The notes: a model not told the origin generated them from the letters alone. Shown: positions 1 to 64,000, counted from the stretch's first letter. The stretch: 64,000 nt of DNA from an uncultured Gemmatimonadaceae bacterium (GCA_963829055.1 CAWHHI010000010.1:32001-96000), one strand, 5' to 3'. Made by a program: numbers and translations.

Positions 1-2505
1 CGGCGTGCTGCTTGGGGCCGAGCGCTTCCTGTCCGAGATCCGGGTCACGGCGAGTCTCCGGCATCCGAACCTCCTGCCGCTGTTCGACTCCGGAGAAGCG
101 GGTGGGCTGCTGTACTACGTCATGCCGCTCATCGATGGATCGACGCTCCGCGCGCGACTCCAGCGTGAGCGGCAGCTGCCCGTGGACGAGGCCGTACGCA
201 TCGTGCGCGTGATCGCAGGCGCGCTCGACTATGCGCATCGGCAGGGCGTCGTACACCGCGACCTCAAGCCGGAGAACATCCTGCTGCAGGATGATCAGCC
301 GCTCGTCGCGGACTTCGGGATCTCACTCGCCGTGACGCGGGCCGCGAGCTCGCAGCGGACAACCGCCGGCATTTCGTTAGGCACGCCGAAGTACATGAGT
401 CCGGAGCAGGCCGCCGGCGCCTCCGATGTGGACGGCCGGAGTGACATCTACTCGCTGGCCTGCGTGCTCTACGAGTTGCTGGCCGGCGAGCCGCCGTTCA
501 CCGGCGACACCGTTCAAGCGGTGATCGCCAGAGTGCTCGCCGAAGCACCGGCCAGCGTACGGACGCTTCGTCCGGGCGTTCCTGCTCACCTCGATGCGGC
601 CCTCACGCGCGCGTTGGCCAAGCTCCCGGCAGACCGGTACGCGACTGCCCGTGAGTTCGGCGATGCGCTCGTCCTCGCGTCGACGGCGGCCTCCGCGGAC
701 GTGCAGGCGACTGCCGCACCGTGGCGCAGTCCGGCCCGCCTGGCACTCGTGGCAGTCGCGACCGTCGCTGTCCTGAGCTGCTGTCTGGCTGGCGACACGC
801 GCGCCCGCCGGCGACGTGTCACAGTTCGTCGAACGAGGCCTGATCGATCAGTCGATAAATAGCGCCGTCACGATCACGCCAGACGGTCGCGCGCTCGCGT
901 ACACCGGACAGGCGGGATCCCGAGGTCCGCTCATCGTGCGGCCGTTGTCCCAGCGCCCGGAGCGCGCGCTGCCCGGCACCGAGCGCGCGATCCTGCCGTT
1001 CGTTTCGCCAGACGGCAGGCGGCTCGCCTTCGTCTCGAGCGACGACAAGCTCGGGTCGGTATCGATCGAGGACGCGTCGGACGCCGACGGCGCCGCCGGC
1101 CGGTTGCTACGCCGTGTCTTCCGAGCGACGGAGCCGTGGCGGTATGGCAACGGCGCCTGGGTCGGGGATAGCCTCATCGTAACCGAATGGGACTCTACCG
1201 GGCTATCGACCGGCCTACCCGCGGAAGGGCCGCGGCGTCGGCTCACGCGGGTGGATCGTGCACGGGGCGAAGTGAAGCATGCCGCTCCCCTCGTGATTCC
1301 GGGCGCGCGGGCCGTGGTGTTCACCGTTAGGCATCGCGGTGGCCCTGGCGTTGTCAGCGGACCTCTCGCGATCGCCAAGCTCGATCCCGGAGCCGCCACG
1401 ATATCGCCGCACGCGTTGCTCGGTGTGACGGCTCGTCGCGCCATCGCGGTCGTGGATGGCTGGCTGCTCTTCATCACGACGGACGGCAAAGCCATCCAGG
1501 CCGTTCGGTTCGACCCCGAGCGCCAGCGAATCTCCGGGAGCCCGATCCTGGTGCTCGAGGATGCACTGGGGAACCTCGAATCGGCAGCGCTCGCCGACAA
1601 CGGCACGCTGCTGTACGTGCGCCGGCCACGGACCAACAGCGTGGTGTTCATCGATCAGCGAGGAGCGGTGCGCCCGCTGTTCGAGAGTACCCGTGGATCG
1701 TTCATGTACCCACGGGTGTCACCGGACGGCAAGCGGTTCGCAGTACAGATGACGTCGGCCGAGGACGACCAATCGAATGTTCTGGTCTATGACATCGCGT
1801 CGCGAGCTCCTACGCCGCTCACGAGCACCGGTATGGCGCTCCATCCGACGTGGACGCCAGACGGACGCCGGATCGTTTTCATGTTACGTGGCACCCGCGA
1901 GCTCGCGTGGCAGCCGGTTGACGGCCAGGGCGCGGCCGAAAAGATCCCGCTGACCGGGGGCTCATTCGCGCCAATGGTGTCGCCCGACGGCCACTCCATT
2001 GTCTTTCAGCGCGGTCGTCAGAGCGCGATCGATGCGAGCATCTCGGTCTGTCCCCGTCGTCGGAGGGATCGCGCCGCGCCCGGTGCTCCAGGATCCTGCC
2101 AACAGCTACGAGGCCGCCGTATCGCCTAACGGGCGCTGGCTGGCGTATACGTCGAACGTATCGGGGCGCGCCGAGGTCTACGTGCGAGCGTTCCCGGGCC
2201 CCGGGCTCGCCGTGCAGGTCTCCGACAGCGGCGGAAACGAAGCAGCATGGTCGCCCGATGGCCAGAACATCTACTACCGTGCCAAGCGCGGGTTCATGGA
2301 GGTGGCAGTGACGACGCCGGCGCTTCACATCACGTCGCAGCGCCGGCTGTTCAAGGACACGTACAGCGGCAGCATGCAGCATCGGAATTATGATGTCGCG
2401 CCCGACGGATCGGGATTTTTCATGATCTCGCAGGAAAACCCCGAGGCCGTCGTCACGCTCAATTGGGTGACGGCGTTGCGGACGCAGCTGCGGGGCGCGC
2501 GTTAG
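1..2505 (+). CDS. Hanks-type Ser/Thr protein kinase with TM segment and C-terminal TolB/PD40-like beta-propeller; 5' end outside window, about 2 frameshifts
   Basis: ORF 5..862 has HRDLKPEN, DFG and GTPKYMSPE. ORFs 816..2129 and 1999..2505 continue with repeated SPDG/WSPDG propeller motifs. Frame changes near 780-820 and about 2040. Confidence 0.85.
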
Positions 2506-2507
2506 GC

Positions 2508-5471
2508 GTGTTTCGCGAGATTCCCTGGGCAGCACTGGCGCTGCTGCTCGCGGCCCGCGTGGCGATCGCACAGACGGGCACGCTCGTCGGCCGGGTGACG
2601 AATGCACTCACCGGGGCCGCCGGTGACCACGGCGGAGGTGACGGTCACCGGAACCCCGTTGACAGCGCGGGTAGACGCGGACGGGCGATTCCGCCTGCCT
2701 AACGTCCCGATCACCGCCCACGAGGCACGCGCACGTGGGTTGGGCTACCAGCCGAGCCACCGTCACGTTCTCGCTCACGGCCGACGCGACCGCAGCCGTC
2801 GCGATCCCGATGACCGCCAGCACGATCGAGCTGGATGCCGTCATGGTCACCGGCGCCGTGGGCGACACGCGTCGACGAGCGGTCGGTCATTCGGTCGCGG
2901 TCGTGAACGGGAGGGAAATCGTCGGCCGATCCGCCGTCGCGAACCTCACGGAAGTCCTCCAGGCCAAGGTCCCGGGACTCACTGTCGCGCCGACGTCCGG
3001 CACCGTCGGCACGGCAGCGAGCTACCGACTGCGAGGCGCGGGGTCGCTCGGCGCCTCGAACACGCCGACGATCTATGTGGATGGCGTGCGAGTGAGCGCG
3101 CGCAGCCAGGGCAACTATGACGTCTTCGGGCAATCGACGACGGCGCTCGATGCCATCAGCCCAGCGGACATCGAGTCGATCGAGGTCATCAAGGGACCGT
3201 CGGCGTCCACGCTCTACGGGGCCGAAGCGGCGGCGGGCGTGATTCAGATCTTCACGAGGAAAGGCCGACCGGGACGAACCCGATGGGACGCTCGTGTCGA
3301 GACCGGGCGGTCCGACTGGGACGAGCGCTCGCGGCCGGAGAACTTCGCGGTGGTGACGGCCGCGCGCCGCGACAGTGTCGCGGACTACCCCGGCTTCCAG
3401 GGAAAGGCGTTAGGCGATCTGGTTTCATTCCGGCCCATGTCGGACGGCCGGGCGCTTCGCGGCGCCGACCTGTCCAAGCTCGTGCTCTCGGCGAGCGGCG
3501 GGGCCGAGCGATACACCTTCTTCGTATCCGCGGCCCGAACAAGGGAAGAGGGTGTGTATCTCAACAACTACTCCAACCTCACGTCGGCTCGGGCGAATGT
3601 CACGCTCGTCCCGACGAACACGCTCAGCTTCACCACGAACGTCTCGCTCAGCCGCACGCATCTCCGGCTGCCACTGAGCGACAACGCCGGTCCGTATGGC
3701 CTGATGGCCAGCTCGTACCTCGCGGTACCGGGGAAGCTGTACCGGACGTCAGGCGAGCAGAATTACTCAGCTGATCAACCCGGAACAGGCCGCGGCGTAC
3801 GACAATCAAACACGGGCCGACCGATACACCATCGGCGCGAGTGCTGACTACACGCCGTACTCCTGGCTCAGGAATGCGGTCCGTGTAGGACTGGACGCGA
3901 ACGTCGGACAAGCGGATCTGTACTTTCCGCCAACCGTGTCGCCCGCGTACGTCGCGCGCGTGAGCCTCGGTCTCGACAATTCGAAGGGTGTCATTGCGCA
4001 GGGGCGGCCACTCACGCACGATATCACGGTGAGCTACGACGGGACCGCGACGCGCCGCTGGTCCGAGCGGCTCGTGTCGACGACATCGTTAGGCATGCAG
4101 TACCTCGCGACCACGTTCCGGCGCACCGATGCGTTCGGGGTCGATTTCGGCAGTGGCGACCTGCGTTCGATCACGTCCGCCGCGGTGAGAACCGGCAGCG
4201 ACTCGTTGTCCGAGCAGAAATCCGTCGGGTTCTACGGGCAGGAGCAACTGTCGCTCGACGATCGGCTGTTCGTCACGCTGGCCGCACGGGTGGACAACAA
4301 CTCCGCGTTCGGCCCGACGTTGCACCGGGTGGTCTATCCGAAGGCGTCGATCTCGTACGTGATGTCGGACGAGCCGTACTTCAAGGTGCCTGGAATCAGC
4401 GCACTGCGATTGCGCGCGGCGTGGGGGCAGGCGGGCAACTCACCGGGTCCGTTCGATGCCACCCGTTCTTACGTCTCATCGGTCGTCACGACGAGCAGCG
4501 GTTCGACGTCCGCGCTGCGGTACGCATCGGCTGGCAATCCCGACCTTCGTCCGGAGCGCGGCTCCGAGATCGAGCTCGGCTTCGAGAGCGCATTCCTCGG
4601 CGGACGCGCATCGCTGGACGCCAGCTACTACCAGAAGACCACCCACGACGCGCTCATCCCGGTCCCTGTCGCTGCATCCACCGGCTTCGTCGGGGACCAG
4701 CTCACGAACCTGGGCGAGATCTCCAACAGGGGAATCGAGCTCCTGCTGAGAGGCACTCCCGTGCAGCACAGGCGGCTGACGATCGACGCGTCCATTTCGC
4801 TGGTGACCAATCACAACGAGCTGGTCGCGTTCGGATACGACCGCGGGCCGCTGATCTTCGGCTTCAACGCACTCTCGCAGCGCCATCAGGAGGGGTTTCC
4901 GCTCGGCGGTTTCTGGGCGCAGGTGCCGCAGTACAATCCGGACGGAACGCTCGTGGTCGTCGATGGCCGCCCGGTACCCGACACGGCCAGTGCGTACGTG
5001 GGGTCGTCGGTGCCGACGCGCGAGATGTCTTTCTCCACCGGCATCCTGCTGTTCGGCCGTCTGCGCGTCTTCGGGCTCGCCGACTACAAGGGTGGGCACT
5101 ACCAGTTCGACGTCACGGACTGGCGGCGTGACGTTGCCGGCGTCTCGTGGGAGACGGTGAATCCCGCCGCGGATCCGGACGACGTCCTGGTGCGTCAGTC
5201 CGGGAATCTCACGGCGCTGCATATCCAGAAAGCGGATTTCGTCAAATGGCGCGACCTGTCGATCAGCTATGCGATAGCAACACGCGCCGTACACCGGGTC
5301 GCTCGATCGGCGACGATCACGGTCGCAGGGCACAATCTCACGACGTGGACCCGATATCGCGGCGCAGACCCGGAGGTCAACTACAGTGGACCAACGCGGT
5401 TCAACCGCGATGATCTGTGGACCGCGCCGCAGACGCGCCGCTACTCCGCCGCCGTGGCTCTCTCCTTCTGA
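2508..5471 (+). CDS. SusC/RagA-like TonB-dependent outer membrane receptor (frameshifted)
   Basis: GTG at 2508 with signal peptide, carboxypeptidase-regulatory-like N-domain, plug motif DIESIEVIKGPSASTLYGAEAAAGVIQIFT, barrel motifs NPDLRPE and GADPE, C-terminal Phe. Spread over ORFs 2463..2702, 2602.., 2735..3847 and 3936..5471. Confidence 0.85.
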
Positions 5472-5473
5472 CG

Positions 5474-6781
5474 ATGACATCGATCATTCCACGCGTCACG
5501 GCCGCGAGGGTGCAGGTGGCGAAAACGATGCGGCACGCCGCCGTCGCCTCCTTCATCGCGTTAGGCGCCGGCGGATGCGATGGACTGTTGAAGGTGAACA
5601 ACCCCGCATCCTTGCAGGAAGGACAGCTCGATGATCCCGTGCTCGAGCCGTTCATCATCAACGGCGTGATCGGCGAGTTCCAGTTCGCCTACACGAACTA
5701 CGCGTTCTTCTCCGGCGTTCTTGCCGATGAGGGGTTCCTGGATCACATCAACGTGAACCTCCGCGAGTTCGCGCTCCACAACTTCAACGACATCAACGCC
5801 ACGAACGAGTCGGTGTATGGGAGTCTCCAGCAGGCCAGACAGGCCGCGGACAATGCCGTTGAGCGCGTGAAGAAGATGCTCGGAACCAGGCCGGACGTGA
5901 ATCTCAGCGTCGCCCGCGCGCTGATTTACGGCGGCTATTCATATGTGCTGCTTGGCGAGGGGTTCTGCGAAGCGCCCGTCAATCTCAGCGCTCCGCTCCC
6001 GTCCACAGAGCTCCTCACGAGAGCCATCGCCCACTTCGATGAAGGCATCGCTGCGGCCACCGCGGCGACGACGCCCGCGAACGCGGTGGCGGCGCAGGAT
6101 CTCATTTCGCTGGCACGGGTTGGTGCGGCGCGCGCGTCGCTCAAGAAGGGCGACCTGGAGAAGGCCCGCACGTACGCCCTGGCGGTGCCCGACGGCTACG
6201 AGCGGTTGGCCTACTACTCCGCGAACTCCGCCCGTGAGAACAATGCGATCCAGATAGCCGTACGACAGGCCCAGCCCTGGCTCGGCATGCAGGCGAGATT
6301 TCGGAGCCTCGACGATGCGCGGGTGCCGCAACCGCCGACGCCGCGTGTGTCGCTCGCCGGAAACTCGATCTTTCCGCCCCAGAAGCCGTCGATGTACGGG
6401 GGTTGGACCGGAAGACTGCCCGGCCAGCCGATCGACGTCGCCAGCAGCGTCCGATTCGCCAGCGGTCTGGAAGCTCGGTACATCGTGGCGGAAGCCGATG
6501 GTCCCGGCGCTGCCATGCTGACCTTCGTCAACGGACGCCGCGCCTCGGCCGGCAAGCCGCCCGTCAACCTCGACGGCGCCGCCCTGGTGACGGAGTTCCG
6601 GATGCAGCGGGCCTTCGACTTCTACCTGACCGGGCAGCGGCTGGGCGACCTGCGTCGTTATGCCGACGCAGGAACCGATCTTTTCCCGACCGGGAAGTAC
6701 CCGACGCTGCGCGACTCGTACGGGGCCATGCACTGCTTCATCGTCCCGCTCAGCGAGAAGTCGAGTAACCCGAACTACTAG
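5474..6781 (+). CDS. SusD/RagB-like lipoprotein
   Basis: ATG 2 nt after the SusC stop; lipobox GAGGC; QRAFDFYLTGQRLGDLRR and terminal PLSEKSSNPNY typical of SusD C-termini. Confidence 0.85.
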   Translation: MTSIIPRVTAARVQVAKTMRHAAVASFIALGAGGCDGLLKVNNPASLQEGQLDDPVLEPFIINGVIGEFQFAYTNYAFFSGVLADEGFLDHINVNLREFALHNFNDINATNESVYGSLQQARQAADNAVERVKKMLGTRPDVNLSVARALIYGGYSYVLLGEGFCEAPVNLSAPLPSTELLTRAIAHFDEGIAAATAATTPANAVAAQDLISLARVGAARASLKKGDLEKARTYALAVPDGYERLAYYSANSARENNAIQIAVRQAQPWLGMQARFRSLDDARVPQPPTPRVSLAGNSIFPPQKPSMYGGWTGRLPGQPIDVASSVRFASGLEARYIVAEADGPGAAMLTFVNGRRASAGKPPVNLDGAALVTEFRMQRAFDFYLTGQRLGDLRRYADAGTDLFPTGKYPTLRDSYGAMHCFIVPLSEKSSNPNY

Positions 6782-6895
6782 GTCGTACTCGCCTGGTCAC
6801 GGATCGGGACGCCCTGTCTTGACGCCGTCGCGGTCCGCGTGCTGCTTAGGGGCGCTCGCCCCTTCACGACCCGTACTCCCACACCGGAGGTCACG

Positions 6896-9747
6896 ATGTC
6901 GTTTTGCCGTGGACTGATGATCATGAGCGTCGTCCTCGTGCCGTTAGGTACGACCCTCCCACCACCACTTCTCGCGCAAGGCGGTACAGGTACGATCCGT
7001 GGGCTCGTCAGTCGATCCACCGCCGATTCGCCCGTTCCCGGTGCCCAGGTGTTCATCGTCGGGGGAAAGCTTGGTGCCGTTACCGGGAATGACGGTCGGT
7101 ACACGTTCTCCGAGGTGCCGCCCGGAACACACACGGTCCGCGTTCGTGCGCTCGGATTCCAGCCGATCGAGAAGACCGTCGAGGTCACCGCTGGTCAGGC
7201 AGCTACCGCGGACTTCGTGGTGACGTCGGCGCCGATCGCGCTCGACGAAGTCGTCGTCACCGGCACCGCCGGCTCGGCGCGCAAGCGCGAGGTCGGCAAC
7301 TCGATCAGTCAGGTCAAGCTGTCGGAGACTCCCGAGGTCACGAGCAACGTCTCGAATCTCATCTCCGGACGCATGGCTGGCGTGAGCGTATCCGGCGGCA
7401 CCGGGAACGCGGGCGCGGGATCCTCGATCCGTCTGCGCGGCACGACCAGCGTCGCGCTCTCGAACCAGCCGCTGATCTACGTCGACGGCGTCCGCACGCG
7501 GAGCGATGAGTATCCCCGCAACGGCATCTTCACCGGAACGACGCAGCGCGGCGCCAACGCGTACGGCAGTCCGCTCAACGACATCAATCCCGAAGACATC
7601 GAGCGCATCGAGATCGTGAAGGGCGCGGCCGCGGCCACGCTGTTCGGTACCGACGCCGCCGCGGGTGTCATCCAGATCTTCACGAAGCGCGGCGCCAACG
7701 GCAGCGCCAAATGGAATACGCAGTTCAACACCGGCATCAGCAAGCTGCAGCAGTTCGGTACGGACTCGGTCCCGCTGCTGTTCATGGACCCGTTCGTCCG
7801 GAACGGCGTGCGCTACGGCGGGTCGGCGCAGGTGTCGGGCGGTGCTGGAGACGCGCTGCGCTACCTCGTGTCCGGCGGCGCCGACCTGACGCAAGGCGTG
7901 CTGCCTAACGACGACGAGAAGAAGTATCAGCTCCGCACCAACATGGACTTCCTGCCGGTCAAGAAGATCGCCATGGGCGTGAGTGTGGGATACACGAACA
8001 ACCTCGTTTCGCAGACGCCCGCCGGGAACAACGCGCAGGGGATCACGCTCAACGCGTTCCGCCGCGACCGGAATTACTTCGCGAACGCAAACCCGGACAC
8101 GATCCGCCAGGTGCTCCAGCAGCAGCTCAAGAGCAACATCGACCGCTTGATCATGGGCACGACCATCACCGCGACGCCCATCGCGAACTTCTCCAGCCGG
8201 TTCACGATCGGATACGACCGCGCCGCGGTCGACAACCGCAACGTGCGCCCCTACGGCTTCCCCGCCGTACCGCTCGGCGTCATCCAGGATCAGCGGTGGG
8301 CGAACAACACGCTGAGCACCGACTGGGTGAACAGCTACGACTTCAATGTGAGGCAGGATCTCAAGATCACGGCGTCCGCGGGCACGCAGTACGTGAACTC
8401 GCTCGTGAGCGATGTGGTGGGCTACAGCGAGAACTTCGCGACGCCAGCCGATCCGACCGTCGCCAGCGGCTCGCTCAAGAACGCGGATGAGAATCGCCAG
8501 CGCGTCATCACCGGCGGCGCGTTCGGGCAGGCGCTGGTCGGGTTCAAGGATCGATACTTCCTGACCGTCGGCGCGCGCATCGACGGCAACAGCGCATTCG
8601 GCGAGGACTTCGGATTCCAGACCTACCCCAAAGTGAGCGGGTCGTGGGTGATCAGCGAGGAGCCGTTCTGGCTGTCGTCGTTAGGTAGCCTCAAGCTCCG
8701 CGCCGCGTACGGCGCGGCGGGCCGAGCGCCGGGCGCCTTCGCCGCGGTGCAGACGTGGACCGCGGTTGGATGGGGCGGCCAACCCGCCGTTCGTCCGAAC
8801 AACTTCGGTAACGCTGACCTCGGCCCGGAGCGGACGACCGAGCTCGAGCTCGGCTTCGACCACAGCGTATTCGACGGCCGCTTGAACATCGACTTCACGT
8901 ACTTCGACGCGACCACCACCGACGCGCTGTTCAACGTCCGATCCATCCCGACGAACGGCTTCCTCAACAACGTGCTCAAGAACGTCGGCGAGATGAGCAA
9001 GTCGGGAATCGAAGTCGCCGTCACCGGCACCGTGTGGGACAGCCCGAGACTCGGCATCAACGCAGGCCTGAACCTGAGCACGAACCACAGCAAGGTCGTG
9101 AGCCTCGGCGGCGCGCCGGCGTTCTCGGTCGGCAACTTCGGCTGGGTGATCGAAGGAGAGCCGGCGCCAGTGCTCCGCGGAAAGGTGATCCGCAATCCTG
9201 ACGCGGTCGGCGTCGCGCCCGACACGTCGTCGAACTACGCGTTCGGACCGAGCCAACCGACGCGCATCATCGGCGGTTCACTGAGCATCCGTACGTGGCG
9301 GAACATCACCATCTCGGCGCGCGGCGAGCACCAGGCGGGCGCGTACATCAACGAAGACGCGTCGTACCAGGCGATCTCGCGATCGGTGCTCTGGCCGACG
9401 TGCTTCGACGCCTACGAGAAGCAGGCGGCCAAGCAAGGCGCTGACCGTCAGGGAGACACTCATGTGCGTTCCCGCGAACGCGCGGCAGGACATGTTCATC
9501 TTCAAGGCCGACTTCTTCAAAGTCCGCGACATTACGCTCACGGTTCCGCTCGGCCACGCGATTCCGAGATCAACGAGCAGCTCGATCGTATTCTCGGCGC
9601 AGAACATTTTCAGGAAGAACTACGGCATGCCAATGTTCGATCCCGGAGATGTCCGGGAACGATGGCTTCAATCCGACCGTGCGATATATCTCGGAGCATA
9701 TCCCGGCGCCCGCAGTGTTCCTGACTTCTCTTCGCGTCTCGTTCTGA
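6896..9747 (+). CDS. Second SusC/RagA-like TonB-dependent receptor (frameshifts near 9430 and 9645)
   Basis: GGAGG RBS before ATG 6896; plug motif NDINPEDIERIEIVKGAAAATLFG; NADLGPERT; the C-terminus continues as ADFFKVRDITL, then ...FLTSLRVSF-stop at 9747. Confidence 0.85.
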
Positions 9748-9758
9748 GGATCACGTCA

Positions 9759-11012
9759 ATGACCATGACGAAATTCGAGACGATCCGTCGTACGGCGTTC
9801 ACCCTGGGCTCCGCGGCGCTGATCGCGGCCCTGTCGGCGTGCGAGCTCAAGGTCAGCAATCCCGGACCCGTTCAGGCCGACGCGCTCGACGACCCAAAGG
9901 CTCTGACTTCTGTCGTGAACGGCGCTGGACGCGACCTCGCGGAAGCAATCAACTGGACCGCCTACACCGGCGGCGCGGTGGCGCTCGAGATCTTCCCGGG
10001 TGGATCCACCGGCTCGTTCGGTATCACGCCCCGCCAGCAACAGGGCAAGCTCGTCGACGATGACGACGACACGCACTGGAACTTCTCACAGCGCGCTCGT
10101 TGGACCGCGGAGGATGCGGTGGCGCGCGGCAAGACCGTACTCGGCGCGGCAGCGGCGAACAACGCGACCGTCGCACAGGCGCTGGTGTGGGCCGGCTTCG
10201 CGAATCGCCATCTCGGAGAGAACTTCTGCGAGGGTGTGATCAACGGCGGCGCTCCGCAGCCGTACACGGTCTATCTCGAGCGGGCCGAGGCGAACTTCAC
10301 GGAGGCGATCACCGTCGCGGGTGCCGCGAACAACGCGAACCTCGTGTCGGCTGCGACGGCTGGCCGCGCGTCGGTGCGACTGCTCCGCAACAACCTGACG
10401 GGAGCGGCGGCGGATGCGGCGGCGATCCTGAGCCCATTCACGTATCGCATGCCGTACTTCTCGACGGACCTCGATCAGTACAACCGCATCTACTGGGCGT
10501 CCGCGAATCAGCCGTACCGCGCGCATACGGTGTGGAACACGTTCTACGACAGCTATCGCAAGAGCACGCGTGACCCGCGCGTTCCGTTCGACAGCAGTGC
10601 GACGCAGTTGGTGGGCGACGCGGCGGTCGGGAATCTCGGACGCGTGCGCTGGTACTTCCAGACGAAATACCCGGCGCAGTCCTCACCGATCAACCTGGCG
10701 AGCGGTTGGGAGATGCGTCTCATCGAGGCCGAGGCGAAGCTGGTGGCAGGCGACATTCCGGGGGCGATGACGTCGATGAACCTGCATCGCGTCGCGCTGG
10801 GCCTAACGCCGTGGACAGCGGCGAACGCCACGGACGCATGGACGGCACTCAAGCGCGAGCGTGGTATCGAGCTCTGGTTGGAAAGCCGGCGGCTTGGTGA
10901 CTTCCGTCGCTGGGCAGCGCTCTCGCGGCCGGGAACGTCCGACGACATGACGGGGCGCGACCTCTGTTTCGCCACGCCGCTCTCGGAGAAGCAGACGAAC
11001 CCGAACTACTAG
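9759..11012 (+). CDS. Second SusD/RagB-like lipoprotein
   Basis: Signal peptide with lipobox LSAC; ERGIELWLESRRLGDFRR; terminal PLSEKQTNPNY; clearly paralogous to 5474..6781 (LGE(G/N)FCE motif). Confidence 0.88.
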   Translation: MTMTKFETIRRTAFTLGSAALIAALSACELKVSNPGPVQADALDDPKALTSVVNGAGRDLAEAINWTAYTGGAVALEIFPGGSTGSFGITPRQQQGKLVDDDDDTHWNFSQRARWTAEDAVARGKTVLGAAAANNATVAQALVWAGFANRHLGENFCEGVINGGAPQPYTVYLERAEANFTEAITVAGAANNANLVSAATAGRASVRLLRNNLTGAAADAAAILSPFTYRMPYFSTDLDQYNRIYWASANQPYRAHTVWNTFYDSYRKSTRDPRVPFDSSATQLVGDAAVGNLGRVRWYFQTKYPAQSSPINLASGWEMRLIEAEAKLVAGDIPGAMTSMNLHRVALGLTPWTAANATDAWTALKRERGIELWLESRRLGDFRRWAALSRPGTSDDMTGRDLCFATPLSEKQTNPNY

Positions 11013-11077
11013 CCGCGTGCGGCGTGTTGGTCGCGGGTTGCGCGGGCCACGTGCAGACTGCACGTGGCCCGCAGTCA

Positions 11078-11605
11078 TCAGGGTATTGCTCGCCCCATGG
11101 ATGCGGGGATGAGCATTTCAGGCGGATCGACGGGATTGGGGGTCGAGCCCGTCGACTTGCCGCCCTTGTTCAGCACGTAGGCCACCGACGCGACGACCGC
11201 CACGCCCAGGCCTACGCCTATCACCGTCGTGCGCGCTCGGTCCAGACGCCGAGATTCCACGCGCAGCACGTCGGAGCGGACAAGCGTCAGCGGATGCACC
11301 TGCGTCTTGAGGCGGACGTTCGCTTCCATGTAGCTCGTGGGCACCGCGAGCTGCACCGTGTCCGACTCGAGCCGCGAGACCGTCCCACTCACGTTGAACC
11401 CGTCGAGCAACCGGCTGAGCGAGTCGGACTCCGTTCGCAGCCGGTCGACGGCGACCGCGGACAACTGCATGCGCACGGCCATGTCCGGCTCCAGTTCGGT
11501 GACCGGAACGGGCACGTAGCGATAGCAACCAGCGGTTGCTCCGAGGCAGACTGCGACCGCAGCCCGGGACAGTCGCGCACCACGACGGACGAAGAGTGTA
11601 ACCAT
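11078..11605 (-). CDS. Hypothetical lipoprotein with C-terminal TM helix
   Basis: MVTLFVRRGAR...ATAGC|YRYVPV lipobox-like N-terminus, hydrophobic segment VIGVGLGVAVVASVAYV, and typical codon usage. Confidence 0.7.
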   Translation of the reverse strand: MVTLFVRRGARLSRAAVAVCLGATAGCYRYVPVPVTELEPDMAVRMQLSAVAVDRLRTESDSLSRLLDGFNVSGTVSRLESDTVQLAVPTSYMEANVRLKTQVHPLTLVRSDVLRVESRRLDRARTTVIGVGLGVAVVASVAYVLNKGGKSTGSTPNPVDPPEMLIPASMGRAIP

Positions 11606-11674
11606 GCTGTGCCTCGTTGAGTGACGAGTGAATCTCGCGCTAACAGTGCGACATGGCGCGCGTTCTCGCAAAGG

Positions 11675-12273
11675 TGTCATCCCGAGGAGGGAATGACGGC
11701 ATGCTTTGGCGTCTCTGGATCCAACAGCGACGCAGAATTCGCAGGCGGGCGCTTCGCGGCCGCAACGCAGAAGGCCGCAGAAAACTGCAACGGCCACGGC
11801 AACTGCTATTCAGCGCGGAGGGCTGCTTCGGCAACCATCGAGACGGACCGCTCCGACAGCACATCCAGAACCCAGAGTGTTGAACTGATTGGGCGGAAAC
11901 GACTGAAACGGCCCAATGTGATCGCGACCGGTACAGATCGCGCAACGGGGCCTTTTGAAAAAGGGAGAACGGCCTCGGGAGACCAGTGCGTCCCGAGGCC
12001 GTTCTCCTTCAGTCGCGGCTCGTTGCGCCGCCGACTCTCCCGGCATCAGGTGCGATCCGCCCGATCCGATGTTTCCGGCCGTTTCCGTTCCCACCCTCGG
12101 TTCTGGATGCATGGCGAAGCAGTGCTCCGCGTCCTCTGCGTCGCTGTTGGAATGGCGCGCCCGACTGTACCTGACGCGAGACCGGCTACACGGTCCTCAC
12201 AGGAGATCCCTCGCGGTCGCTCGGGATGACAGCACTGTCGCTCGGGATGACGGCACTGTCGCTCGGGATGACA
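11675..12273. repeat. Compound nested palindromic element (REP-family-A arms enclosing other inverted repeats)
   Basis: TGTCATCCCGAG at 11675; AGATCCCTCG then three copies of CGCTCGGGATGAC with 21-bp period at 12204-12273; internal perfect IRs 11720-11736/12135-12151 and 11862-11872/12099-12109. Confidence 0.8.
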
Positions 12274-12310
12274 CCGACGCCGCGGCACTGCCTTCGCGGT
12301 TGCGTCTCAC

Positions 12311-13795
12311 ATGACCGCGAAGGCACCGGAATCGCCGCCAGCCCTCACCAGTAACACCACGAGCTATCTCTACGCGCGGTGGATCTTCCTGCGCGCGCTC
12401 GGACTCATTTTCCTCTCGGCGTTCTATTCGTTCGCGTTTCAGATCCATGGGCTCATCGGCGAGCGCGGGATCCTGCCTGCTCGCGATTACCTGGCGCAGG
12501 TCCACACCGTACTCGGCGGCATCAGGCAGTTCTGGTACGCGCCGACGCTGCTGTGGATCGGCTCGGGAGACACCGCGCTCACCGTGCTCATCGCCGCCGG
12601 CGTCGCGTGCTCCGTCCTCCTCGTGGCGAACGTGTGGCCGAAGCTCAGCGTCGCGCTGTGCACCGTGCTCTTTCTCTCGTGCATCGCGGCGCTCCAGGAT
12701 TTCTCGTCCTATCAATCCGATGGGATGCTCCTCGAGGCGGGCTTCCTCTCCATTTTCTTCGCGCCGCGTGGAGTATGGCCGAGGCTCGGTGTCGAGAATC
12801 CGCCGTCGCGGTGGAGTCTGTTCATGCTCCGCTGGGAGTGGTTTCGCATCTATTTCGAGTCCGGACTCGTGAAGCTCCTGAGCGGAGACCGTCACTGGCG
12901 CGATCTCACGGCGATGGACGAGTACTACCAGAACGGACCGCTGCCGACGTGGATCGGGTGGTACGTGCAGCATCTACCGCACTGGTATCACGCCGCAACG
13001 GTCGTCATCACGCTCGTCGTCGAGCTCGCGATCGTGTGGGCGGTGTTTCTTCCCCGCCCCTTCCGCCTGCTTTGCGCGGCTGCCGTGACCGCGCTCCAGA
13101 TCGGCATCATCGCGACGGCGAACTACGCGTTTCTCAACTACCTCGTCCTCGTGCTCGGCGTCCTGTTGCTCGACGACGCCGTCTTCGCCCGGTGGAGACG
13201 GGTGGATACCGAGCGGCCCGCCCGCGTGGAGACGCGCTGGCGCTCGATCGTTAGGCGTGCCGAGGTCGGCGTGATGGCCGTCCTGTTCTACGCGACGATC
13301 GTCGCGTTCTTCGACCGCGGATCGGCATCGCCCCTGATGGCTCCCGCGCGACTGCTGGCGCCGTTCCGCATCGCGAACGCGTACGGCCTGTTCGCGGTGA
13401 TGACCGAAGCGCGTTATGAGATCGAGTTCCAGGGCAGCCGTGATGGCGTGACCTGGGTCGCGTACCCGTTCCGGTACAAGCCGCAGAACCCTAACGAGCC
13501 GCCGGGTATCTACGCGCCGTATCAGCCACGCTTCGAGTGGAACCTCTGGTTTGCGTCGCTCGGACCGTGGCAGCAGTCCTCGTGGGTCGTGCTCGCACAG
13601 CGGCGGCTGATCGAGGGGAGCCCGGCAGTGCTGCGACTGTTCCGCGGCGATCCATTCCAGGGAAAGCCGCCCGCGTTGGTGAGAACGGTGCTCTGGCAGT
13701 ACTGGTTCACCGATCTCGACACCAAGCGGAAGACCGGCGCGTGGTGGCGACGCACGGAGCTCGGCCCGTTCACGGGGGTCGTGGGCGAGCCGTGA
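12311..13795 (+). CDS. Lipase maturation factor (LMF1) family membrane protein
   Basis: RWIFLRALGLIF, QSDGMLLEAGF, SGLVKL, YYQNGPLPT, TANYAFLNYL, NAYGLFAVMT, PYQPRFEWNLWFA motifs. Confidence 0.9.
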   Translation: MTAKAPESPPALTSNTTSYLYARWIFLRALGLIFLSAFYSFAFQIHGLIGERGILPARDYLAQVHTVLGGIRQFWYAPTLLWIGSGDTALTVLIAAGVACSVLLVANVWPKLSVALCTVLFLSCIAALQDFSSYQSDGMLLEAGFLSIFFAPRGVWPRLGVENPPSRWSLFMLRWEWFRIYFESGLVKLLSGDRHWRDLTAMDEYYQNGPLPTWIGWYVQHLPHWYHAATVVITLVVELAIVWAVFLPRPFRLLCAAAVTALQIGIIATANYAFLNYLVLVLGVLLLDDAVFARWRRVDTERPARVETRWRSIVRRAEVGVMAVLFYATIVAFFDRGSASPLMAPARLLAPFRIANAYGLFAVMTEARYEIEFQGSRDGVTWVAYPFRYKPQNPNEPPGIYAPYQPRFEWNLWFASLGPWQQSSWVVLAQRRLIEGSPAVLRLFRGDPFQGKPPALVRTVLWQYWFTDLDTKRKTGAWWRRTELGPFTGVVGEP

Positions 13796-14127
13796 TCGCG
13801 GCCGCCCACATGCCTCATCTCATTTCAGGCCATCGATCAGAGTTCCCGAGGCATTGGGCCGACAGCCGATGCCGACACCAACAGCAACATCGCCGGCAGT
13901 AACAAAGTCAGCAGTGCTCTCGACCCAAAGTCCCGGAACGTGAACAGCACGATCACGAGGCCGACCGCGCGGACCCGACAGATTGCGTTGGACACCAGGG
14001 AATTCAGCCGGGTCGGATGCGGGCTTCGTGCCAATGCCGCGTTATGCAGCCGAAATGATTCGTCGCTAGTGAGCCGCCTCGGGCGATGTCCATGCTCGAG
14101 CTACCGCCGTTAGGCATGTGCGAGGAC

Positions 14128-14766
14128 TCATGCGTTGCGCCGCGGCGTTCCGTCAGCGGTATCGAGCCCCAGAATACCGCGGATGATCCGCGATACCACC
14201 GGAGCTACGTCTTCGGGGGTTCGCCGCGCGCCGGCGAATGCGTCGAACGTGTCGAAGCTCAGGAGCACATACAGCACATTCACCAGCTCGTCGCGCGGGA
14301 CAACAGGACTGACCCGAGACCCGAGGCGACGAAGCAGCTCTGTCACACCCTTCCGCCGCCGCTCGTTGCGCCGTTCCATCGCCGTCGCGAGCTCTTCGTC
14401 ATGGAGCGCGGCAGCGCGCAGTCGCCGGTGCGCTCGACGGTTGAGCGTCCAGAATCGCGCGAAGATCGCGATGTACTGGTCCAGCGCGACGAGCGGATCA
14501 GGCTCCTTGAAGATGTCGGCCATCTGACCGAGTGGGCCGCGTAGCGCGAGGGAATCGAAGAGCGCTTCGAGGAGGCCCGCCTTCGACTCGAACTGATTGT
14601 ACACCGTCATGCGAGCCACCCCCGCTCGGCGCGCCACGGCGTCGATCGAGAAGCCTTCCGCCTCGTCGTCCTCGAGCAGGTCGCGGGCAGCTACGACGAT
14701 GCGTTCGCGACCGGCGTCGACTGCGCGCTGACGTTCCACTGCCGTGTATGTCCGGCGTTTCGCCAT
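14128..14766 (-). CDS. TetR/AcrR family transcriptional regulator
   Basis: N-terminal HTH SIDAVARRAGVARMTVYNQFESKAGLL. Confidence 0.92.
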   Translation of the reverse strand: MAKRRTYTAVERQRAVDAGRERIVVAARDLLEDDEAEGFSIDAVARRAGVARMTVYNQFESKAGLLEALFDSLALRGPLGQMADIFKEPDPLVALDQYIAIFARFWTLNRRAHRRLRAAALHDEELATAMERRNERRRKGVTELLRRLGSRVSPVVPRDELVNVLYVLLSFDTFDAFAGARRTPEDVAPVVSRIIRGILGLDTADGTPRRNA

Positions 14767-14778
14767 GGGTTGATTTCG

Positions 14779-14817
14779 TTATACTGGCAGTCTAATTTCG
14801 TTGGACGACACGTCTAA
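14779..14817. promoter_or_regulatory. Two imperfect palindromes, probable TetR operators
   Basis: TTATAC-N5-GTCTAA (14779-14795) and TTGGAC-N5-GTCTAA (14801-14817), 22 bp apart, between the divergent tetR and membrane-protein genes. Confidence 0.6.
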
Positions 14818-14846
14818 CATGCGAAATCTGGCTAGCGGAGGCGAGA

Positions 14847-15221
14847 ATGAGTCTGTCTCGAAAGCTTCTCATGGGCATGCGCGTCGGCGCCGGACTTCAG
14901 GTGCTGGTGGGCATCGCGCTCTGGATGGGTTACTGGTATTCGCTCGTGAACGTCCACATGCTCATCGGTGTGGTGTTCGTTCTGCTCCTGTGGACGATCG
15001 CCGGCATCGCGATCTCGCACAGGCAGAGCGTGGGCCTGGCCGCGTTCGCGATCGCGTGGGGTCTGCTGGTGGCGGGGGTCGGCATGACGCAGCAGGGCCT
15101 GCTGCCCGGCGACCTCCACTGGATCGTCCGCGTTATGCACCTCGTGATCGGACTGGCGGCGATGCCGATCGCGGAACGGCTGGCTGGTAGTCCCGCACGG
15201 AGTTCCCTCCAACCAGCCTGA
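14847..15221 (+). CDS. Small four-TM membrane protein with two intramembrane His
   Basis: GGAGG RBS; four hydrophobic helices; VHMLIG and MHLVIG. Confidence 0.8.
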   Translation: MSLSRKLLMGMRVGAGLQVLVGIALWMGYWYSLVNVHMLIGVVFVLLLWTIAGIAISHRQSVGLAAFAIAWGLLVAGVGMTQQGLLPGDLHWIVRVMHLVIGLAAMPIAERLAGSPARSSLQPA

Positions 15222-15262
15222 CCCATTGTGACGCGCGAGCGGTTCAGCCGGTTTGGCACCGC

Positions 15263-15781
15263 ATGACTGCACACACTCCCCGTCGTTTCCGTACCGGTGC
15301 CCTGATCACGCTGATCACCGCCGCCGGGGCGGGCGCGGCGTGTACCGACAGATCGTCGTCGACCGGTCTGGGCACTCCGCAGGTGGAAGTCCCAACCGCC
15401 ATGGTCGAGGGAGCCGGGTCGCTCAGCGAGCTCCAGCAGCGACGCGCGGCCTGGGTGGCGCGCGGCATCGCCGACTACCGCGTTCAGCTGCGAATCTCCT
15501 GCTTCTGCGGCAGCGAGATCACACGTCCGGTGCTCTTGGAGGTACGCGGTGGCGTGGTCTCGAAGGTCTGGGATCTCGAGACCGCAAAGCCGGTCCCGCC
15601 GCTGGCCGCGTATCCCACCATCACGCAGCTCTTCGACAACGCGATCGCGGAGCGGTCGCGCGAAGGCTTCGTCACAGTCACGTATGATCGCGCGACGGGG
15701 ATCCCGGCGAGCCTCGTGATCGGCACGCTCGCCAACGACGCGGGAACCGCCTATCAGCTCGGCGGCCTAACGCGGCTGTAG
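15263..15781 (+). CDS. DUF6174-like secreted lipoprotein
   Basis: Lipobox GAAC; W-x5-DY...CFC, TITQLF and VTYD-x3-GIP motifs. Confidence 0.7.
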   Translation: MTAHTPRRFRTGALITLITAAGAGAACTDRSSSTGLGTPQVEVPTAMVEGAGSLSELQQRRAAWVARGIADYRVQLRISCFCGSEITRPVLLEVRGGVVSKVWDLETAKPVPPLAAYPTITQLFDNAIAERSREGFVTVTYDRATGIPASLVIGTLANDAGTAYQLGGLTRL

Positions 15782-15803
15782 CGCCAGTCGCGCGCGGGCG
15801 GCA

Positions 15804-16562
15804 TCACGCCATTACGGCGCCGCCACTGACGTCCAGAATGGCGCCCGTGATCCACGCCGACTGATCGGACGCCAGGAACACCGCGGCGCGTGCGACGTCG
15901 TCCGGAGTGCCCAACCGCCGGATGGGATGCATGTCGACGAGCGACCGCTTCTGCGCTTCAGGGATACGCTCCTCGTTGCGGTCCGTGAGAATCGTTTCCG
16001 GCGCGATGCAGCTCACGCGAATACCGTCCGGCCCCACCTGCGCGGCCAGGTGCTGCGTGAGCATCTGAATGCCGGCCTTCGCGGCGGCGTACGGAATAGG
16101 CGACTGCGGATGCGGCCGGCGTGCGGCAGCCGACGACATCGTGATGATGCACCCGGATTTCCGCTCCTTCATCCGCGGGAGGAAGCACTTGATGGTCAGG
16201 AACGTCGCCGTGAGGTTCCCCTCGACCAATGCGTGCCAGCCATCCTCTGGAATCGTTTCGAGCGGGCCGGGCATGGTGAAGCTGCCGCCGGCGTTGGCGA
16301 CGAGGATGTCCACCGGCCCCAGAGCCTGTTCAATGTCCGCGCGCATCGCCTGGAGGTCGGCGAACACCGTCACGTCGCCAGTGACCTGCCTAACGCTGCC
16401 ACCGTCGCGCGCGATCTCGTCCGCCACCGCCGAGAGTGCCGCGCGGTCCCGCCCGTGTACGACGACCGTCGCCCCTTCCCGTGCGAACCGCAGCGCGATC
16501 GCGGCGCCAATGCCTCGCGAGCTGCCTGTCACGAGGGCGACCTTCCCCGTCAGCTCGGCCAT
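15804..16562 (-). CDS. SDR family NAD(P)-dependent oxidoreductase
   Basis: TGSSRGIG, NAG, YAAAK, final ITGAILDVSGG. Confidence 0.93.
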   Translation of the reverse strand: MAELTGKVALVTGSSRGIGAAIALRFAREGATVVVHGRDRAALSAVADEIARDGGSVRQVTGDVTVFADLQAMRADIEQALGPVDILVANAGGSFTMPGPLETIPEDGWHALVEGNLTATFLTIKCFLPRMKERKSGCIITMSSAAARRPHPQSPIPYAAAKAGIQMLTQHLAAQVGPDGIRVSCIAPETILTDRNEERIPEAQKRSLVDMHPIRRLGTPDDVARAAVFLASDQSAWITGAILDVSGGAVMA

Positions 16563-16567
16563 CGGCC

Positions 16568-16945
16568 CTACCGACCGACGAGCGCGAGGATGTTGCCGTC
16601 AGGATCCTTGAACCAGGCGGCGCGGGACTTTCCGGTCACGTGAAGATCGCCGTGGCGCTCCATGCCCGGAAAATCGTAGTGCTCGAACTTCACGCCCTTC
16701 GCCTTGAGTGCCTCGACCACCGCCTCGAGATCGCCGTCCACCATCCACGTCGCGGCCGTCGCGCGGTTCGTTCCGGCAAACTGCGACTGGTAGACGAGGA
16801 TGGACGTCTTCCCCGTCTTGAACGGGAGCACGCCAGGCTCGCTCGCGGGCATTGGCGTTAGGCCGACGACGGCCTCGTAGAATCTCCTCGCCGCCTCGAT
16901 GTCCTTCACCGCGATCGTCGCCGTCGCGTCGTTGTCGCCGAGCAT
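16568..16945 (-). CDS. VOC/glyoxalase family protein
   Basis: ARRFYEAVVGL and AWFKDPDGNIL; GGAGG RBS. Confidence 0.9.
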   Translation of the reverse strand: MLGDNDATATIAVKDIEAARRFYEAVVGLTPMPASEPGVLPFKTGKTSILVYQSQFAGTNRATAATWMVDGDLEAVVEALKAKGVKFEHYDFPGMERHGDLHVTGKSRAAWFKDPDGNILALVGR

Positions 16946-17033
16946 GGTCTACCTCCAGAACGTGAGCCGAAATCGGGACGGGTGAGCGAGCCCGAGACCG
17001 CGAATCTCGGGCCGCCCGCCAGCTCAGTCCGGA

Positions 17034-17612
17034 TTATCCCGGCGCGTGACCGGTCTCGTCTGGCGTCCGAGGGCGAGCGTCACGACGCGTCGTGATCGCC
17101 CAGTCCGCACGCGGATCGTCCATGTCGAGGCGCCGGATCCCGCCCGCGAATCGTCCCTGCAGGCGCGTGTACTCGGCCTGCTTCGCGGCGTCGGGATGCG
17201 TCCAGTCATGGAGGTAGTACACCTCCTTCACACCGGCCTGCAGCATCTCCTTCGTGCACCCGAAGCACGGACGCATCGTCGAGTACACGGTGCTTCCCTG
17301 CACCGCGATCCCGAAGCGGGCCGCCGCGAGCAAGGCGTTCTGCTCCGCGTGAACGCAGATGCACAGATCGTAGCCGGTGCCCGACGGGTATTGATCACGG
17401 TTTGCGCACCGGTGGCAGCCGCCCTCGGAGCAGTTGGGCATGTTCTCCGGCGTGCCGTTGTAGCCGGTCGAAACGATGCGACGGTCTACGACGACGATCG
17501 CACCCACACGGTTGCCGGTACAGTCCGCACGCTCGCGCACGGCGAGCGCGATACCCATGAAGTACCGGTGCGGGTCGGGGCGAGCGATCTGAGGTCCGTC
17601 GGCGCTGGTCAT
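17034..17612 (-). CDS. dCMP deaminase (ComEB-like) family protein
   Basis: VGAIVV, TGYNG, HAEQNA, PCFGC zinc motifs. Confidence 0.9.
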   Translation of the reverse strand: MTSADGPQIARPDPHRYFMGIALAVRERADCTGNRVGAIVVVDRRIVSTGYNGTPENMPNCSEGGCHRCANRDQYPSGTGYDLCICVHAEQNALLAAARFGIAVQGSTVYSTMRPCFGCTKEMLQAGVKEVYYLHDWTHPDAAKQAEYTRLQGRFAGGIRRLDMDDPRADWAITTRRDARPRTPDETGHAPG

Positions 17613-17751
17613 GCGGAGACAATACGAAACACCGGGCGTCTTTTCGAGCCGGCGCGAGCCGGTGTGTTTGGCGGCCCGGATGCTTCAGGCGAGTCGGCTT
17701 TGCTGGCATCTCGTCTGCATTCGTTCTGCGGGTATGCAGGCCAATCACCCA

Positions 17752-19239
17752 ATGGAAAATCCGCCGTCTAGCGCACAGGCGGCGGGGGACGACTCGTCAG
17801 ACGACACGCAGAACGAGATCACGCCCGAAGACCGCGAGCGCGAGGCCGCCTACCGCAGAGGCGAGGCTCGCGAGCGCGAGCGCGCGGAGGGGAAATGGAC
17901 CGGGCGCGACCACTCCTTCCGTCGCGAGAGCGTCCCCGCCACCATTCGCGCCTTCGCCGCGCTCGCCGAGAACGTGCGAGACTATGCAATTTTTCTGATG
18001 AACCCCGACGGAGTCATCACGTACTGGGGCGAGGGCGCGCGCTTCATCAAGTGGTGGACGAAAGACCAGGCCGAGGGCGGTCACCTGCGCCTGCTCTATC
18101 CGTCGGGCGGCTCGGAAGACGGAACGGCTGAAGACCACCTGCGCGAGGCCGCCGAACGCGGCGAGTACACGGGCGAAGGCCACCGTATGCGCAGCGACGG
18201 CTCGAAGTTCTGGGGCGGCATCACGCTCACGGCGTTACGCGACGAGGACGGCACCCTGCTCGGGTTCGCCAAGCTCACGCGCGACCTGACAGCCAGGAGG
18301 GCCGCCGACAATCTGCTGCAGGCGGCGGCCGAAGCGGCCGAGGCGGCGAGCCAGGCGAAGAGCAGCTTCCTCGCGACGATGAGCCATGAGATCCGCACGC
18401 CGGTCAACGCGATCATCGGCTATCACGAGCTGTTGGCGATGGAGACGGACGGTCCGCTCACGCCCGTGCAGCGGCGTCACCTCGCGCGCGCGACCGCGAG
18501 CGGCCGTCATCTGCTCGCGCTCATTTCGGAGGTGCTCGACTTTTCTCGCATCGACGCGGACCGCGTACTGGTCGGCCGGAATGCATTCCGGGTGGGCGAC
18601 GTGGTCAGCGCGGCGCTGAGCTTCATCGCGCCGGATGCTCGGGCGCGTGGGCTCGAGCTCGTCGACAAACTGGGCGGACGTGCTGCGGGACTCATGGCAT
18701 GGGGCGACGAGAGTCGCGTTCGACAGGTCCTGATCAACCTTCTCTCCAACGCGGTCAAGTTCACGGAGGGCGAAGGCGGGCAGGCAGGCCGCGTCACGGT
18801 CAGCGCCGGCATGGCGGCAGAGCCATCCCCCGACGCACGTCTCTCGGGCGACGGCCCATGGGTTTACATCCGTGTCGAGGACACCGGCGCCGGCGTTCCC
18901 AACAGTCGACTCGAGGCCATCTTCGAGCCGTTCGTCCAGGCGGACATGACGCTGACTCGTCCGTACGGCGGTACCGGGCTCGGTCTTGCCATCAGCCGCC
19001 GTCTCGCGCGCCTCATGGGAGGTGACGTGACGGCACGAAGCGAGGAGGGGGTTGGGTCCAGCTTTTTCCTCTGGCTTCCCGCGGCACCGGTCGAGTCGAT
19101 GCAGAGCGGTGGCGTCGAGGGGCACAACCCGCCGGTGGATGTCACGCCGGCGCACGAGCCTGGACTCGGCAAACAGGACGAGGAACCCGTGCAGGACCCG
19201 GAGGCCGCTACCGCGAGACCTGAAACAGGACGTTCCTGA
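17752..19239 (+). CDS. PAS-domain sensor histidine kinase
   Basis: PAS (DYAIFLMNPDGVITYWG...RSDGSKFW...FAKLTRDLT), H-box FLATMSHEIRTP, N-box NLLSNAVKFT, DTGAG, GTGLGL. Confidence 0.9.
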   Translation: MENPPSSAQAAGDDSSDDTQNEITPEDREREAAYRRGEARERERAEGKWTGRDHSFRRESVPATIRAFAALAENVRDYAIFLMNPDGVITYWGEGARFIKWWTKDQAEGGHLRLLYPSGGSEDGTAEDHLREAAERGEYTGEGHRMRSDGSKFWGGITLTALRDEDGTLLGFAKLTRDLTARRAADNLLQAAAEAAEAASQAKSSFLATMSHEIRTPVNAIIGYHELLAMETDGPLTPVQRRHLARATASGRHLLALISEVLDFSRIDADRVLVGRNAFRVGDVVSAALSFIAPDARARGLELVDKLGGRAAGLMAWGDESRVRQVLINLLSNAVKFTEGEGGQAGRVTVSAGMAAEPSPDARLSGDGPWVYIRVEDTGAGVPNSRLEAIFEPFVQADMTLTRPYGGTGLGLAISRRLARLMGGDVTARSEEGVGSSFFLWLPAAPVESMQSGGVEGHNPPVDVTPAHEPGLGKQDEEPVQDPEAATARPETGRS

Positions 19240-20362
19240 TCGGCGCGCCATCGCGCCGGTCGCCCGTCGCGCGTTGATCGACGTCGAACAGCCGATCGAC
19301 GTTGTTGCCGGCCACGTCCTCCAGCGCACTCTCCACGCGCAACGTGTGGCTGCCGGCAACCCACACCGTGGACGGCGAGAACACCCAGATGCTGTCACCC
19401 TCGGCCAATTGGGCCGAGCCGGCGATCGGGCGGCCGTTGCTATCGAGCTACGGAGATCATCCGGCTGGCCAGCGCGTGATCGAGCGGCTCGCCGAACGCG
19501 ACACGTAGCCCGTCGCGCGTCCCGGCCCGCGGCGGCGTTAGGCGCCAGCGCGTCGGGATCGGGCGATCGCCGGTCGGCGGCAACGGCCGCGAACGCGAGG
19601 CGGTAGCCGGACGCGATCGGAGTCCCAGTTCCGTCCGGCCACTGGTCGTCGATGACGAGCGTGTAGCGTCGTCCCGCGACGAGCGGCGCGCCCGACTCGA
19701 GGTTCGTTCGGATCCCTCGCTTCACGCGCCCGGGGTCGAATAGCAGCGTGAGACGACGGCGCTCGGGATCCCAGAGCTCCTGATCCAGCGCGAGGAACGC
19801 GCTGTTCACCTCACGCCCTGCTTCATCGATGAGGTGCACGTGCGCGAGCGCGCTGCCCGCCTCCATGGGCGCCGAGAACTCGAGATACCACCGAAGGAGA
19901 TTGCTCGGTAATTCCGGAAGCGCTGGATGAACGGCAATGATCCGCGTCGTTCGTTGACGCGCCGTGACGGGAATCGCAAAGCGATGCGTGATCGGTGGCG
20001 TCTCGCTCGCGCGTCCGGCCATGACGCCTAACGCTGACATATCGACGTCGACCCGGTACTTCACGCCGGGAACGAATGGGAACCGCGGCGTGAAATGGAG
20101 CGTGGTGCCGCTCGCCGTGTACCGGCCGAGTACGGGTGGGGTGTGCGCGGCTCGCGGGGATGCCGACGTGGTGTCGGTGACAGGATTGTCGCCATCGACG
20201 TACACGGCGACGACTCGCGACCACAGGGAGTCGTCGGGCGCGAGCTGCGAGAGCTTGGTCGTGGTGGTGCGGTACGATGCCGGTGACGTGGACGGCGTGC
20301 TGTGGTCCGGTCAGGCTTGCTGATATCGAGACAGGTGGCGGTTCGGCGCACGCGGCCGCCAT
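19208..20362 (-). CDS. Hypothetical lipoprotein with Ig-like (Big_5-like) domains; frameshifted; true start uncertain
   Basis: AAAC lipobox near 20350; FTPRFPFVPG, LPSNLLRWYLEFSAPM, ELWDPERRRLTLLFDPGRVKRG, LEDVAGN. Spread over ORFs 19823..20713, 18235..20205 and 19208..19408. Confidence 0.7.
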
Positions 20363-20379
20363 TGCGAGGAAGGCTGTGG

Positions 20380-20620
20380 CAAACGGCAACTGCAAGAAGA
20401 CAGGATTGCCAGGATTGGCAGGATTACAGGATGACTGCCTCGACGTCGGGAGCGTGTCGCCAGGGCCTAACGAATGTGGAACAGATCTCAGAGAGAGTGG
20501 CGTCGCGAGCGGCTGTTCCCCTTGTTCTCCTGGGCTCGTTGCGCGAAGGACACTGAGTGCGACACGGAGGCTCTGTTCAATCCTGTCCATCCTGCCAATC
20601 CTGTCCTGCTGTTGCCGTTT
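20380..20620. repeat. Family-B palindromic element (MITE-like)
   Basis: AACGGCAACTGC...ACAGGATTGCCAGGATTGGCAGGATTACAGG left arm and ATCCTGTCCATCCTGCCAATCCTGTC...GTTGCCGTT right arm; homologous to 41479-41930. Confidence 0.8.
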
Positions 20621-20640
20621 GGCACCGTCATGTTCACAGA

Positions 20641-20712
20641 AGATCCCTCGCTTGCGCTCGGGATGACAACGGCTGACGCTCGGGATGACAACGGGCCGGC
20701 GCTCGGATGACA
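20641..20712. repeat. REP family A1 right arm, triplicated
   Basis: AGATCCCTCG followed by three CGCTCGG(G)ATGACA units. Confidence 0.8.
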
Positions 20713-21894
20713 TCAGAGCCAGTTCAATCCCTGACTGACCACGTTGAGCTGACCGGTGTCGATGTCACGCTGCAGGAGCACGAGATTGCTCGCGTTGTAG
20801 TTATCCAGCTGCAGCACGCCGATCACCGCCACTGGTAAGTAGCCGACGCCCGCCGGCTGCCACGCCTGCTTCACCGCCGATGTCATTGGCTTCGCGGACG
20901 CGATCTCCGCGGGGTCGAGCCGCGTCAGCGTGCGGTTGCTGTTCGCGATCAGGATGTACTCCTTGCCCTTCGGGTTCGTGTAGCGAACCATGTCGAACGG
21001 ACGGTTCCCGCCACCCAACTCGGCCACCGTCTTCCCGCGCACGTGCTTCTGGCCGGCAAGGGCGGCGCGCGCGACGGTCACGATCGGCGAGCAACCGTAG
21101 CCCGCAACGAGTGACGGTGTGCCAGCTAGGGTAATCGGCAGGAACGACTCGATCGGCGACGCGGTTTCGTAGCGGTCGTGCGACGTGTGGAACATCTCGA
21201 CCGTCGTCGTGCTCGCCGCGCGACCGAACGGGTACGGCAACCGCCGCAGCGTCGACGCGAACTCCTCGTTCCCGAGGCCGGCGACGTAGAGCTCTCCGTC
21301 CGCCAGCGCGATATCGGTGATGGAGAACGCGCGCTTGGGCTCGCCCCACGGCGTCTTCGCGTCGGCGTTAGGCGCATCGGTGAGGGCCGCGCGGGCGTTC
21401 ATGATACGCTCGAGCGGCAGCACGGTGACCTTCTCGTCAGCTTTCGTCACGCTGACGACGAGCGGCACCGCGTCGTTGCCCTTTCCGCGCGTCAGCGAGA
21501 AGTACAGCGATTGCGAGAGCGGATGCGCCACCATGTCCACGATGTGAAGCTGGTCGCGCGTGGTCCCGAGCGCGGCAGCGATCTTCCCATCGACGTCGTC
21601 GATGCGGACGGCGGTCCGGGAGGTGTCACGATGTGCTTCCGCGACATCGACGGCGTAGATCGCGGCGCCGCGCGGATCGGCGATGAAGAGCGTACCGTCC
21701 GGCGAGAAATACATCACGCCGGCCGACTGTAGTTCGACGGCGCCCATGTGCATGCCCACGGACACAGACGAAGCGATGGGCGTTGGATGGTCGGGCAGCT
21801 CATCGGGTAAGCCGATGGCGCTTGTGCCGTCCTTCGTGGCGACGAGAGTCGCAAGGCCTGTGACGGCGAGCGTGATGCGCGTAAGCCCCTTCAT
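20713..21894 (-). CDS. Conserved secreted hypothetical protein (possible beta-propeller)
   Basis: GGAGG RBS, signal peptide MKGLTRITLAV; SAGVMYFSPDGTLFIAD, LYVAGLGNEEFASTLRR, GKTVAELGGGNRP. Confidence 0.8.
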   Translation of the reverse strand: MKGLTRITLAVTGLATLVATKDGTSAIGLPDELPDHPTPIASSVSVGMHMGAVELQSAGVMYFSPDGTLFIADPRGAAIYAVDVAEAHRDTSRTAVRIDDVDGKIAAALGTTRDQLHIVDMVAHPLSQSLYFSLTRGKGNDAVPLVVSVTKADEKVTVLPLERIMNARAALTDAPNADAKTPWGEPKRAFSITDIALADGELYVAGLGNEEFASTLRRLPYPFGRAASTTTVEMFHTSHDRYETASPIESFLPITLAGTPSLVAGYGCSPIVTVARAALAGQKHVRGKTVAELGGGNRPFDMVRYTNPKGKEYILIANSNRTLTRLDPAEIASAKPMTSAVKQAWQPAGVGYLPVAVIGVLQLDNYNASNLVLLQRDIDTGQLNVVSQGLNWL

Positions 21895-22386
21895 CGTTGC
21901 GTTCCTCCACGATGTGGTGATGCGGGTCGGGCTGGGACGAATCGGTGGAGTACCCCACCGTTCGTCCGCCACGATATCGCCGAGAGCTGTCGTTGCGGTC
22001 AGGGGCATGTCGGGAAACGGTAGAGAGACGCGCTCCGTTCAGGCCACTCAGCTGCACGCTGGGAACATCTGCCGCCGGCTGCATGCTGCGGCCGCACGCT
22101 GCCCGCTGCTGCCAATACCGCCCGGTCACCCACGCGCTGCCCGCTGCATGCAGCCGCACCCAGCGTCACCCAGCAACAAGCACGACCACCCAGCAACCAG
22201 CCGCAGTTCTCTCCCTGTCTCGAGTCAGGGTGCGTTCCCCACCTCGGACAGGGACATTAGACCAGCCTAACAACTCCAAATTCCGGACGAATGACCGATC
22301 CACGATTCGCCCGGCGACGACGATCTTCCGGCCGCAAATCAGCTGCACGATCAGCCGCACGTTCGTCCATCTCCGCCGTGAGTCGT

Positions 22387-24558
22387 ATGACACGCAGATT
22401 CGCTTCGCGCGCCCGTTTCGCCGGCGCGCTTCGCCTTGTTCGCCGTCCGGCCCCTCTTCTCATCGCCTGGGCGCTCCCGAGCGTCCCCGGGCCGGCCACC
22501 GAGCCGGTCCGTCTTCCGAACCTAACGACGGCCGCTGCGCCCACAGTCAGCGAGCCGCTCTCTCGGATTACCGCCAGCGACAACCGCGTGCGCGCCGGTC
22601 GGCTCGAGGGCGGCGTGCTCACCGTTCGCCTCGACGCACGGAACGGCATGTGGTATCCCGAAGGCCCGAACGGTGTTGGGCTTCCAGTCGCCGCGTTCGC
22701 CGAAGAAGGCAAAGGGCTCCAGAACCCCGGGCCACTGATCCGCGTGCCCGTCGGCACCGAGGTGCGAGTCACGCTCCGCAATTCGCTCGCGAAGCCGCTC
22801 ACGGTATTCGGGCTCGGGCAACAGCGCGGGATCAGCGGAGACAGTGTGATCGTGCAGGCCGGAGAAGTCCGGGACGTACGGTTCCGTGCGACCGCTGCCG
22901 GCACCTACTACTACGCCGGCAGGACGAGTCCCAGCGGGCGCGTGCTCGGCCGAGGGGCGGCGGATAGTCAACTCAACGGCGCGATCGTGGTGGATCCGGC
23001 GGACGCCGGCGTCACGCCTAACGACCGCGTCTTCATGATCTCGTGGTGGTATAGCATCGCGCCCGCGAGCCCGACCGGCCTCGGCCGCGCGACCCTGGTG
23101 ATCAACGGCCGTTCGTGGCCGCACACCGAACGGCTGGATGCGACGCAGGGCGACTCGCTCCGCTGGCGGTGGATCAACCTCACGGAGCTCGACCACCCGA
23201 TGCACCTGCACGGGTTCTACTTCCGCGTCGATGCGGCCGGCGACGGAGCGAAATACACCACGTACACGCCCGACGAGCAGCGCCGCGCAGTGACCGAGGT
23301 TCTGCCGCCGGGAGGGACGATGGCGTTGGCGTGGTCACCCAACCGTGGCGGCAACTGGATCTTTCACTGCCACTTCGCCGGCCACATCTCGCACCTCGTG
23401 TCGCTCGGCACCGAGAACGGCCAGCCGATTGCCGGCCCGAGCGAGCAGGCGCACGACGGTGAGCATGTGCATGATGGCTCCGGTAATGGCCACGCGCATG
23501 CGGCTCCCCATCAGGCCCATCAGATGGCCGGCCTCGTGCTCGGCATCCGCGTCGCGCCACGCGGCGTCGCCGCCGCGGCAACGCGTGCGTACCGGCCGAT
23601 GCGGCTCCTGGTACGCTCGAAGCCTAACGTGTATGGCGAGCGGCCCGGGTTCTCGTACGTGCTCGGAGGATCACCGGCCGAGGCCGACACCACGACGTTG
23701 CCGTTGCCGGGCGCGACCCTGGTGCTGCAGAAGGATCAGCCGGTCGCGATCACGGTCGTGAACCAGTCGTTCGAACCGGCGGCCGTGCACTGGCACGGCA
23801 TCGAGCTGGAGAGCTTTCCCGACGGCGTCCCCGGCTGGAGCGGCGACGCGAAGTCGACGTTGCCGGCCATCCCTCCGGGGGATTCGCTCACGGTGCGCTT
23901 CACGCCGCCGCGTGCCGGAACGTTCATGTATCACTCGCACTTCAACGAGTTCAACCAGATCTCGTCCGGATTGTACGGGGCGATCGTCGTCGTCGACTCC
24001 GGGAAGAAGTACGATCCGGAAATCGATCGCGTGCTGCTCGTGAGCGATGACGGACCAACGACGAACATCATCCGCGGACCGTTCTCACGTGCGCTCCTCA
24101 ATGGACGCGCGAATCCCGAGCCGCTCGAGCTTCGCGCAGGGGTGACGTATCGCTTTCGCCTGATCAACATCCGGACGGACTACATGGCGACGATCGCGTT
24201 GCTCGATGGCGAGACGCCGCTCGAGTGGCGGGTGGTCGCGAAGGACGGCATGGACCTGCCGCCCTCCCAGGCGACGCTGCGTCCGGCACGGCTGACATTC
24301 GCCGCGGGCGAGATCCACGACGTGGAGTTCACGCCGCGCGCGCCAGGCGAGCTCACGCTGCAATTCGGGTCGCCGCAGCAGGGACCTATTGCGGCGCAGG
24401 TTGTCGGCGTGCGAGTGACAGGTGCGGTGAATCTCGGCCTGAGGAAGGAGGCCGGAGGAAGGAGGCCTGAGGAAGGAGGAGAAAGCGTGTCATCCCGAGG
24501 AGCGATAGCGACGAGCGGACCTTCTGTGAAGTACTCGTGGCAAGGCTGGCTACGATGA
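22387..24558 (+). CDS. Multicopper oxidase with four cupredoxin domains
   Basis: HPMHLHG, WIFHCHFAGH, His-rich insert, VHWHG and FMYHSH; the last ~40 codons run into a repeat. Confidence 0.88.
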   Translation: MTRRFASRARFAGALRLVRRPAPLLIAWALPSVPGPATEPVRLPNLTTAAAPTVSEPLSRITASDNRVRAGRLEGGVLTVRLDARNGMWYPEGPNGVGLPVAAFAEEGKGLQNPGPLIRVPVGTEVRVTLRNSLAKPLTVFGLGQQRGISGDSVIVQAGEVRDVRFRATAAGTYYYAGRTSPSGRVLGRGAADSQLNGAIVVDPADAGVTPNDRVFMISWWYSIAPASPTGLGRATLVINGRSWPHTERLDATQGDSLRWRWINLTELDHPMHLHGFYFRVDAAGDGAKYTTYTPDEQRRAVTEVLPPGGTMALAWSPNRGGNWIFHCHFAGHISHLVSLGTENGQPIAGPSEQAHDGEHVHDGSGNGHAHAAPHQAHQMAGLVLGIRVAPRGVAAAATRAYRPMRLLVRSKPNVYGERPGFSYVLGGSPAEADTTTLPLPGATLVLQKDQPVAITVVNQSFEPAAVHWHGIELESFPDGVPGWSGDAKSTLPAIPPGDSLTVRFTPPRAGTFMYHSHFNEFNQISSGLYGAIVVVDSGKKYDPEIDRVLLVSDDGPTTNIIRGPFSRALLNGRANPEPLELRAGVTYRFRLINIRTDYMATIALLDGETPLEWRVVAKDGMDLPPSQATLRPARLTFAAGEIHDVEFTPRAPGELTLQFGSPQQGPIAAQVVGVRVTGAVNLGLRKEAGGRRPEEGGESVSSRGAIATSGPSVKYSWQGWLR

Positions 24559-24597
24559 CTTCGAGAAGATCCCCGTCGCTCGCCGCTCGGGATGACA
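24488..24597. repeat. REP family A1 element with 7-bp-repeat flanks
   Basis: TGTCATCCCGAG...CTCGGGATGACA terminal IR; flanks contain GGAAGGAGG and CCGCCGT-type tandem repeats. Confidence 0.85.
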
Positions 24598-24654
24598 CCG
24601 CCTTTCCTCCGCCATCCGCCGTCCGCCGTCCGCCCTCCTTCCGCCAGGCCTATC

Positions 24655-27170
24655 TCATCCACCCCGCAACGCTACCAATGGCTGCACCCCCGCCGCCCGG
24701 CGCGCCGGGAGCCAGCAGGCGACGCCGGCAATCGCCAGGAACACCACGACCATCGTCGCGAACGTCAGTGGGTCGTTAGGCGTCACGCCGACGAGCAGTT
24801 TCGTCATCGCTCGCGTCAGCACGAGCGCCGCCGCGAGGCCTACCACAATGCCGATCGCGCTCAGGGCCAGGCCCTGGCCCACGACCATGCGGAAGATTTC
24901 CGACGGCTGCGCGCCGAACGCCATCCGCACGCCGATCTCCGCCACGCGCTGGCGCACGAGGCTCGAGAGTACGCCGTACAGTCCGATCGCCGCCAGCGTC
25001 GCGGCGAGGCCCGCGAACACCGCGATCAACGCCATCGCGAATCGCGTCGGCGCCATCGCGCGATCGATGTAGTCGGTCAGCGGCCTGACCTCCGTGACGA
25101 GGAGCTGCGGATCGAGGTCCGTCAGCGCCGAGCGCACCGGGCCGGCGAGCGCCGCGGGATCGCCATTCGTGCGAACGATCCAGGCGCCGGCGGCGTTCTG
25201 CTGCGCGCCGTTGCTGAAGTAGATCGACTCCTTCTCATCGCCCACGAGCGACGTGTGCCGCTGATGCGCCACGACACCGATGACCTCGAACTTTTCGGGC
25301 TGCGGGGTCGAGATGCGAGCCAGCAGGCTTTTGCCGACCGCCGATTCGTTCGGAAACGCCAGCGCGGCGACGCGATCGTCGATCACGATCGTCTTGGCGT
25401 TAGGCGCGTCATCGCGGGCGTCGAAGGTGCGCCCGGCGATCAGCCGACCGCGCATTGCCTCGAAGTACCCCGGCATCACGATGTGAAACTGGCCCTGGCG
25501 GAACTTCGTCGGGTCGCCAATGGCGGCGTCCGTGCCCCATCGCCCGCTCGACTGCAGATTCTCCAGCGGCAACACTGCCGTGGCGGTCACGGCCTGCACG
25601 CCGGGCACGCCGCTCAGCCGTTGGCGAATGAGCGAGTTCTTCGCGACCGCCTCTTCGTTCGAGCGCACGCGCAGGTTCCCGAGGCGGAACGTGAGCAGTC
25701 CGTTCGCGGTGAAGCCCGGGTCTACGTGCTGGAGCGCGACGGCGCTCCGGATCATGAGCCCGCACCCGACGAGGAGCACGAACGACAGCGCCACCTCCGC
25801 CATCACCACCGACTTTCGCAAGAGTGTGCCGTGCCCGCCGGTCGCGCCTCGTCCACCCGCGCGCAACGCCTCCGAGAGGTCCGGACGCGACGCTCGCACC
25901 GCGGGCACCAGTCCGAAGACGATCGACGACAGGACACACGCGCCGATGGCGAACGCGAGCACGGTCGGATCCATCGACACCGCGGTCATCCGTGGAAGGT
26001 CCGCCGGCGCAAGTCTCAGCAGGAGGCCGATCCCGAAGTACGCGAAGACCAGCCCAAGCAAACCGCCAGCGCCGGCGAGCACGAGACTCTCCGCGAGCAG
26101 CTGTCGCGTGAGCGCCCACTGCGATCCACCTAACGCCGCGCGCACCGCCATCTCGCGATCGCGGCCGGAGAGCGCGCACGAGCAGCAGGTTCGCGACGTT
26201 CGCGCAGGCGATGAGCAGCACGAAGATCACGGCGCCCATGAGCGCACGGATCGTCGGCTTCACGGTCGCGACGACGTTCTCCTTCATCGACTCGACACGA
26301 AAGTGATGGTCCACCGACTGCTTGATCGCGAATCGCGTGCGAAGGTCCGCCGCGACCCGCTCCACCTGCTGTTGAGCCGCCGCGAGCGTCGTCGTCGCCT
26401 TCATGCGACCGACCACGAAGCAGCACACGTTCGTGCGCAGCGAGGTCGGCGGCGTAGTCGAAGCGAATCGCCGTCCACACGTCGGGCACACGTGCCACGT
26501 TGGCCTTGGGAGGAAAGAGCAGCTCGACACCCGGCGCGAGCACTCCGACGACCTGCACGGGGCCGAAGTCCAGCTGAATGTTCTTCCCAATGATCGATGG
26601 GTCGGCGCCGTACTGGCGTCGCCAGAACCCGTCGCTCAGCACGGCGATCTGCGGCAGGCGTGGCTGTGGCGGGCCAGCCGGTTGGGCCTGCGGACCACCG
26701 GCCTGCGGACCCCCATCGGGTTGCGGCGCGCGCGGCTGGGCGCGGCCGTCTTCGTCGGTGAAGCCGCGCCCGCGGGCGATCTTCACACCGAGCACGGAGA
26801 AGATGTTGGTCGTCACGCCAGCCGTCTGGATCTGCTGCGGCGGCCCGCCTTCGACGATCAGCGCAGCCGGGTTGGTGTTGACGGCGGCGAGGCCTTCGAA
26901 CAGCGTCGCCTGATCCATCAGGTCCTTGAGATCGCCCGGCGAGAACAGCCAGTCGTACACTTTCCGCGTCCGGAGCTCGCCCCAGATGATGGTGAGGCGC
27001 TCGGGGTGGTCGTACGGCAGCGGCCGGAGCAGGACCGAGTTCACGACGCTGAAGATGGCGGTCGTGGCTCCGATGCCGAGCGCCAGGGTGGCAATCGCGG
27101 TGAGCGCGAACGCGAGGTTCTTGCGCAGCGTGCGCGCGGCGAAGATCAGGTCTCGCACGAACATCCGCAT
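24655..27170 (-). CDS. ADOP-type duplicated ABC permease (MacB_PCD/FtsX); frameshifted
   Basis: TLALGIGATTAIFSVVNSVLLRPLPY, LLIACANVANLLL, RQLLAESL, GLYGVL...EIGVRMAFGA, PARRAA. Spread over ORFs 26130..27170, part of 25409..26590 and 24655..26151. Confidence 0.88.
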
Positions 27171-27548
27171 GGTGTCGCTCCGGGGTGGGCGGACGCCGCC
27201 GGGTTTCGCTACGGGCGGTAGCCCAATATGCCACTCGATGTTCGGTGGCTGTCAATGACGGGCCGTGCTGGTCAGGAGGCGTACTCGCCGGGCTAGCCAC
27301 CTGGCCGGCGTTAGGTGCTGTGGGCAGGCCGCGAGGCGAGCGCCGTGAGCGCCCGTCCGGCGTGACGAGCCGTCCGCGCGTCGGTCGACGCCGCGAACGC
27401 ACGAAGGTCCGCCTCAAAACCCGGTGTCGCAATCCTGACCGTGAGTTGACAGTACCCGCAGCTCTCCCGCGAAGCGATCTCATCGCGGCGCATGTCCAGA
27501 GTTGGTTGTCGCATGTCCGCTCTGGTTGGCAGAGTGCGTTTCGGGAGC

Positions 27549-28155
27549 ATGAGCGCAGCAAAATTGACTCGCCGGGATTTCCTCACTGATTCGAGCCGAG
27601 CCGCCACCGCGAGCTGGCTGGCTCTTCACCTCCCGTGGCTCACTGCACTCGCCAGCTGTGCCCGCACTGACGCGCCGGCCGACGGTGCCTTCACCAAGCT
27701 CACGCCCGCGGAATCGCGCGCAATGCGGGCATTCGCCGCGCAGATCATCCCGTCGGACGACGGCATCGCCGGGCGCCGAGGAAGCCGGCGCCGTCCACTT
27801 CGTCGATCGCGCGCTCGGCATGCCGTCGTTCGCGAATAGCGTCGCCGTCATCCGCGCCGGCCTCGCCGATCTCGACGTGCGTGCCGGCCACATCGATGCG
27901 AGCGAACGGTATTCGCGTCGCTCTCGGGCGAGCAGCAGATCGCGATCATGCGAGCAGATCGAGCACGACGCCGTTCTTCACGGCCGCGCGCGCGCTCGTC
28001 GTCATCGGCACGTTCGCCGACCCGTCGTACGGCGGGAACAAGGGCGGCGCCGGCTGGATGATGATCGGCATCGACCATCGCCCGACGCTACTCGGCGCCA
28101 TTCGGCTGGTACGACGCGTCGTTAGGTCAGGATGCACCGAGGGCGCGTCGCATGA
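27549..28155 (+). CDS. Tat-exported gluconate 2-dehydrogenase subunit 3 family protein; frameshifted
   Basis: LTRRDFL twin-Arg signal; IIPSDD..PGAEEAGAVHFVDRAL; GTFADPSYGGN..GWMMIG. Confidence 0.8.
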
Positions 28156-29815
28156 CGCAACGCGTACATATGCCGAGAGCGAGACCGTCGATTTCGTGAT
28201 CGTCGGATCCGGCGCCGCGGGCGGCGTGCTGGCGAAGGAGCTCTCGACCGCCGGCTTCGATGTCGTCGTGCTCGAGCAGGGTCCATGGCAGCAGCCATCG
28301 CAGTTCACGCACGACGAGCTCGCGGTCGAGCGGCAGTTCGAGATGCTCAACATCGCGGTCGAGCCGGTTCAGACGTATCCGAACGACAGAAGCCGAACCG
28401 GCGAAGCCGGAACACCGGGCGCGCTGCTCGCGTACCGCCGGGGCGTGGGCGGCAGCAGCGTGCACTTCGCCGCGAATTACTGGCGGTTCCGCCCGATCGA
28501 CTTCAACGAGCGTTCGCGGTGGGGATCGATCAGCGGCACCGGGTTCGCCGACTGGCCGATCACGTACGAGGAGCTCGAGCCGTACTACACGAAGGTCGAT
28601 TGGGAGATCGGCGTGTCCGGCGCCCCGGGGCCGTTCGATGCACGCCGCGCTCGCGGCCTATCCGCTCCCGCCGCTGCCTAACAAGTCGTCCGGCGTGCTG
28701 CTCGAGCGTGCCGCGAGCAGGCTCGGCCTGCACGCCCAGGTGTCGCCGATGGCGATCCTCTCGAAGCCGTACGACGGCCGCTCAGCGTGCATGGCGTGTG
28801 GACACTGCTCGCTACTATGGGTGCGAGTTCGGCGCGAAGTCGTCGACGCTCGCGACGGTGATCCCGAAAGCGGTCACGACCGGTCGGTGCGAGATCCGCG
28901 CCGAGTCTACCGTCTTCCGCGTCGAGACGAACACCAGGGGACGTGCGACCGGCGTCGTATACTGGGATCGCGCGGGCAAGGAGCGGCGCCAGTCCGCTCG
29001 CGCTGTCGTGCTCGCGGCGAACGGGGCCGAGACGACTCGGCTGCTGCTCCTGTCGACGTCGCCGGCGTTTCCGCACGGTCTCGCGAACTCGAGCGGGAAC
29101 GTCGGTCGCTACATCATGTTCAACGGCCACGCGAGCACGTTCGGCCGCTTCGAGCATCCGCTGAACGAGTACAAGGGCGCCGTCGCGAGCCGCGTCGTGC
29201 ATGACTTCTACGAATCGGACGCGAAGCGTGGCTTCTACGGCGGCGGCGGCATCGATGCGCGCTTCCCGTACGGTCCGATCATGTTCGCCGCTGACCGAGA
29301 CTGCCGCCCGATCGTGCCGGCGTGGGGACGCGAGTACAAGCGAACGCTTCGCGACTACTACACGCACTCGGTCCGGTTCATGGCGCACCTCACGTCGCTG
29401 CCGGTCGCGACGCAACACCATCTCGCTCGATCCCGAGCACCGGGATTCGTGGGGACGTCCCGCGTTGCGCCTAACGTACCGGGACCATCCGGACGACATG
29501 AAGGCGGAGCACTGGTTCCACGATCGGACGCAGGAGCTGATGGAAGCGGCCGGTGCGACGCGACGTCTGGCGAGTGCCGATTCTCCCGATCGGATGGCGG
29601 CGTTCACCTGCTCGGCACCGCGCGCATGGGCAACGATCCGCGCGATTCGGTGGTCGACCGCTACCACCGCGCGCACGACGTGCCGAACCTCTTCATCTGC
29701 GACGGCAGCAGCTTCGTCACGTCGGGCCGCGGCCAGCCGACGATGACGATCCAGGCGCTCGCGTTTCGCGCCGCCGAGCATATCGCGCGGCTTCGCGCGG
29801 TCGCACGAGATCTGA
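28152..29815 (+). CDS. GMC family flavoprotein oxidoreductase; several frameshifts
   Basis: VIVGSGAAGG, VGGSSVHF, WPITYEELEPYY, CxxCGxC, HLLGTARMG, NLFICDGSSF, PTMTIQALAFRAAE. Confidence 0.88.
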
Positions 29816-29904
29816 CTAGGCCTTGGGAAGAGGAAGGAGGCCTGAGGAAGGAGGGCGGAGGGCGGAGGGCGGAGGGCGGAGGGCGGATGGCGGAGAAACG
29901 GCGG

Positions 29905-30006
29905 TGTCATCCCGAGCGCCAGCGAGGGATCTTCTCGAACGTACATCGTGGCTAGACCGGCCACGAGTACTTCACCGAAGATCCCTCGCTGCCGCTCGGG
30001 ATGACA
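29905..30006. repeat. REP family A1 element preceded by a (GGAGGGC)n tandem
   Basis: TGTCATCCCGAG...CTCGGGATGACA; inverted homologue of 24488-24650. Confidence 0.85.
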
Positions 30007-30096
30007 ACCTGAATCAATCCGTTAGATCAGACGAATCCGTTCGCTCCTGTTGTCTGAGATGGCTGCGGAAGTAGTCACTGGTGTCTTCGCGATCCG

Positions 30097-31350
30097 CTAG
30101 GCGCGCGCCATCGCGCCAGCGAGCAACTGACAGAGCACCGCTCCCACGATGCTCATCGAGAGCCCCCAGATGAGCAGCTGGCGGAACAGCACGCGCGCGT
30201 CCGCGACATCCGCCACCGCGGCCACGCAGAGCGCGCCTAACGTCGAGAGCGGGGAGACGTCCACCAGCGCACCGCCCACGTTGATGCTGAGCGAGACGGC
30301 GAGTGGGTCACCGCCTCCTACCTTCGCGACGAGCCCGGGCACCGCCGGCAGAAAGGTCGGCATCACCACACCAGTGGTGCTGCTCCAACTCGAGATCAAG
30401 CCGGTCACGAATGCGACCACGCCGTTCACACTCGCCGGCGTCGCCAGGCGCGCGAGCAGCGACGTGAAGAGATCCATGCCGCCGGTCTTCTCGAGGAGCG
30501 CGATGAGCACGGTCACACCGCACACCATCATGATCACGCCCCAGGGAACGCGCCGCACAGCGGACGACTCGTCAGCGAGCCGCGCCAGGACGATGATCGA
30601 CGCCGCCGCGAACGCCGCCATGCCGACGCTCGCCTTGAACCCGACGACGGCGACGATCCACACACCAATGACGGCAAGCGTGATCGCGTGGCGTCGATCG
30701 AAATCGACGACCGGGAGCGCCTCGCCGTCCACCGCGGCTTTGCGAGGAGTCAGACGATATCCGCCTAACACCAGATACGCGGCGGCCGACACGAGCGCGT
30801 GCGCAATGAGACTCGCGAGCCACACCTTCGTCTCGTGGCCACCATTGCCAGCCTCCGCCATCTTCGTGTTCGCGATGACGCCGGCCGCGCTGATCGGCGA
30901 GAGATTCCCCGCATTCGCCCCATTGGCCACCATGAGCGAGGTCAGGAACGGCGGCACGCCGGCACGGGTGCTGACGGCCATCGCCAGTGGAATCAGCAGG
31001 GCGACAGTGGAGATCGCACCCGGGCCGATCGACGACAGCGTGAACGCGATGACGAAGAACACCAGCGGGATGACACGCGCGTTGCCACGTGCGAGCCTGA
31101 CGGCGCGGTTCGCGAGCCGCTCCAGCGTCCCATTCGTTTCCGCAAGCGCGAACAGCAGCGTGACGCCCGCGAGCGTGAGAAAGAGCGACGACGGAAACCC
31201 CGCCGCGACCTGATCCGGCTTGAGGCCGGCCATCGCCGTGCCGATGATCCACGCGAACGCCATCGCCACCACGCCGACGTTCACGCGCGACGTGAGCGAC
31301 AGCGCGATCGCGAGCAGCAGCGCGATGAGCGACGCGACTGCCGGGCTCAA
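30097..31350 (-). CDS. matC: MatC-like dicarboxylate (malonate) carrier, SLC13/IT superfamily
   Basis: NVGVVA, GFPSSLFLTLAGVTLLF..A..NGT, SPIS, DVSPLSTLGALCVA; overlaps the stop of the matB-like gene. Confidence 0.75.
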   Translation of the reverse strand: MSPAVASLIALLLAIALSLTSRVNVGVVAMAFAWIIGTAMAGLKPDQVAAGFPSSLFLTLAGVTLLFALAETNGTLERLANRAVRLARGNARVIPLVFFVIAFTLSSIGPGAISTVALLIPLAMAVSTRAGVPPFLTSLMVANGANAGNLSPISAAGVIANTKMAEAGNGGHETKVWLASLIAHALVSAAAYLVLGGYRLTPRKAAVDGEALPVVDFDRRHAITLAVIGVWIVAVVGFKASVGMAAFAAASIIVLARLADESSAVRRVPWGVIMMVCGVTVLIALLEKTGGMDLFTSLLARLATPASVNGVVAFVTGLISSWSSTTGVVMPTFLPAVPGLVAKVGGGDPLAVSLSINVGGALVDVSPLSTLGALCVAAVADVADARVLFRQLLIWGLSMSIVGAVLCQLLAGAMARA

Positions 31351-32822
31351 GCGCCCGCCCAGGGCGGCAGGAAGCGCTTCTGCACCTTGCCTAACGCATT
31401 ACGCGGGAGTGCGTCCACGCGAACGAATCCGCGCGGCACCTTGAATGACGCGAGCGACCGGACGCACGCCGCACGCAGCGCCTCCGCATCCATCGGGCCG
31501 TCGCTCACGACGTACGCCACCGGCACCTCGCCGCGTCGCTCGTCAGGCGCACCCACCACCGCGGCCTCTCGCACGCCGGGCTGTTCCAGCAACAGCTCCT
31601 CGATCTCGCGCGGATAGATGTTGAAGCCGCCCGATATGATCAGGTCCGACGCCCGGCCTCGCAGCGTGTAGTACCCATCCGCCGAGCGCTCGGCCAGATC
31701 GCCCGTGCGGAACCACCCGTCTTCGAACGCCGCCGTTGTCGCGTCCGGATTCTGCCAGTAGCCGGCGAACACGTTAGGCCCACGGACCAGCACCTGGGCG
31801 ATCTCCCCTTCCCCGGGCGCTTGACCGCTCGGCAGGGCGAGCCGCACCGAGACTCCCGGAAGCGGGAGCCCCACTGTCCCCGGTCGCCGCTCGCCCTCAT
31901 ACGGATTCGAGATGAGCATGAGCGTCTCGCTCATGCCGTAGCGCTCGAGGATCGTGTGGCCGAAACGCTCACGAAACGCGTCGTGTACCTGCGCTGGTAG
32001 CGGCGCCGAGCCGGAGACGAACAGCCGCGCGCGCTCGCCGATGCGGTGCGCCGCGTCAGGCGGCAGCTCCAGCAGACGGATGTAGATCGTGGGCACGCCG
32101 AAGAAGAGCGTCGGCTGAAACTCCTCGAAGAGCGCGGCCGCGCGCTGATGCTCGAAGCGTTCGACGAGCCGCATGCGACACCCGCTCACGAGCCACGCGC
32201 ACACGCCGTTGCCGAGTCCGTGTACGTGGAAGAGCGGAAGCACGGCGAGGTAGCGGTCGTCGCTCGTGATGCGCCAGCACGTCACGAGATTCACCGCGTT
32301 GGCGGCGAAGTTGTTGTGCGAGAGTGTCGCGCCCTTGGATCGCCCGGTGGTCCCTGACGTGTAGACGAGCGCCGCCGGCTCGTCGCCGTCGATCGTGAGG
32401 CGGATGCGCTCCGCCGACTGCGCAGCGGCTTCGGTTGCGACGTCCTCGATGTCCACCACCGTGCTTCCGCCGAACAACCCCGTATGCTCGGCCGACGTTA
32501 TGCTGAAGCTCGGAGCGGCGTCAGCGACGATGTGGCCGATCTCGCGCTCCCGGTACAGCACGTTCACCGGAACGAAGATCACGCCCATGCGCACGCAGGC
32601 GAGGAAGAGATCGAGGAAGTCGACGCGGTTCGCGAGGTGCACGCACAGGCGATCACCACGCACGAGCCCACGCGCCGCGAGCGCGCGCGCCATCCGGTTC
32701 GCGCGCGCGTCGATGTCGCCGAACGTCAGTGTGCGGGTGAGGCCGTCAGACGCGTCGTGCTCGAGCGCGACGGTGTCGCGCCGGCCGACGAGCGAGAGAT
32801 CGAAAAGGTCGCCGAGTTGCAT
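31347..32822 (-). CDS. matB: Malonyl-CoA synthetase-like AMP-binding enzyme
   Basis: YTSGTTGRSKGA, LPLFHVHGL, RLFVSGSAPL, ILERYGMSET, LIISGGFNIYPREIE, PRNALGKVQK. Confidence 0.8.
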   Translation of the reverse strand: MQLGDLFDLSLVGRRDTVALEHDASDGLTRTLTFGDIDARANRMARALAARGLVRGDRLCVHLANRVDFLDLFLACVRMGVIFVPVNVLYREREIGHIVADAAPSFSITSAEHTGLFGGSTVVDIEDVATEAAAQSAERIRLTIDGDEPAALVYTSGTTGRSKGATLSHNNFAANAVNLVTCWRITSDDRYLAVLPLFHVHGLGNGVCAWLVSGCRMRLVERFEHQRAAALFEEFQPTLFFGVPTIYIRLLELPPDAAHRIGERARLFVSGSAPLPAQVHDAFRERFGHTILERYGMSETLMLISNPYEGERRPGTVGLPLPGVSVRLALPSGQAPGEGEIAQVLVRGPNVFAGYWQNPDATTAAFEDGWFRTGDLAERSADGYYTLRGRASDLIISGGFNIYPREIEELLLEQPGVREAAVVGAPDERRGEVPVAYVVSDGPMDAEALRAACVRSLASFKVPRGFVRVDALPRNALGKVQKRFLPPWAGA

Positions 32823-32870
32823 GCGCGCAGATGGTAGCTCGCGAATGGCCGCGGGCGCGAGGGCCGGAGC

Positions 32871-33341
32871 TTACGTAGGACGCAAGCGCGCCTGAGCCAG
32901 GTCGTCCGGCTCGTTGGCGCGCGCGACCAGCTCGAGTGTCTTCCGCAACGAGCGTACGGCCGCACTTCCGGCATCGCGGACCAGGCGTCGCTCGAACGCG
33001 GCGTGGAACCGCCGTGCGGCCGCCAGTGCGTCGCGCCCCCGCTTGGCGAGGCGAAGGCGCTTGACGCGCGCGTCGTCGGGATCCGCCCGCCGCTCTACGT
33101 ATCCGCGATCGACCATCTCCGTCAGGATCTTGGCCGTCCCCTGATCGGTGATGCCGAGCCTGCCCGCCAGCTCACGCTGACTCAGCTCGTCGGCCGAGAG
33201 CGCGCGGAATACGTAGCCGTACGCCCCTCCGAGATCATCGAACCCCTGAGCGGCGAGCGCTGCGCGGAGCTCATCAGTGAACCCCTGATAGGCGAGGCCC
33301 AGCAGAATGCCAAGATCAATATCGGATATTTGTTCAACCAT
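32871..33341 (-). CDS. MarR family transcriptional regulator
   Basis: SQRELAGRLGIT...RGYVERRADPDDARVKRLRL. Confidence 0.9.
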   Translation of the reverse strand: MVEQISDIDLGILLGLAYQGFTDELRAALAAQGFDDLGGAYGYVFRALSADELSQRELAGRLGITDQGTAKILTEMVDRGYVERRADPDDARVKRLRLAKRGRDALAAARRFHAAFERRLVRDAGSAAVRSLRKTLELVARANEPDDLAQARLRPT

Positions 33342-33347
33342 GGTTGA
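33334..33347. promoter_or_regulatory. Perfect 14-bp palindrome, probable MarR operator
   Basis: TCAACCATGGTTGA overlaps the marR start codon in an AT-rich divergent region. Confidence 0.55.
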
Positions 33348-33381
33348 TCATCTGTGGTGAAGTATATATACTGTGCGCACC

Positions 33382-33498
33382 GTCATTCCGAGCGAGCGAC
33401 AGCGAGTCGAGGAATCCTTGGCTTCGTGGTAGAGGGCCCTCTCCTCGGTAAGCAAGGATTCCTCGACTGCGCGCCTCCGGCGCTTCGCTCGGAATGAC
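33382..33498. repeat. REP family A2 element
   Basis: GTCATTCCGAG...CTCGGAATGAC with inner GTCGAGGAATCC/GGATTCCTCGAC stem. Confidence 0.85.
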
Positions 33499-33536
33499 AA
33501 CCCTGCACTCCACCCCTAGCACCTAGAAGAGGATAT

Positions 33537-33911
33537 ATGCCACTGATCACCACACCGATGTCACCGGTCTTCGAGCTTCCCTTTCTCTCGGTTACCGGCC
33601 TCGCCGCACCAAGCCGCGGCGCGCAGGAAACGTGCGTATGGCGCCTCACCCTCGCGCCGGGAGCGCCCGGCACCGTCCACTCGATGGATCGCGAAGAGAT
33701 CTTCGTCGCGTTCGCGGGACGCGCCACCGTCGCCATCGACGGTCAGGAGATCGACCTCAACGCCGGCGACGCCTTCATCGTTCCCGCAGGGGAGCTGTTT
33801 TCCCTCGCGAACCCCGGCTCGGAGCCGTTCTCGGCCGTCGCGCTGGCTCCGGTCGGTGGGCGGGCAACTCTGCCGGGCGGTGAACCTTTCAGCCCGCCGT
33901 GGACGGAGTGA
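33537..33911 (+). CDS. Cupin domain protein
   Basis: GAGGA RBS; HSMDREEIFVAFAG...LNAGDAFIVPAG...LAN. Confidence 0.85.
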   Translation: MPLITTPMSPVFELPFLSVTGLAAPSRGAQETCVWRLTLAPGAPGTVHSMDREEIFVAFAGRATVAIDGQEIDLNAGDAFIVPAGELFSLANPGSEPFSAVALAPVGGRATLPGGEPFSPPWTE

Positions 33912-33932
33912 GTGCAACGCGCGGTGGTCGAA

Positions 33933-35081
33933 TCAGCGTGGCAAATGCACCGTGAACGCCGTGCCAGCGTCATCGGCCGATGTCACGTCGATTCGACCTC
34001 CGTGCGCCGCAACGACTCGCTCGGCGATGTAGAGACCAAGACCGAAGCTGGTCGAGCTGCTCGATGGCGTCTCGCCCGATTGGAGTCGCTTGAACGGTCG
34101 GAAGAGACCCGGGATCGATGCCGCGGGAATAGCGGGACCGTAGTTGTGCACGCGAAGCACGATCTCATCTCGCGCACCCTGGATCGTCATGACGATCGTC
34201 GTGTCCGCCGAACCGTGTTGCACCGCGTTGCCGAGCAGGTTCGCGAGCAGTTGGCCGATGCGCGCGCAGTCCCAGTTTCCGCGCAGATCGCCTGACGTGT
34301 CCAGCTGAATCACGCGGTTCGGATGCGCCGAGGACAACTCGGCGACAGCGTTGGCTGCCTCGTTCGCCAGGTTCATCTCCTCACGCACGATGGGGACGCT
34401 CGAGCCCAACCGGCTGCGTGTGAACTCCAGCAGATCCCCGACCATTCGGTTCATTCGCTTCGAGCTGCGGACGATGCCCGTCGTGAGCGTGAGCAGCGGC
34501 TCCTTCAGGTCGCCGGTATCGAGCATGAACTGCGACGACAGCGCAACGGCGCCAAGCGGCGAGCGAAGATCGTGACCAAGGATCGCCAGGAACATCTCCT
34601 TCGACTGGTCGACGTCCACCGTGTATCGCGTGATGGACTCGGCGAGCGACTGATCGATCGCTTCGTTGAAGCGCATCAGGTCATCAATGTCTGCACGGCC
34701 CAAACTTCCGTTCTCCAGCGTCCAGAGCCGGAGGACGCTCGCGCGCAACGCGCGGTATTCAGACACCATCTCGGCGACCGTGAAGCCACTCTCGGCGCGG
34801 CCAGCGCCGTGCACTTCGGCCGCTGTCTCTGTTCCGCTATCGGGGGGCTCGGCGTTTCCCTTGGACTTGTCGGCCTGTTCGAGCGGAGTCTGCGCCGTTC
34901 TGAGATCCGCGGTGATGGCTTGCAGCATCTCCAACGCGTGATCGCGAAGCGCCGCCATGTCCATCTTGCCGCCGGCCGGGCCGCAGGTTTCTGCGAACAG
35001 GGCCCATTCGACGAGAATGGGCTCGGCGTTCGTTTCTATGAAGTCGGCGAGTCGCAGAGTGTCTCCAGGGACGGCATCCAC
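33933..35081 (-). CDS. Sensor histidine kinase with RsbRD-N-like N-terminal domain
   Basis: LADFI..N.EPILVEW, HGAGRAESGF..MVSEYRALRASV, GHDLRSPL, NLLGNAVQHG, GLGLYI. Confidence 0.9.
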   Translation of the reverse strand: MDAVPGDTLRLADFIETNAEPILVEWALFAETCGPAGGKMDMAALRDHALEMLQAITADLRTAQTPLEQADKSKGNAEPPDSGTETAAEVHGAGRAESGFTVAEMVSEYRALRASVLRLWTLENGSLGRADIDDLMRFNEAIDQSLAESITRYTVDVDQSKEMFLAILGHDLRSPLGAVALSSQFMLDTGDLKEPLLTLTTGIVRSSKRMNRMVGDLLEFTRSRLGSSVPIVREEMNLANEAANAVAELSSAHPNRVIQLDTSGDLRGNWDCARIGQLLANLLGNAVQHGSADTTIVMTIQGARDEIVLRVHNYGPAIPAASIPGLFRPFKRLQSGETPSSSSTSFGLGLYIAERVVAAHGGRIDVTSADDAGTAFTVHLPR

Positions 35082-35133
35082 CTGAACAGTAGCTGGCGAA
35101 CAAGTTCAGCGGCGAGACGCAGAACACAGTGAT

Positions 35134-35251
35134 TGTCATCCCGAGCGGCAGCGAAGCGGCAGCGAGGGATCTTCCGTGAAGGCATCGTAGCCGGTCTGGC
35201 CACGAGTACTTCACAGAAGGTCCCTCGTCGCTGCCGCTCCTCGGGATGACA
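35134..35251. repeat. REP family A1 element
   Basis: Terminal IR plus the conserved core GCCACGAGTACTTCAC. Confidence 0.85.
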
Positions 35252-35259
35252 CAACCGGC

Positions 35260-37934
35260 TCAGTTCACGCCTAACCAGTAGCTCACCTTCACCACGAAGA
35301 AGTTGTCGCCCGGCACCTGCGTCGAGTTCCAGACATCGCGCGGGTTGATGAGCTGTCCGGTCGGTGTCCGATCCTGACGACTCTGCTGCCAGATCAGGTA
35401 ACGCCGTGCTGCCGGGCAGCCACTCCCATCGCAGCACGAGATTCGAGCGGAACGACAGCCGATTGAAGTCGAGCGCCGGAATCGTGAATGACGCCGCGCC
35501 ATCGCGTCACCGTGCTCACGCCGGCGGTGTCCTTCGTGATCGTCGTTCCCGTTCCCGGCGCACCATACGTTCGCAGCGTGCGGCTCCGCGGCGCCGGCAG
35601 CTCGCCGAAGTCGTAGAACCGTCCACTCGCCGCGAACGGCTCCGCGTAGGCCTCGACCGTGAAGTTCGGCGTGAACGCGTAGTTGAGCGCGGAACCGCGC
35701 CGACAGCGTACTGCGTTCGATGAACGCGAACACGTAGCGCCCGCCGAACGTCGCCGCGCTGCCGTCGCGCGCGCGTCATGACGTACTGGCGCCCATCCAC
35801 GGAGCGCGAGTACGTCGGATCCACGGACGCCTGCCACTGCGAGCGCGGGGCGAATCGCGATGCCCGTGCTCGCGTCCCAGCGCCAGCCGCCGAACTCGTC
35901 GTCGAAGTACTCGGTGCGCGCGTTCCACGTCGTCGGCACGTTCGGCCGGCTCGTCAGCTGCGCGGTGAGCGTGTACGCGTTCGGCGTGCCCATGAGCGGG
36001 CCGCCGCGCGTGAGGTCGTCGCTCAGCGAACGCCGGTGCAGGACGCCGCGGCCCGTGATGCGCCAGAAGTTGTGCAGCGTGAACTGGCACGTTCTCGTTG
36101 AACCGCAGGTACTGCTGGATGCCGCCGTAGTTCCAGCCGGCCTGCGTCGACGTCCCGAACTGGATAGAAGCGGACGTACTTGTTCGGCTTCGTGTCGCGG
36201 AGCTGGATGTCGGCGTTGAAGTCGATGTCGTCGCCGCTCCGCATCTGCCCGGCGTCGTTGATGTCGAACTCCGGCGACCGCGTCGACAGCTGAATGCCGC
36301 CGAGCGTGAAGCGGCCTGCGTTCTTGTCCAGCCGCAGCGACGCCGTGCCGCCGCTCAGCGACGTACGCGTCGGATCGAACGAGATGTGGTCCTGATCCGG
36401 TCGCTGGAAGTAGTGCGCACTCGCACGCTGCAAGCGCGCGATCGCGACGGAATCGCCACTCACGTGACTCCCGCCGACCCAGCCCGTGACCTCGTACATC
36501 CCTTCCATGTATCGAAGGCGCCAGTCTACGCCGCCGGTCACTGCGCTGCGTCGGCAACAGCTGCTCCAGGCCACCCCGATCGTCGAGCCAGCGTCTGACG
36601 TGCGTCAGCGACGCGCCGACGTTCGACTGGCGACTGCCGAATTCCTGCTGCAGGCGCAGCACGCCGTACGACGACGGCGGTTCGACCGCAATCCGGTCGG
36701 TGACGCCGGTCGTCGTATCGAACGTGCTTGCGTACTCGCGCGGCGTGATTGCGGCGAGTGCACCAACGGAGAGTCCCGAGGCCAGTCGACCCGTCACCTT
36801 CGCGGCCGAGATGATCGTCGTGTTCGTCGGCGCGTCCACGAAATCGCCTGACGCGAAGCCACGCGGCGACGCCCCGATGCGCCGACTGTAGAACCAGCTC
36901 GGCCGTCCGATGAAGCTCTGGCCTCGGCCCGTGAGCAGTTCGTTCCCCTCGATGAAGAATGGGCGCCGCTCCTCGAAGATCGTCTCGAACGCGGTCAGGT
37001 TCACGACGGCCGGATCGGCCTCCACCTGGCCGAAGTCCGGGTTGATCGTCGCGTCCAACGTCAGGTTCGGGCCGAGTCCGTACTTGAGATCGCCGCCGGC
37101 GCGAGCGCCGACTTTGTCGTCGAACGGGTTTTGCGGGTTGACGTTCGCGCGGTACGTGAGATCGCCGGCCACGTACGGCAGGAGCTCGAGTCGACGCGCG
37201 GGCGGAATGCCGGCAATGCCCTCGAGACGTCCGAAGTGCGACGAGAAGCCCGCGGCGGCAACGGGGATGAGCACCCACTGCAGCCGCTCGCTCTTGTCCG
37301 GGATGTTGCGCGTGAGCTCGAGTCCCCACGTCTGCTCCGCGCTCGCGTTGAAGCGAAGCTGCGAGAAGGGGATGTGCATCTCCGCCGTCCACCCCTGCTC
37401 GTCGACACGCGCCCGCGCCGTCCAGATCGGATCGTACTGCGCTTCGCGGCCCGAGTCCTCGCTGTCCTGCGAGTGGTAGGCGTCGCCGCGCACGCCGCCT
37501 GACGAGATCGAGAAGCTGTACGCCGTTCGTCGGTCGAGATACGGGTCGAGCGAGACCGTGAACACCTCGGCGTCGCTGTCGCCGTCACGCCGCGTGATGG
37601 ACGTGCGGATCGCGTTAGGATCTGGCCGTGAGAGGCGCGCGCCGACGTAGAGGCCGTGGTCGTCGTACAGCAACCGGACTTCCGTGGCGACGCTCGGCTC
37701 CGCGCCTTCGACCGGAATCTTCTGCACGAACGCGGTGATCGCCGGCGCCTGCGTCCAGGCCGGGTCGTCGAGGACACCGTCGATGCGGGGTGGAGAACCG
37801 ACGATGCGCACGGCGTTCGCCGTCCTGGTCGGAGCAGCCGGCTGAATCTGGGCCGCAAGCGAAGCGGTCGTTGCGGCGCTGAGCAGGAGCGTCGTCGCAA
37901 TGGTCCAGCGAATCGATGTCATGAAGCGTGGCAC
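35260..37934 (-). CDS. CBM9-like/DUF5916 outer-membrane protein; several frameshifts
   Basis: PRIDGVLDDPAW, WTAEMHIPFSQLRF, TINPDFGQVEADPAVVNLTAFETIFEERRPFFIEG, terminal VVKVSYW. Confidence 0.85.
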
Positions 37935-38585
37935 CTAACGCGGTACGCGTATGGGGGTCCAGAGCTGTGGGCTCCGTTCGACCCGTTGCGCGGGGGTTCC
38001 GGACGCGGGCTCAGGCCAGCTCCACCAACCGTTCGGTCCATCGTTGTACGTGCGGAAGGCGATGCGAGGTGGCGCGGTGGTCGACGCGCCGAAGGCAGCG
38101 TCGCGAATGCGAAGCTCCACGGTCCAGCTGGAGGACGACGAGCTCGACGCGACGTCCCAGTCCTCGCCGCGACGGACGGGGCCGAGCATCGGCGGTTCCT
38201 GGCCTGGCGTGTTCCACCGACCCGATACGGCCGTGGAGACGATGCTGCTGTCGAGCGTGCGGCGAAGGTACCACTGACGGTCGCCAGGCTGCGGCGACGC
38301 GTCGGCGCTGCCGTTCGCGTCGAGGCTGACGACGAAGTCGTCGCCCCAGTAGAACGTGGAATCGGGGAGCGCGGCGGCGATGTAGACGAAGCCGTCGTGG
38401 CGCGCGAGCCAGACGCGGGCAACACCAGCGGCCGTCGTTATGCGGATCGGCTGGTCGCCATACTCCCGCTCGGCGACACGGCCATCCATGACGGGCGCCG
38501 CGCGCAGCGTCGCGGCATCGATCGTGTCCGCCGGTGCGTGCGTCGTGAGACCGCTCAGCGCGGCCAATGAAACGAGAAAATTCAT
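37935..38585 (-). CDS. Secreted hypothetical protein (DOMON/CBM9-like)
   Basis: Signal-like N-terminus; PVMDGRV...EY, HDGFVYIA, WTVELRI; its stop abuts the next gene's start. Confidence 0.65.
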   Translation of the reverse strand: MNFLVSLAALSGLTTHAPADTIDAATLRAAPVMDGRVAEREYGDQPIRITTAAGVARVWLARHDGFVYIAAALPDSTFYWGDDFVVSLDANGSADASPQPGDRQWYLRRTLDSSIVSTAVSGRWNTPGQEPPMLGPVRRGEDWDVASSSSSSSWTVELRIRDAAFGASTTAPPRIAFRTYNDGPNGWWSWPEPASGTPAQRVERSPQLWTPIRVPR

Positions 38586-38860
38586 GATGGATGAATGCGG
38601 GTCGGGCCTGCGAGCGACTACGAGCATCTGTTACTCAGCGCGAATCTGCCGATTCCCCGGTGTCCGGGTCCATGACGCAGAGAAGATAGCGCGTGAATCC
38701 CGGCGGCTCGCCGTCCAGTGGGGTTTCGGAGGGGAGTCCACCCGGTACGACTCGCGCCTCATCATTGGCCCAGCACCGGGTTGGCGGGTGGATGCCGCAG
38801 GATCAAATTCACCGAGGAGCGTGTCGTGCGACCAGAGCGGTATGCCGCATTGGTCGTGAA

Positions 38861-39892
38861 TCAGCGGGTCCGCGACGCTGTGAGCCGATCGAGGAGGGCC
38901 TGTCGCTCCGCACCGTCGATGAACCGTCCGCCGAGCGTGATGGCGTCGATGCGGGCGGTGTTGCGGATATCGAGGAGCGGGTCGGCGTCGAGGATGAGCA
39001 GGTCTGCCAGCTTGCCGACCACGACGCTGCCGATTCGCTTGTCCCACCCCATGGTGCGGGCGGCGTCGAACGTCGCGGCTCGCAACGCTTCCACCGGCGT
39101 TAGGCCCGCCGCCACGAGCAGGCGCATTTCGTCGTGCATAGCGGCGCCGCTGGGCCGCGGGCCATCTGTGCCCGCAATGACGATGCCGCCCGCGTCGTGA
39201 AAGCGTCGCACGAATCGCATTGCGCCATCGCTGCTTCCCGTCACGAGCGTCGGCGCGAGCCAGACGTGGCGCTCGACCATCAGGCGCACGAGCGAGTCGC
39301 TAAAGAGCGAGTCGCTGACCAGCGAGTCGCGGAACGCGGTGTCCTGCGCGCCCTCGCTCCCGCGTAACGGCCGAATAGCGCCGGCCGACGCGATATACCA
39401 ACGATCGACGTTCGTGGAAACACGCAGGCGCGGCAGAGGTGCTTCGCGGTCGCGGGTGTCGCGTAACGCGGCGACGGCAACGTCGATCGCATGGGAGCTC
39501 ACCTCCTGCAGCGTCGTGACCCCGAACGGCACGAACGGTTCGAGTGGGTGATTGGTGCTGCCGGACGTTGTCGCGCTGTCGCCACTCCTGGCGAGATGCG
39601 AGTGGGTGTCGATCAACCCTGGGATCACGAACTTCCCGCGACCTTCGACGGTTCCGTAGCCGTCGGGGACGCGCACCTGCGAGCTCAGCCCGATGGTGGC
39701 AATGCGATCGCCTTCGACGATGATCGTCTGGTCGCGGAGGCGCGTGCCGTGCTCGACATCGATGACGGTGACGTGCGTGATCCCGATGGGGCGCGGCGCG
39801 GCAGCCCGGCCGCGGATCTCAGCGGCGTTCGTCGAGACAGCGTAGGCCGTCACGCAGACCGTCACGGCGAGTAGCGCGATCGCGGGTCGCAT
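38861..39892 (-). CDS. Amidohydrolase family protein with a shortened central barrel
   Basis: GAGGAG RBS, signal peptide, GKFVIPGLIDTHSH, IAGTD, GKLADLLILDADPL; a 15-bp x3 in-frame repeat (DSLVS/DSLFS/DSLVR) at 39291-39330. Confidence 0.8.
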   Translation of the reverse strand: MRPAIALLAVTVCVTAYAVSTNAAEIRGRAAAPRPIGITHVTVIDVEHGTRLRDQTIIVEGDRIATIGLSSQVRVPDGYGTVEGRGKFVIPGLIDTHSHLARSGDSATTSGSTNHPLEPFVPFGVTTLQEVSSHAIDVAVAALRDTRDREAPLPRLRVSTNVDRWYIASAGAIRPLRGSEGAQDTAFRDSLVSDSLFSDSLVRLMVERHVWLAPTLVTGSSDGAMRFVRRFHDAGGIVIAGTDGPRPSGAAMHDEMRLLVAAGLTPVEALRAATFDAARTMGWDKRIGSVVVGKLADLLILDADPLLDIRNTARIDAITLGGRFIDGAERQALLDRLTASRTR

Positions 39893-39936
39893 CGCTCCTC
39901 CGCTGAGCAGGTGGGACTCGCCTGACGATACTCGTA

Positions 39937-39998
39937 TCATCCCGAGGAGCGCTAGCGACCAGGGACGTTCTGTGCCCAGGCTTCCGCTCTCGGGATGA
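39937..39998. repeat. Short REP family A1 derivative
   Basis: TCATCCCGAG...CTCGGGATGA. Confidence 0.7.
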
Positions 39999-40106
39999 CC
40001 CGTTGGCAGAACGCGGACAATTGACGACCTCCGCATTGTGGTGAAGATTCGCGGGCAGGTCACCCAGCGAAGCTGCTGCACCGGGGCGTTCCCAGGTGGA
40101 GAACCC

Positions 40107-41401
40107 ATGTCGAGCAGCGTCCTGCAGCAACCTGCGTCCGTCGCGATTCCGTCGACGCCCTTCGCGCTCGGCGCCGACCGGGCGGCTCGACGTCCTCGAC
40201 GTGCTGCGCGGCATCGCGCTGCTCGGGATGTACGTCGTCCATTTCAACGACTACGCCACGAGCGCGCTCGAAGGATCTCCCGCTGCCGCGTCGGCACCGG
40301 TGCGCGTGCTGGAATCGACTCATCTCGCTGTTCTTCGATGGCCGGTTCTACACGATGTTCGGAATGCTGTTCGGCATCGGATTCGCGCTGCAGCTGCGGC
40401 GTGCGGACGCTCGCGGCGAGCGCTTCACCGCGCGATTCGTTAGGCGCCTGGCCGCGCTCGCGGTCTTCGGCGCGATCGCCGAGGGGGTGTTCGGCTACAA
40501 CGTCCTGTTCGGCTACGCGCTCTGGGGATTGCCGCTGTTGCTGATCCGGCGGTGGCCGATTCGCGCGCTGGTGGTGCTCGCCGTTCTCTGCGCGGCGTCG
40601 CGGCCGATCTACAACGTCGGGCGGTTCGCGATTGTCGGGCGGGACCGGTTCGTCGCAGAAACCCAGGCGAAGGCAACGGCGTTCAGAGCTGCGTCTGCTC
40701 GCCGCGACACCGAGACGGAATCGCGCGACTTCAGGACCGTGGTCGCGGCGCGAGCTCGGTTCATGCCGATCTTCCACCGACAGTGGAGCGTGTTGCCCTG
40801 GGGAAGCTTCACGCTCTTCGTCGTAGGGCTGATCTGGTTCCGACTCGGTCTGTTCGACCAACCCGAGCAGCATCGCCGGCTGATCGTCGCGCTGATGGTC
40901 GCCGGGGCTGCGTCGTGGGCGATCGAAGACTGGGGCCTCCCCTTCGGCGCGCCTATCCCGCAACCGCTCCCGAAAGACATCTCCACGCTCGGCTTCCTGA
41001 CGGCGATCGCCCGTACGAATGGGCTCATGCTCTTCCGCGACGCGTGGCTCGCGTTCACGTACATCGGAGCAGTACTGCTACTGGTCGCCCACGATCGTTC
41101 GTGGCTGCGTCGACTCGCCCCGTTAGGCTGGGCCGGTCGGATGGCGCTGACCAACTACATGACGCAGGTCATCGTGCTGGACGTGCTGTTCTCGAAGTAC
41201 GGCTTCGGCCTTACGGTCACGCCATTCGTCGGGCCGCTGTGTGCGGTGACGCTGTTCGCCGCGCACGCGCTGTTCAGCCGCTGGTGGCTCACTCGCTACC
41301 GACTCGGCCCACTCGAGTGGGTGTGGCGGTCGGTCACCTACTGGAAGCTGCAGCCACAGCGTATCGCGGCCCCTGTTGCCGGTGCAGTGGCGACCGCCTG
41401 A
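40107..41401 (+). CDS. DUF418 (YeiB-like) membrane protein; frameshifted near the 5' end
   Basis: RLDVLDVLRGIALLG, FYTMFGMLFGIGF, GRMALTNY..Q, GPLEWVWR. Confidence 0.88.
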
Positions 41402-41478
41402 CAGGATTTCCGTTCTGCAGGCGACACGGAGCTCCAACCGGGGATCAGGATTGCCGTGATGTCTCGAGGCGCGAGGGT

Positions 41479-41930
41479 AACTGCAACCCCAACTGCAACT
41501 GCAAGACAGGATGGCCAGGATGGCCAGGATTGGCAGGATGACGACTCTGCATTCACGCGCGCTCGCGCAACGGGCCGAGCCTGACGGAACAGCCGCTCGG
41601 GAAGCTACTCTCCCTGGGCTCTGGCCCCACAAAACGTTAGGCGGAGGAGGCGAGCGGCTAAACCCACGACGGGGCATCGGGCACGGGCTGCTGACGACAA
41701 CGGCAACTGCACGACAGGATTGACAGGATTTGCAGGATTGGACGCCTCTGCATTTACGCTTGCTGGCGCGAACGAGCCGAGGTGAGGGGAACCGCTGCTC
41801 GGGACGCCACTCTCCCCGAAGATGTGTTCCTTCATTCGTTAGGCCGCGCCGAGTCGCCGCTCGACGTCGAGGCGGTCATCGTGTCAATCCTGCAAATCCT
41901 GGCCATCCTGTCTTGCTGTTGTAGTTGCAC
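41479..41930. repeat. Two tandem family-B elements
   Basis: AACTGC...ACAGGAT(N2-3)CAGGAT arms at 41479-41540 and 41697-41740, right arm at 41885-41930; internal sequence aligns with the reverse complement of 20380-20550. Confidence 0.8.
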
Positions 41931-42067
41931 GCAGCACGCAGCCGGGCAACACCCGATCCGCCCTCGACAGGCCAACTGCCACCTCCACCTGTTGGTGAGT
42001 GGCAATAAGCACTACGATGGATGCGTTGTCGGCCACCAAAGGGTCTACGCTCCACACAGGAGGCAGC

Positions 42068-42367
42068 ATGTTGCTCATCCGCGACATCATGTACTGCAAG
42101 CCGGGGAAGGTGCGCGCGCTGGTCGAGAAATTCAGCGCCATGTCCAAGCTCAACGAGAAGCGCGGGCTGCCCAGGATGCGCATCATGACCGACGTTGCCG
42201 CCGAGCGTTACTGGACTGTCGTCTCGGAGATGGAGGTGCCGAGCATGGACAGCTTCATGTCGATGATGCAGAACCCCGACGACGCGAAGGAGTTCGAGAG
42301 CATCATGAAGGGCTATCATGATCTCGTGGACCAGGGTCGTCGGGAGATCTACAACATCGAGGCGTAG
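42068..42367 (+). CDS. Small NIPSNAP-like (dimeric alpha-beta barrel) protein
   Basis: GGAGG RBS; IRDIMYCKPG...RIMTD...YWTVVSEMEV...GRREIYNIE. Confidence 0.75.
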   Translation: MLLIRDIMYCKPGKVRALVEKFSAMSKLNEKRGLPRMRIMTDVAAERYWTVVSEMEVPSMDSFMSMMQNPDDAKEFESIMKGYHDLVDQGRREIYNIEA

Positions 42368-42373
42368 CTCAAT

Positions 42374-42479
42374 TGTCATCCCGAGCGCAGCGAGGGATCT
42401 TCTCGAAGGTCATCGTGGCCAGTCCCGCTACGATGACATCACGGAAGGTCCCTCGTCGCTGGCGCTCCTCGGGATGACA
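42374..42479. repeat. REP family A1 element
   Basis: TGTCATCCCGAG...CTCGGGATGACA between convergent genes. Confidence 0.85.
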
Positions 42480-42484
42480 CGCCT

Positions 42485-43836
42485 CTAGGTGACGACGATC
42501 GTGCCCTGCATCTTCGGATGCAGCGAGCAGAAGTAGTGATACGTGCCGGCCTTCGCGAGCGTGACGCTGAACCGCTGACCGGTATCGAGCAGCGGTGACG
42601 CCTTGAAGCGCTGCTCCGTGTTCACGATGAGGTGCGGCACATCGTCGTCGTTGACCCACGTGACCGGCGTGCCCGCCTTCACGGTCAGCGTCGGCGGCGT
42701 GAACTGGAAGTTGTCGATGCCGATCTCGTTAGGCGCGAGCACGGTGCGCTTCCGCTCGGCCCGCGCCTGACTCGCCGCGTCGGCGAACGCCGGCGGCTCG
42801 CCGGACAGCGTCGCGTCGACGACGGCGAGCGTGCTGCGCCCGGGAATGAACGTCACGTCCGCGATACCAAGCACGCTCTTCAGCGTCTCCGGCTCGACCT
42901 TCATCGGACCCGGGGCCGGCGCGGTGCCAGGCGTCGGCTGCGGAAAGGCCGTGGACATCGCGGTGTGAAACGAGACGCTGCCTTCGACCTTCTGCATGAT
43001 CTGGTGAATGTGTCCGTTGAGCACGGTCACCGATCCGAAGCGCTTGACGAGCGCGAGCGCCGCCTCGGAGTCGTCCGTGCCCCAGCCCCACTCGGGGTAG
43101 ACCGTCCACAGCGGCACGTGCGCGAACAGCACGATCGGCGTGCTCGCGGGCAACCGTGACACGTCCTTCTCGAGCCACGCGATCTGCTCGGCGCCGAGCG
43201 ACCCGAGTCCGCCGGCCTTGAGGTCGAGCACGTTGACGAGGCCGACGAAGTGCACGCCCTGTGATCGAAGCTGTACCAGCCGCCGCCCTTCGTGCCCTTG
43301 CCGTAGCGCGCGAGGTACGAGACGCCGTTGTCGGTCGCGACGTCGTGCTCGCCCGGGACGTAGAGGACGCGGTCGGTCTTCACCTCCTTCAGGACTTCGT
43401 TGGCCGTGTCGAACTCCGCGGGCTTGGCGAGCTGCGTGATGTCGCCGGTGTGCAGGACGAACGCCGGGGGTTGTGGCAGCGCGTTGAGCTTCGCGACCGC
43501 CTCGCGCAGCGTCGCCGCGACATCCGGGTTCGCTTCCTTGTTGAAGCCGATGTGGCTGTCGCTGATCTGGGCGAAGAAGATGCTCTTCTGCTCGGTCTCG
43601 GTGAGAAACGGGATGCGGCTCATCGCGAAGGACTTTGGGACGCCGCCACTCATGGCCCAGACGGTGGCCGTTCCCGCCCACGCCATGCAGCGCAGGAAGC
43701 CTCGCCGATCGACGCCGTCGTCGCTCAGGTCCGTCTCGATATAGTTGTCGCCGTTGGGACGCGTGTTGGTCTCGTCGTCGAACCGCGCGTCGTCGCGGTC
43801 GTGGTGCGTGTCGTGTGTATCGTGTTCGTCGCTCAC
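42485..43836 (-). CDS. Tat-exported calcineurin-like metallophosphoesterase fused to an amicyanin/plastocyanin-like cupredoxin; one frameshift near 43260
   Basis: DRRGFL; QISDSHIG, HTGD, PGEHD, FAHVP, LNGHIHQ; C-terminal IDNFQFTP...WVNDDDVPH...YFCSLHPKM. Confidence 0.88.
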
Positions 43837-43866
43837 TGGAATGCCTCGAGGCAGGGACGCCGACCA

Positions 43867-43956
43867 AGACCGCGAGTCAATTGCCTTTATTCCGCCGAAT
43901 CCGTCCTTTATCCCTGTGAAAGGCGGCGGGAATAAACTCCATGCGTCTGGGGTCTA
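43867..43956. promoter_or_regulatory. Back-to-back ECF sigma-type promoters
   Basis: GGAATAAA-N14-GGTCT on + (43929-43955) and the same on - (43893-43867). Confidence 0.7.
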
Positions 43957-43990
43957 GTGATGCGTGAAGCCAGCCCGCGATCGGAGTCCA

Positions 43991-44515
43991 ATGACTCAGG
44001 GAGACGTCCAGCGGTTCGAGCGCGTCGTCTTGCCGCACCTCGACGACGCGTATACGCTCGCGCGCTATCTGCTCCGCGATGAGCACGACGCGCAGGACGC
44101 CGTGCAGGAAGCGGCGCTGCGCGCGTTCCGCTACTTCGACGGCTACAGCGGTGGCGACGCCCGCGCCTGGCTGCTCGCGATCGTGCGCAACTGCGCGCTC
44201 AACTCGCGTCGCCGGAATCGCGTGGAGGAGCAGACCGTCTCCTTCACCGACGCCATCGATGTGTCGGCCGACGGAGTTCCGGGCGCTGACGCGGCGGCCA
44301 TCCAGGCGTCGGAACGCGCTCGCGTAAACAGAGCGGTCAACGAGTTGCCCGTCGAATTTCGCGAGGTGGTCGTGCTGCGCGAGCTTCAGGATCTGAGCTA
44401 CAAGGAGATCGGCGACGTGTTAGGCGTTCCGATCGGCACCGTGATGTCACGCCTTGCCAGGGCTCGCCGACGCCTTGCGACGCTGCTCGGCGCCGACGTT
44501 CGTGAGGCGAGCTGA
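43991..44515 (+). CDS. ECF sigma-70 factor
   Basis: DAQDAVQEA, AWLLAIVRN, LSYKEIG..LGVPIGTVMSRLARARRRL. Confidence 0.93.
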   Translation: MTQGDVQRFERVVLPHLDDAYTLARYLLRDEHDAQDAVQEAALRAFRYFDGYSGGDARAWLLAIVRNCALNSRRRNRVEEQTVSFTDAIDVSADGVPGADAAAIQASERARVNRAVNELPVEFREVVVLRELQDLSYKEIGDVLGVPIGTVMSRLARARRRLATLLGADVREAS

Positions 44516-44516
44516 C

Positions 44517-45285
44517 ATGCCCATGGATACGCTCTGTGCGAGATACCGTGATGCGCTCGACGCACGGCTGGATGGCGAGCTGCTGCCTGACGAGTCACGC
44601 GATCTCGACAATCATCTCGCCACCTGCGCGTCGTGCGCGCGCGAGTACGCGACATTGACCGACACTCATCGACTCGTATCGGAGAACCTGATGCGTTACG
44701 CAGCGCCCGATGTCCTCAAGGCACGAATTCGAGGCGCGTTGTCCGAGACCGCCGCACGTGCCACGCCGAAGCACATCCGAACGCCATGGTGGCGTCTCGC
44801 GGCCGCTGGTGTGCGTCATCGCCATGGCGAGCAGCGCGCTGACATTCGCAACGCTCGGCCGCTCTGCCGGCTCGAACGTCACCGACGAATTGCTCGCCTC
44901 ACACGTGCGGTCACTGCAACCCGGGCATCTCACGGACGTCGTGTCCACGAACCAGCATAACGTGAAACCATGGTTCAACGGTCGCGTGGACGTCTCGCCG
45001 TCGGTGCCGAATCTCGATTCCCTTGGCTTCCCGCTCGTGGGTGGACGCACGGACTACGTGGGCGGACGCGCCGTCCCGGTCACCGTGTACGCGCGGCGTC
45101 AGCACATGATCAACGTCTACGCGTGGCCGTCTGGTGACGAGGGCGACGCCCGCCCGCGCGAATCCACGCGGAACGGCTACCACTTCGTGGAATGGCGCTC
45201 GGCGGGACTCGAATATCGAGCGGTATCCGACCTGAACCCGAAGGAGTTGGACCAGTTCGTCGCGGCGTTTTCGAACGCCCGGTAG
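44517..45285 (+). CDS. Zn-finger anti-sigma factor; frameshift near 44810
   Basis: LDGEL...HLATCASC; HVRSL...DVVSTNQHNVKPWFNGRVD, GFPLVGGR.DY, AVSDLN. Confidence 0.88.
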
Positions 45286-45343
45286 CATGACGGCAACGCA
45301 CTGACCGCGGAGCCCGGCCTGCGGATTGCCTATCCGCGGGGAA

Positions 45344-45856
45344 ATGACGCATTTCAGGGAAGACCTCACACCCACGCGCGACGGCGGGCTCGTCGCGATC
45401 GCGTGCTTCAAGCTCCTCAAGGCCGCCGCGCTGATCGCACTCGGACTCGGCGCGTTCAAGCTGCTCAATCCCGCGACGGTCGATCGCCTCACGGGTTGGC
45501 TGCTGCACTTCACTCTGTCGTCCGGCCAACAGTTCCTCGATAGGGCCATCGATCTGCTGAGCACGCTGACCCGGCGGCGCGCGACGGCGCTCGGGGTTGG
45601 CGCGATCGCGTACGGATCGCTGTTCGGCGTCGAGGGGGTCGGCCTCTGGAAGGGGAAACGGTGGGCCGAGTATCTGACGGTTGCCACGACGGGGCTGTTG
45701 ATCCCGGTCGAGATCTACGAGCTCACGAGACGTTTCACCGCCCTGCGCGTGGCGGCGCTCGTGGTCAACATCGCGGCGGTCATCTATCTGGTCTATCGCC
45801 TGCGACACCCACGAGCTCAGACGCCGACCGCTGTCATTCCGAGCGGAGCGCCGTAG
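45344..45856 (+). CDS. DUF2127 family membrane protein
   Basis: IACFKLLK, EGVGLW..KRWAEYLTV..T..LIPVEIYE, NIAAVIYL. Confidence 0.88.
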   Translation: MTHFREDLTPTRDGGLVAIACFKLLKAAALIALGLGAFKLLNPATVDRLTGWLLHFTLSSGQQFLDRAIDLLSTLTRRRATALGVGAIAYGSLFGVEGVGLWKGKRWAEYLTVATTGLLIPVEIYELTRRFTALRVAALVVNIAAVIYLVYRLRHPRAQTPTAVIPSGAP

Positions 45857-45977
45857 GCGCGCAGTCGAGCGAGTCGCTTGCTTGAGTCCGAGATAGAGCG
45901 GCTAAGGGCCCTCTACCGAGACGACCACGATTCCTCGACTCGCGCCGCGCCGCTTGGCGGCTCCGCTCGGAATGACA
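45832..45977. repeat. REP family A2 element overlapping the DUF2127 3' end
   Basis: TGTCATTCCGAG...CTCGGAATGACA. Confidence 0.85.
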
Positions 45978-45981
45978 TCCG

Positions 45982-46488
45982 TCATCGCAGCGCGAGCCGG
46001 AACGCCTGCTCGCAATCCTCGCCCAGATTGGCGAACGTCGCCGCGTCGTCACCCGTGACCGGACGGAATCCGAGTCGCGTGTAGAGGCGGATCGCGTCGG
46101 TCATGACGTGCGCCGTTTCGAGCACGACGGCGTCCAGCCCGAGCGCGCGCGCATGGTCAATGACGCGCTGGACGGCGAGTTTACCGACGCCAAGCCCTCG
46201 CGCCGATCGGCGGAGGTACACCTTCTTCAGCTCCACCGTCCGGTTCGCGCCCGGCCGCCATCCGAGGACACCCACCGGTTCGTCATTCGACGCGGCGTAG
46301 ATAAGTTCGAACGCGCCGCCACGCGCGTCGTAGTGCGCCTCGAGATCGAGCAGGTCCTTGTCGGACGTCTCCAGCAACAGGCCAAGCCCGTGCTCGGCGA
46401 GCGCTTCGCGGACGATTGCCTGCGCGGTCGCGCAGTCGGCGTTCGTCGCCCGCCGAAATTCCAGCTTCGCTGTCGGCCGCTCGATCAT
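45982..46488 (-). CDS. GNAT family N-acetyltransferase
   Basis: ELKKVYL..SARGLGVGK, LET...AIRLY.RLGF. Confidence 0.9.
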   Translation of the reverse strand: MIERPTAKLEFRRATNADCATAQAIVREALAEHGLGLLLETSDKDLLDLEAHYDARGGAFELIYAASNDEPVGVLGWRPGANRTVELKKVYLRRSARGLGVGKLAVQRVIDHARALGLDAVVLETAHVMTDAIRLYTRLGFRPVTGDDAATFANLGEDCEQAFRLALR

Positions 46489-46554
46489 TCGTACCTCCGT
46501 ACGACAGGACGACCCAAATCACTCAGCATGCCGAAATATGCGCAGGCCCGTCCA

Positions 46555-47376
46555 ATGGACGCCAAGCAGTACCTCGATGGCGTACGCATCGTCACGATGG
46601 CGCAGAACGTCCCGGGTCCGCTCGCGGCGGCACGACTGCGTGAAGCCGGGGCGCGCGTGACGAAGATCGAGCCGCCCGCGGGCGATCCGTTCCTGCTGGT
46701 CTCGCCGGCATGGTACGCGGAGATGCACGCCGGCATCCAGGTCGAGCGCATGGATCTGAAAGCCGAGAGCGGGCAAGCCCGAATAGCCGAGTTGCTCGAT
46801 GGCGCCGATGTATTCGTGACGAGTCAGCGACCGTCGGCGTTGACGCGCCTTTGCCTCGACGCCGACACGCTCCGCTCGCGGTTCTCGCGACTGCGCATGC
46901 TCCGCATCGTCGGCAGCGTCCGCGATCCCGAGCGCCCCGGACACGACCTCACCTATCAGGCACAGCGCGGATGCCTCGGCGACGCCATGCCGCGGATGCT
47001 CGCCGCGGACGTGATGGCGTCGGAGCGTGCATTCGCCGCGGCGCTGGCGCTGCTGCAACAGCGGGCTGGCTCCGTGATGGACGTCGGGCTGGTCGAGAGC
47101 CTCGACCCGCTGCTCGCGCCGCTGCGGCATGGTCTGACCGCGCCTGGTGGCACGTTCGGAGGTGGAACGCCGCGCTATCGTCTGTACAACGCGAAGCTCG
47201 GACGGGTTGCGGTTGCGGCGCTCGAGACGCATTTCGAGATTCGGCTCTACGAGCACCTCGAACTTCCTCTCGGCTCGGACCCGTCCGCCCGCTTTCTCGA
47301 GCAGACGGCGGCCGAGTGGGAGGAGTGGGCTCACCAGCGTGACATACCAATCGTTGCTGTGAGAGACATGGATTGA
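46555..47376 (+). CDS. Short CoA-transferase family III (CaiB/BaiF-like) protein
   Basis: NVPGPLAA, GARVTKIEPPAGDP, DLK, PGHDLTYQA. Confidence 0.85.
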   Translation: MDAKQYLDGVRIVTMAQNVPGPLAAARLREAGARVTKIEPPAGDPFLLVSPAWYAEMHAGIQVERMDLKAESGQARIAELLDGADVFVTSQRPSALTRLCLDADTLRSRFSRLRMLRIVGSVRDPERPGHDLTYQAQRGCLGDAMPRMLAADVMASERAFAAALALLQQRAGSVMDVGLVESLDPLLAPLRHGLTAPGGTFGGGTPRYRLYNAKLGRVAVAALETHFEIRLYEHLELPLGSDPSARFLEQTAAEWEEWAHQRDIPIVAVRDMD

Positions 47377-47407
47377 GCCATCGACAGGGATCTCAACATC
47401 CACCGTC

Positions 47408-48811
47408 GTGACGGAGACACTGATGGACACGGTCAGCTCGGCACCGCCTCTCGAACGCCCGGCGCTCACGCCGTTCGTGGAGACGCCTAACGGCAACTTC
47501 GTGATGAGTCGGGCAACGCCGGCATGGCCGCTGTGGCAGCGGATCCTGTTCCGCTTCTTCGCCGTCTACTTCGTGCTCGTGGTCGAGCCGTGGGACTGGT
47601 TCCGCGCCATTCCTGGCCTGTCGTGGCTGCTCCAGCCGTACGAGATAGCGATGGACTGGCTCGTGCGCACTGGCAACGCGCATCTGTTCCACGTGCGCGA
47701 GACGCTCGTGCCGCAGAACGGGAGCGGCGACACGTCGTACGGGTGGGCGCGCGTCTGTCTCAACCTGACGCTTGCGGTGGTCGTCTGTCTCGTCTGGACG
47801 GTCCTCGACCGGAAGCGCCCGCATTACGAGCGAGCCGCGTACTGGCTGCGACTCATCGTGCGCTACTACGTCGCGATCGCGGCGCTCAGCTACGGCATCA
47901 TCAAGCTGTTCGTGCTCCAGATGTCCTTCCCGACGCTGAGCCAGCTCGCGACGCCGCTCGGCGACCTCCTGCCGATGCGCCTCTCGTGGCTGTTCATCGG
48001 CTACTCGACGCCGTACCAGGTGTTCTCGGGTGCGATGGAGACCGTCGCCGGGTTGCTGTTGCTCAACAGGCGCACCGTGACGGCGGGGCTGTTCGCTGCC
48101 ACGGGCGCGTTCACGAACGTCGTGATGATCAATCTCGCGTACGACGTGCCGGTCAAGATCTTCGCGTCGCACCTGCTGTTCTCGTGTCTGTTCCTGCTCG
48201 CGCTCGACTCCAGGCGACTGATCGGATTCCTGTTCCTCAATCGTCCCGCGCCGCCAACGCACGCGTACGATCCGATCTTCGTGCGGCCGTGGCAGTGGTG
48301 GGGCAGCATCGCGGTGAAGCTGTTCATCGTCTACCAGATTCTCGTGCAGCCGCTGCAACGAAGCTGGACGCGGTATCACGACCTCAAGAAGCCGCCCGTC
48401 CCGGGACCGTTCGCGGCGGGCGTGTACGACGTGCGGAGCTACGTCGTCAATGGAGATACGGTGCCGCTGACGAGTGCGGACACGCTCCGCTGGCGGGACG
48501 TCATCATCGACAACGCCGGCGCGGGGAGCGTGAACTCGAGAGATCCGGTGTTCTGGCAGCGGTATCGGCGCGGCTATTTCCGCTATCGTCCGGATACAGC
48601 GACGCGCACGGTCGCGGTGTGGAAGACATCGACGATTCCGGGCGACAGCACGTTCCTGTTCACGATGCGGTACGAGGTCCCGGATTCGACGACGGTCCGG
48701 TTCGCGTTAGGCCTGCGTGGGGATTCGGTACGGGTCGATCTCGTGCGCACGCCGCGCCACTTCCAGCTGACGGAGCGTCAGTTCCACTGGCTGTCGGAGT
48801 ACAACCGATAG
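47408..48811 (+). CDS. DoxX-like membrane protein
   Basis: NGSGDTSY, YGIIKLF.LQM.FP, TPLGDL.PM.LSW.FIGYS, NLAYDVPVK, ERQFHWLSEYNR. Confidence 0.8.
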   Translation: MTETLMDTVSSAPPLERPALTPFVETPNGNFVMSRATPAWPLWQRILFRFFAVYFVLVVEPWDWFRAIPGLSWLLQPYEIAMDWLVRTGNAHLFHVRETLVPQNGSGDTSYGWARVCLNLTLAVVVCLVWTVLDRKRPHYERAAYWLRLIVRYYVAIAALSYGIIKLFVLQMSFPTLSQLATPLGDLLPMRLSWLFIGYSTPYQVFSGAMETVAGLLLLNRRTVTAGLFAATGAFTNVVMINLAYDVPVKIFASHLLFSCLFLLALDSRRLIGFLFLNRPAPPTHAYDPIFVRPWQWWGSIAVKLFIVYQILVQPLQRSWTRYHDLKKPPVPGPFAAGVYDVRSYVVNGDTVPLTSADTLRWRDVIIDNAGAGSVNSRDPVFWQRYRRGYFRYRPDTATRTVAVWKTSTIPGDSTFLFTMRYEVPDSTTVRFALGLRGDSVRVDLVRTPRHFQLTERQFHWLSEYNR

Positions 48812-48813
48812 GT

Positions 48814-48972
48814 TGTCATTCCGAGCGGAGGCCGTCAGGCCGCAGTCGAGGAATCGCGATCGTCCCGATAGAGCGGCCCCTCTACCTGTATGAGCGCGAT
48901 TCCTCATGCGCCCACCTTCGGCGGGCACCCGGCTGTCGCTCGCTCGGAATGACACCCTTCGCTCGGAATGAC
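48814..48972. repeat. REP family A2 element with a duplicated right arm
   Basis: TGTCATTCCGAG...CGCTCGGAATGAC twice. Confidence 0.85.
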
Positions 48973-48975
48973 GAA

Positions 48976-49672
48976 TCAGCGCGATCGGTCCGTGAAGATG
49001 TACGCCACCCCGCGCTTCTGCGCTCGCTGCATCGCGACGAAGACGTCAGGCACGAGGACCGCTCCCTCGACGAGTCCCGCCGCCAGCTCGTCGTGCAGCG
49101 CCTCAGGCGTTGTGCCAGCGCGCGCGAGACGCTTCGACAGGTTGAGCACCGCGACGTTGCAGACCACGAACGTCACGCCGCGCTTCATGAGGTCCGCCAC
49201 CGCCGCGTCGGGCGGCTCCCCGTCCTGCGGCGTGAGGTAGATGTTGCGCGTCGCTGGCGCGCTGGTCTTCGGATCGTTCACCTTGTAGAACTCGCCTAAC
49301 GCGAATCGCTGCCACACGTCGTCACGAAACAGCCCCTGGATCGCCGACCCGTGCGTGATGACGGCGATGCTCTGCTGCCCGTCCGGAACGCCATACATGT
49401 CACGCGCATTCGCCAGCATGTTCCGCGCGTCGACGAGCGCGGTCATGAAGTACTGATGCGCGTGGATCATGACCTTCTGCTGGCCCTTGAGGCGCGCGAT
49501 CCACGCGTCCGGGTCAGCGTTGCCCGAGAGCAGCCGCGGGTGTCGTCGCCGATTCGAGGCGACCGGGATCGACGAGCAGTGCGGAGAGTGCGGCCGTCGC
49601 CTGGGACAGGCGGACAAGAAAGCCGCGACGCGCGACGGCCCGCGCGACTGGTGGCGAGGACGTGTGTTGCAT
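48976..49672 (-). CDS. Tat-exported DsrE-like protein; frameshift near 49550
   Basis: GAGGAG RBS, ARRGFL signal; DAWIARLKG, DPKT.APATRN, LMKRGVTFVVCNVA, AQKRGVAY. Confidence 0.7.
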
Positions 49673-49879
49673 GACTCCTCCACGTTCGACGAGTCCTTGA
49701 CGCGCTCCCGCCTCCCTCGGCAGGCTCTGGCGCGCAGCGGAGGCTCCGTCGATCCGTCTACAATAGCAGCCGCGGGGGCGAACGGGAAGATCAGCTGGGT
49801 GAGCTCGCCTCGGCCGCAGACCGGTCAATGGCGACCACACGCCCTCCAACAGCTCGGACGATGAGCATGCCCATCGTGC

Positions 49880-52800
49880 CTAACGTCCGGCGCTCGCACG
49901 CTCGAGCCGGGCGAGCTCCGCCCGCACATGCGACACCTCGGGCACGAGCGCCGGCTCGGGATTCGAACGCCTGATGAGGTAGATCCGATACGCCCGGATC
50001 GCGGCTTCCCTATCGCCCACGAGCGCGGCGAGACGTCCTGCTTCTCGCTGCCACGCCGATTCGTAGTGATTCGGGCCGGTACCACGAACTCGCCGCCTCA
50101 AGGCCGCGAGCGCGCGACGCTGATCCCCGCGTGCTTCCCACAGGCGAGCAGCCACACGACCCGCAATCGTCGTGAAGCGGGCGTCGTGGTGACCGAATCG
50201 CGTGGCGCTATCGAGACGCGCCAGCACGTCGCTCGCGTCCGGGCGTCGCTCCAGAGCTGCCACCTGCGCATCGAGCAGGAGCGCGCGCTCCTCCGTCACC
50301 TCGGCCAGCCAGCTGCTGTCCTTTGGCGGCACGTAGGCACGGAGCCAGGAGACTGTGCGGCGAGCAACGGACGCGTCGCCCATCGACAACCGATACTGAG
50401 CGAGTACGAGTGCGGCGTCCACGCGGTCTGCGAGCGCGACGTCCGCCCTCGGGTCCTTGCTGTCACCCGCGGCTCCGACCGGCGACGACGTTCTCAACGC
50501 CGCGGCGACGATCGGTTCGAGCGTCCGCGCCGCCGCTGCGCCGGCAACGGAATCACCGTCGGCGAAAACCGATGCGAGCGCGACCTCGCGCGCGACCGCG
50601 GGAGTCGCGAGCATGTCGGCCGAAGCCGCAGCAGCTTCGCGAGGACGTCCTCGCTCTATCGGGACACGCAAACGCCAGATGCGCGAGTTGCAGTCGCTCC
50701 TCTGACGTGATCGTCTGCGGGGCGAGCAGATCGAGCGCGCGCTGGGCGACGTCCAGCCCGCGATGATTGTACAAGGTGCCAGGGACGATCCCCGCGAGGA
50801 CCGGCCGGGGAAGGCGCGGCATTTCCGCACGGAACGCTCGCGCGCGCACGCTGTCGGCCTCGAGCAATGCGAGCTGCAGCCCGTAGAACCCTTGCGCGAG
50901 CGCAGGGATTCGGCGCTGGCCAATGGCGAACAGTTGCCGGTAGTGAGCGGAGTCACCTGCTTCGGAGTAGAGGCCCGACAGGTGGATGTACGACGGAGTG
51001 AAGGCGGAGTCGAGCGCGATGGCGCGGGAGAACGCGCGGAGCGCGCGCTCGTCGGCATCGGCAATGCCAAGGATCCCTCCTCCGTGGTAGAGCGCATCGC
51101 CGAGGTCGAACCAGCCTTCCGCGTTGTCGGGCGCGAGACTCGTTAGGCGCTCCGCGGCGTCGAACCACTCGGAATACGTCTTGGGGGCGGGGTACCTGGG
51201 CCCCAGCGTCGCCTCCGCAAGCGCAGCATCGGGTCGGGAAAGCCGAGCACGGCCACGCGCGAGGATGTGTCCACCGACCGCGATGGCGCGTGCCTGGTCC
51301 GCCGCGGTCTGACCGCCCCATCCCGCCGTCCGCACCAGGCCAAGCGCGGCGAGCGTGAAGGAAGAGTCGAGCTCCACGGCGCGGAAATAGGATTGCATGG
51401 CAGCGCTCGCGTTCCCCGCGCGATACAACGATCGCCCGTCCAGGTACGCCCGGAGTGCCGGCAGTGATGTGCTCGTCAGAGCGGCGAGGCGAGGCGCGGA
51501 CTCGCCGGCGCCTAACGATCCCAGCTGGGCCGCGAGTCGATCGACGAGCGCGGGAAGGCTGTCGGCGGGTCCTGTCGCGGTTGCAGGCTCGCGGCCCGGC
51601 TGAGCCGGGACGAGTGTGGCGGTAAGGGTGAGGTTCGCGCTCGTACCGGCGAGCTCCCCCAGGATGAGTCTCCCCGCGCCGATCGCGTGCGCGACACGCA
51701 ATGCGTCCTCGTCGACGAGATCGCCATCGCCCCTGGCTGCTCGATGCCACGCGCCCAGCGTGGTGCGAGGGTCGATGGCCCGCAGACCTCCGATTCCTGC
51801 CACCTTCGCGGCCAGCAAGTCCACCATGCCGTCGCGGAGGTAGTGCAGCGATGGATCGGCCCCGGACACGCGGAACGGGGCGATCGCGACGACGTTCAGG
51901 CTGGGATCTACAGGCGCGGCCCGACCGCGCCACCAGGCTGCTCCGGCGCCTAACGCGCCGGCCAGCAGCGCGAGCGCAATGGGTGCGCGCCACCTCGAGC
52001 GCGCCGGCGACGCCGCACCTGGCCGGGCTTGGGGACTCGACGACTCCGGCGACGAGCCGATCGTATCGAGCAGTCGCAGGACCTCCGCGGCGGTCGCCGG
52101 CCGATCGTCCGGACGCTTGGCGAGCAGTCGCATGACGAGCGAGCCAAGGGCGGCTGGAACGTCGGCGCGATGCGTCACGACATCGGGCGGTGTTTCCGCG
52201 ACGTGCGCCGCGATGACCGCCTGCCCTGTTCGATCGCCGAACGGCAGTCTTCCGGTGAGCGTCTCCCACGCAAGCACGCCCAGGGCATAGAGGTCGACGC
52301 GGTGGTCCGCGGCGGGATCGGCGAGCGCCTGCTCCGGCGCCATGTAGGCCGGCGTGCCTAACGCCATTCCGCGCAGGGTCATGCTACTGGTCGAGGGCTC
52401 CCTCGCGCTCTCAGCGCCCGCGCTGCGGGCACCCGCCTCGGGAGCCTCGGGACGGTGACTGCCGCTCGCGGCGGTCAGTGCCTTCCCAATGCCGAAGTCG
52501 GCGACCAACGCGACGGGACCGGAGAGCAGCACGTTGTCCGGCTTGATGTCCCGATGCACGACGCCTTCACCGTGGGCGTACGCGAGCGCGCGCGCGACGT
52601 CGCGCAGCAGGCTCACGACGTCGGCGACTGGGAGCGCCCCTCCCTGCGCAAGCCGGTGGCGCAAGGACTCCCCGCGCACGAACGGCATGGTGTAGTACGG
52701 GAGTCCGCCGGCGGTCCCCGCGGTCAGGAGCGGGACGATGTTGGGATGCTGCAGCCGCGCCACGAGCCTCACTTCACGCGTGAACCGATCGGCCGACAGC

Positions 52801-52979
52801 CCTTCCGCCAACTCACGCGGCAGGACCTTGAGGACGACGGTCCTGCCTAACGCTGGCTCGTGCGCCACGAAGACGCGGGACATGCCACCGCCGCCGAGCT
52901 CACGCTCGATGGTGTAGGCCGTGCCCAACGCCGATTGGAGGTGGGCGCCGAAGTCGGATTGCATTGGCGGGCCGGTCAC
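49880..52979 (-). CDS. Hanks-type Ser/Thr kinase with TM, TolB_N-like and TPR domains; frameshift near 50670
   Basis: LGGGGMSRV, HRDIKPDN, DFGIGK, GTPAYMAPEQ; TSTSLPALRAYLDG, AVELDSSF TPR region. Confidence 0.9.
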
Positions 52980-53033
52980 GTCGAGCCGCGGTTCAGACGA
53001 CCCAGTCGCACGACCATCGGGCGGCCGACAACG

Positions 53034-53252
53034 TCAGACGGACATGTTGACGGCCATCAGGTCGTCGCCGGCGTACGGGCGAATAGCCGTGGCGTTGCCA
53101 TCCTCTGTTTGCAGGCGCCAGATGAAGCCAGGCGTCTCGTCGGCAAGCGCGTTGATCGGATCGAGCTGCGTCCGAAAGCCTTCCATGATCGGCGTGTCGA
53201 GCGGCGCCCGAAATCGCCCAATGTTCACTTGTGCCAGGTGAAAACGCGTCAC
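53034..53252 (-). pseudogene. Truncated DUF3291 family gene
   Basis: HLAQVNIG...INALADETPGFIWRLQ...VNMSV, then a stop where W is expected; I see no recognisable C-terminal half. Confidence 0.65.
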
Positions 53253-53303
53253 TGCTCGCCTCCAGTGCCCATCGCGTGACGCCGGCGTTAGGCCGGCGTT
53301 GGT

Positions 53304-54204
53304 TCACGATTTCGATTTCGCAGCCTTCTGCTTCGCCAACTCCGACCGGAACTCCTGCTCCTTCTGCGCGATGAACGCCGCACAGCCTTTCGGATCGACG
53401 AACGCGTCAGCGGAGCCCGCCTGCTTTCGCGCGTACTTCGCCTCCATGTCGAAGTACGCGCCGTGCGCGCCGAGGAAGAGATCGCACGGCAGCGACTCGA
53501 GCACGCGAAACGTTCGCTCGTAGTCCTGCGCGATCGTCGGATACGTTCGCGTTGTCGACGAGCTTGTAGCCCGGGTTGACGTTAGGGCTTCCGATGATCA
53601 CGGCGTTGTAGGTCTTGCCACCATCGCGCACCGTCAGCGTCCACGTCGTACACCCCTTCGTGTGACCGGGAGTGAGATGTGCCACCAGCACGACGCCGCC
53701 GAGCTTCACCTCGTCGCCGTCGTGCAGGACGCGGTCGACTCGCACGGGCGTATACAGTGTGGTCGCGTCGCCGGCATAGTGGAAATCGGTCTTGCCCCCG
53801 GATTCGACCACGGGAACGTCGGCATCCATCACCATGTAGCTCGCGCCCGTGAGCGCCTTCACCTTCGCGCTGCCGGCGTCGTGGTCCCAGTGCGCGTGGC
53901 TGATCAGCAGGATCTTCACATCGCTGAACTTGAAGCCGAGCTGCTCGATGCTCGCCTTGATGAGCGGCACGTTCGCGTCGAGGTCGCTGTTGATCAGGAT
54001 GTGGCCCTGCGGCGTCGTGATCAGATAGTTCGCCAGGCCCTTGCTGCCGACGTAGTAGAGATTGTCGGCGATGCGGAATGGCGGAAACGGCTCGGTCCAG
54101 GCGGGCGGACTGCCCTGCGACGATGCCCTGCTGGCTGTGATGGCAATCAGGATCGACGCGACAGCCGCGATGGCCCGCGCAGATGTTTTGGCCAGGGTTT
54201 TCAT
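53304..54204 (-). CDS. bla: Subclass B3 metallo-beta-lactamase; frameshift near 53545
   Basis: Signal peptide; PFPPFRIADNLYYVG, SHAHWDH, TPGHTKGCTTW, LPCDLFLGAH. Confidence 0.88.
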
Positions 54205-54261
54205 GGTACCGCGAATCTTCATGCCGTCCACAGGTGAGTCAACGGGAAGCGCCAGGTGCGC

Positions 54262-56606
54262 CTAACGCACCCCCATCTCCCGATCGATGCGGTCCGCGAG
54301 CCGCGCAAAGCGCGCATCGGAGCGCAACGGATCCAGTCCGGGATCGCTTCGCACCGCGCGGTGAGGGAACTTCCAGTTGCTGCGCTCCAGCCAGACGAAG
54401 GCGCTGTCGGACTGGCGTAGGGCCACGTACGCACGTCCGATGTTGAACGGCTCGATAGGCTGGACCTTCGCTCGCCGCAAGCTCTCCAGCGCCGCCTCGA
54501 TCTCGCCACGCAGTGCCTGGACGAAGGCGAGGTCCGCCAGAAAATCCGGACGTTCCGGTCCGAGCTCGACCGCCTTCCGCTGTGCGCTCACTGCATCGTC
54601 GAGCATTCCCTTCTGCGCGTAGGCAAGGCCGAGACGGTTGTACCCCCTCGCCCAGCTCGGGCTGATCTCCAGCGCCCTTCGCTGCTGGGCGATCGCGCAG
54701 TCATAGTTGCGAGCGAGATAACACTGCCAACCGTAGTTGCCGGTGACGACAATCGCGAACGGGTCGAGCTCATCCGCGCGCCGACTTTCTTCGAGTGCTT
54801 CCGGCAACCTACCCAGCCCTGCCAGCAGCAGGGAGTACCAGCTGTGCGTGGTCGCGTTGCCAGGATTCAATTGAACGGCCCGGCGAAACTCCCGCTCGGC
54901 GCCTGGCCAGTTTCGTTGCCATTGGAGTGAAACCGCAAACGATGTATGGGCATCGGCGGACTTGTCGTTGATCGCGAGCGCCCGTTCCGCCGCCCATTTG
55001 TGGCGCGAGTTGATCTCCTCCTCAGGGAGGCTCGAGATATTGAGCTGGTAGGCCGTCATGTACGCGTCCGCGAGTCCCGCGTAGGCATCCGCGAAGCCGG
55101 AGTCGCGCTCGATCGCCCGGCTGTAGTAGTCAACGGCGCGCTCGTGCCCGTCCTTGGTTCTTGTGTTCCAGAGATATCGGCCACGACGGTACAGCTCGTA
55201 CGCCTCCGCGTTTGTCGTCCCCTGGGTCACGAGCGCAGTTCGCCCCCGCTCCCCTAGCTCTATCTCGAGAGCCCGGACGACTTCCCGCGCGATCTTCTCC
55301 TGCACTCCGATGATGTCCGGCAGGTCGCTGTCGAATGTCTGCGCCCAGAGATGAGCGTCCGCGCGCGCATCTGATCAGTTGTGCGGTAATCCGGAATCGC
55401 AGGCCATTCTGCCGCACGCTCCCCTCGAGGATATGCGCGACCTTGAGCTCACGTGCGATCTCCCGTAGCGGCTCGTTGCTTCCTTTGTAGTGCATCGCCG
55501 AGGTACGCGAGATCACCTTGAGCTCGGGTAGGGCCGAGAGGCCTGTGATGATCTCCTCGGTGAGACCATCGGTGAAGTAATCGCGGTCGGCGTCCGCAGT
55601 CAGATTGACGAAAGGGAGCACGGCAATCGAGCGCTCGGGGTGACCATCGAGGGGCCAAGAACCTCCAGAGCGCCGCCACCACAAGAACAGCCGCCAGGAG
55701 CGCGAGCAGACCCGCCCGCCGAACGAGCCTCCTCGGTTCACCACCGGCTCTGCGTTCGGCGGTCGCCGCCGGCGACTCAGGCGTCGGCGACGCGGGAACC
55801 GATTCAGGCGATGGGGCAGGCGATACGGAAGGCGATTCCGTCGGAGCGGACACGCTCACCGCGGCAGCGGGTTCCCGTCGCAACCGTTCGGCAAGGGCGG
55901 CAATCTCGGGATTCCCCGCTATCCCAAACTCCTCCTGAAGGAGTCGCTGGTGAATCGCCGCATGCTGGAGTGCCGCAGCCGGGTTGCCACTTGCGTCCAG
56001 CGCCTGCATGAGGCGGAGGGCAACACGCGAGTCGTACAGATCCTGTGCTGCCCTCACCTTCCACCACTCGGCCGCCCTCGAAAAGTCCCGCGCCGCCTCT
56101 GCCTCCTGAGCGAGAGCTTCCAACGCCTTTGCATAGCCGGCCGCAAGCCGTTCGCGCTCCCGGCTCACCCACTGCTCGAACTCCGGCGCGTCGCTGAGAA
56201 AGAATCCGTCGAGAAAGGGACCTCTGTAGAGAGCTACCGCTCGCGCGTGATCCGCACCCGCCAGCGCGGTGTCGAACTCGGTCGCATCCACCCGGACCAC
56301 GTCGGCATTCAGCCGCAGGTCATCCCCCTCCGATAGCACGGCGGCTTCGCCCAGCGACGTTCGCAACACGTAAGTCGAAACCTTGAGCAGGTTCCGCCCC
56401 CGCTCGGCGTCGCTCTCAGGCCAGAGGTAGGCGATCAGCTTGTCGCGACTGAGCCGAGCCAATGGGGCCGTGGCGATCAGCGCGAGCAGCGCGAGGCGAT
56501 GGCGCTGCGCAACTCGGCCCGTAAGCGCGGGCCCGCCCTCTCGTTCGATCGATGGGCTACCGAAGAGCCTGAGATGGAAGGTCGGAGGCGAGTCACGCGA
56601 GTTCAT
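54262..56606 (-). CDS. BTAD/SARP-like DNA-binding protein with TM, TolB_N-like and TPR domains; frameshifted
   Basis: LRLFG, SRDKLIAYLWPE, LYRGPFLDGF, SIAVLPFVNL...DGLTEEII, VISRTSAM, AYELYRRGR, TPRs. Confidence 0.85.
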
Positions 56607-56770
56607 CGCGAGTTCACCGGCGCGACACGCCGCGTTCACCGTCCCGCCTCACCATTCGCGCGCCACACCCGACGTGAGCGACCGAGCAACGCAGGTCGCC
56701 GGCAGTCGCGGTGTTGGATCCTTCGAAACCCATCTCAGCACTGAGTGATTCAGTCGCATCAGGAGGTCGT

Positions 56771-58000
56771 ATGTCACGAAGTCGGCTCTACACCATTCCA
56801 ACTCTCGCGCTGGTTGCCGCCATGGCAATGGCGTGCTCGGAGCAGAGCACTGCTCCGACATTGAGAGCAACTAGTGATGAAGGTTCAGGTCGAGACGCAT
56901 CGAAGCAATCTGTAACACCCGCGAGTGTGGGGTGGCAGGAGCAGGCGCGCTCCCTCGTCGCCGCGAATAACGTGAACGTACTCGCCGCGGCGCGTATCTA
57001 CGCGGCGCTGAGCGTCGCGCAGTACCGTGCGGTGATGGCCGTCCATGATCCCGATGCCCACGGCAATTCGACCCCTGAGGGTATCGGCGCCGGCGGACGG
57101 AGCGAACTCGAGGCACAGCGCGGGGCCGTCGCCGGCGCGTCGGCCCAGGTGCTGAGCTTCTTCTTTCCGGCGGCCGCCCCGAATCTGGAGCACAACGTAC
57201 TAGTAGAAGGCGAGACGGGACCAGGGAACATGCACCCGCAGTTCACGCGGGGGTTGGCTATCGGGCGGCACATGGGGGACGTGCTCGTGGACCGCGCGAA
57301 AAGTGATCACTTCACCGCTCCCTGGACCGGAAGCGTTCCCGTCGGAGCCGGGAAGTGGGTGGCCAACGGCCCGCCTGGCGGCGCGACGTTGGGCGGTGTC
57401 ACCCCGTACTTCCTCACGTCTGGCGATCAATTCCGTCCCCCGCCACCACCGGAATTTGGTTCGGCGGCATTCATGGCAGATCTGAACGAGATCGCGACGC
57501 TAGCCGCCAACCGCACGCCCGCACAAACAGCCAGCGCTGTGTACTGGAATTTCCCAACGGGGACGTTCACGCCGGCCGGTTACTGGAACCTCGTCGCTTC
57601 CAATTATGTGGAAGCGAATTCGCTCGATGAGCGTGCCGCGACGCGTGCGTTCGCGCTGACGCATGCAGCCATGATGGACGCGCTCATCGGCTGCTGGAAC
57701 GCGAAGTATTACTACTGGATGTTGCGGCCATCACAGGCGAACCCAGTGATCACGCTGACGTTCGCGTTGCCGAACTTTCCGGCGTATCCCTCGGGACACT
57801 CGTGCGTGTCGGCCGCGGCCGCGACGGTGTTGGGCTCTCTGTTTCCTGAACGGACAACTGAGCTCGACACGTTCGTAACGGACGCTGGCCTCTCTCGAAT
57901 GTACGCCGGCATCCACTACCGCTTCGACATTACCGCCGGACGAGAGCTCGGTGAAGCGGTGGCGCGCTGGGCAATTGCACACGCCAGTCTGCTCGACTGA
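56771..58000 (+). CDS. Vanadium haloperoxidase/PAP2 superfamily lipoprotein
   Basis: AGGAGG RBS; lipobox AMAC; KYYYWMLRP, PAYPSGH, SRMYAGIHYRFD. Confidence 0.88.
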   Translation: MSRSRLYTIPTLALVAAMAMACSEQSTAPTLRATSDEGSGRDASKQSVTPASVGWQEQARSLVAANNVNVLAAARIYAALSVAQYRAVMAVHDPDAHGNSTPEGIGAGGRSELEAQRGAVAGASAQVLSFFFPAAAPNLEHNVLVEGETGPGNMHPQFTRGLAIGRHMGDVLVDRAKSDHFTAPWTGSVPVGAGKWVANGPPGGATLGGVTPYFLTSGDQFRPPPPPEFGSAAFMADLNEIATLAANRTPAQTASAVYWNFPTGTFTPAGYWNLVASNYVEANSLDERAATRAFALTHAAMMDALIGCWNAKYYYWMLRPSQANPVITLTFALPNFPAYPSGHSCVSAAAATVLGSLFPERTTELDTFVTDAGLSRMYAGIHYRFDITAGRELGEAVARWAIAHASLLD

Positions 58001-58111
58001 GTCATTCCGAGCGGAGCGAGAAACCCTGCACTCTTACTAGAGCGGATTGCCTCTCTACCGGGACACCAAGGATTCCTCGCTCCGCTCGGAATGACAACCC
58101 CTCGGAATGAC
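58001..58111. repeat. REP family A2 element with a duplicated right arm
   Basis: GTCATTCCGAG directly after the TGA stop; CTCGGAATGAC twice. Confidence 0.85.
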
Positions 58112-58118
58112 GGCAGGC

Positions 58119-59061
58119 CTACTCGCTGCGAAGTGTCACCGCCGGGTCCACCGCAGCGGCACGCGGAACCTGAACGCCGTCACTGGAAACGTGATTCCAA
58201 CTTCGAACGGCAGCCCCGGGATGAACGTCGTGACGGTGCGCAGCACGAGCCAGACACCTGTGAGCGCCGCGATACCCAGTAGCGCGCTCTCCGTCAGGAG
58301 CTGTCGGATGAGCCGAGTTCGCGCCGCACCTAACGACAGGCGGATGGCGATCTCGTGCCGTCGCGCCGTCGCGAGTCCCGTCAGGAGCGCGCTCACGTTC
58401 GTGCAGGTGACAAGCAGAACGAGCAGGCCCAGCAGACCGACCGAGACCGTCATCAGCTAACACGGAGAAGTAGTTCTCTGTTACGAACGTCACTCTCGCC
58501 GCGAGCCTCTGCCGCTCGGCGCCATCGCCCACCGTCAGTGCCGCCGACGCATCCGTCCAGCCGGCGACGGCGGAGAAGTGAGTCGTCAGCTTTCGATGTT
58601 CGAGAAACTCCTCTTCGGAGAACGTGCGATACCCGCGCTCCGGCCCGCCGTACGTTCGGCTGCCGCGAATGCGAACGAGATCGTCCTCGAGCGTGACGCC
58701 GGGCGGCGGCTGCTTCGCGTATGCGTACACGTAGGTGAACAGCAGCGTGCTTATCGTAAGACCGGCGACGAGCACGACGAGCATCGTCAGCGTCGTTCCC
58801 GGCTTTCGCGCGAAGTGGCGGAGCGCGAATCGCGAGTCGGCGGTCAACGCGTCCACCCAACCGGCACCTCGTGCGTCGCGCGCTTCTTCCTGCAGGTAGG
58901 CGACGTTGCCGAACTCGCGCAGCGCCGCGTACCTGGCGTCCTTCGGGGAAAGGCCCCGTGCGACGAGCCGCGCAGTCGAGTGGGGGTTCGGCCTGCATTT
59001 CCCGCTCGAGCCGGCGACGCAGCAGGAGGGACCGAACCCGTTGGCGTACGCGGTTGAGCAT
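58119..59061 (-). pseudogene. Internally deleted ADOP permease remnant
   Basis: [73 protein letters not shown] and [10 protein letters not shown] all packed into under 1 kb, versus about 2.5 kb for the full copy at 24655..27170. Confidence 0.8.
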
Positions 59062-59240
59062 CAGGTCACCCGGAGGATGGCCGTGTCGGCGAGAAGGCGT
59101 CGGCTGCGGGTCGGTCGACTGACCCTCCACCAAGTGATCGGGTGGTCAGGTGCAGTATGGATACGCCACCACTAGACAGTCAAGTGGTAGCTACCGGCTG
59201 CGGTGATCAATGACCGGTCGTCACGAACACCTCCAGCACG

Positions 59241-59654
59241 TCACTGCTCCTCGATGCGAATGGCTTGCGCTCCGGTCCGCAGCAGCGCGGTCCCGATCTC
59301 CGCAAGGCGACTGGTGTCGCCGGCGATCGTCGCGAAATGGTTTCCGGCCAGCGGACCCGCGTTGCAGGCGAAACGCGTTAGGCCGTAGGGGATGAGAATC
59401 TCCGTCTCGCTCACACCGCCGGGGTACAACAACAGCTCACCCGCCTTCGGCTCGGTCTTCGCGTTCTCGGCGGTTCGCGCCACTTGCAGGTCGCCGAGCG
59501 GAAGCCACGCGGCTTCTCCGCTCCAGCGCGCGTGAATGATCTGGCCATCGAGCGGCAGGAGACGGCGGACCGTCTCGCACGTCAATGGTGCCGCGTCTTC
59601 CTCCCAGAAGGCGTCGAACCGCTGTGCGCCAATCGTGATCGTCAGTCGTCGCAT
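59241..59654 (-). CDS. DUF3830 family (cyclophilin-like) protein
   Basis: APLTC, IHARWSGEA, LYPGGVSETEILIPYG, LAGNHFATI. Confidence 0.85.
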   Translation of the reverse strand: MRRLTITIGAQRFDAFWEEDAAPLTCETVRRLLPLDGQIIHARWSGEAAWLPLGDLQVARTAENAKTEPKAGELLLYPGGVSETEILIPYGLTRFACNAGPLAGNHFATIAGDTSRLAEIGTALLRTGAQAIRIEEQ

Positions 59655-59878
59655 GAATTCTCCGGTTGGAGACGAAGTTAGACGCCGACCGTGTCGTAGA
59701 ACAGCCGTGGGTGACACATACTCGCGCGTTCACCTTCGAGCTTGACGTCCCGTATCTACCGACGTTAGGCGGATCCGGCCGACTGCATCCATTACTCGCC
59801 TCGCGCTCGCGAGATTCTGACCGTCGCCGGACATCGCCTCCGCTTGCGCTCGTCAACACGCGCGCGGTACGCTACCGA

Positions 59879-61773
59879 ATGCCTATGCCAGCTGTCCTTC
59901 GCTCCCTGCAACGCCTTCTGTTCCGCATATCCCGCTCGGCTCTCGTACTAGCGGTCGTCACGACGCATCCTCGCGCGCACGGTGATGGCGCAAGGCAGCG
60001 CCGAGTACGAGCGCCGCGAGCTGAAGATTCCGATGCGCGACGGCGTCACACTGTTCGCTGTCGCGCTCATCCCCAAGGGGGCGACCGCTCCGCTCCCCAT
60101 CCTCCTCATCCGCACTCCGTTCAGTGCCGCTCGCGAGTTCGGGAGCACCACGTTGCCGGTGTCGCTCCGCGAGCTCGGAGAGGACGGATACATCTTCGTC
60201 TCGGAAGACATCCGCGGACGGTTCGGATCGGGAGGGACCTTCGTCTCCCTGAGACCTCAACGTGACCCGCGCGACGCGCGCGGGGTGGACGAGTCGACCG
60301 ACGCCTGGGACACCGTCGACTGGCTCGTCCGCGAGCTGCCTAACAACAGCGGCAAGGTCGGCGTCCTCGGTATCTCGTATCGCGGCTGGCTCGCCGCCCT
60401 CGCGGGCGTCGGGGCACACCCCGCGATCAAGGCGATCTCGCCGCAGGGGCTCGTTGCCGACGTATGGCTCGGCGACGATTTCTTTCATCAGGGGGCATTC
60501 CGCCAGGCCCAGGGCGTTGCGTACGCGGCCTACATCGAGGGGACCAACGGGCTCTCGATCCCCGACTACGACCAGTACGACTTCTACCGCAAGCTCCCCA
60601 CGCTCGACACGCTGGCCAGGGCGACCGGCGTCGCCGACCTCCCGTCATGGGTGGGCTTTCGCACGCACCCGAGCTACGACGCCTACTGGGAGGCGCGCGC
60701 GCTCCAGAACGTGTACCGAACGCCCGAGGTCCCGACGCTCGTCGTCGGCGGCTGGTGGGATGAGGAAGACCTCCTCGGTCCGCAACTCATCTATCGCACG
60801 CTGGAACGCGCGGACACCGGCCGGCGCAACTTCCTCGTGATGGGACCGTGGTCGCACGGCAGCTGGTCACGCCCCGGCGGCGATTCGCTCGGTCCCGTTA
60901 GGCTCGGCGGGAAGTCGGCGGACTACTTCCGAGCCAGCATCCAGCGTCCATGGTTCGCCCACTACCTGCACGGCAAGGGCGACGGCCGCTTCCCCGAGGC
61001 GCAGGTCTTCGAGACCGGGGCGAACGAGTGGCGCCGCTTCGACGCCTGGCCGCCGAAGAATGCCATTCCGCGCCGACTCTACCTGCGCGGAGAACGGGCG
61101 CCTCGCCTTCGATCCGCCGGCAGCGTCCACCACGTCGGGCAGCGTTAGGCCTGCTCGCGACCCGATGCACGCCAACGACTTCGACGCGTTCGTCTCCGAC
61201 CCCGCCCATCCCGTCCCGTACATCCCCCGTCCCGACAACGGCGACGGGTGGAGCACGTGGCTGGTCCAGGACCAGCGCTTCGTCGACAACCGCCCCGACG
61301 TCCTCACGTGGACGTCGGAGCCGCTCAGCGAGGATCTCACGATCGCCGGTGACGTCGTCGCGCACCTCTTCGCGTCCACCACCGGCACCGACGCCGACTG
61401 GGTCGTGAAGCTCATCGACGTCTATCCCGACAGCGTCGCCGATCGCCCTCGGCTGGGCGGCTATGAGCTCATCGTCAACGCCGACATCTTGCGGGGTCGC
61501 TACTGGAAGGGCTTCGCGCGCGCGACGCCGATCCCGGCGAACACGGTAACACCATTCACGGTGGACCTGCACGGGCAGCTGTACCGCTTCCGGAAGGGGC
61601 ATCGGCTCATGGTGCAGGTGCAGAGCACGTGGTTTCCGCTCTACGATCGCAACCCGCAGCGCTTCGTGCCTAACGTTTTCTCCGCGAAGCCCGACGACTT
61701 CCAGACGCAGACGCACCGCGTCTGGCATACGGCGACCCAGCCCTCGCACCTCAGCATCGCCGTGTTGCCCTGA
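59879..61773 (+). CDS. CocE/NonD family hydrolase (alpha-amino acid ester hydrolase-like); frameshifts near 59975 and 61095
   Basis: IPMRDGVTL, RTPF, DIRGRFGSGG, GISYRG, GDDFFHQGAF, GPWSHG, QVQSTWFPLYDRNPQ. Confidence 0.9.
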
Positions 61774-61807
61774 CCGCGTTGGCGCGGTTCGAACGACGCC
61801 GACGTCG

Positions 61808-62361
61808 TCACCAGCCCGACGTACCCGGGCCACCCTTCCACGGCCCGACGATCTCGCTCGTCACCCATCCGCCGTAGAACCCGCCATCCTGCGCGCGCAC
61901 GCGCTCCCCATCGACGAAGCACGCGACACGACCCGGATACACGGAGAAGCACGCTCCGATCGCCTCGTACGGCGCACGCGGGCGGGATAATACCACCCCG
62001 CACGTGTCGCGATCTGGTCGCGGGCAACGACGGACAGATAGCGCGCACCACCCTTCCACTCGCACTGGGAGCCGAGTGCGTCGGAATCCTCGACGAGCGA
62101 GTCTCGAAGGACTTCGGCCAACGGAAGGTAGAACGTCGGCGGGCTCGCGGTCTCGAGTAGCCGCAGGGCGTGGCGGGTGCGTATGATCTCGACGCCCGCA
62201 AAGCTCACGACGACTTCACGACTGTCCTGCAGCAGCTTCGGCGGTCGAGGGTAGTCCCACACCGACTCCTGGCCTGTAACGTTAGGCATGGCGAACAATG
62301 GTCTGTCCTCGCCGGTATAGCGCCAGAGTGCACGGGCGCGAGCATGCTCATCGCTGGACAC
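61808..62361 (-). CDS. DUF427 family protein; frameshift near 61985
   Basis: QESVWDYPRPP, LETASPPTFY, CEWKGGARY, FYGGWVT.EIVGPWKGGPGT.GW. Confidence 0.88.
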
Positions 62362-62364
62362 CGT

Positions 62365-63325
62365 TCAGTTCCGCCGTCCGTACTGGTCGTACCAGTCCAG
62401 CACTCGGCGAGCACGCAGCGTGACCCATCGATTCGGCTCACCGACGGTGCCGGCCAGCTCCTCGTGAAGGGTGTCGCGGTGTCGCACGTCGAGCAGCCAG
62501 CGGCCATCGCCCTGGCGCCGTTCGACGCACGATCGCGACCGCCTCCTCGACATGGCTGTCGGGCCTACACGCCAGCCGCGCGCAGATAGTCCAGCGCACG
62601 CAGCACGTCGTAGTGCCAGAGCGGCGGAAACGCGAACTGCGTCCACTCGCATTGATGATCTCGCCGGTCGACAACCGTCGGAGCAGACGCCGCTCGAGGA
62701 GATATTCCTCGCCGCGCTTGCGCGCGTCCGTCACCGCCGGCGCGGCGCCGAACGCCTGCTCGAACGCGAGCAGCCCTTCGAGCACACAGATCGTCGTGTG
62801 GAACGACGAGCGCACCGAGCCGCGCTCGGCCTCGCAGTTCCAGCCGCCGTCCGCGAGTTGTTCACTCAGCAGGCGATCGACGAGCCGATCGCTCCGCTCG
62901 CCGAAGTACGCGCCTAACGCGACGACTCGGCCGTTGATGCACGGCTCGACCTCGCCCTCGAAGAACGGCGAGTCTCCGAACTCGGGTCCCCAGGTGACGT
63001 GGTCGCGAACGAGATCGATCGCCGCTCGCACGCGCGCGCTCGCGGGGTCGACACCCAGGTCGCGCAGGAACACGCAGCGTGTACATGTTCGACCACCAGA
63101 ACGGCGTGGCGATGCCGTCGCCCCACTGGCCGTCGGGGCGCTGCTGGTCGAGCAGCCGCGGGCCCCAACCCTCGTCGCGACCCGCGACCGCTCGGCCGCG
63201 ACGATCTCGGCGGGCGTGTCCGTGAGATCGCGCATGACCTGCCAGCGGATCGACGGGTCGGCGTCGAGGAGCCAGTCGATTACGGGGTCGGTCGAGGATC
63301 GAGGGTACTCGCTAGTCGGGCTCAA
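62365..63325 (-). CDS. Prenyltransferase/squalene-cyclase-like alpha-alpha toroid hypothetical protein; frameshifted
   Basis: WLLDADPSIRWQVMRDL, EVEPCING, QLADGGWNCE, SSFHTTICVLEGL, GEPNRWVTLRARRVL. Confidence 0.8.
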
Positions 63326-63344
63326 ATCTCGTTAGGTCTTGGGT

Positions 63345-64000
63345 CTAATGGGGAGGCAGCGGGAGCTTTCCATCCAGCTCGTCGTACACGCGACGGATCG
63401 CGGTCTCGAGCTGGCTCCCGAACAACGTCCAACTCCTGAGCGCTCCCCAGTCGCCCTTCGCCGCAGCCTCGCATGGCTCGCCTGGCGAGGTGGTACCTGC
63501 CCCGCCACGAGCGCCAGTTGGAGGCGCGGCACACGGAACCTTCGCCGCATGCAGCCGCGTCGCCTCGGCGATCACCAACTCGAGCGCGCGGCGGTACGCC
63601 GGAAGGTCGGCCTTCAGTGTTGTCGCATCGTCGACGAAGCCGTGCCCCGGCACGTACCACGTGGCGTCCATGGACTCGGCGTTCTTCAGCGTCTGCACCC
63701 ATTCCAATGGATAGGCCGAGCGCATCGCGGGGAAGATCCAGTGCAGGTAGGCCTCGCTCATGAACAGCACGCGATTGCCCGGCAGATAGACGCTCAGATC
63801 ACCACCGGTGTGCGCGCGACCGAGGTCGAGGATCTCGATAGCTCGTGTCTCCCATCCGCATAACGCGCTTGTGCGACACGGTGTCGAGCGGCGTCGGCGG
63901 GCCATTCGGACCGCTCGACATGGCTCGCACCGACGCTGGCGTCGCAATGAAGGTGACACCGGCGGGGAACGCGGAGTTGCCGCCTGTATGGTCGCCGTGA
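63345..64000 (-). CDS. MBL-fold metallo-hydrolase; 5' end outside window, frameshifted
   Basis: HGDHTGGN at the window edge; GRAHTGGDL.VYLP, VPGHG. Confidence 0.8.
   Translation of the reverse strand, partial: TATIQAATPRSPPVSPSLRRQRRCEPCRAVRMARRRRSTPCRTSALCGWETRAIEILDLGRAHTGGDLSVYLPGNRVLFMSEAYLHWIFPAMRSAYPLEWVQTLKNAESMDATWYVPGHGFVDDATTLKADLPAYRRALELVIAEATRLHAAKVPCAAPPTGARGGAGTTSPGEPCEAAAKGDWGALRSWTLFGSQLETAIRRVYDELDGKLPLPPH

Follow-up and report, generated by a model that had tools for sequence, protein, structure and literature searches.

To our knowledge, very few hyper-abundant genome words have been described (DUS, USS and HIP1), and whether such words originate by selection, molecular drive or repair bias is debated. 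DUS of Neisseriaceae and USS of Pasteurellaceae, for which molecular drive has been proposed, are short, non-palindromic and lineage-specific words that lie mostly in genes, on both strands, at about one per kb, and combine a strict core and looser ends with a spacing more even than random. HIP1 (GCGATCGC) is a palindromic octamer read by two methylases, over-represented many-fold and conserved between related genomes. Chi and the KOPS/AIMS motifs are over-represented chromosomal words of octamer size that are strand-skewed with replication. According to one report, HIP1 enhances transformation in two cyanobacteria (PMC13756078). The word analysed here, CGTTAGGC, belongs to another phylum, Gemmatimonadota. 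It has all the listed features of DUS and USS, lying like uptake signals on both strands of genes and spacers at roughly one per kb, and shares with HIP1 its length, over-representation and conservation between related genomes, and with Chi and KOPS/AIMS its size and over-representation. It differs from HIP1 in being asymmetric rather than a palindrome and in having no orphan methylase that tracks it.

The window is the whole stretch of 64,000 nucleotides that was analysed, from an uncultured Gemmatimonadaceae bacterium (genome G000), with a G+C content of 64.7-68.0% in 4-kb windows. A whole-window scan detected 51 exact matches to CGTTAGGC, 28 on the + strand and 23 on the - strand, reproducing every position and the strand split listed in an earlier note on this DNA. 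The core GTTAGG was present 69 times compared with 6.9 times in shuffles, which accommodates the 18 additional copies counted earlier, and a single TTAGG without a preceding G was found (6845-6850), in agreement with the claim that nearly all TTAGG lie inside the motif. On the other hand, the earlier expectation of 2-3 copies, giving about 20-fold enrichment, was too generous: 100 dinucleotide-preserving shuffles of the window contained 0.96 copies on average and 4 at most, so that enrichment in the window is about 50-fold.

Table 1 Copies of CGTTAGGC and of its core in the 64-kb window.
Feature	Position	Strand	Basis
CGTTAGGC copy	375..382	+	exact match
CGTTAGGC copy	1325..1332	+	exact match
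CGTTAGGC copy, gives TAA stop of ORF 816-2129	2124..2131	-	exact match + ORF call
CGTTAGGC copy, gives TAG stop of ORF 1999-2505	2500..2507	+	exact match + ORF call
CGTTAGGC copy	2697..2704	-	exact match
CGTTAGGC copy	3408..3415	+	exact match
CGTTAGGC copy	4087..4094	+	exact match
CGTTAGGC copy	5559..5566	+	exact match
CGTTAGGC copy	7903..7910	-	exact match
CGTTAGGC copy	10801..10808	-	exact match
CGTTAGGC copy	13249..13256	+	exact match
CGTTAGGC copy	14108..14115	+	exact match
CGTTAGGC copy	15765..15772	-	exact match
CGTTAGGC copy	16388..16395	-	exact match
CGTTAGGC copy	16856..16863	+	exact match
CGTTAGGC copy	19536..19543	+	exact match
CGTTAGGC copy	20026..20033	-	exact match
CGTTAGGC copy	20465..20472	-	exact match
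CGTTAGGC copy	21366..21373	+	exact match
CGTTAGGC copy	23016..23023	-	exact match
CGTTAGGC copy	23622..23629	-	exact match
CGTTAGGC copy	24774..24781	+	exact match
CGTTAGGC copy	25398..25405	+	exact match
CGTTAGGC copy	29469..29476	-	exact match
CGTTAGGC copy	30235..30242	-	exact match
CGTTAGGC copy	31389..31396	-	exact match
CGTTAGGC copy	31772..31779	+	exact match
CGTTAGGC copy	39098..39105	+	exact match
CGTTAGGC copy	40438..40445	+	exact match
CGTTAGGC copy	41121..41128	+	exact match
CGTTAGGC copy	41635..41642	+	exact match
CGTTAGGC copy	41837..41844	+	exact match
CGTTAGGC copy	42727..42734	+	exact match
CGTTAGGC copy; G001 (L006) has same-orientation word at matching place, by offset	47485..47492	-	
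CGTTAGGC copy	48705..48712	+	exact match
CGTTAGGC copy; G014 (L004) has same-orientation word at matching place, by offset	49294..49301	-	
CGTTAGGC copy	49878..49885	-	exact match
CGTTAGGC copy	51141..51148	+	exact match
CGTTAGGC copy	51510..51517	-	exact match
CGTTAGGC copy	51948..51955	-	exact match
CGTTAGGC copy	52356..52363	-	exact match
CGTTAGGC copy	52845..52852	-	exact match
CGTTAGGC copy	53286..53293	+	exact match
CGTTAGGC copy	54260..54267	-	exact match
CGTTAGGC copy	59376..59383	+	exact match
CGTTAGGC copy	59763..59770	+	exact match
CGTTAGGC copy	60896..60903	+	exact match
CGTTAGGC copy, gives TAG stop of ORF 59982-61148	61143..61150	+	exact match + ORF call
CGTTAGGC copy	61668..61675	-	exact match
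CGTTAGGC copy	62280..62287	+	exact match
CGTTAGGC copy	62912..62919	-	exact match
core-only GTTAGG copy (end letter differs from word)	6943..6948	+	core scan
core-only GTTAGG copy	8680..8685	+	core scan
core-only GTTAGG copy	13490..13495	-	core scan
core-only GTTAGG copy	22266..22271	-	core scan
core-only GTTAGG copy	22521..22526	-	core scan
core-only GTTAGG copy	26129..26134	-	core scan
core-only GTTAGG copy	27310..27315	+	core scan
core-only GTTAGG copy	28121..28126	+	core scan
core-only GTTAGG copy	28677..28682	-	core scan
core-only GTTAGG copy	30764..30769	-	core scan
core-only GTTAGG copy	35270..35275	-	core scan
core-only GTTAGG copy	37614..37619	+	core scan
core-only GTTAGG copy	37934..37939	-	core scan
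core-only GTTAGG copy	44419..44424	+	core scan
core-only GTTAGG copy	53581..53586	+	core scan
core-only GTTAGG copy	58329..58334	-	core scan
core-only GTTAGG copy	60339..60344	-	core scan
core-only GTTAGG copy	63331..63336	+	core scan

Throughout the genome, 5,004 copies (2,547 + and 2,457 -) were found in 7,784,024 bases, which makes CGTTAGGC the 14th commonest 8-mer and the sole A/T-containing one in the top 30. Markov models of orders 1-3 predicted 131, 102 and 258 copies, and masking the word itself lowered the expectation to 69 (order 2) and 60 (order 3). Enrichment also survived the codon-preserving null on which the earlier note had staked its claim: when each protein and the codon usage of each gene were preserved, 125.8 +/- 12.2 words (maximum 155, n=20) were obtained in 5,320 called genes, compared with 2,978 observed. 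The gene calls themselves are crude (n=5,710, covering 52-75% of each contig). The core, GTTAGG, is strict, and a flanking C is preferred at both ends more loosely; single substitutions at core positions 2, 5 and 7 gave no enriched variant (0.4-1.15 of expectation). The six other genomes of the genus, all of them fragmented assemblies, hold 2,501-5,112 copies, and contigs from four public metagenome runs (four studies) span positions 40001-60000 of the window at about 99% likeness, confirming the word in relatives and in independent short-read assemblies. Among the 40 best-supported of 793 read-assembly differences over that region, none fell inside its 18 words. Separately, the G000 assembly seems to contain indel errors.

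The word acts at the DNA level, occurring in every frame and on either strand, and forces rare codons. Within genes of the genome it reads NCG-TTA-GGC 1,232 times, NNC-GTT-AGG-C 392 times, NNG-CCT-AAC-G 821 times and NGC-CTA-ACG 553 times; 311 words provide stop codons and 1,695 lie outside gene calls. In the context NCG-Leu-GGC, TTA makes up 45% of Leu codons (0.8% elsewhere), and in the context NNG-Pro-AAC-G, CCT makes up 80% of Pro codons (6.9% elsewhere). A translational role of the rare TTA codon was rejected because the other frames and the other strand hold the word equally often. No flanking position carries more than 0.13 bit of information, codon periodicity runs through the word, and REP/MITE-type features (conserved sequence or a hairpin past the core, a mostly intergenic location) were not found. 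Word positions within genes were uniform, a codon-adaptation proxy had no effect, and counts per gene were near Poisson. The locally G-rich strand holds 1,203 words versus 1,137 on the other (51.4% of 2,340, p = 0.18), compared with 61% for called genes, and 50-kb bins were strand-balanced; only contig C16 showed a mild strand shift (59% versus 47%, p = 0.005). The non-palindromic, strand-balanced DNA-level signal proposed from the window thus extends genome-wide at about one per 1.5 kb, and it lacks the replichore polarity of Chi and KOPS. RecC was likewise found in none of five genomes searched.

Neighbouring words interfere with each other over about 200 bp in any orientation, a property newly observed here. 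The density of word pairs in successive 50-bp bins was 0.19, 0.25, 0.39, 0.52, 0.73 and 0.81 of uniform. Among Leu-Gly sites eligible by synonymous change, the share bearing the word was 6% within 50 bp of another word, 10% at 50-100 bp and 25-30% at 100-200 bp, then 43-44% for distances of 200-400 bp and 55-59% for 400-2,000 bp; among eligible Pro-Asn sites it rose from 41% close to another word to 85-89% farther away. The interference was independent of orientation, close neighbours were not enriched for opposite orientation, and the effect was replicated in samples of five other genomes (5 gaps below 100 bp versus 28.6 expected; 24 below 300 bp versus 80). Past the exclusion zone, no spacing periodicity was seen up to 4 kb. 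Only 40 word pairs genome-wide lie less than 60 bp apart and one of them is a hairpin; unlike DUS and USS, the word therefore has no inverted terminator pairs.

In the genomes surveyed, the word is hyper-abundant in a patchy set that falls almost wholly within Gemmatimonadaceae. A further sample of 251 genomes, drawn as the phylum of G167 or of G169, contained no word-rich member, and its maximum (299 copies in G227) was about the control level for that genome. Copy number within the family ranges from <10 to 6,360, and a single genus covers a 60-fold range (3,896 in G066 and 4,141 in G166 versus 66 in G124), a point of difference from DUS and USS. Word-rich metagenome contigs of 55-60% G+C (L378, L392, L385, L340) matched G000 weakly, with main hits at 30-52% amino-acid identity. 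The word is maintained, its positions being conserved within the genus and not between genera. In a 148-kb alignment with G001 (77.5% identity), 55/99 and 55/116 words were kept, versus 18.5% of 8-letter windows, whereas pooled word-rich samples from other genera (G014, G065, G165, G123, G090) shared 14/141 and 14/112 positions. This sharing is at background (10-18%), indicating that each genus accumulated its own set of words. Matching places in relatives mostly carry same-length substitution variants, for example CGCTCGGC, and few have gaps, and for this reason cassette-insertion scars were ruled out. Apparent one-strand runs of words in G065, G123, G165 and G090 were rejected, the DNA being balanced (25/20, 27/31, 27/23 and 11/18). 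In 40-100 kb samples of the word-poor G007, G016, G010 and G018, no alternative word above 0.24 per kb was found, and the candidate in G018 was a tandem heptamer repeat rather than a dispersed word. A literature search, with preprint supplements outside its reach, found no published description of CGTTAGGC among the papers listed and no published uptake sequence in gemmatimonads.

The word also reaches a density like that of the host in at least two true phages, L193 with 19 copies in 15.2 kb and L302 with 12 in 11.4 kb (1.05-1.25 per kb, both strands), where it lies inside terminase, portal and head genes. The L193 terminase had one match in the viral collection, a distant one. Of three large word-free blocks of the genome, two have higher G+C, as would be expected of recently arrived DNA.

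Integron attC sites, both here and in other genomes, close with a conserved 3' end (C + GTTAGGC) that matches CGTTAGGC in every letter, an identity that the earlier note had missed. The attC core site is given as GTTRRRY in one source (PMC3053210). In the attC array of G021, 22 of 23 sites fold as GCCTAAC...GTTAGGC hairpins of 90-136 nt, and the same end was found in the array beside the integrase of G000 itself, in G167, and in 16 one-strand arrays of the viral collection (30-67% G+C). By estimate, a given 8-mer would match the attC end by chance, in one or the other strand, about 3 times in 100,000.

Our best reading, put forward tentatively, is that the word is a double-strand self tag read by a putative protein, like DUS and USS. 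A putative sequence-specific protein would read CGTTAGGC as duplex DNA in either orientation. Word-creating point substitutions are fixed far above chance wherever the encoded protein permits, and one word serves a few hundred bases, so a nearby second word gains little. The reader would be part of a DNA-acquisition route comprising uptake of free DNA and then homologous recombination, by which word-carrying alleles would be passed on preferentially; through molecular drive, lineages in which the route is active would come to be filled with words at positions peculiar to each. Integron cassette sites, which are frequent in the family, may have supplied the spelling through their conserved end, and cassette DNA would then carry the tag as well. 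In favour of this reading are the DNA-level signal free of polarity and gene-level pattern, the upkeep of words within the genus and the separate sets of other genera, the interference between neighbours, the large word-free blocks, the presence of uptake components and the parallel of HIP1. The uptake role, however, is one that we infer, and several findings weigh against it. Profile searches found no reader protein. ComEC, secretin and the ComEA-type HHH_3 domain are present in G000, G057 and G066, but equally in the word-poor G124 and G007, and the presence of machinery is therefore non-discriminating. In contrast to DUS and USS, the dedicated receptor, the minor pilin ComP, was not found: ComP_DUS (PF16732) had no match in eight word-rich genomes (G000-G006, G014) among 31 searched, the single above-cut-off match being in word-poor G016, and no competence is on record for the phylum. 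In addition, the word in phages departs from the DUS/USS picture, and uptake drive would account for it only in long-resident prophages; the reach of the interference, about 200 bp, is probably less than expected of kilobase uptake fragments; counts differ 60-fold inside one genus; and the gene calls are crude.

A possible but doubtful alternative is that a protein structuring the chromosome binds or nucleates at the word, each copy organising about 200-400 bp, for example by wrapping or spreading, with selection keeping sites spread. It would fit the blindness to orientation, an interference scale close to a large protein-DNA footprint, the uniform distribution across genes and spacers, the lack of a gene-level pattern, and the conservation of positions within the genus. 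A nucleoid role has also been argued for HIP1 in one study (PMC5861425). Against this, no candidate protein was found, selection per site would be very weak across 5,000 redundant sites, and the need of phages for such sites, the 60-fold difference between sister species and the attC spelling are left unaccounted for.

Rather unlikely is a self marker that protects DNA against a nuclease or defence system of the host, Chi-like but working in either orientation, so that resident DNA and successful phages would both accumulate it. The word lies on both strands of two phages whose head and packaging genes are clear, foreign-looking blocks are without it, and G000 has no match to methylases of three major families (PF01555, PF00145, PF02384), which would fit another way of telling self from foreign. 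These points are countered by the failure to find RecC in five genomes and by the lack of strand skew, known Chi systems acting in a single orientation and being skewed. Furthermore, close neighbours are not more often oppositely oriented, hence redundancy is orientation-independent; long word-free gaps have no sharp cut-off (>5 kb: 2.9% versus 3.8% expected); and only three viral contigs were found to be word-rich, two of them verified as phages.

That the word is functionless, with biased repair or gene conversion turning near-matches into it in any replicating DNA, is unlikely. Such a bias would agree with the near saturation of synonymous opportunities (45-80%), with the word in phages and its absence from newly-arrived-looking blocks, with the continuum of densities among genera (about 200 to 6,360 copies), and with the unenriched variants at core positions 2, 5 and 7. 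A site-by-site bias, though, predicts Poisson spacing, whereas occupancy of eligible sites drops about ten-fold beside another word; the interference thus argues against mutation bias acting site by site. We know of no enzyme with 8-bp asymmetric repair specificity. Nor does any methylase, Vsr or ComP track the word. PF00145 had no match in G000, G057 or G066, the methylases PF02086 and PF07669 of G000 are also present in word-poor genomes, and Vsr (PF03852) was detected in 3 of 31 genomes, all word-poor, and in none of eight word-rich ones, so that the pairing of Vsr with a cognate C5 methylase, as in VSP-type repair, was not found in searches for PF03852 and PF00145. Overall, the earlier interpretation stands as regards a DNA-level, balanced signal distinct from Chi and KOPS, and is not supported as regards a methylation- or repair-driven route.

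We consider it very unlikely that the integron integrase, or some other tyrosine recombinase, acts on the words as secondary attachment sites for capturing or moving cassettes or chromosomal segments. All eight letters match attC 3' ends in G021, G000, G167 and the 16 viral-collection arrays, and an integrase above cut-off is common in the family (88/151 genomes). It occurs, though, in 14/24 word-rich genomes versus 74/127 others and is therefore uncorrelated with the word; in G004, G065, G099, G109, G117, G123 and G147, integrase scores only reached the level of their other tyrosine recombinases, and G000 has about four tyrosine-recombinase genes. The definition of an attC site used here calls for an inverse core, RYYYAAC, together with an imperfect palindrome of 57-141 bp whose end is GTTRRRY. 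GCCTAAC lies 35-150 nt upstream of only 66/5,003 G000 words and 0/51 in the window, compared with 20/24 in the true array L158, and the genomic words in general hence lack the make-up of attC sites. Unlike attC and attI, which share their letters, they are solitary, mostly without inverse core or hairpin, and sit in ordinary genes in both orientations independently of integrase; insertion into genes would also be harmful. Finally, chance, assembly artefact, a dispersed repeat element or a peptide motif, in whose favour nothing of weight but possible indel errors can be cited, has a negligible probability and is already refuted by the shuffle and Markov counts far below the observed number, the presence in six further genus assemblies and four independent metagenomes, the unconserved flanks with same-length substitution variants in relatives, and the four distinct peptide readings together with non-coding copies.

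The finding adds a new phylum to those with a hyper-abundant word, and its features make the question of origin testable. The range from <10 to 6,360 copies in the family, 60-fold within a genus, suits phylogenetic profiling for the reader of the proposed self tag; the interference, with its reach of about 200 bp, can be measured and has to be accounted for by every mechanism; and the presence in phages also bears on origin. The identity in spelling between the word and the attC core site suggests a connection to the traffic of cassettes. The genetics of Gemmatimonadota is little studied, and the reader, if found, may provide a tool for bringing DNA into the phylum. An improbable but far-reaching form of the self-tag reading is that the word marks a DNA-acquisition system built round integron cassette ends, with a reader that binds the attC terminus as duplex. 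If true, natural transformation would be tied to integron cassette traffic, and these bacteria would harvest cassette and kin DNA from soil, the 5,000 copies being a by-product of molecular drive.

Pattern search of the window recovered every one of the 51 positions (28 on the plus and 23 on the minus strand) that the earlier note had listed for the octamer CGTTAGGC, hereafter the word. The total of 69 GTTAGG cores equals these copies plus the 18 further core copies counted there, and the only TTAGG without a leading G, which the note had named as an exception, lies at 6845-6850. In 100 dinucleotide-preserving shuffles of the window, whose G+C is 64.7-68.0%, the word occurred 0.96 times on average and at most 4 times. 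The whole assembly of this uncultured Gemmatimonadaceae genome (G000; 7,784,024 bases, 20 contigs), in which the window occupies C10:32001-96000, holds 5,004 copies, 2,547 and 2,457 by strand, versus Markov expectations of 131, 102 and 258 for orders 1-3, and of 69 (order 2) and 60 (order 3) when the word was masked. The word ranks as the 14th commonest 8-mer of G000 and is the sole member of the top 30 to contain A or T. No description of it was found in the literature searched. Near-identical DNA was present in 20 runs, which belong to 16 studies and come from rhizosphere, soil and sediment.

To define the shape of the word, one-letter variants were counted in G000 with the word masked. Variants at the end positions were enriched (TGTTAGGC, 435 copies; CGTTAGGT, 827; CGTTAGGG, 428), as was a single internal variant (CGTTATGC, 583), and variants at positions 2, 5 and 7 occurred at 0.4-1.15 of expectation. 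This pattern indicates that the core is GTTAGG, with C preferred on either side. The flanks carry no more than 0.13 bit at any position.

The word is a DNA-level signal. The three-base coding periodicity of G000 continues uninterrupted across it, and it is used in several reading frames, as tabulated below from our own crude set of 5,710 gene calls, which covers 52-75% of each contig. Synonymous codon shuffling within genes yielded 125.8 +/- 12.2 copies against 2,978 observed, so that the enrichment persists under a codon-preserving null. TTA makes up 45% of Leu codons in the sole context in which it completes the word and 0.8% elsewhere, and CCT makes up 80% of Pro codons in word context and 6.9% elsewhere. 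Placement along genes is even, words per gene are near Poisson, and word density in G000 genes showed no dependence on our own codon-adaptation proxy. Bins of 50 kb are strand-balanced, and in regions with clear local GC skew the G-rich strand carries 1,203 of 2,340 words (51.4%, p = 0.18), compared with 61% of called genes. The lack of strand skew described earlier therefore holds, and this balance excludes a polar motif of the Chi or KOPS type. Contig C16 alone showed a mild strand shift across a skew switch (59% vs 47%, p = 0.005). On that contig the sign of the GC skew flips near 540 kb, which is likely the terminus region, and C16:541422-541577 gives a match resembling a tyrosine recombinase.

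The main new result of this analysis is interference between neighbouring words. Among the 4,984 gaps in G000, 1.4% are shorter than 100 bp and 4.3% shorter than 200 bp, against 6.3% and 12.3% expected. The density of pairs in successive 50-bp bins is 0.19, 0.25, 0.39, 0.52, 0.73 and 0.81 of uniform and reaches about 1 beyond 300-600 bp; close pairs are in the same orientation as frequently as in opposite ones, and no periodic spacing was seen up to 4 kb. To control for opportunity, we considered the Leu-Gly and Pro-Asn sites of G000 that synonymous change alone can convert to the word. Occupancy of Leu-Gly sites was 6% within 50 bp of another word, 10% between 50 and 100 bp, 25-30% between 100 and 200 bp, 43-44% between 200 and 400 bp and 55-59% between 400 and 2,000 bp, a rise that, judged by eye, approximates 1 - exp(-d/200 bp); farther out it fell back, to 34% between 2 and 4 kb and to 9% past 4 kb, distances that represent word-poor blocks. 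Occupancy of eligible Pro-Asn sites climbed with distance from 41% to 85-89%. The deficit recurred in pooled samples of five other word-rich genomes (G014, G065, G165, G123 and G001), with 5 gaps below 100 bp where 28.6 were expected and 24 below 300 bp where 80 were expected. A single copy is thus sufficient per few hundred bases, in either orientation. A bias of mutation or repair that works site by site predicts no dependence on neighbours, contrary to this interference. A tag whose reach is a few hundred bases per copy predicts the distance dependence observed. A site for a nucleoid protein, second in our ranking, is a fairly unlikely explanation.

RecA neighbours place the group among Gemmatimonadales/Gemmatimonadaceae MAGs. 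In the survey of relatives, all seven genomes of the genus of G000 proved word-rich (2,501-5,112 copies), and G014, from another genus, has 6,360 copies in 5.1 Mb. By our own tally, at least 1,000 copies occur in 24 of 151 family genomes, from 13 genera; below this value the 151 form a continuum in which many lie far under the reversed-word control. One genus is split, with 3,896 copies in G066, 4,141 in G166 and 66 in G124. In the phylum sample, none of 46 genomes from nine other families exceeded its own control, and in the sister family G534 alone did so (726 copies). These tallies take in the unpublished genomes G013, G051, G052, G150, G462 and G491, although no example given here is drawn from them. 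Over 148,258 aligned columns, G000 and its congener G001 are 77.5% identical and 18.5% of all 8-letter windows are identical; 55 of 116 words of G000 and 55 of 99 words of G001 are common to both. Where a word is not shared, the partner is frequently CGTTAGGT, CGTCAGGC or CGCTCGGC, in the last of which TTA is replaced by CTC, a common Leu codon. The word is maintained within the genus. Against samples of word-rich genomes from other genera (G014, G065, G165, G123 and G090), in alignments that may include paralogues, coincident words numbered 14 of 141 and 14 of 112, matching the background of 10-18%; each lineage has thus filled with words independently. Word-rich metagenome contigs span 55-73% G+C, and some match G000 only weakly. 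Four of them (L378, L392, L385 and L340; 55-60% G+C) have main hits to G000 at 30-52% amino-acid identity, and the word may extend past close relatives.

In a search for a reader protein, no tested family (Vsr, ComP_DUS, ComEC, secretin, HHH_3, methylases or RecC) tracked word abundance. The co-occurrence with competence or methyltransferase genes proposed earlier did not emerge: ComEC, secretin and the ComEA-type HHH_3 domain were found alike in word-rich G000, G057 and G066 and in word-poor G124 and G007, and ComP_DUS matched none of the word-rich genomes searched. The suggested methylation or repair route fared no better. Profile search detected Vsr in 3 of 31 genomes, all word-poor; the methylases PF01555, PF00145 and PF02384 had no match in the 7.8 Mb of G000 and matched word-poor G124 and G007. 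A D12-class methylase was found in G000 (in two pieces), G066, G124 and G007 and not in G057, a large Eco57I-type enzyme in all five of these genomes, and RecC in none of the five.

Phages also carry the word. The viral-collection contig L193 (IMGVR_UViG_3300037261_000237), which encodes a terminase, portal, head protein, holin and repressor, has 19 words in 15.2 kb, and its portal gene contains five of these. L302 (IMGVR_UViG_3300003324_000477) has 12 words in 11.4 kb, distributed over its terminase (E = 7.5e-172), portal, protease and head protein genes, and L311, in which phage marks are weak, has 22 in 18.7 kb. Density in these three is 1.05-1.25 per kb, on both strands. A phage of 46% G+C, recovered as L298, L305, L310 and L318 of one element, has 7 words in 20 kb. 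The words inside phage genes indicate that the word-making force acts on phage genomes too. Drive by uptake fits this only in the case of resident prophages. A self marker that works against a nuclease in either orientation, third in the ranking, fits words in phage genomes and is nevertheless unlikely; a conversion bias without function, fourth, also fits them as a within-cell bias and is still less probable.

The same octamer occurs at the 3' end of integron attC sites. On contig C95 of word-poor G021 (L158, C95:1-20000), there are 23 plus-strand copies and 1 minus-strand copy, and the word terminates a conserved repeat at its 3' end. Hairpins GCCTAAC...GTTAGGC, 90-136 nt long, form at 22 of the 23 sites, and the cassettes measure about 0.5-0.7 kb. 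These repeats have the form of attC sites, the core site being defined as in PMC3053210. The viral collection holds 16 one-strand arrays (30-67% G+C), with the inverse core GCCTAAC upstream of 80 of 136 words. Genomic words differ: the inverse core precedes just 66 of 5,003 in G000 and none of the 51 in the window, and on this ground we rejected them as attC sites. Of the 151 family genomes, 88 have an integrase scoring above cut-off; by our own tally these are 14 of 24 word-rich genomes and 74 of 127 others. We think that the link in spelling is real, since an exact 8-letter match by chance is very unlikely, though it does not run through integrase presence. A recombinase site, last in the ranking, is highly improbable.

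Three word-free blocks of G000 span 31-50 kb, two of them with higher G+C; they are islands of foreign sequence, contamination or misjoins. Several window genes look split by frame changes (2735-3847/3936-5471, 24655-26151/26130-27164 and 27896-28681/28798-29955), among them a TonB-dependent receptor, a MacB-type permease and a GMC oxidoreductase. At window positions 41868 and 48835/48836, one letter is absent from short-read contigs of all four runs compared. These frame changes and extra letters are probably assembly indel errors, which may account for the 85.9% completeness of the assembly. In G018, the first 20 kb of each of contigs C1-C5 (L026-L030) carry tandem heptamers GTCAGAT/CAGATGT, which inflate some 8-mer counts.

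Features of the word and associated loci
Feature	Location or scope	Copies or sites	G+C	Remark
Word as NCG-TTA-GGC	G000 gene calls	1,232
Word as NNC-GTT-AGG-C	G000 gene calls	392
Word as NNG-CCT-AAC-G	G000 gene calls	821		opposite strand
Word as NGC-CTA-ACG	G000 gene calls	553		opposite strand
Word supplying TAG/TAA stop	G000 gene calls	311
Word outside gene calls	G000	1,695		proportional to uncalled DNA
Word-free block	G000 C6:5440-55037		0.70	contig end
Word-free block	G000 C6:591808-623330		0.73	contig end
Word-free block	G000 C11:1-46789		0.66	contig end
Integrase	G000 C20:208011-208994			attC-type sites alongside; array C20 ~192-218 kb
Cassette array	G167 (an outside genome) C12:272009-284754	26		sites ending in CGTTAGGC

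The word is real, maintained and read in either orientation. Our top-ranked reading, a tentative one drawn by analogy with DUS and USS, is that it may tag DNA for acquisition.

Follow-up and report, generated by a model that had tools for sequence, protein, structure and literature searches.

Hyper-abundant genome words comparable to the octamer described here are, to our knowledge, known only from the Neisseriaceae and Pasteurellaceae, in which they serve DNA uptake, and from the cyanobacteria, in which the word is HIP1. The uptake word of Haemophilus influenzae (USS) is described as arising by point mutation; 23% of its copies lie within 100 bp of another, many of them as terminator pairs, and uptake is not increased by a second USS less than 100 bp away (PMC7811141). 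In both Haemophilus and Neisseria the frame use of the uptake word follows preferred codons (PMC2817400), and HIP1 has now been linked to transformation too (PMC13756078).

Here we analyze a 64-kb stretch of DNA from an uncultured Gemmatimonadaceae bacterium (GCA_963829055.1, CAWHHI010000010.1:32001-96000; hereafter the window), in which the non-palindromic octamer CGTTAGGC (reverse complement GCCTAACG) occurs in 51 exact copies, against a shuffle mean of 0.96 and a largest shuffle of 4. These copies are dispersed over 375..62919, with 27 on the plus and 24 on the minus strand. Literature searches by the letters of the octamer, by its reverse complement and by lineage plus motif recovered no description of it; supplements and most subscription papers lay outside the scope of these searches, so k-mer tables there could hold it.

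Abundance and coding context of the octamer

Throughout, G-numbers label the genomes of our panel, G000 being the source genome, and C-numbers the contigs of the latter. The names of homologous proteins also assign G000 to the Gemmatimonadaceae. G000 is a draft of 20 contigs (86% complete), and its 7.78 Mb hold 5,004 copies of the octamer, 49 times the order-2 and 19 times the order-3 Markov expectation, with all 20 contigs represented and the strands balanced (2,547 versus 2,457 in the genome count). Six congeners assembled from short reads hold 2,501-5,112 copies each, and independent short-read (Logan) contigs span several sites, with few differences among the 40 of 1,117 difference rows listed. 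As these short-read contigs differ little at the sites and the short-read congeners are rich in the octamer, it is not an artefact of long reads, and its enrichment is confirmed as real.

All 17 positions named in the original prediction carry the octamer in the reading frame claimed for them. Fourteen of these frames follow directly from automatic gene calls, and the other three (2124, 2697 and 29469) lie in frame-split genes, in which the automatic call differed and matches to the Pfam models PD40, CarboxypepD_reg and GMC_oxred_C fix the true frame. Read as TTA-GGC (Leu-Gly), the octamer lies at 375..382 (plus strand) in the activation-loop SLGTP of a Ser/Thr kinase, at 52356..52363 (minus strand) in the ALGTP of a second kinase, whose gene (50553-52964, minus strand) holds five copies in all, and at 3408, 4087 and 5559 (3408..5566, plus strand) in TonB-dependent receptor genes and the next gene, all assigned by frame and domain. 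Val-Arg copies (GTT-AGG), assigned by frame, are found at 1325..1332 (plus strand) and likewise at 13249, 40438 and 60896. The Pro-Asn reading (CCT-AAC) occurs on the minus strand at 2124..2131, in a PD40 repeat of the ORF 1999-2505, where the copy doubles as the stop of an overlapping frame (816-2129); at 2697..2704, in the CarboxypepD_reg domain of the ORF 2602-3120; and, by frame and domain, at 7903..7910 in a SusC-like gene and likewise at 23016 and 47485. Leu-Thr copies (CTA-ACG), also on the minus strand, lie at 10801..10808 in a SusD-like gene and likewise at 15765, both by frame and domain, and at 29469..29476, by Pfam, in the C-terminal frame of a GMC oxidoreductase (29201-29746). Finally, the octamer supplies the TAG stop codon of the ORF ending at 61148 (61143..61150, plus strand), and likewise at 2500 (plus) and 54260 (minus).

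In the window, the genes at 816-2505, 2602-3847, 24655-27170, 28285-29955 and 59985-61773 are broken across overlapping frames, likely through long-read indel errors, and similar splits occur elsewhere in the assembly in pilB, Ku and both methylases. The window also contains an intergenic inverted-repeat family, independent of the octamer, with two spellings and members that often pair at a distance of 40-100 bp (11676-12273, 20657-20690, 24488-24596, 29905-30006, 33382-33498, 35134-35251, 39937-39999, 42374-42479, 45826-45983, 48815-48972 and 58001-58111), which we take to resemble REP elements of the RAYT-associated type.

Codon choice within the octamer

The original prediction held that the octamer overrides codon bias as a signal acting at the DNA level. 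In the 5,184 called genes that are 150 aa or longer, all four contrasts between codon and dipeptide are raised: TTA makes up 11.9% of Leu codons in Leu-Gly versus 0.5% elsewhere, CCT 39% of Pro codons in Pro-Asn versus 7.5%, AGG 8.0% in its octamer dipeptide (Val-Arg) versus 3.1%, and CTA 7.5% in its own (Leu-Thr) versus 2.0%. TTA, CTA and AGG are thus all commoner in the octamer dipeptides than outside that context. The override is dominant for TTA only, of which 1,162 of 2,480 codons (47%) lie inside the octamer, as against 527 of 3,660 for CTA (14%), 443 of 5,608 for AGG (8%) and 787 of 7,909 for CCT (10%); most CTA and AGG codons fall outside it. By frame, the 5,004 copies comprise 1,325 Leu-Gly, 935 Pro-Asn, 634 Leu-Thr and 509 Val-Arg readings, along with 378 that supply a stop codon (both stop frames being used), 65 that are ambiguous and 1,158 outside gene calls, the last an overcount because the calls come from a home-made caller (80% coding density) applied to an assembly with many frameshifts.

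Where the peptide makes a site eligible, the octamer occupies 1,157 of 5,025 Leu-Gly, 436 of 3,716 Val-Arg, 523 of 2,532 Leu-Thr and 779 of 1,353 Pro-Asn sites, whereas masked codon usage predicts only 1.5-13 occupied eligible sites per frame. Both kinases of the window do carry it at the equivalent position, each reading through LGTP (375 and 52356), as originally pointed out; genome-wide, an eligible [ASPT]-L-G occurs there in 16 kinases, of which 7 contain the octamer, versus 1,157 of 5,025 eligible Leu-Gly sites overall, and the LGTP copies are not special to kinases but simply eligible sites. A logistic fit over 12,423 peptide-eligible sites gave a slope of 1.03 on the neutral log-odds, with frame boosts (natural logarithms) of 6.9 for Leu-Gly, 6.4 for Val-Arg, 6.5 for Leu-Thr and 5.5 for Pro-Asn, which are somewhat inflated, most for Leu-Gly, because the neutral codon model masks the word family. 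This slope and these similar boosts are what would result from a single constant factor applied to the neutral probability of the octamer, the odds of which are up about 150-1,000-fold in all four stop-free frames where the peptide permits. Synonymous decay products are near absent: in the Leu-Gly frame, position 2 is changed at one site versus 1,157 intact. The similar boost in four frames, together with the use of both stop-codon frames, supports a DNA-level signal that is independent of frame.

Occupancy is also equal across gene classes (11 of 49 sites in the ribosomal-protein cluster, 117 of 524 in a core proxy and 2,767 of 12,053 in the rest), which agrees with the further suggestion that copies accumulate wherever the protein tolerates them. 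This suggestion does not extend to sites near another copy, where occupancy drops, nor to those gains that alter the residue. The Pro-Asn-[VADEG] peptide count is 1.65 times that of its reverse, with 1.28 for a control triplet. The spectrum of variants is graded, the first and last bases being loose and the centre strict, position 6 showing a weaker G-to-T change and position 4 a faint T-to-C one.

Spacing, strand and turnover

Neighbouring copies less than 100 bp apart number 71 of 4,984 versus about 316 expected, and eligible sites near another copy are occupied 0.1-0.2 times as often (a 5-10-fold drop within 100 bp), with recovery by 300-400 bp; four strong variants shun the octamer likewise, whereas control words do not. 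The fitted neighbour penalty is 3.25*exp(-d/131 bp), from which it follows that an adjacent second copy keeps about half of the advantage, and it is orientation-blind (3.0 versus 3.6 for the two relative orientations, log-likelihood gain 1.2). We infer that this orientation-blind spacing speaks against polar signals and in favour of a protein that captures double-stranded DNA within a local range. No clear short-range periodicity of the copies was detected. The G-rich strand holds 1,476 of 2,810 copies (52.5%), near neutral, and in this draft genome of 20 contigs no clear strand switch was seen across a dif-like site at C16:560798. This site, AT-rich and unlike the octamer, adjoins the GC-skew maximum (560910) and lies 19 kb from a XerC/D-like gene.

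Between congeners, DNA identity is about 78%, and at four-fold sites it is 51-55%. At orthologous sites with a permissive peptide the octamer is kept in 117 of 168 cases (70%), versus 11-38% for eight unrelated control 8-mers, and unshared sites mostly differ by one to four bases; based on this high retention and the few bases separating unshared sites, we conclude that the octamer arises by substitution and is actively held. Sites found in one genome only shun common sites, with 3 versus 24 expected within 200 bp. Some gains alter the residue (Ser to Asn, Ile to Leu); at a single IF2-like position the change from Ser to Asn is seen in G000 as well as in G014. The proximity of gains to losses is no more than suggestive of compensatory turnover (p 0.013 under a pooled null; 0.24, not significant, under a within-gene null).

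Distribution across genomes and phages

At least 300 copies are present in 12 of 40 relatives and in 8 of 200 genomes of the phylum, with 0 of 62 outside the order; these tallies of relatives and phylum, like that of integrases below, include the unpublished G013 as one word-poor row on which no claim rests. The word-rich genomes belong to three families, the listed copies are dispersed in both genomes inspected (G010 and G020), and the highest host average measured is 1.25 copies per kb (G014). When a conserved methylase was compared across 50 metagenome loci in a tree, the 22 rows rich in the octamer formed nearly one group (3 changes), this being a quick tree that carries a long-branch warning and leaves out 30 of 80 loci as short or ambiguous.

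A GTDB scan with an opposite-orientation pair of octamers yielded, among the 80 matches listed with DNA, 41 from Verrucomicrobiota, 29 from Gemmatimonadota and 10 from others, and those listed loci carry 0.73, 0.82 and 0.05 further copies per kb, respectively. Where named, the verrucomicrobial loci belong to Chthoniobacterales, Udaeobacter or Spartobacteria, and only 2 of 121 genomes of the class are word-rich, one of them being the genome used as the centre. In 300 kb of G225 (Chthoniobacterales) a T precedes 127 of 159 copies at the 5' side, which constitutes a dialect. In G225 the octamer is again read in those four frames and holds 18% of TTA codons, and the exclusion of close copies is weaker than in G000.

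One phage contig encodes a terminase, a portal and a scaffold protein and has 31 copies on both strands in 16,975 bp, a density of 1.83 per kb that exceeds any host average measured. A search with the portal protein of this phage matched only itself. Of the viral loci retrieved with the opposite-orientation pair pattern, 1 of 43 is word-rich, and most word-bearing loci from a separate search are same-strand runs resembling arrays or other repeats. Two low-GC viral contigs (L121 and L167) show same-strand runs of longer octamer-containing repeats, spaced at 108 bp in L167; these are repeats of another kind.

Three long stretches of 31-50 kb at contig ends in G000 (C11:1-46789, C6:5440-55037 and C6:591808-623330) are free of the octamer, as is the start of C4 (L005); two of these ends have a GC content of 0.70-0.73. 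They are likely to be foreign DNA or chimeric joins. At the start of C4 an integrase gene is cut by unrelated ABC-transporter DNA.

Search for a reader protein

Several candidates for a protein that reads the octamer were tried and rejected. The integron integrase occurs in 29 of 41 genomes, both rich and poor, and an extra tyrosine recombinase is disfavoured by the rich genomes G004 and G010, which have only two matches, taken as XerC and XerD. ComEC is found in 32 of 32 panel genomes and a ComEA-type HhH protein in 38 of 38, rich or poor alike, the HhH match in G000 itself being weak. Ku is present in 26 of 27 rich and 18 of 27 poor genomes, and an N6/N4 methylase in 30 of 53 with no pattern. 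Topoisomerase IB, a lead from cross-phylum BLAST, is encoded in 7 of 7 members of the genus, 6 of 6 rich Verrucomicrobiota and several poor genomes, and it was not found in the rich genomes G120, G130 and G164 (99-100% complete), G172, G210, G217, G036 and G040. Two topoisomerase IB genes of G000 (C4:50478-51122 and C19:85120-85710) recur in all 7 genus members, and one of them shares 53% identity with the only copy in G225 (Chthoniobacterales). A BLAST comparison of 1.1 Mb of G225, about 29% of its genome, with the G000 proteome gave no reader candidate among those listed of 460 shared proteins.

Among methylases, G000 encodes an orphan, conserved Type IIG/MmeI-like enzyme, an adenine methyltransferase about 1,060 aa long (C8:73551-76755), and a D12-class methyltransferase; no C5 or N6/N4 methylase was detected in G000 (86% complete) and no N6/N4 methylase in 6 of 6 congeners. 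The Type IIG-like enzyme (loci L473-L552) is widespread in Gemmatimonadaceae-like DNA, with its catalytic motifs intact in 50-51 of 51 rows, and is present in both word-rich and word-poor DNA, with 48 of 55 more distant loci lacking any copy of the octamer. Its target-recognition region scores 0.515 for distant-rich versus near-rich rows and 0.511 for poor versus near-rich ones, with 3 distant rich rows only. Of the competence and pilus genes, ComEC and DprA are present in G000, and prepilins and pilB/T/C-like genes were recognised by eye.

Likeness to integron attachment sites

The hairpins of attC sites range in size from 55 to 141 bp. The attC core is given as GTTRRRY, which the octamer fits (PMC5027507), and in the cassette arrays of word-poor relatives attC hairpins end with the octamer on their 3' side, this being the commonest attC end spelling in the arrays examined. 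Furthermore, the attC ends of G225 and G224 carry the same preceding T as the dispersed octamer. However, only 19 of the 5,004 copies in G000 are attC-like hairpin ends, 99.6% being without a hairpin partner by our scan, and a variant with A at position 7, common in arrays, has only 24 copies in the genome. The octamer thus looks like an attC end but is not an attC site. G000 does have, at C20:203600-209000, an integron integrase above the family cut-off, downstream of whose gene lie attC sites, the cassettes pointing either way; in addition, the flanks of four candidate solitary cassettes (on C9, C10, C12 and C20) read like the octamer or its variants.

Verrucomicrobia carry integrons (PMC4889954), and transformation feeds integron cassettes (PMC12614218). 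One speculative and decidedly doubtful scenario is that uptake receptors tuned to integron cassette ends evolved in two unrelated soil groups, fishing cassettes from environmental DNA, with molecular drive then spreading the end through genes and phages, each group in its own attC dialect, and leaving potential landing sites.

Proposed function and rival explanations

Based on the constant boost, the indifference to strand and gene class, the retention and the redundancy of close copies, we tentatively propose, by analogy with uptake words, that the octamer may be an uptake-sequence-like tag read by a protein as cells import DNA from their own kind, a reading that we favour as quite possible while stopping short of calling it probable. 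The octamer would arise by point substitution and be held against codon bias as a word of double-stranded DNA; a sequence-specific receptor, perhaps a variant of the pilus or competence machinery, would favour octamer-bearing fragments in natural transformation, and biased uptake with recombination (molecular drive) might then fix new copies. If the benefit lies in the rate of capture, a second copy within one binding or sliding range would add about half of the gain of a distant copy. The word-free contig ends fit an uptake tag, as newly acquired or foreign DNA would be without the octamer. Against such a tag, the profiled ComEC and ComEA-type HhH proteins do not track the octamer, exclusion is weaker in the Verrucomicrobiota sample, and the 130-bp range of redundancy is far shorter than typical transforming fragments.

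The density on the phage contig suits a benefit inside the cell at least as well as uptake, and it is conceivable, if on balance unlikely, that the octamer is bound in the cytoplasm by an abundant DNA-binding protein, a nucleoid organiser or a protective self-mark. One bound protein would serve about 100-300 bp, making nearby copies partly redundant, and phages would copy the octamer for the same treatment. Orientation-blind saturation over 130 bp, which is the scale of protein sliding or of DNA stiffness, suits such a site, as do the graded variants with their loose ends, single weak substitution at position 6 and strict centre; HIP1, too, has been argued to be selected for chromosome structure (PMC5861425). 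Yet most relatives lack the octamer, which sits oddly with a structural protein, short-range periodicity is not clear, and no candidate emerged among the listed proteins of the 460 common to G000 and the G225 sample. An improbable third reading, modelled on HIP1, has an orphan methyltransferase marking the asymmetric core, with methylation-linked repair creating and keeping the octamer. The conserved Type IIG/MmeI-like and D12-class enzymes would be at hand for this, and the strict six-base core presumably ends like MmeI-family targets; deviations of HIP1 likewise cluster at the first and last base (PMC4390886). The Type IIG-like enzyme is, however, also found in word-free DNA and its recognition region is no closer between rich loci, few as the distant ones are, C5 and N6/N4 methylases are absent from G000 as searched and N6/N4 from all six congeners, and a one-strand repair bias fails to predict redundancy between opposite orientations. 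That the copies are scars or landing pads of the integron integrase is very improbable and largely refuted: the spelling shared with attC ends in the arrays of word-poor relatives, the word-like flanks of the four solitary cassettes and the reported insertion of cassettes by IntI at genomic GWT sites (10.1101/2022.09.11.507474) speak for it, but hairpin ends and the position-7 variant are as scarce as noted above, the copies lie in frame in conserved genes and are kept far above neutral, and IntI is common in poor genomes and was not found in the rich G002, G004, G010 and G020 (79-93% complete). Scarcely credible is a polar signal of the Chi or KOPS kind, acting in recombination or chromosome segregation, for which one could cite the non-palindromic octamer and the slight excess on the G-rich strand; there is no clear strand switch at the dif-like site, and opposite-orientation neighbours suppress as strongly as same-orientation ones, which those of a polar signal would not.

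Comparison with known systems

A single word that subgroups of two major soil phyla have in common would add another system of hyper-abundant genome words. Since sister genera may be rich or poor, densities are graded and saturation over 130 bp can be measured, comparative genomics can test the long-standing question of drive versus selection. Beyond this, the octamer skews proteomes, points to the likely hosts of phages and can help to recognise contig ends of foreign origin in assemblies.

With Chi and KOPS the octamer shares over-representation and a non-palindromic form, but its enrichment is much stronger than Chi levels, and it differs in being without polarity and in its orientation-blind redundancy. 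HIP1 (GCGATCGC) is likewise a hyper-abundant octamer in genes, conserved beyond codon constraint and tolerant of end variants. Unlike the present word, HIP1 is palindromic and shows a 10-90 kb periodicity, where we find local exclusion over 130 bp (only short-range periodicity having been examined here); moreover, the octamer is patchy within its family, and no methyltransferase tracking it was found among the Type IIG-like and N6/N4 enzymes profiled. The integron attC core and inverse core share its spelling, including the preceding T in Verrucomicrobiota, whereas the octamer copies mostly lack hairpins, lie in frame in ordinary genes and have another variant spectrum. From the USS of Pasteurellaceae and DUS of Neisseriaceae the octamer differs in that its copies repel one another where USS and DUS pair in terminators, in that its commonest frame uses the rarest codon, and in being common to two unrelated phyla and matching the integron core. 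As this terminator pairing is not seen and the likeness rests on analogy, we do not file the octamer as a DUS or USS. With these uptake words it nonetheless shares the form of a short non-palindromic word at about one per 1-2 kb on both strands and in several frames, as well as an origin by point mutation, raised peptide counts, dialects, rarity in foreign DNA and the presence of competence machinery.
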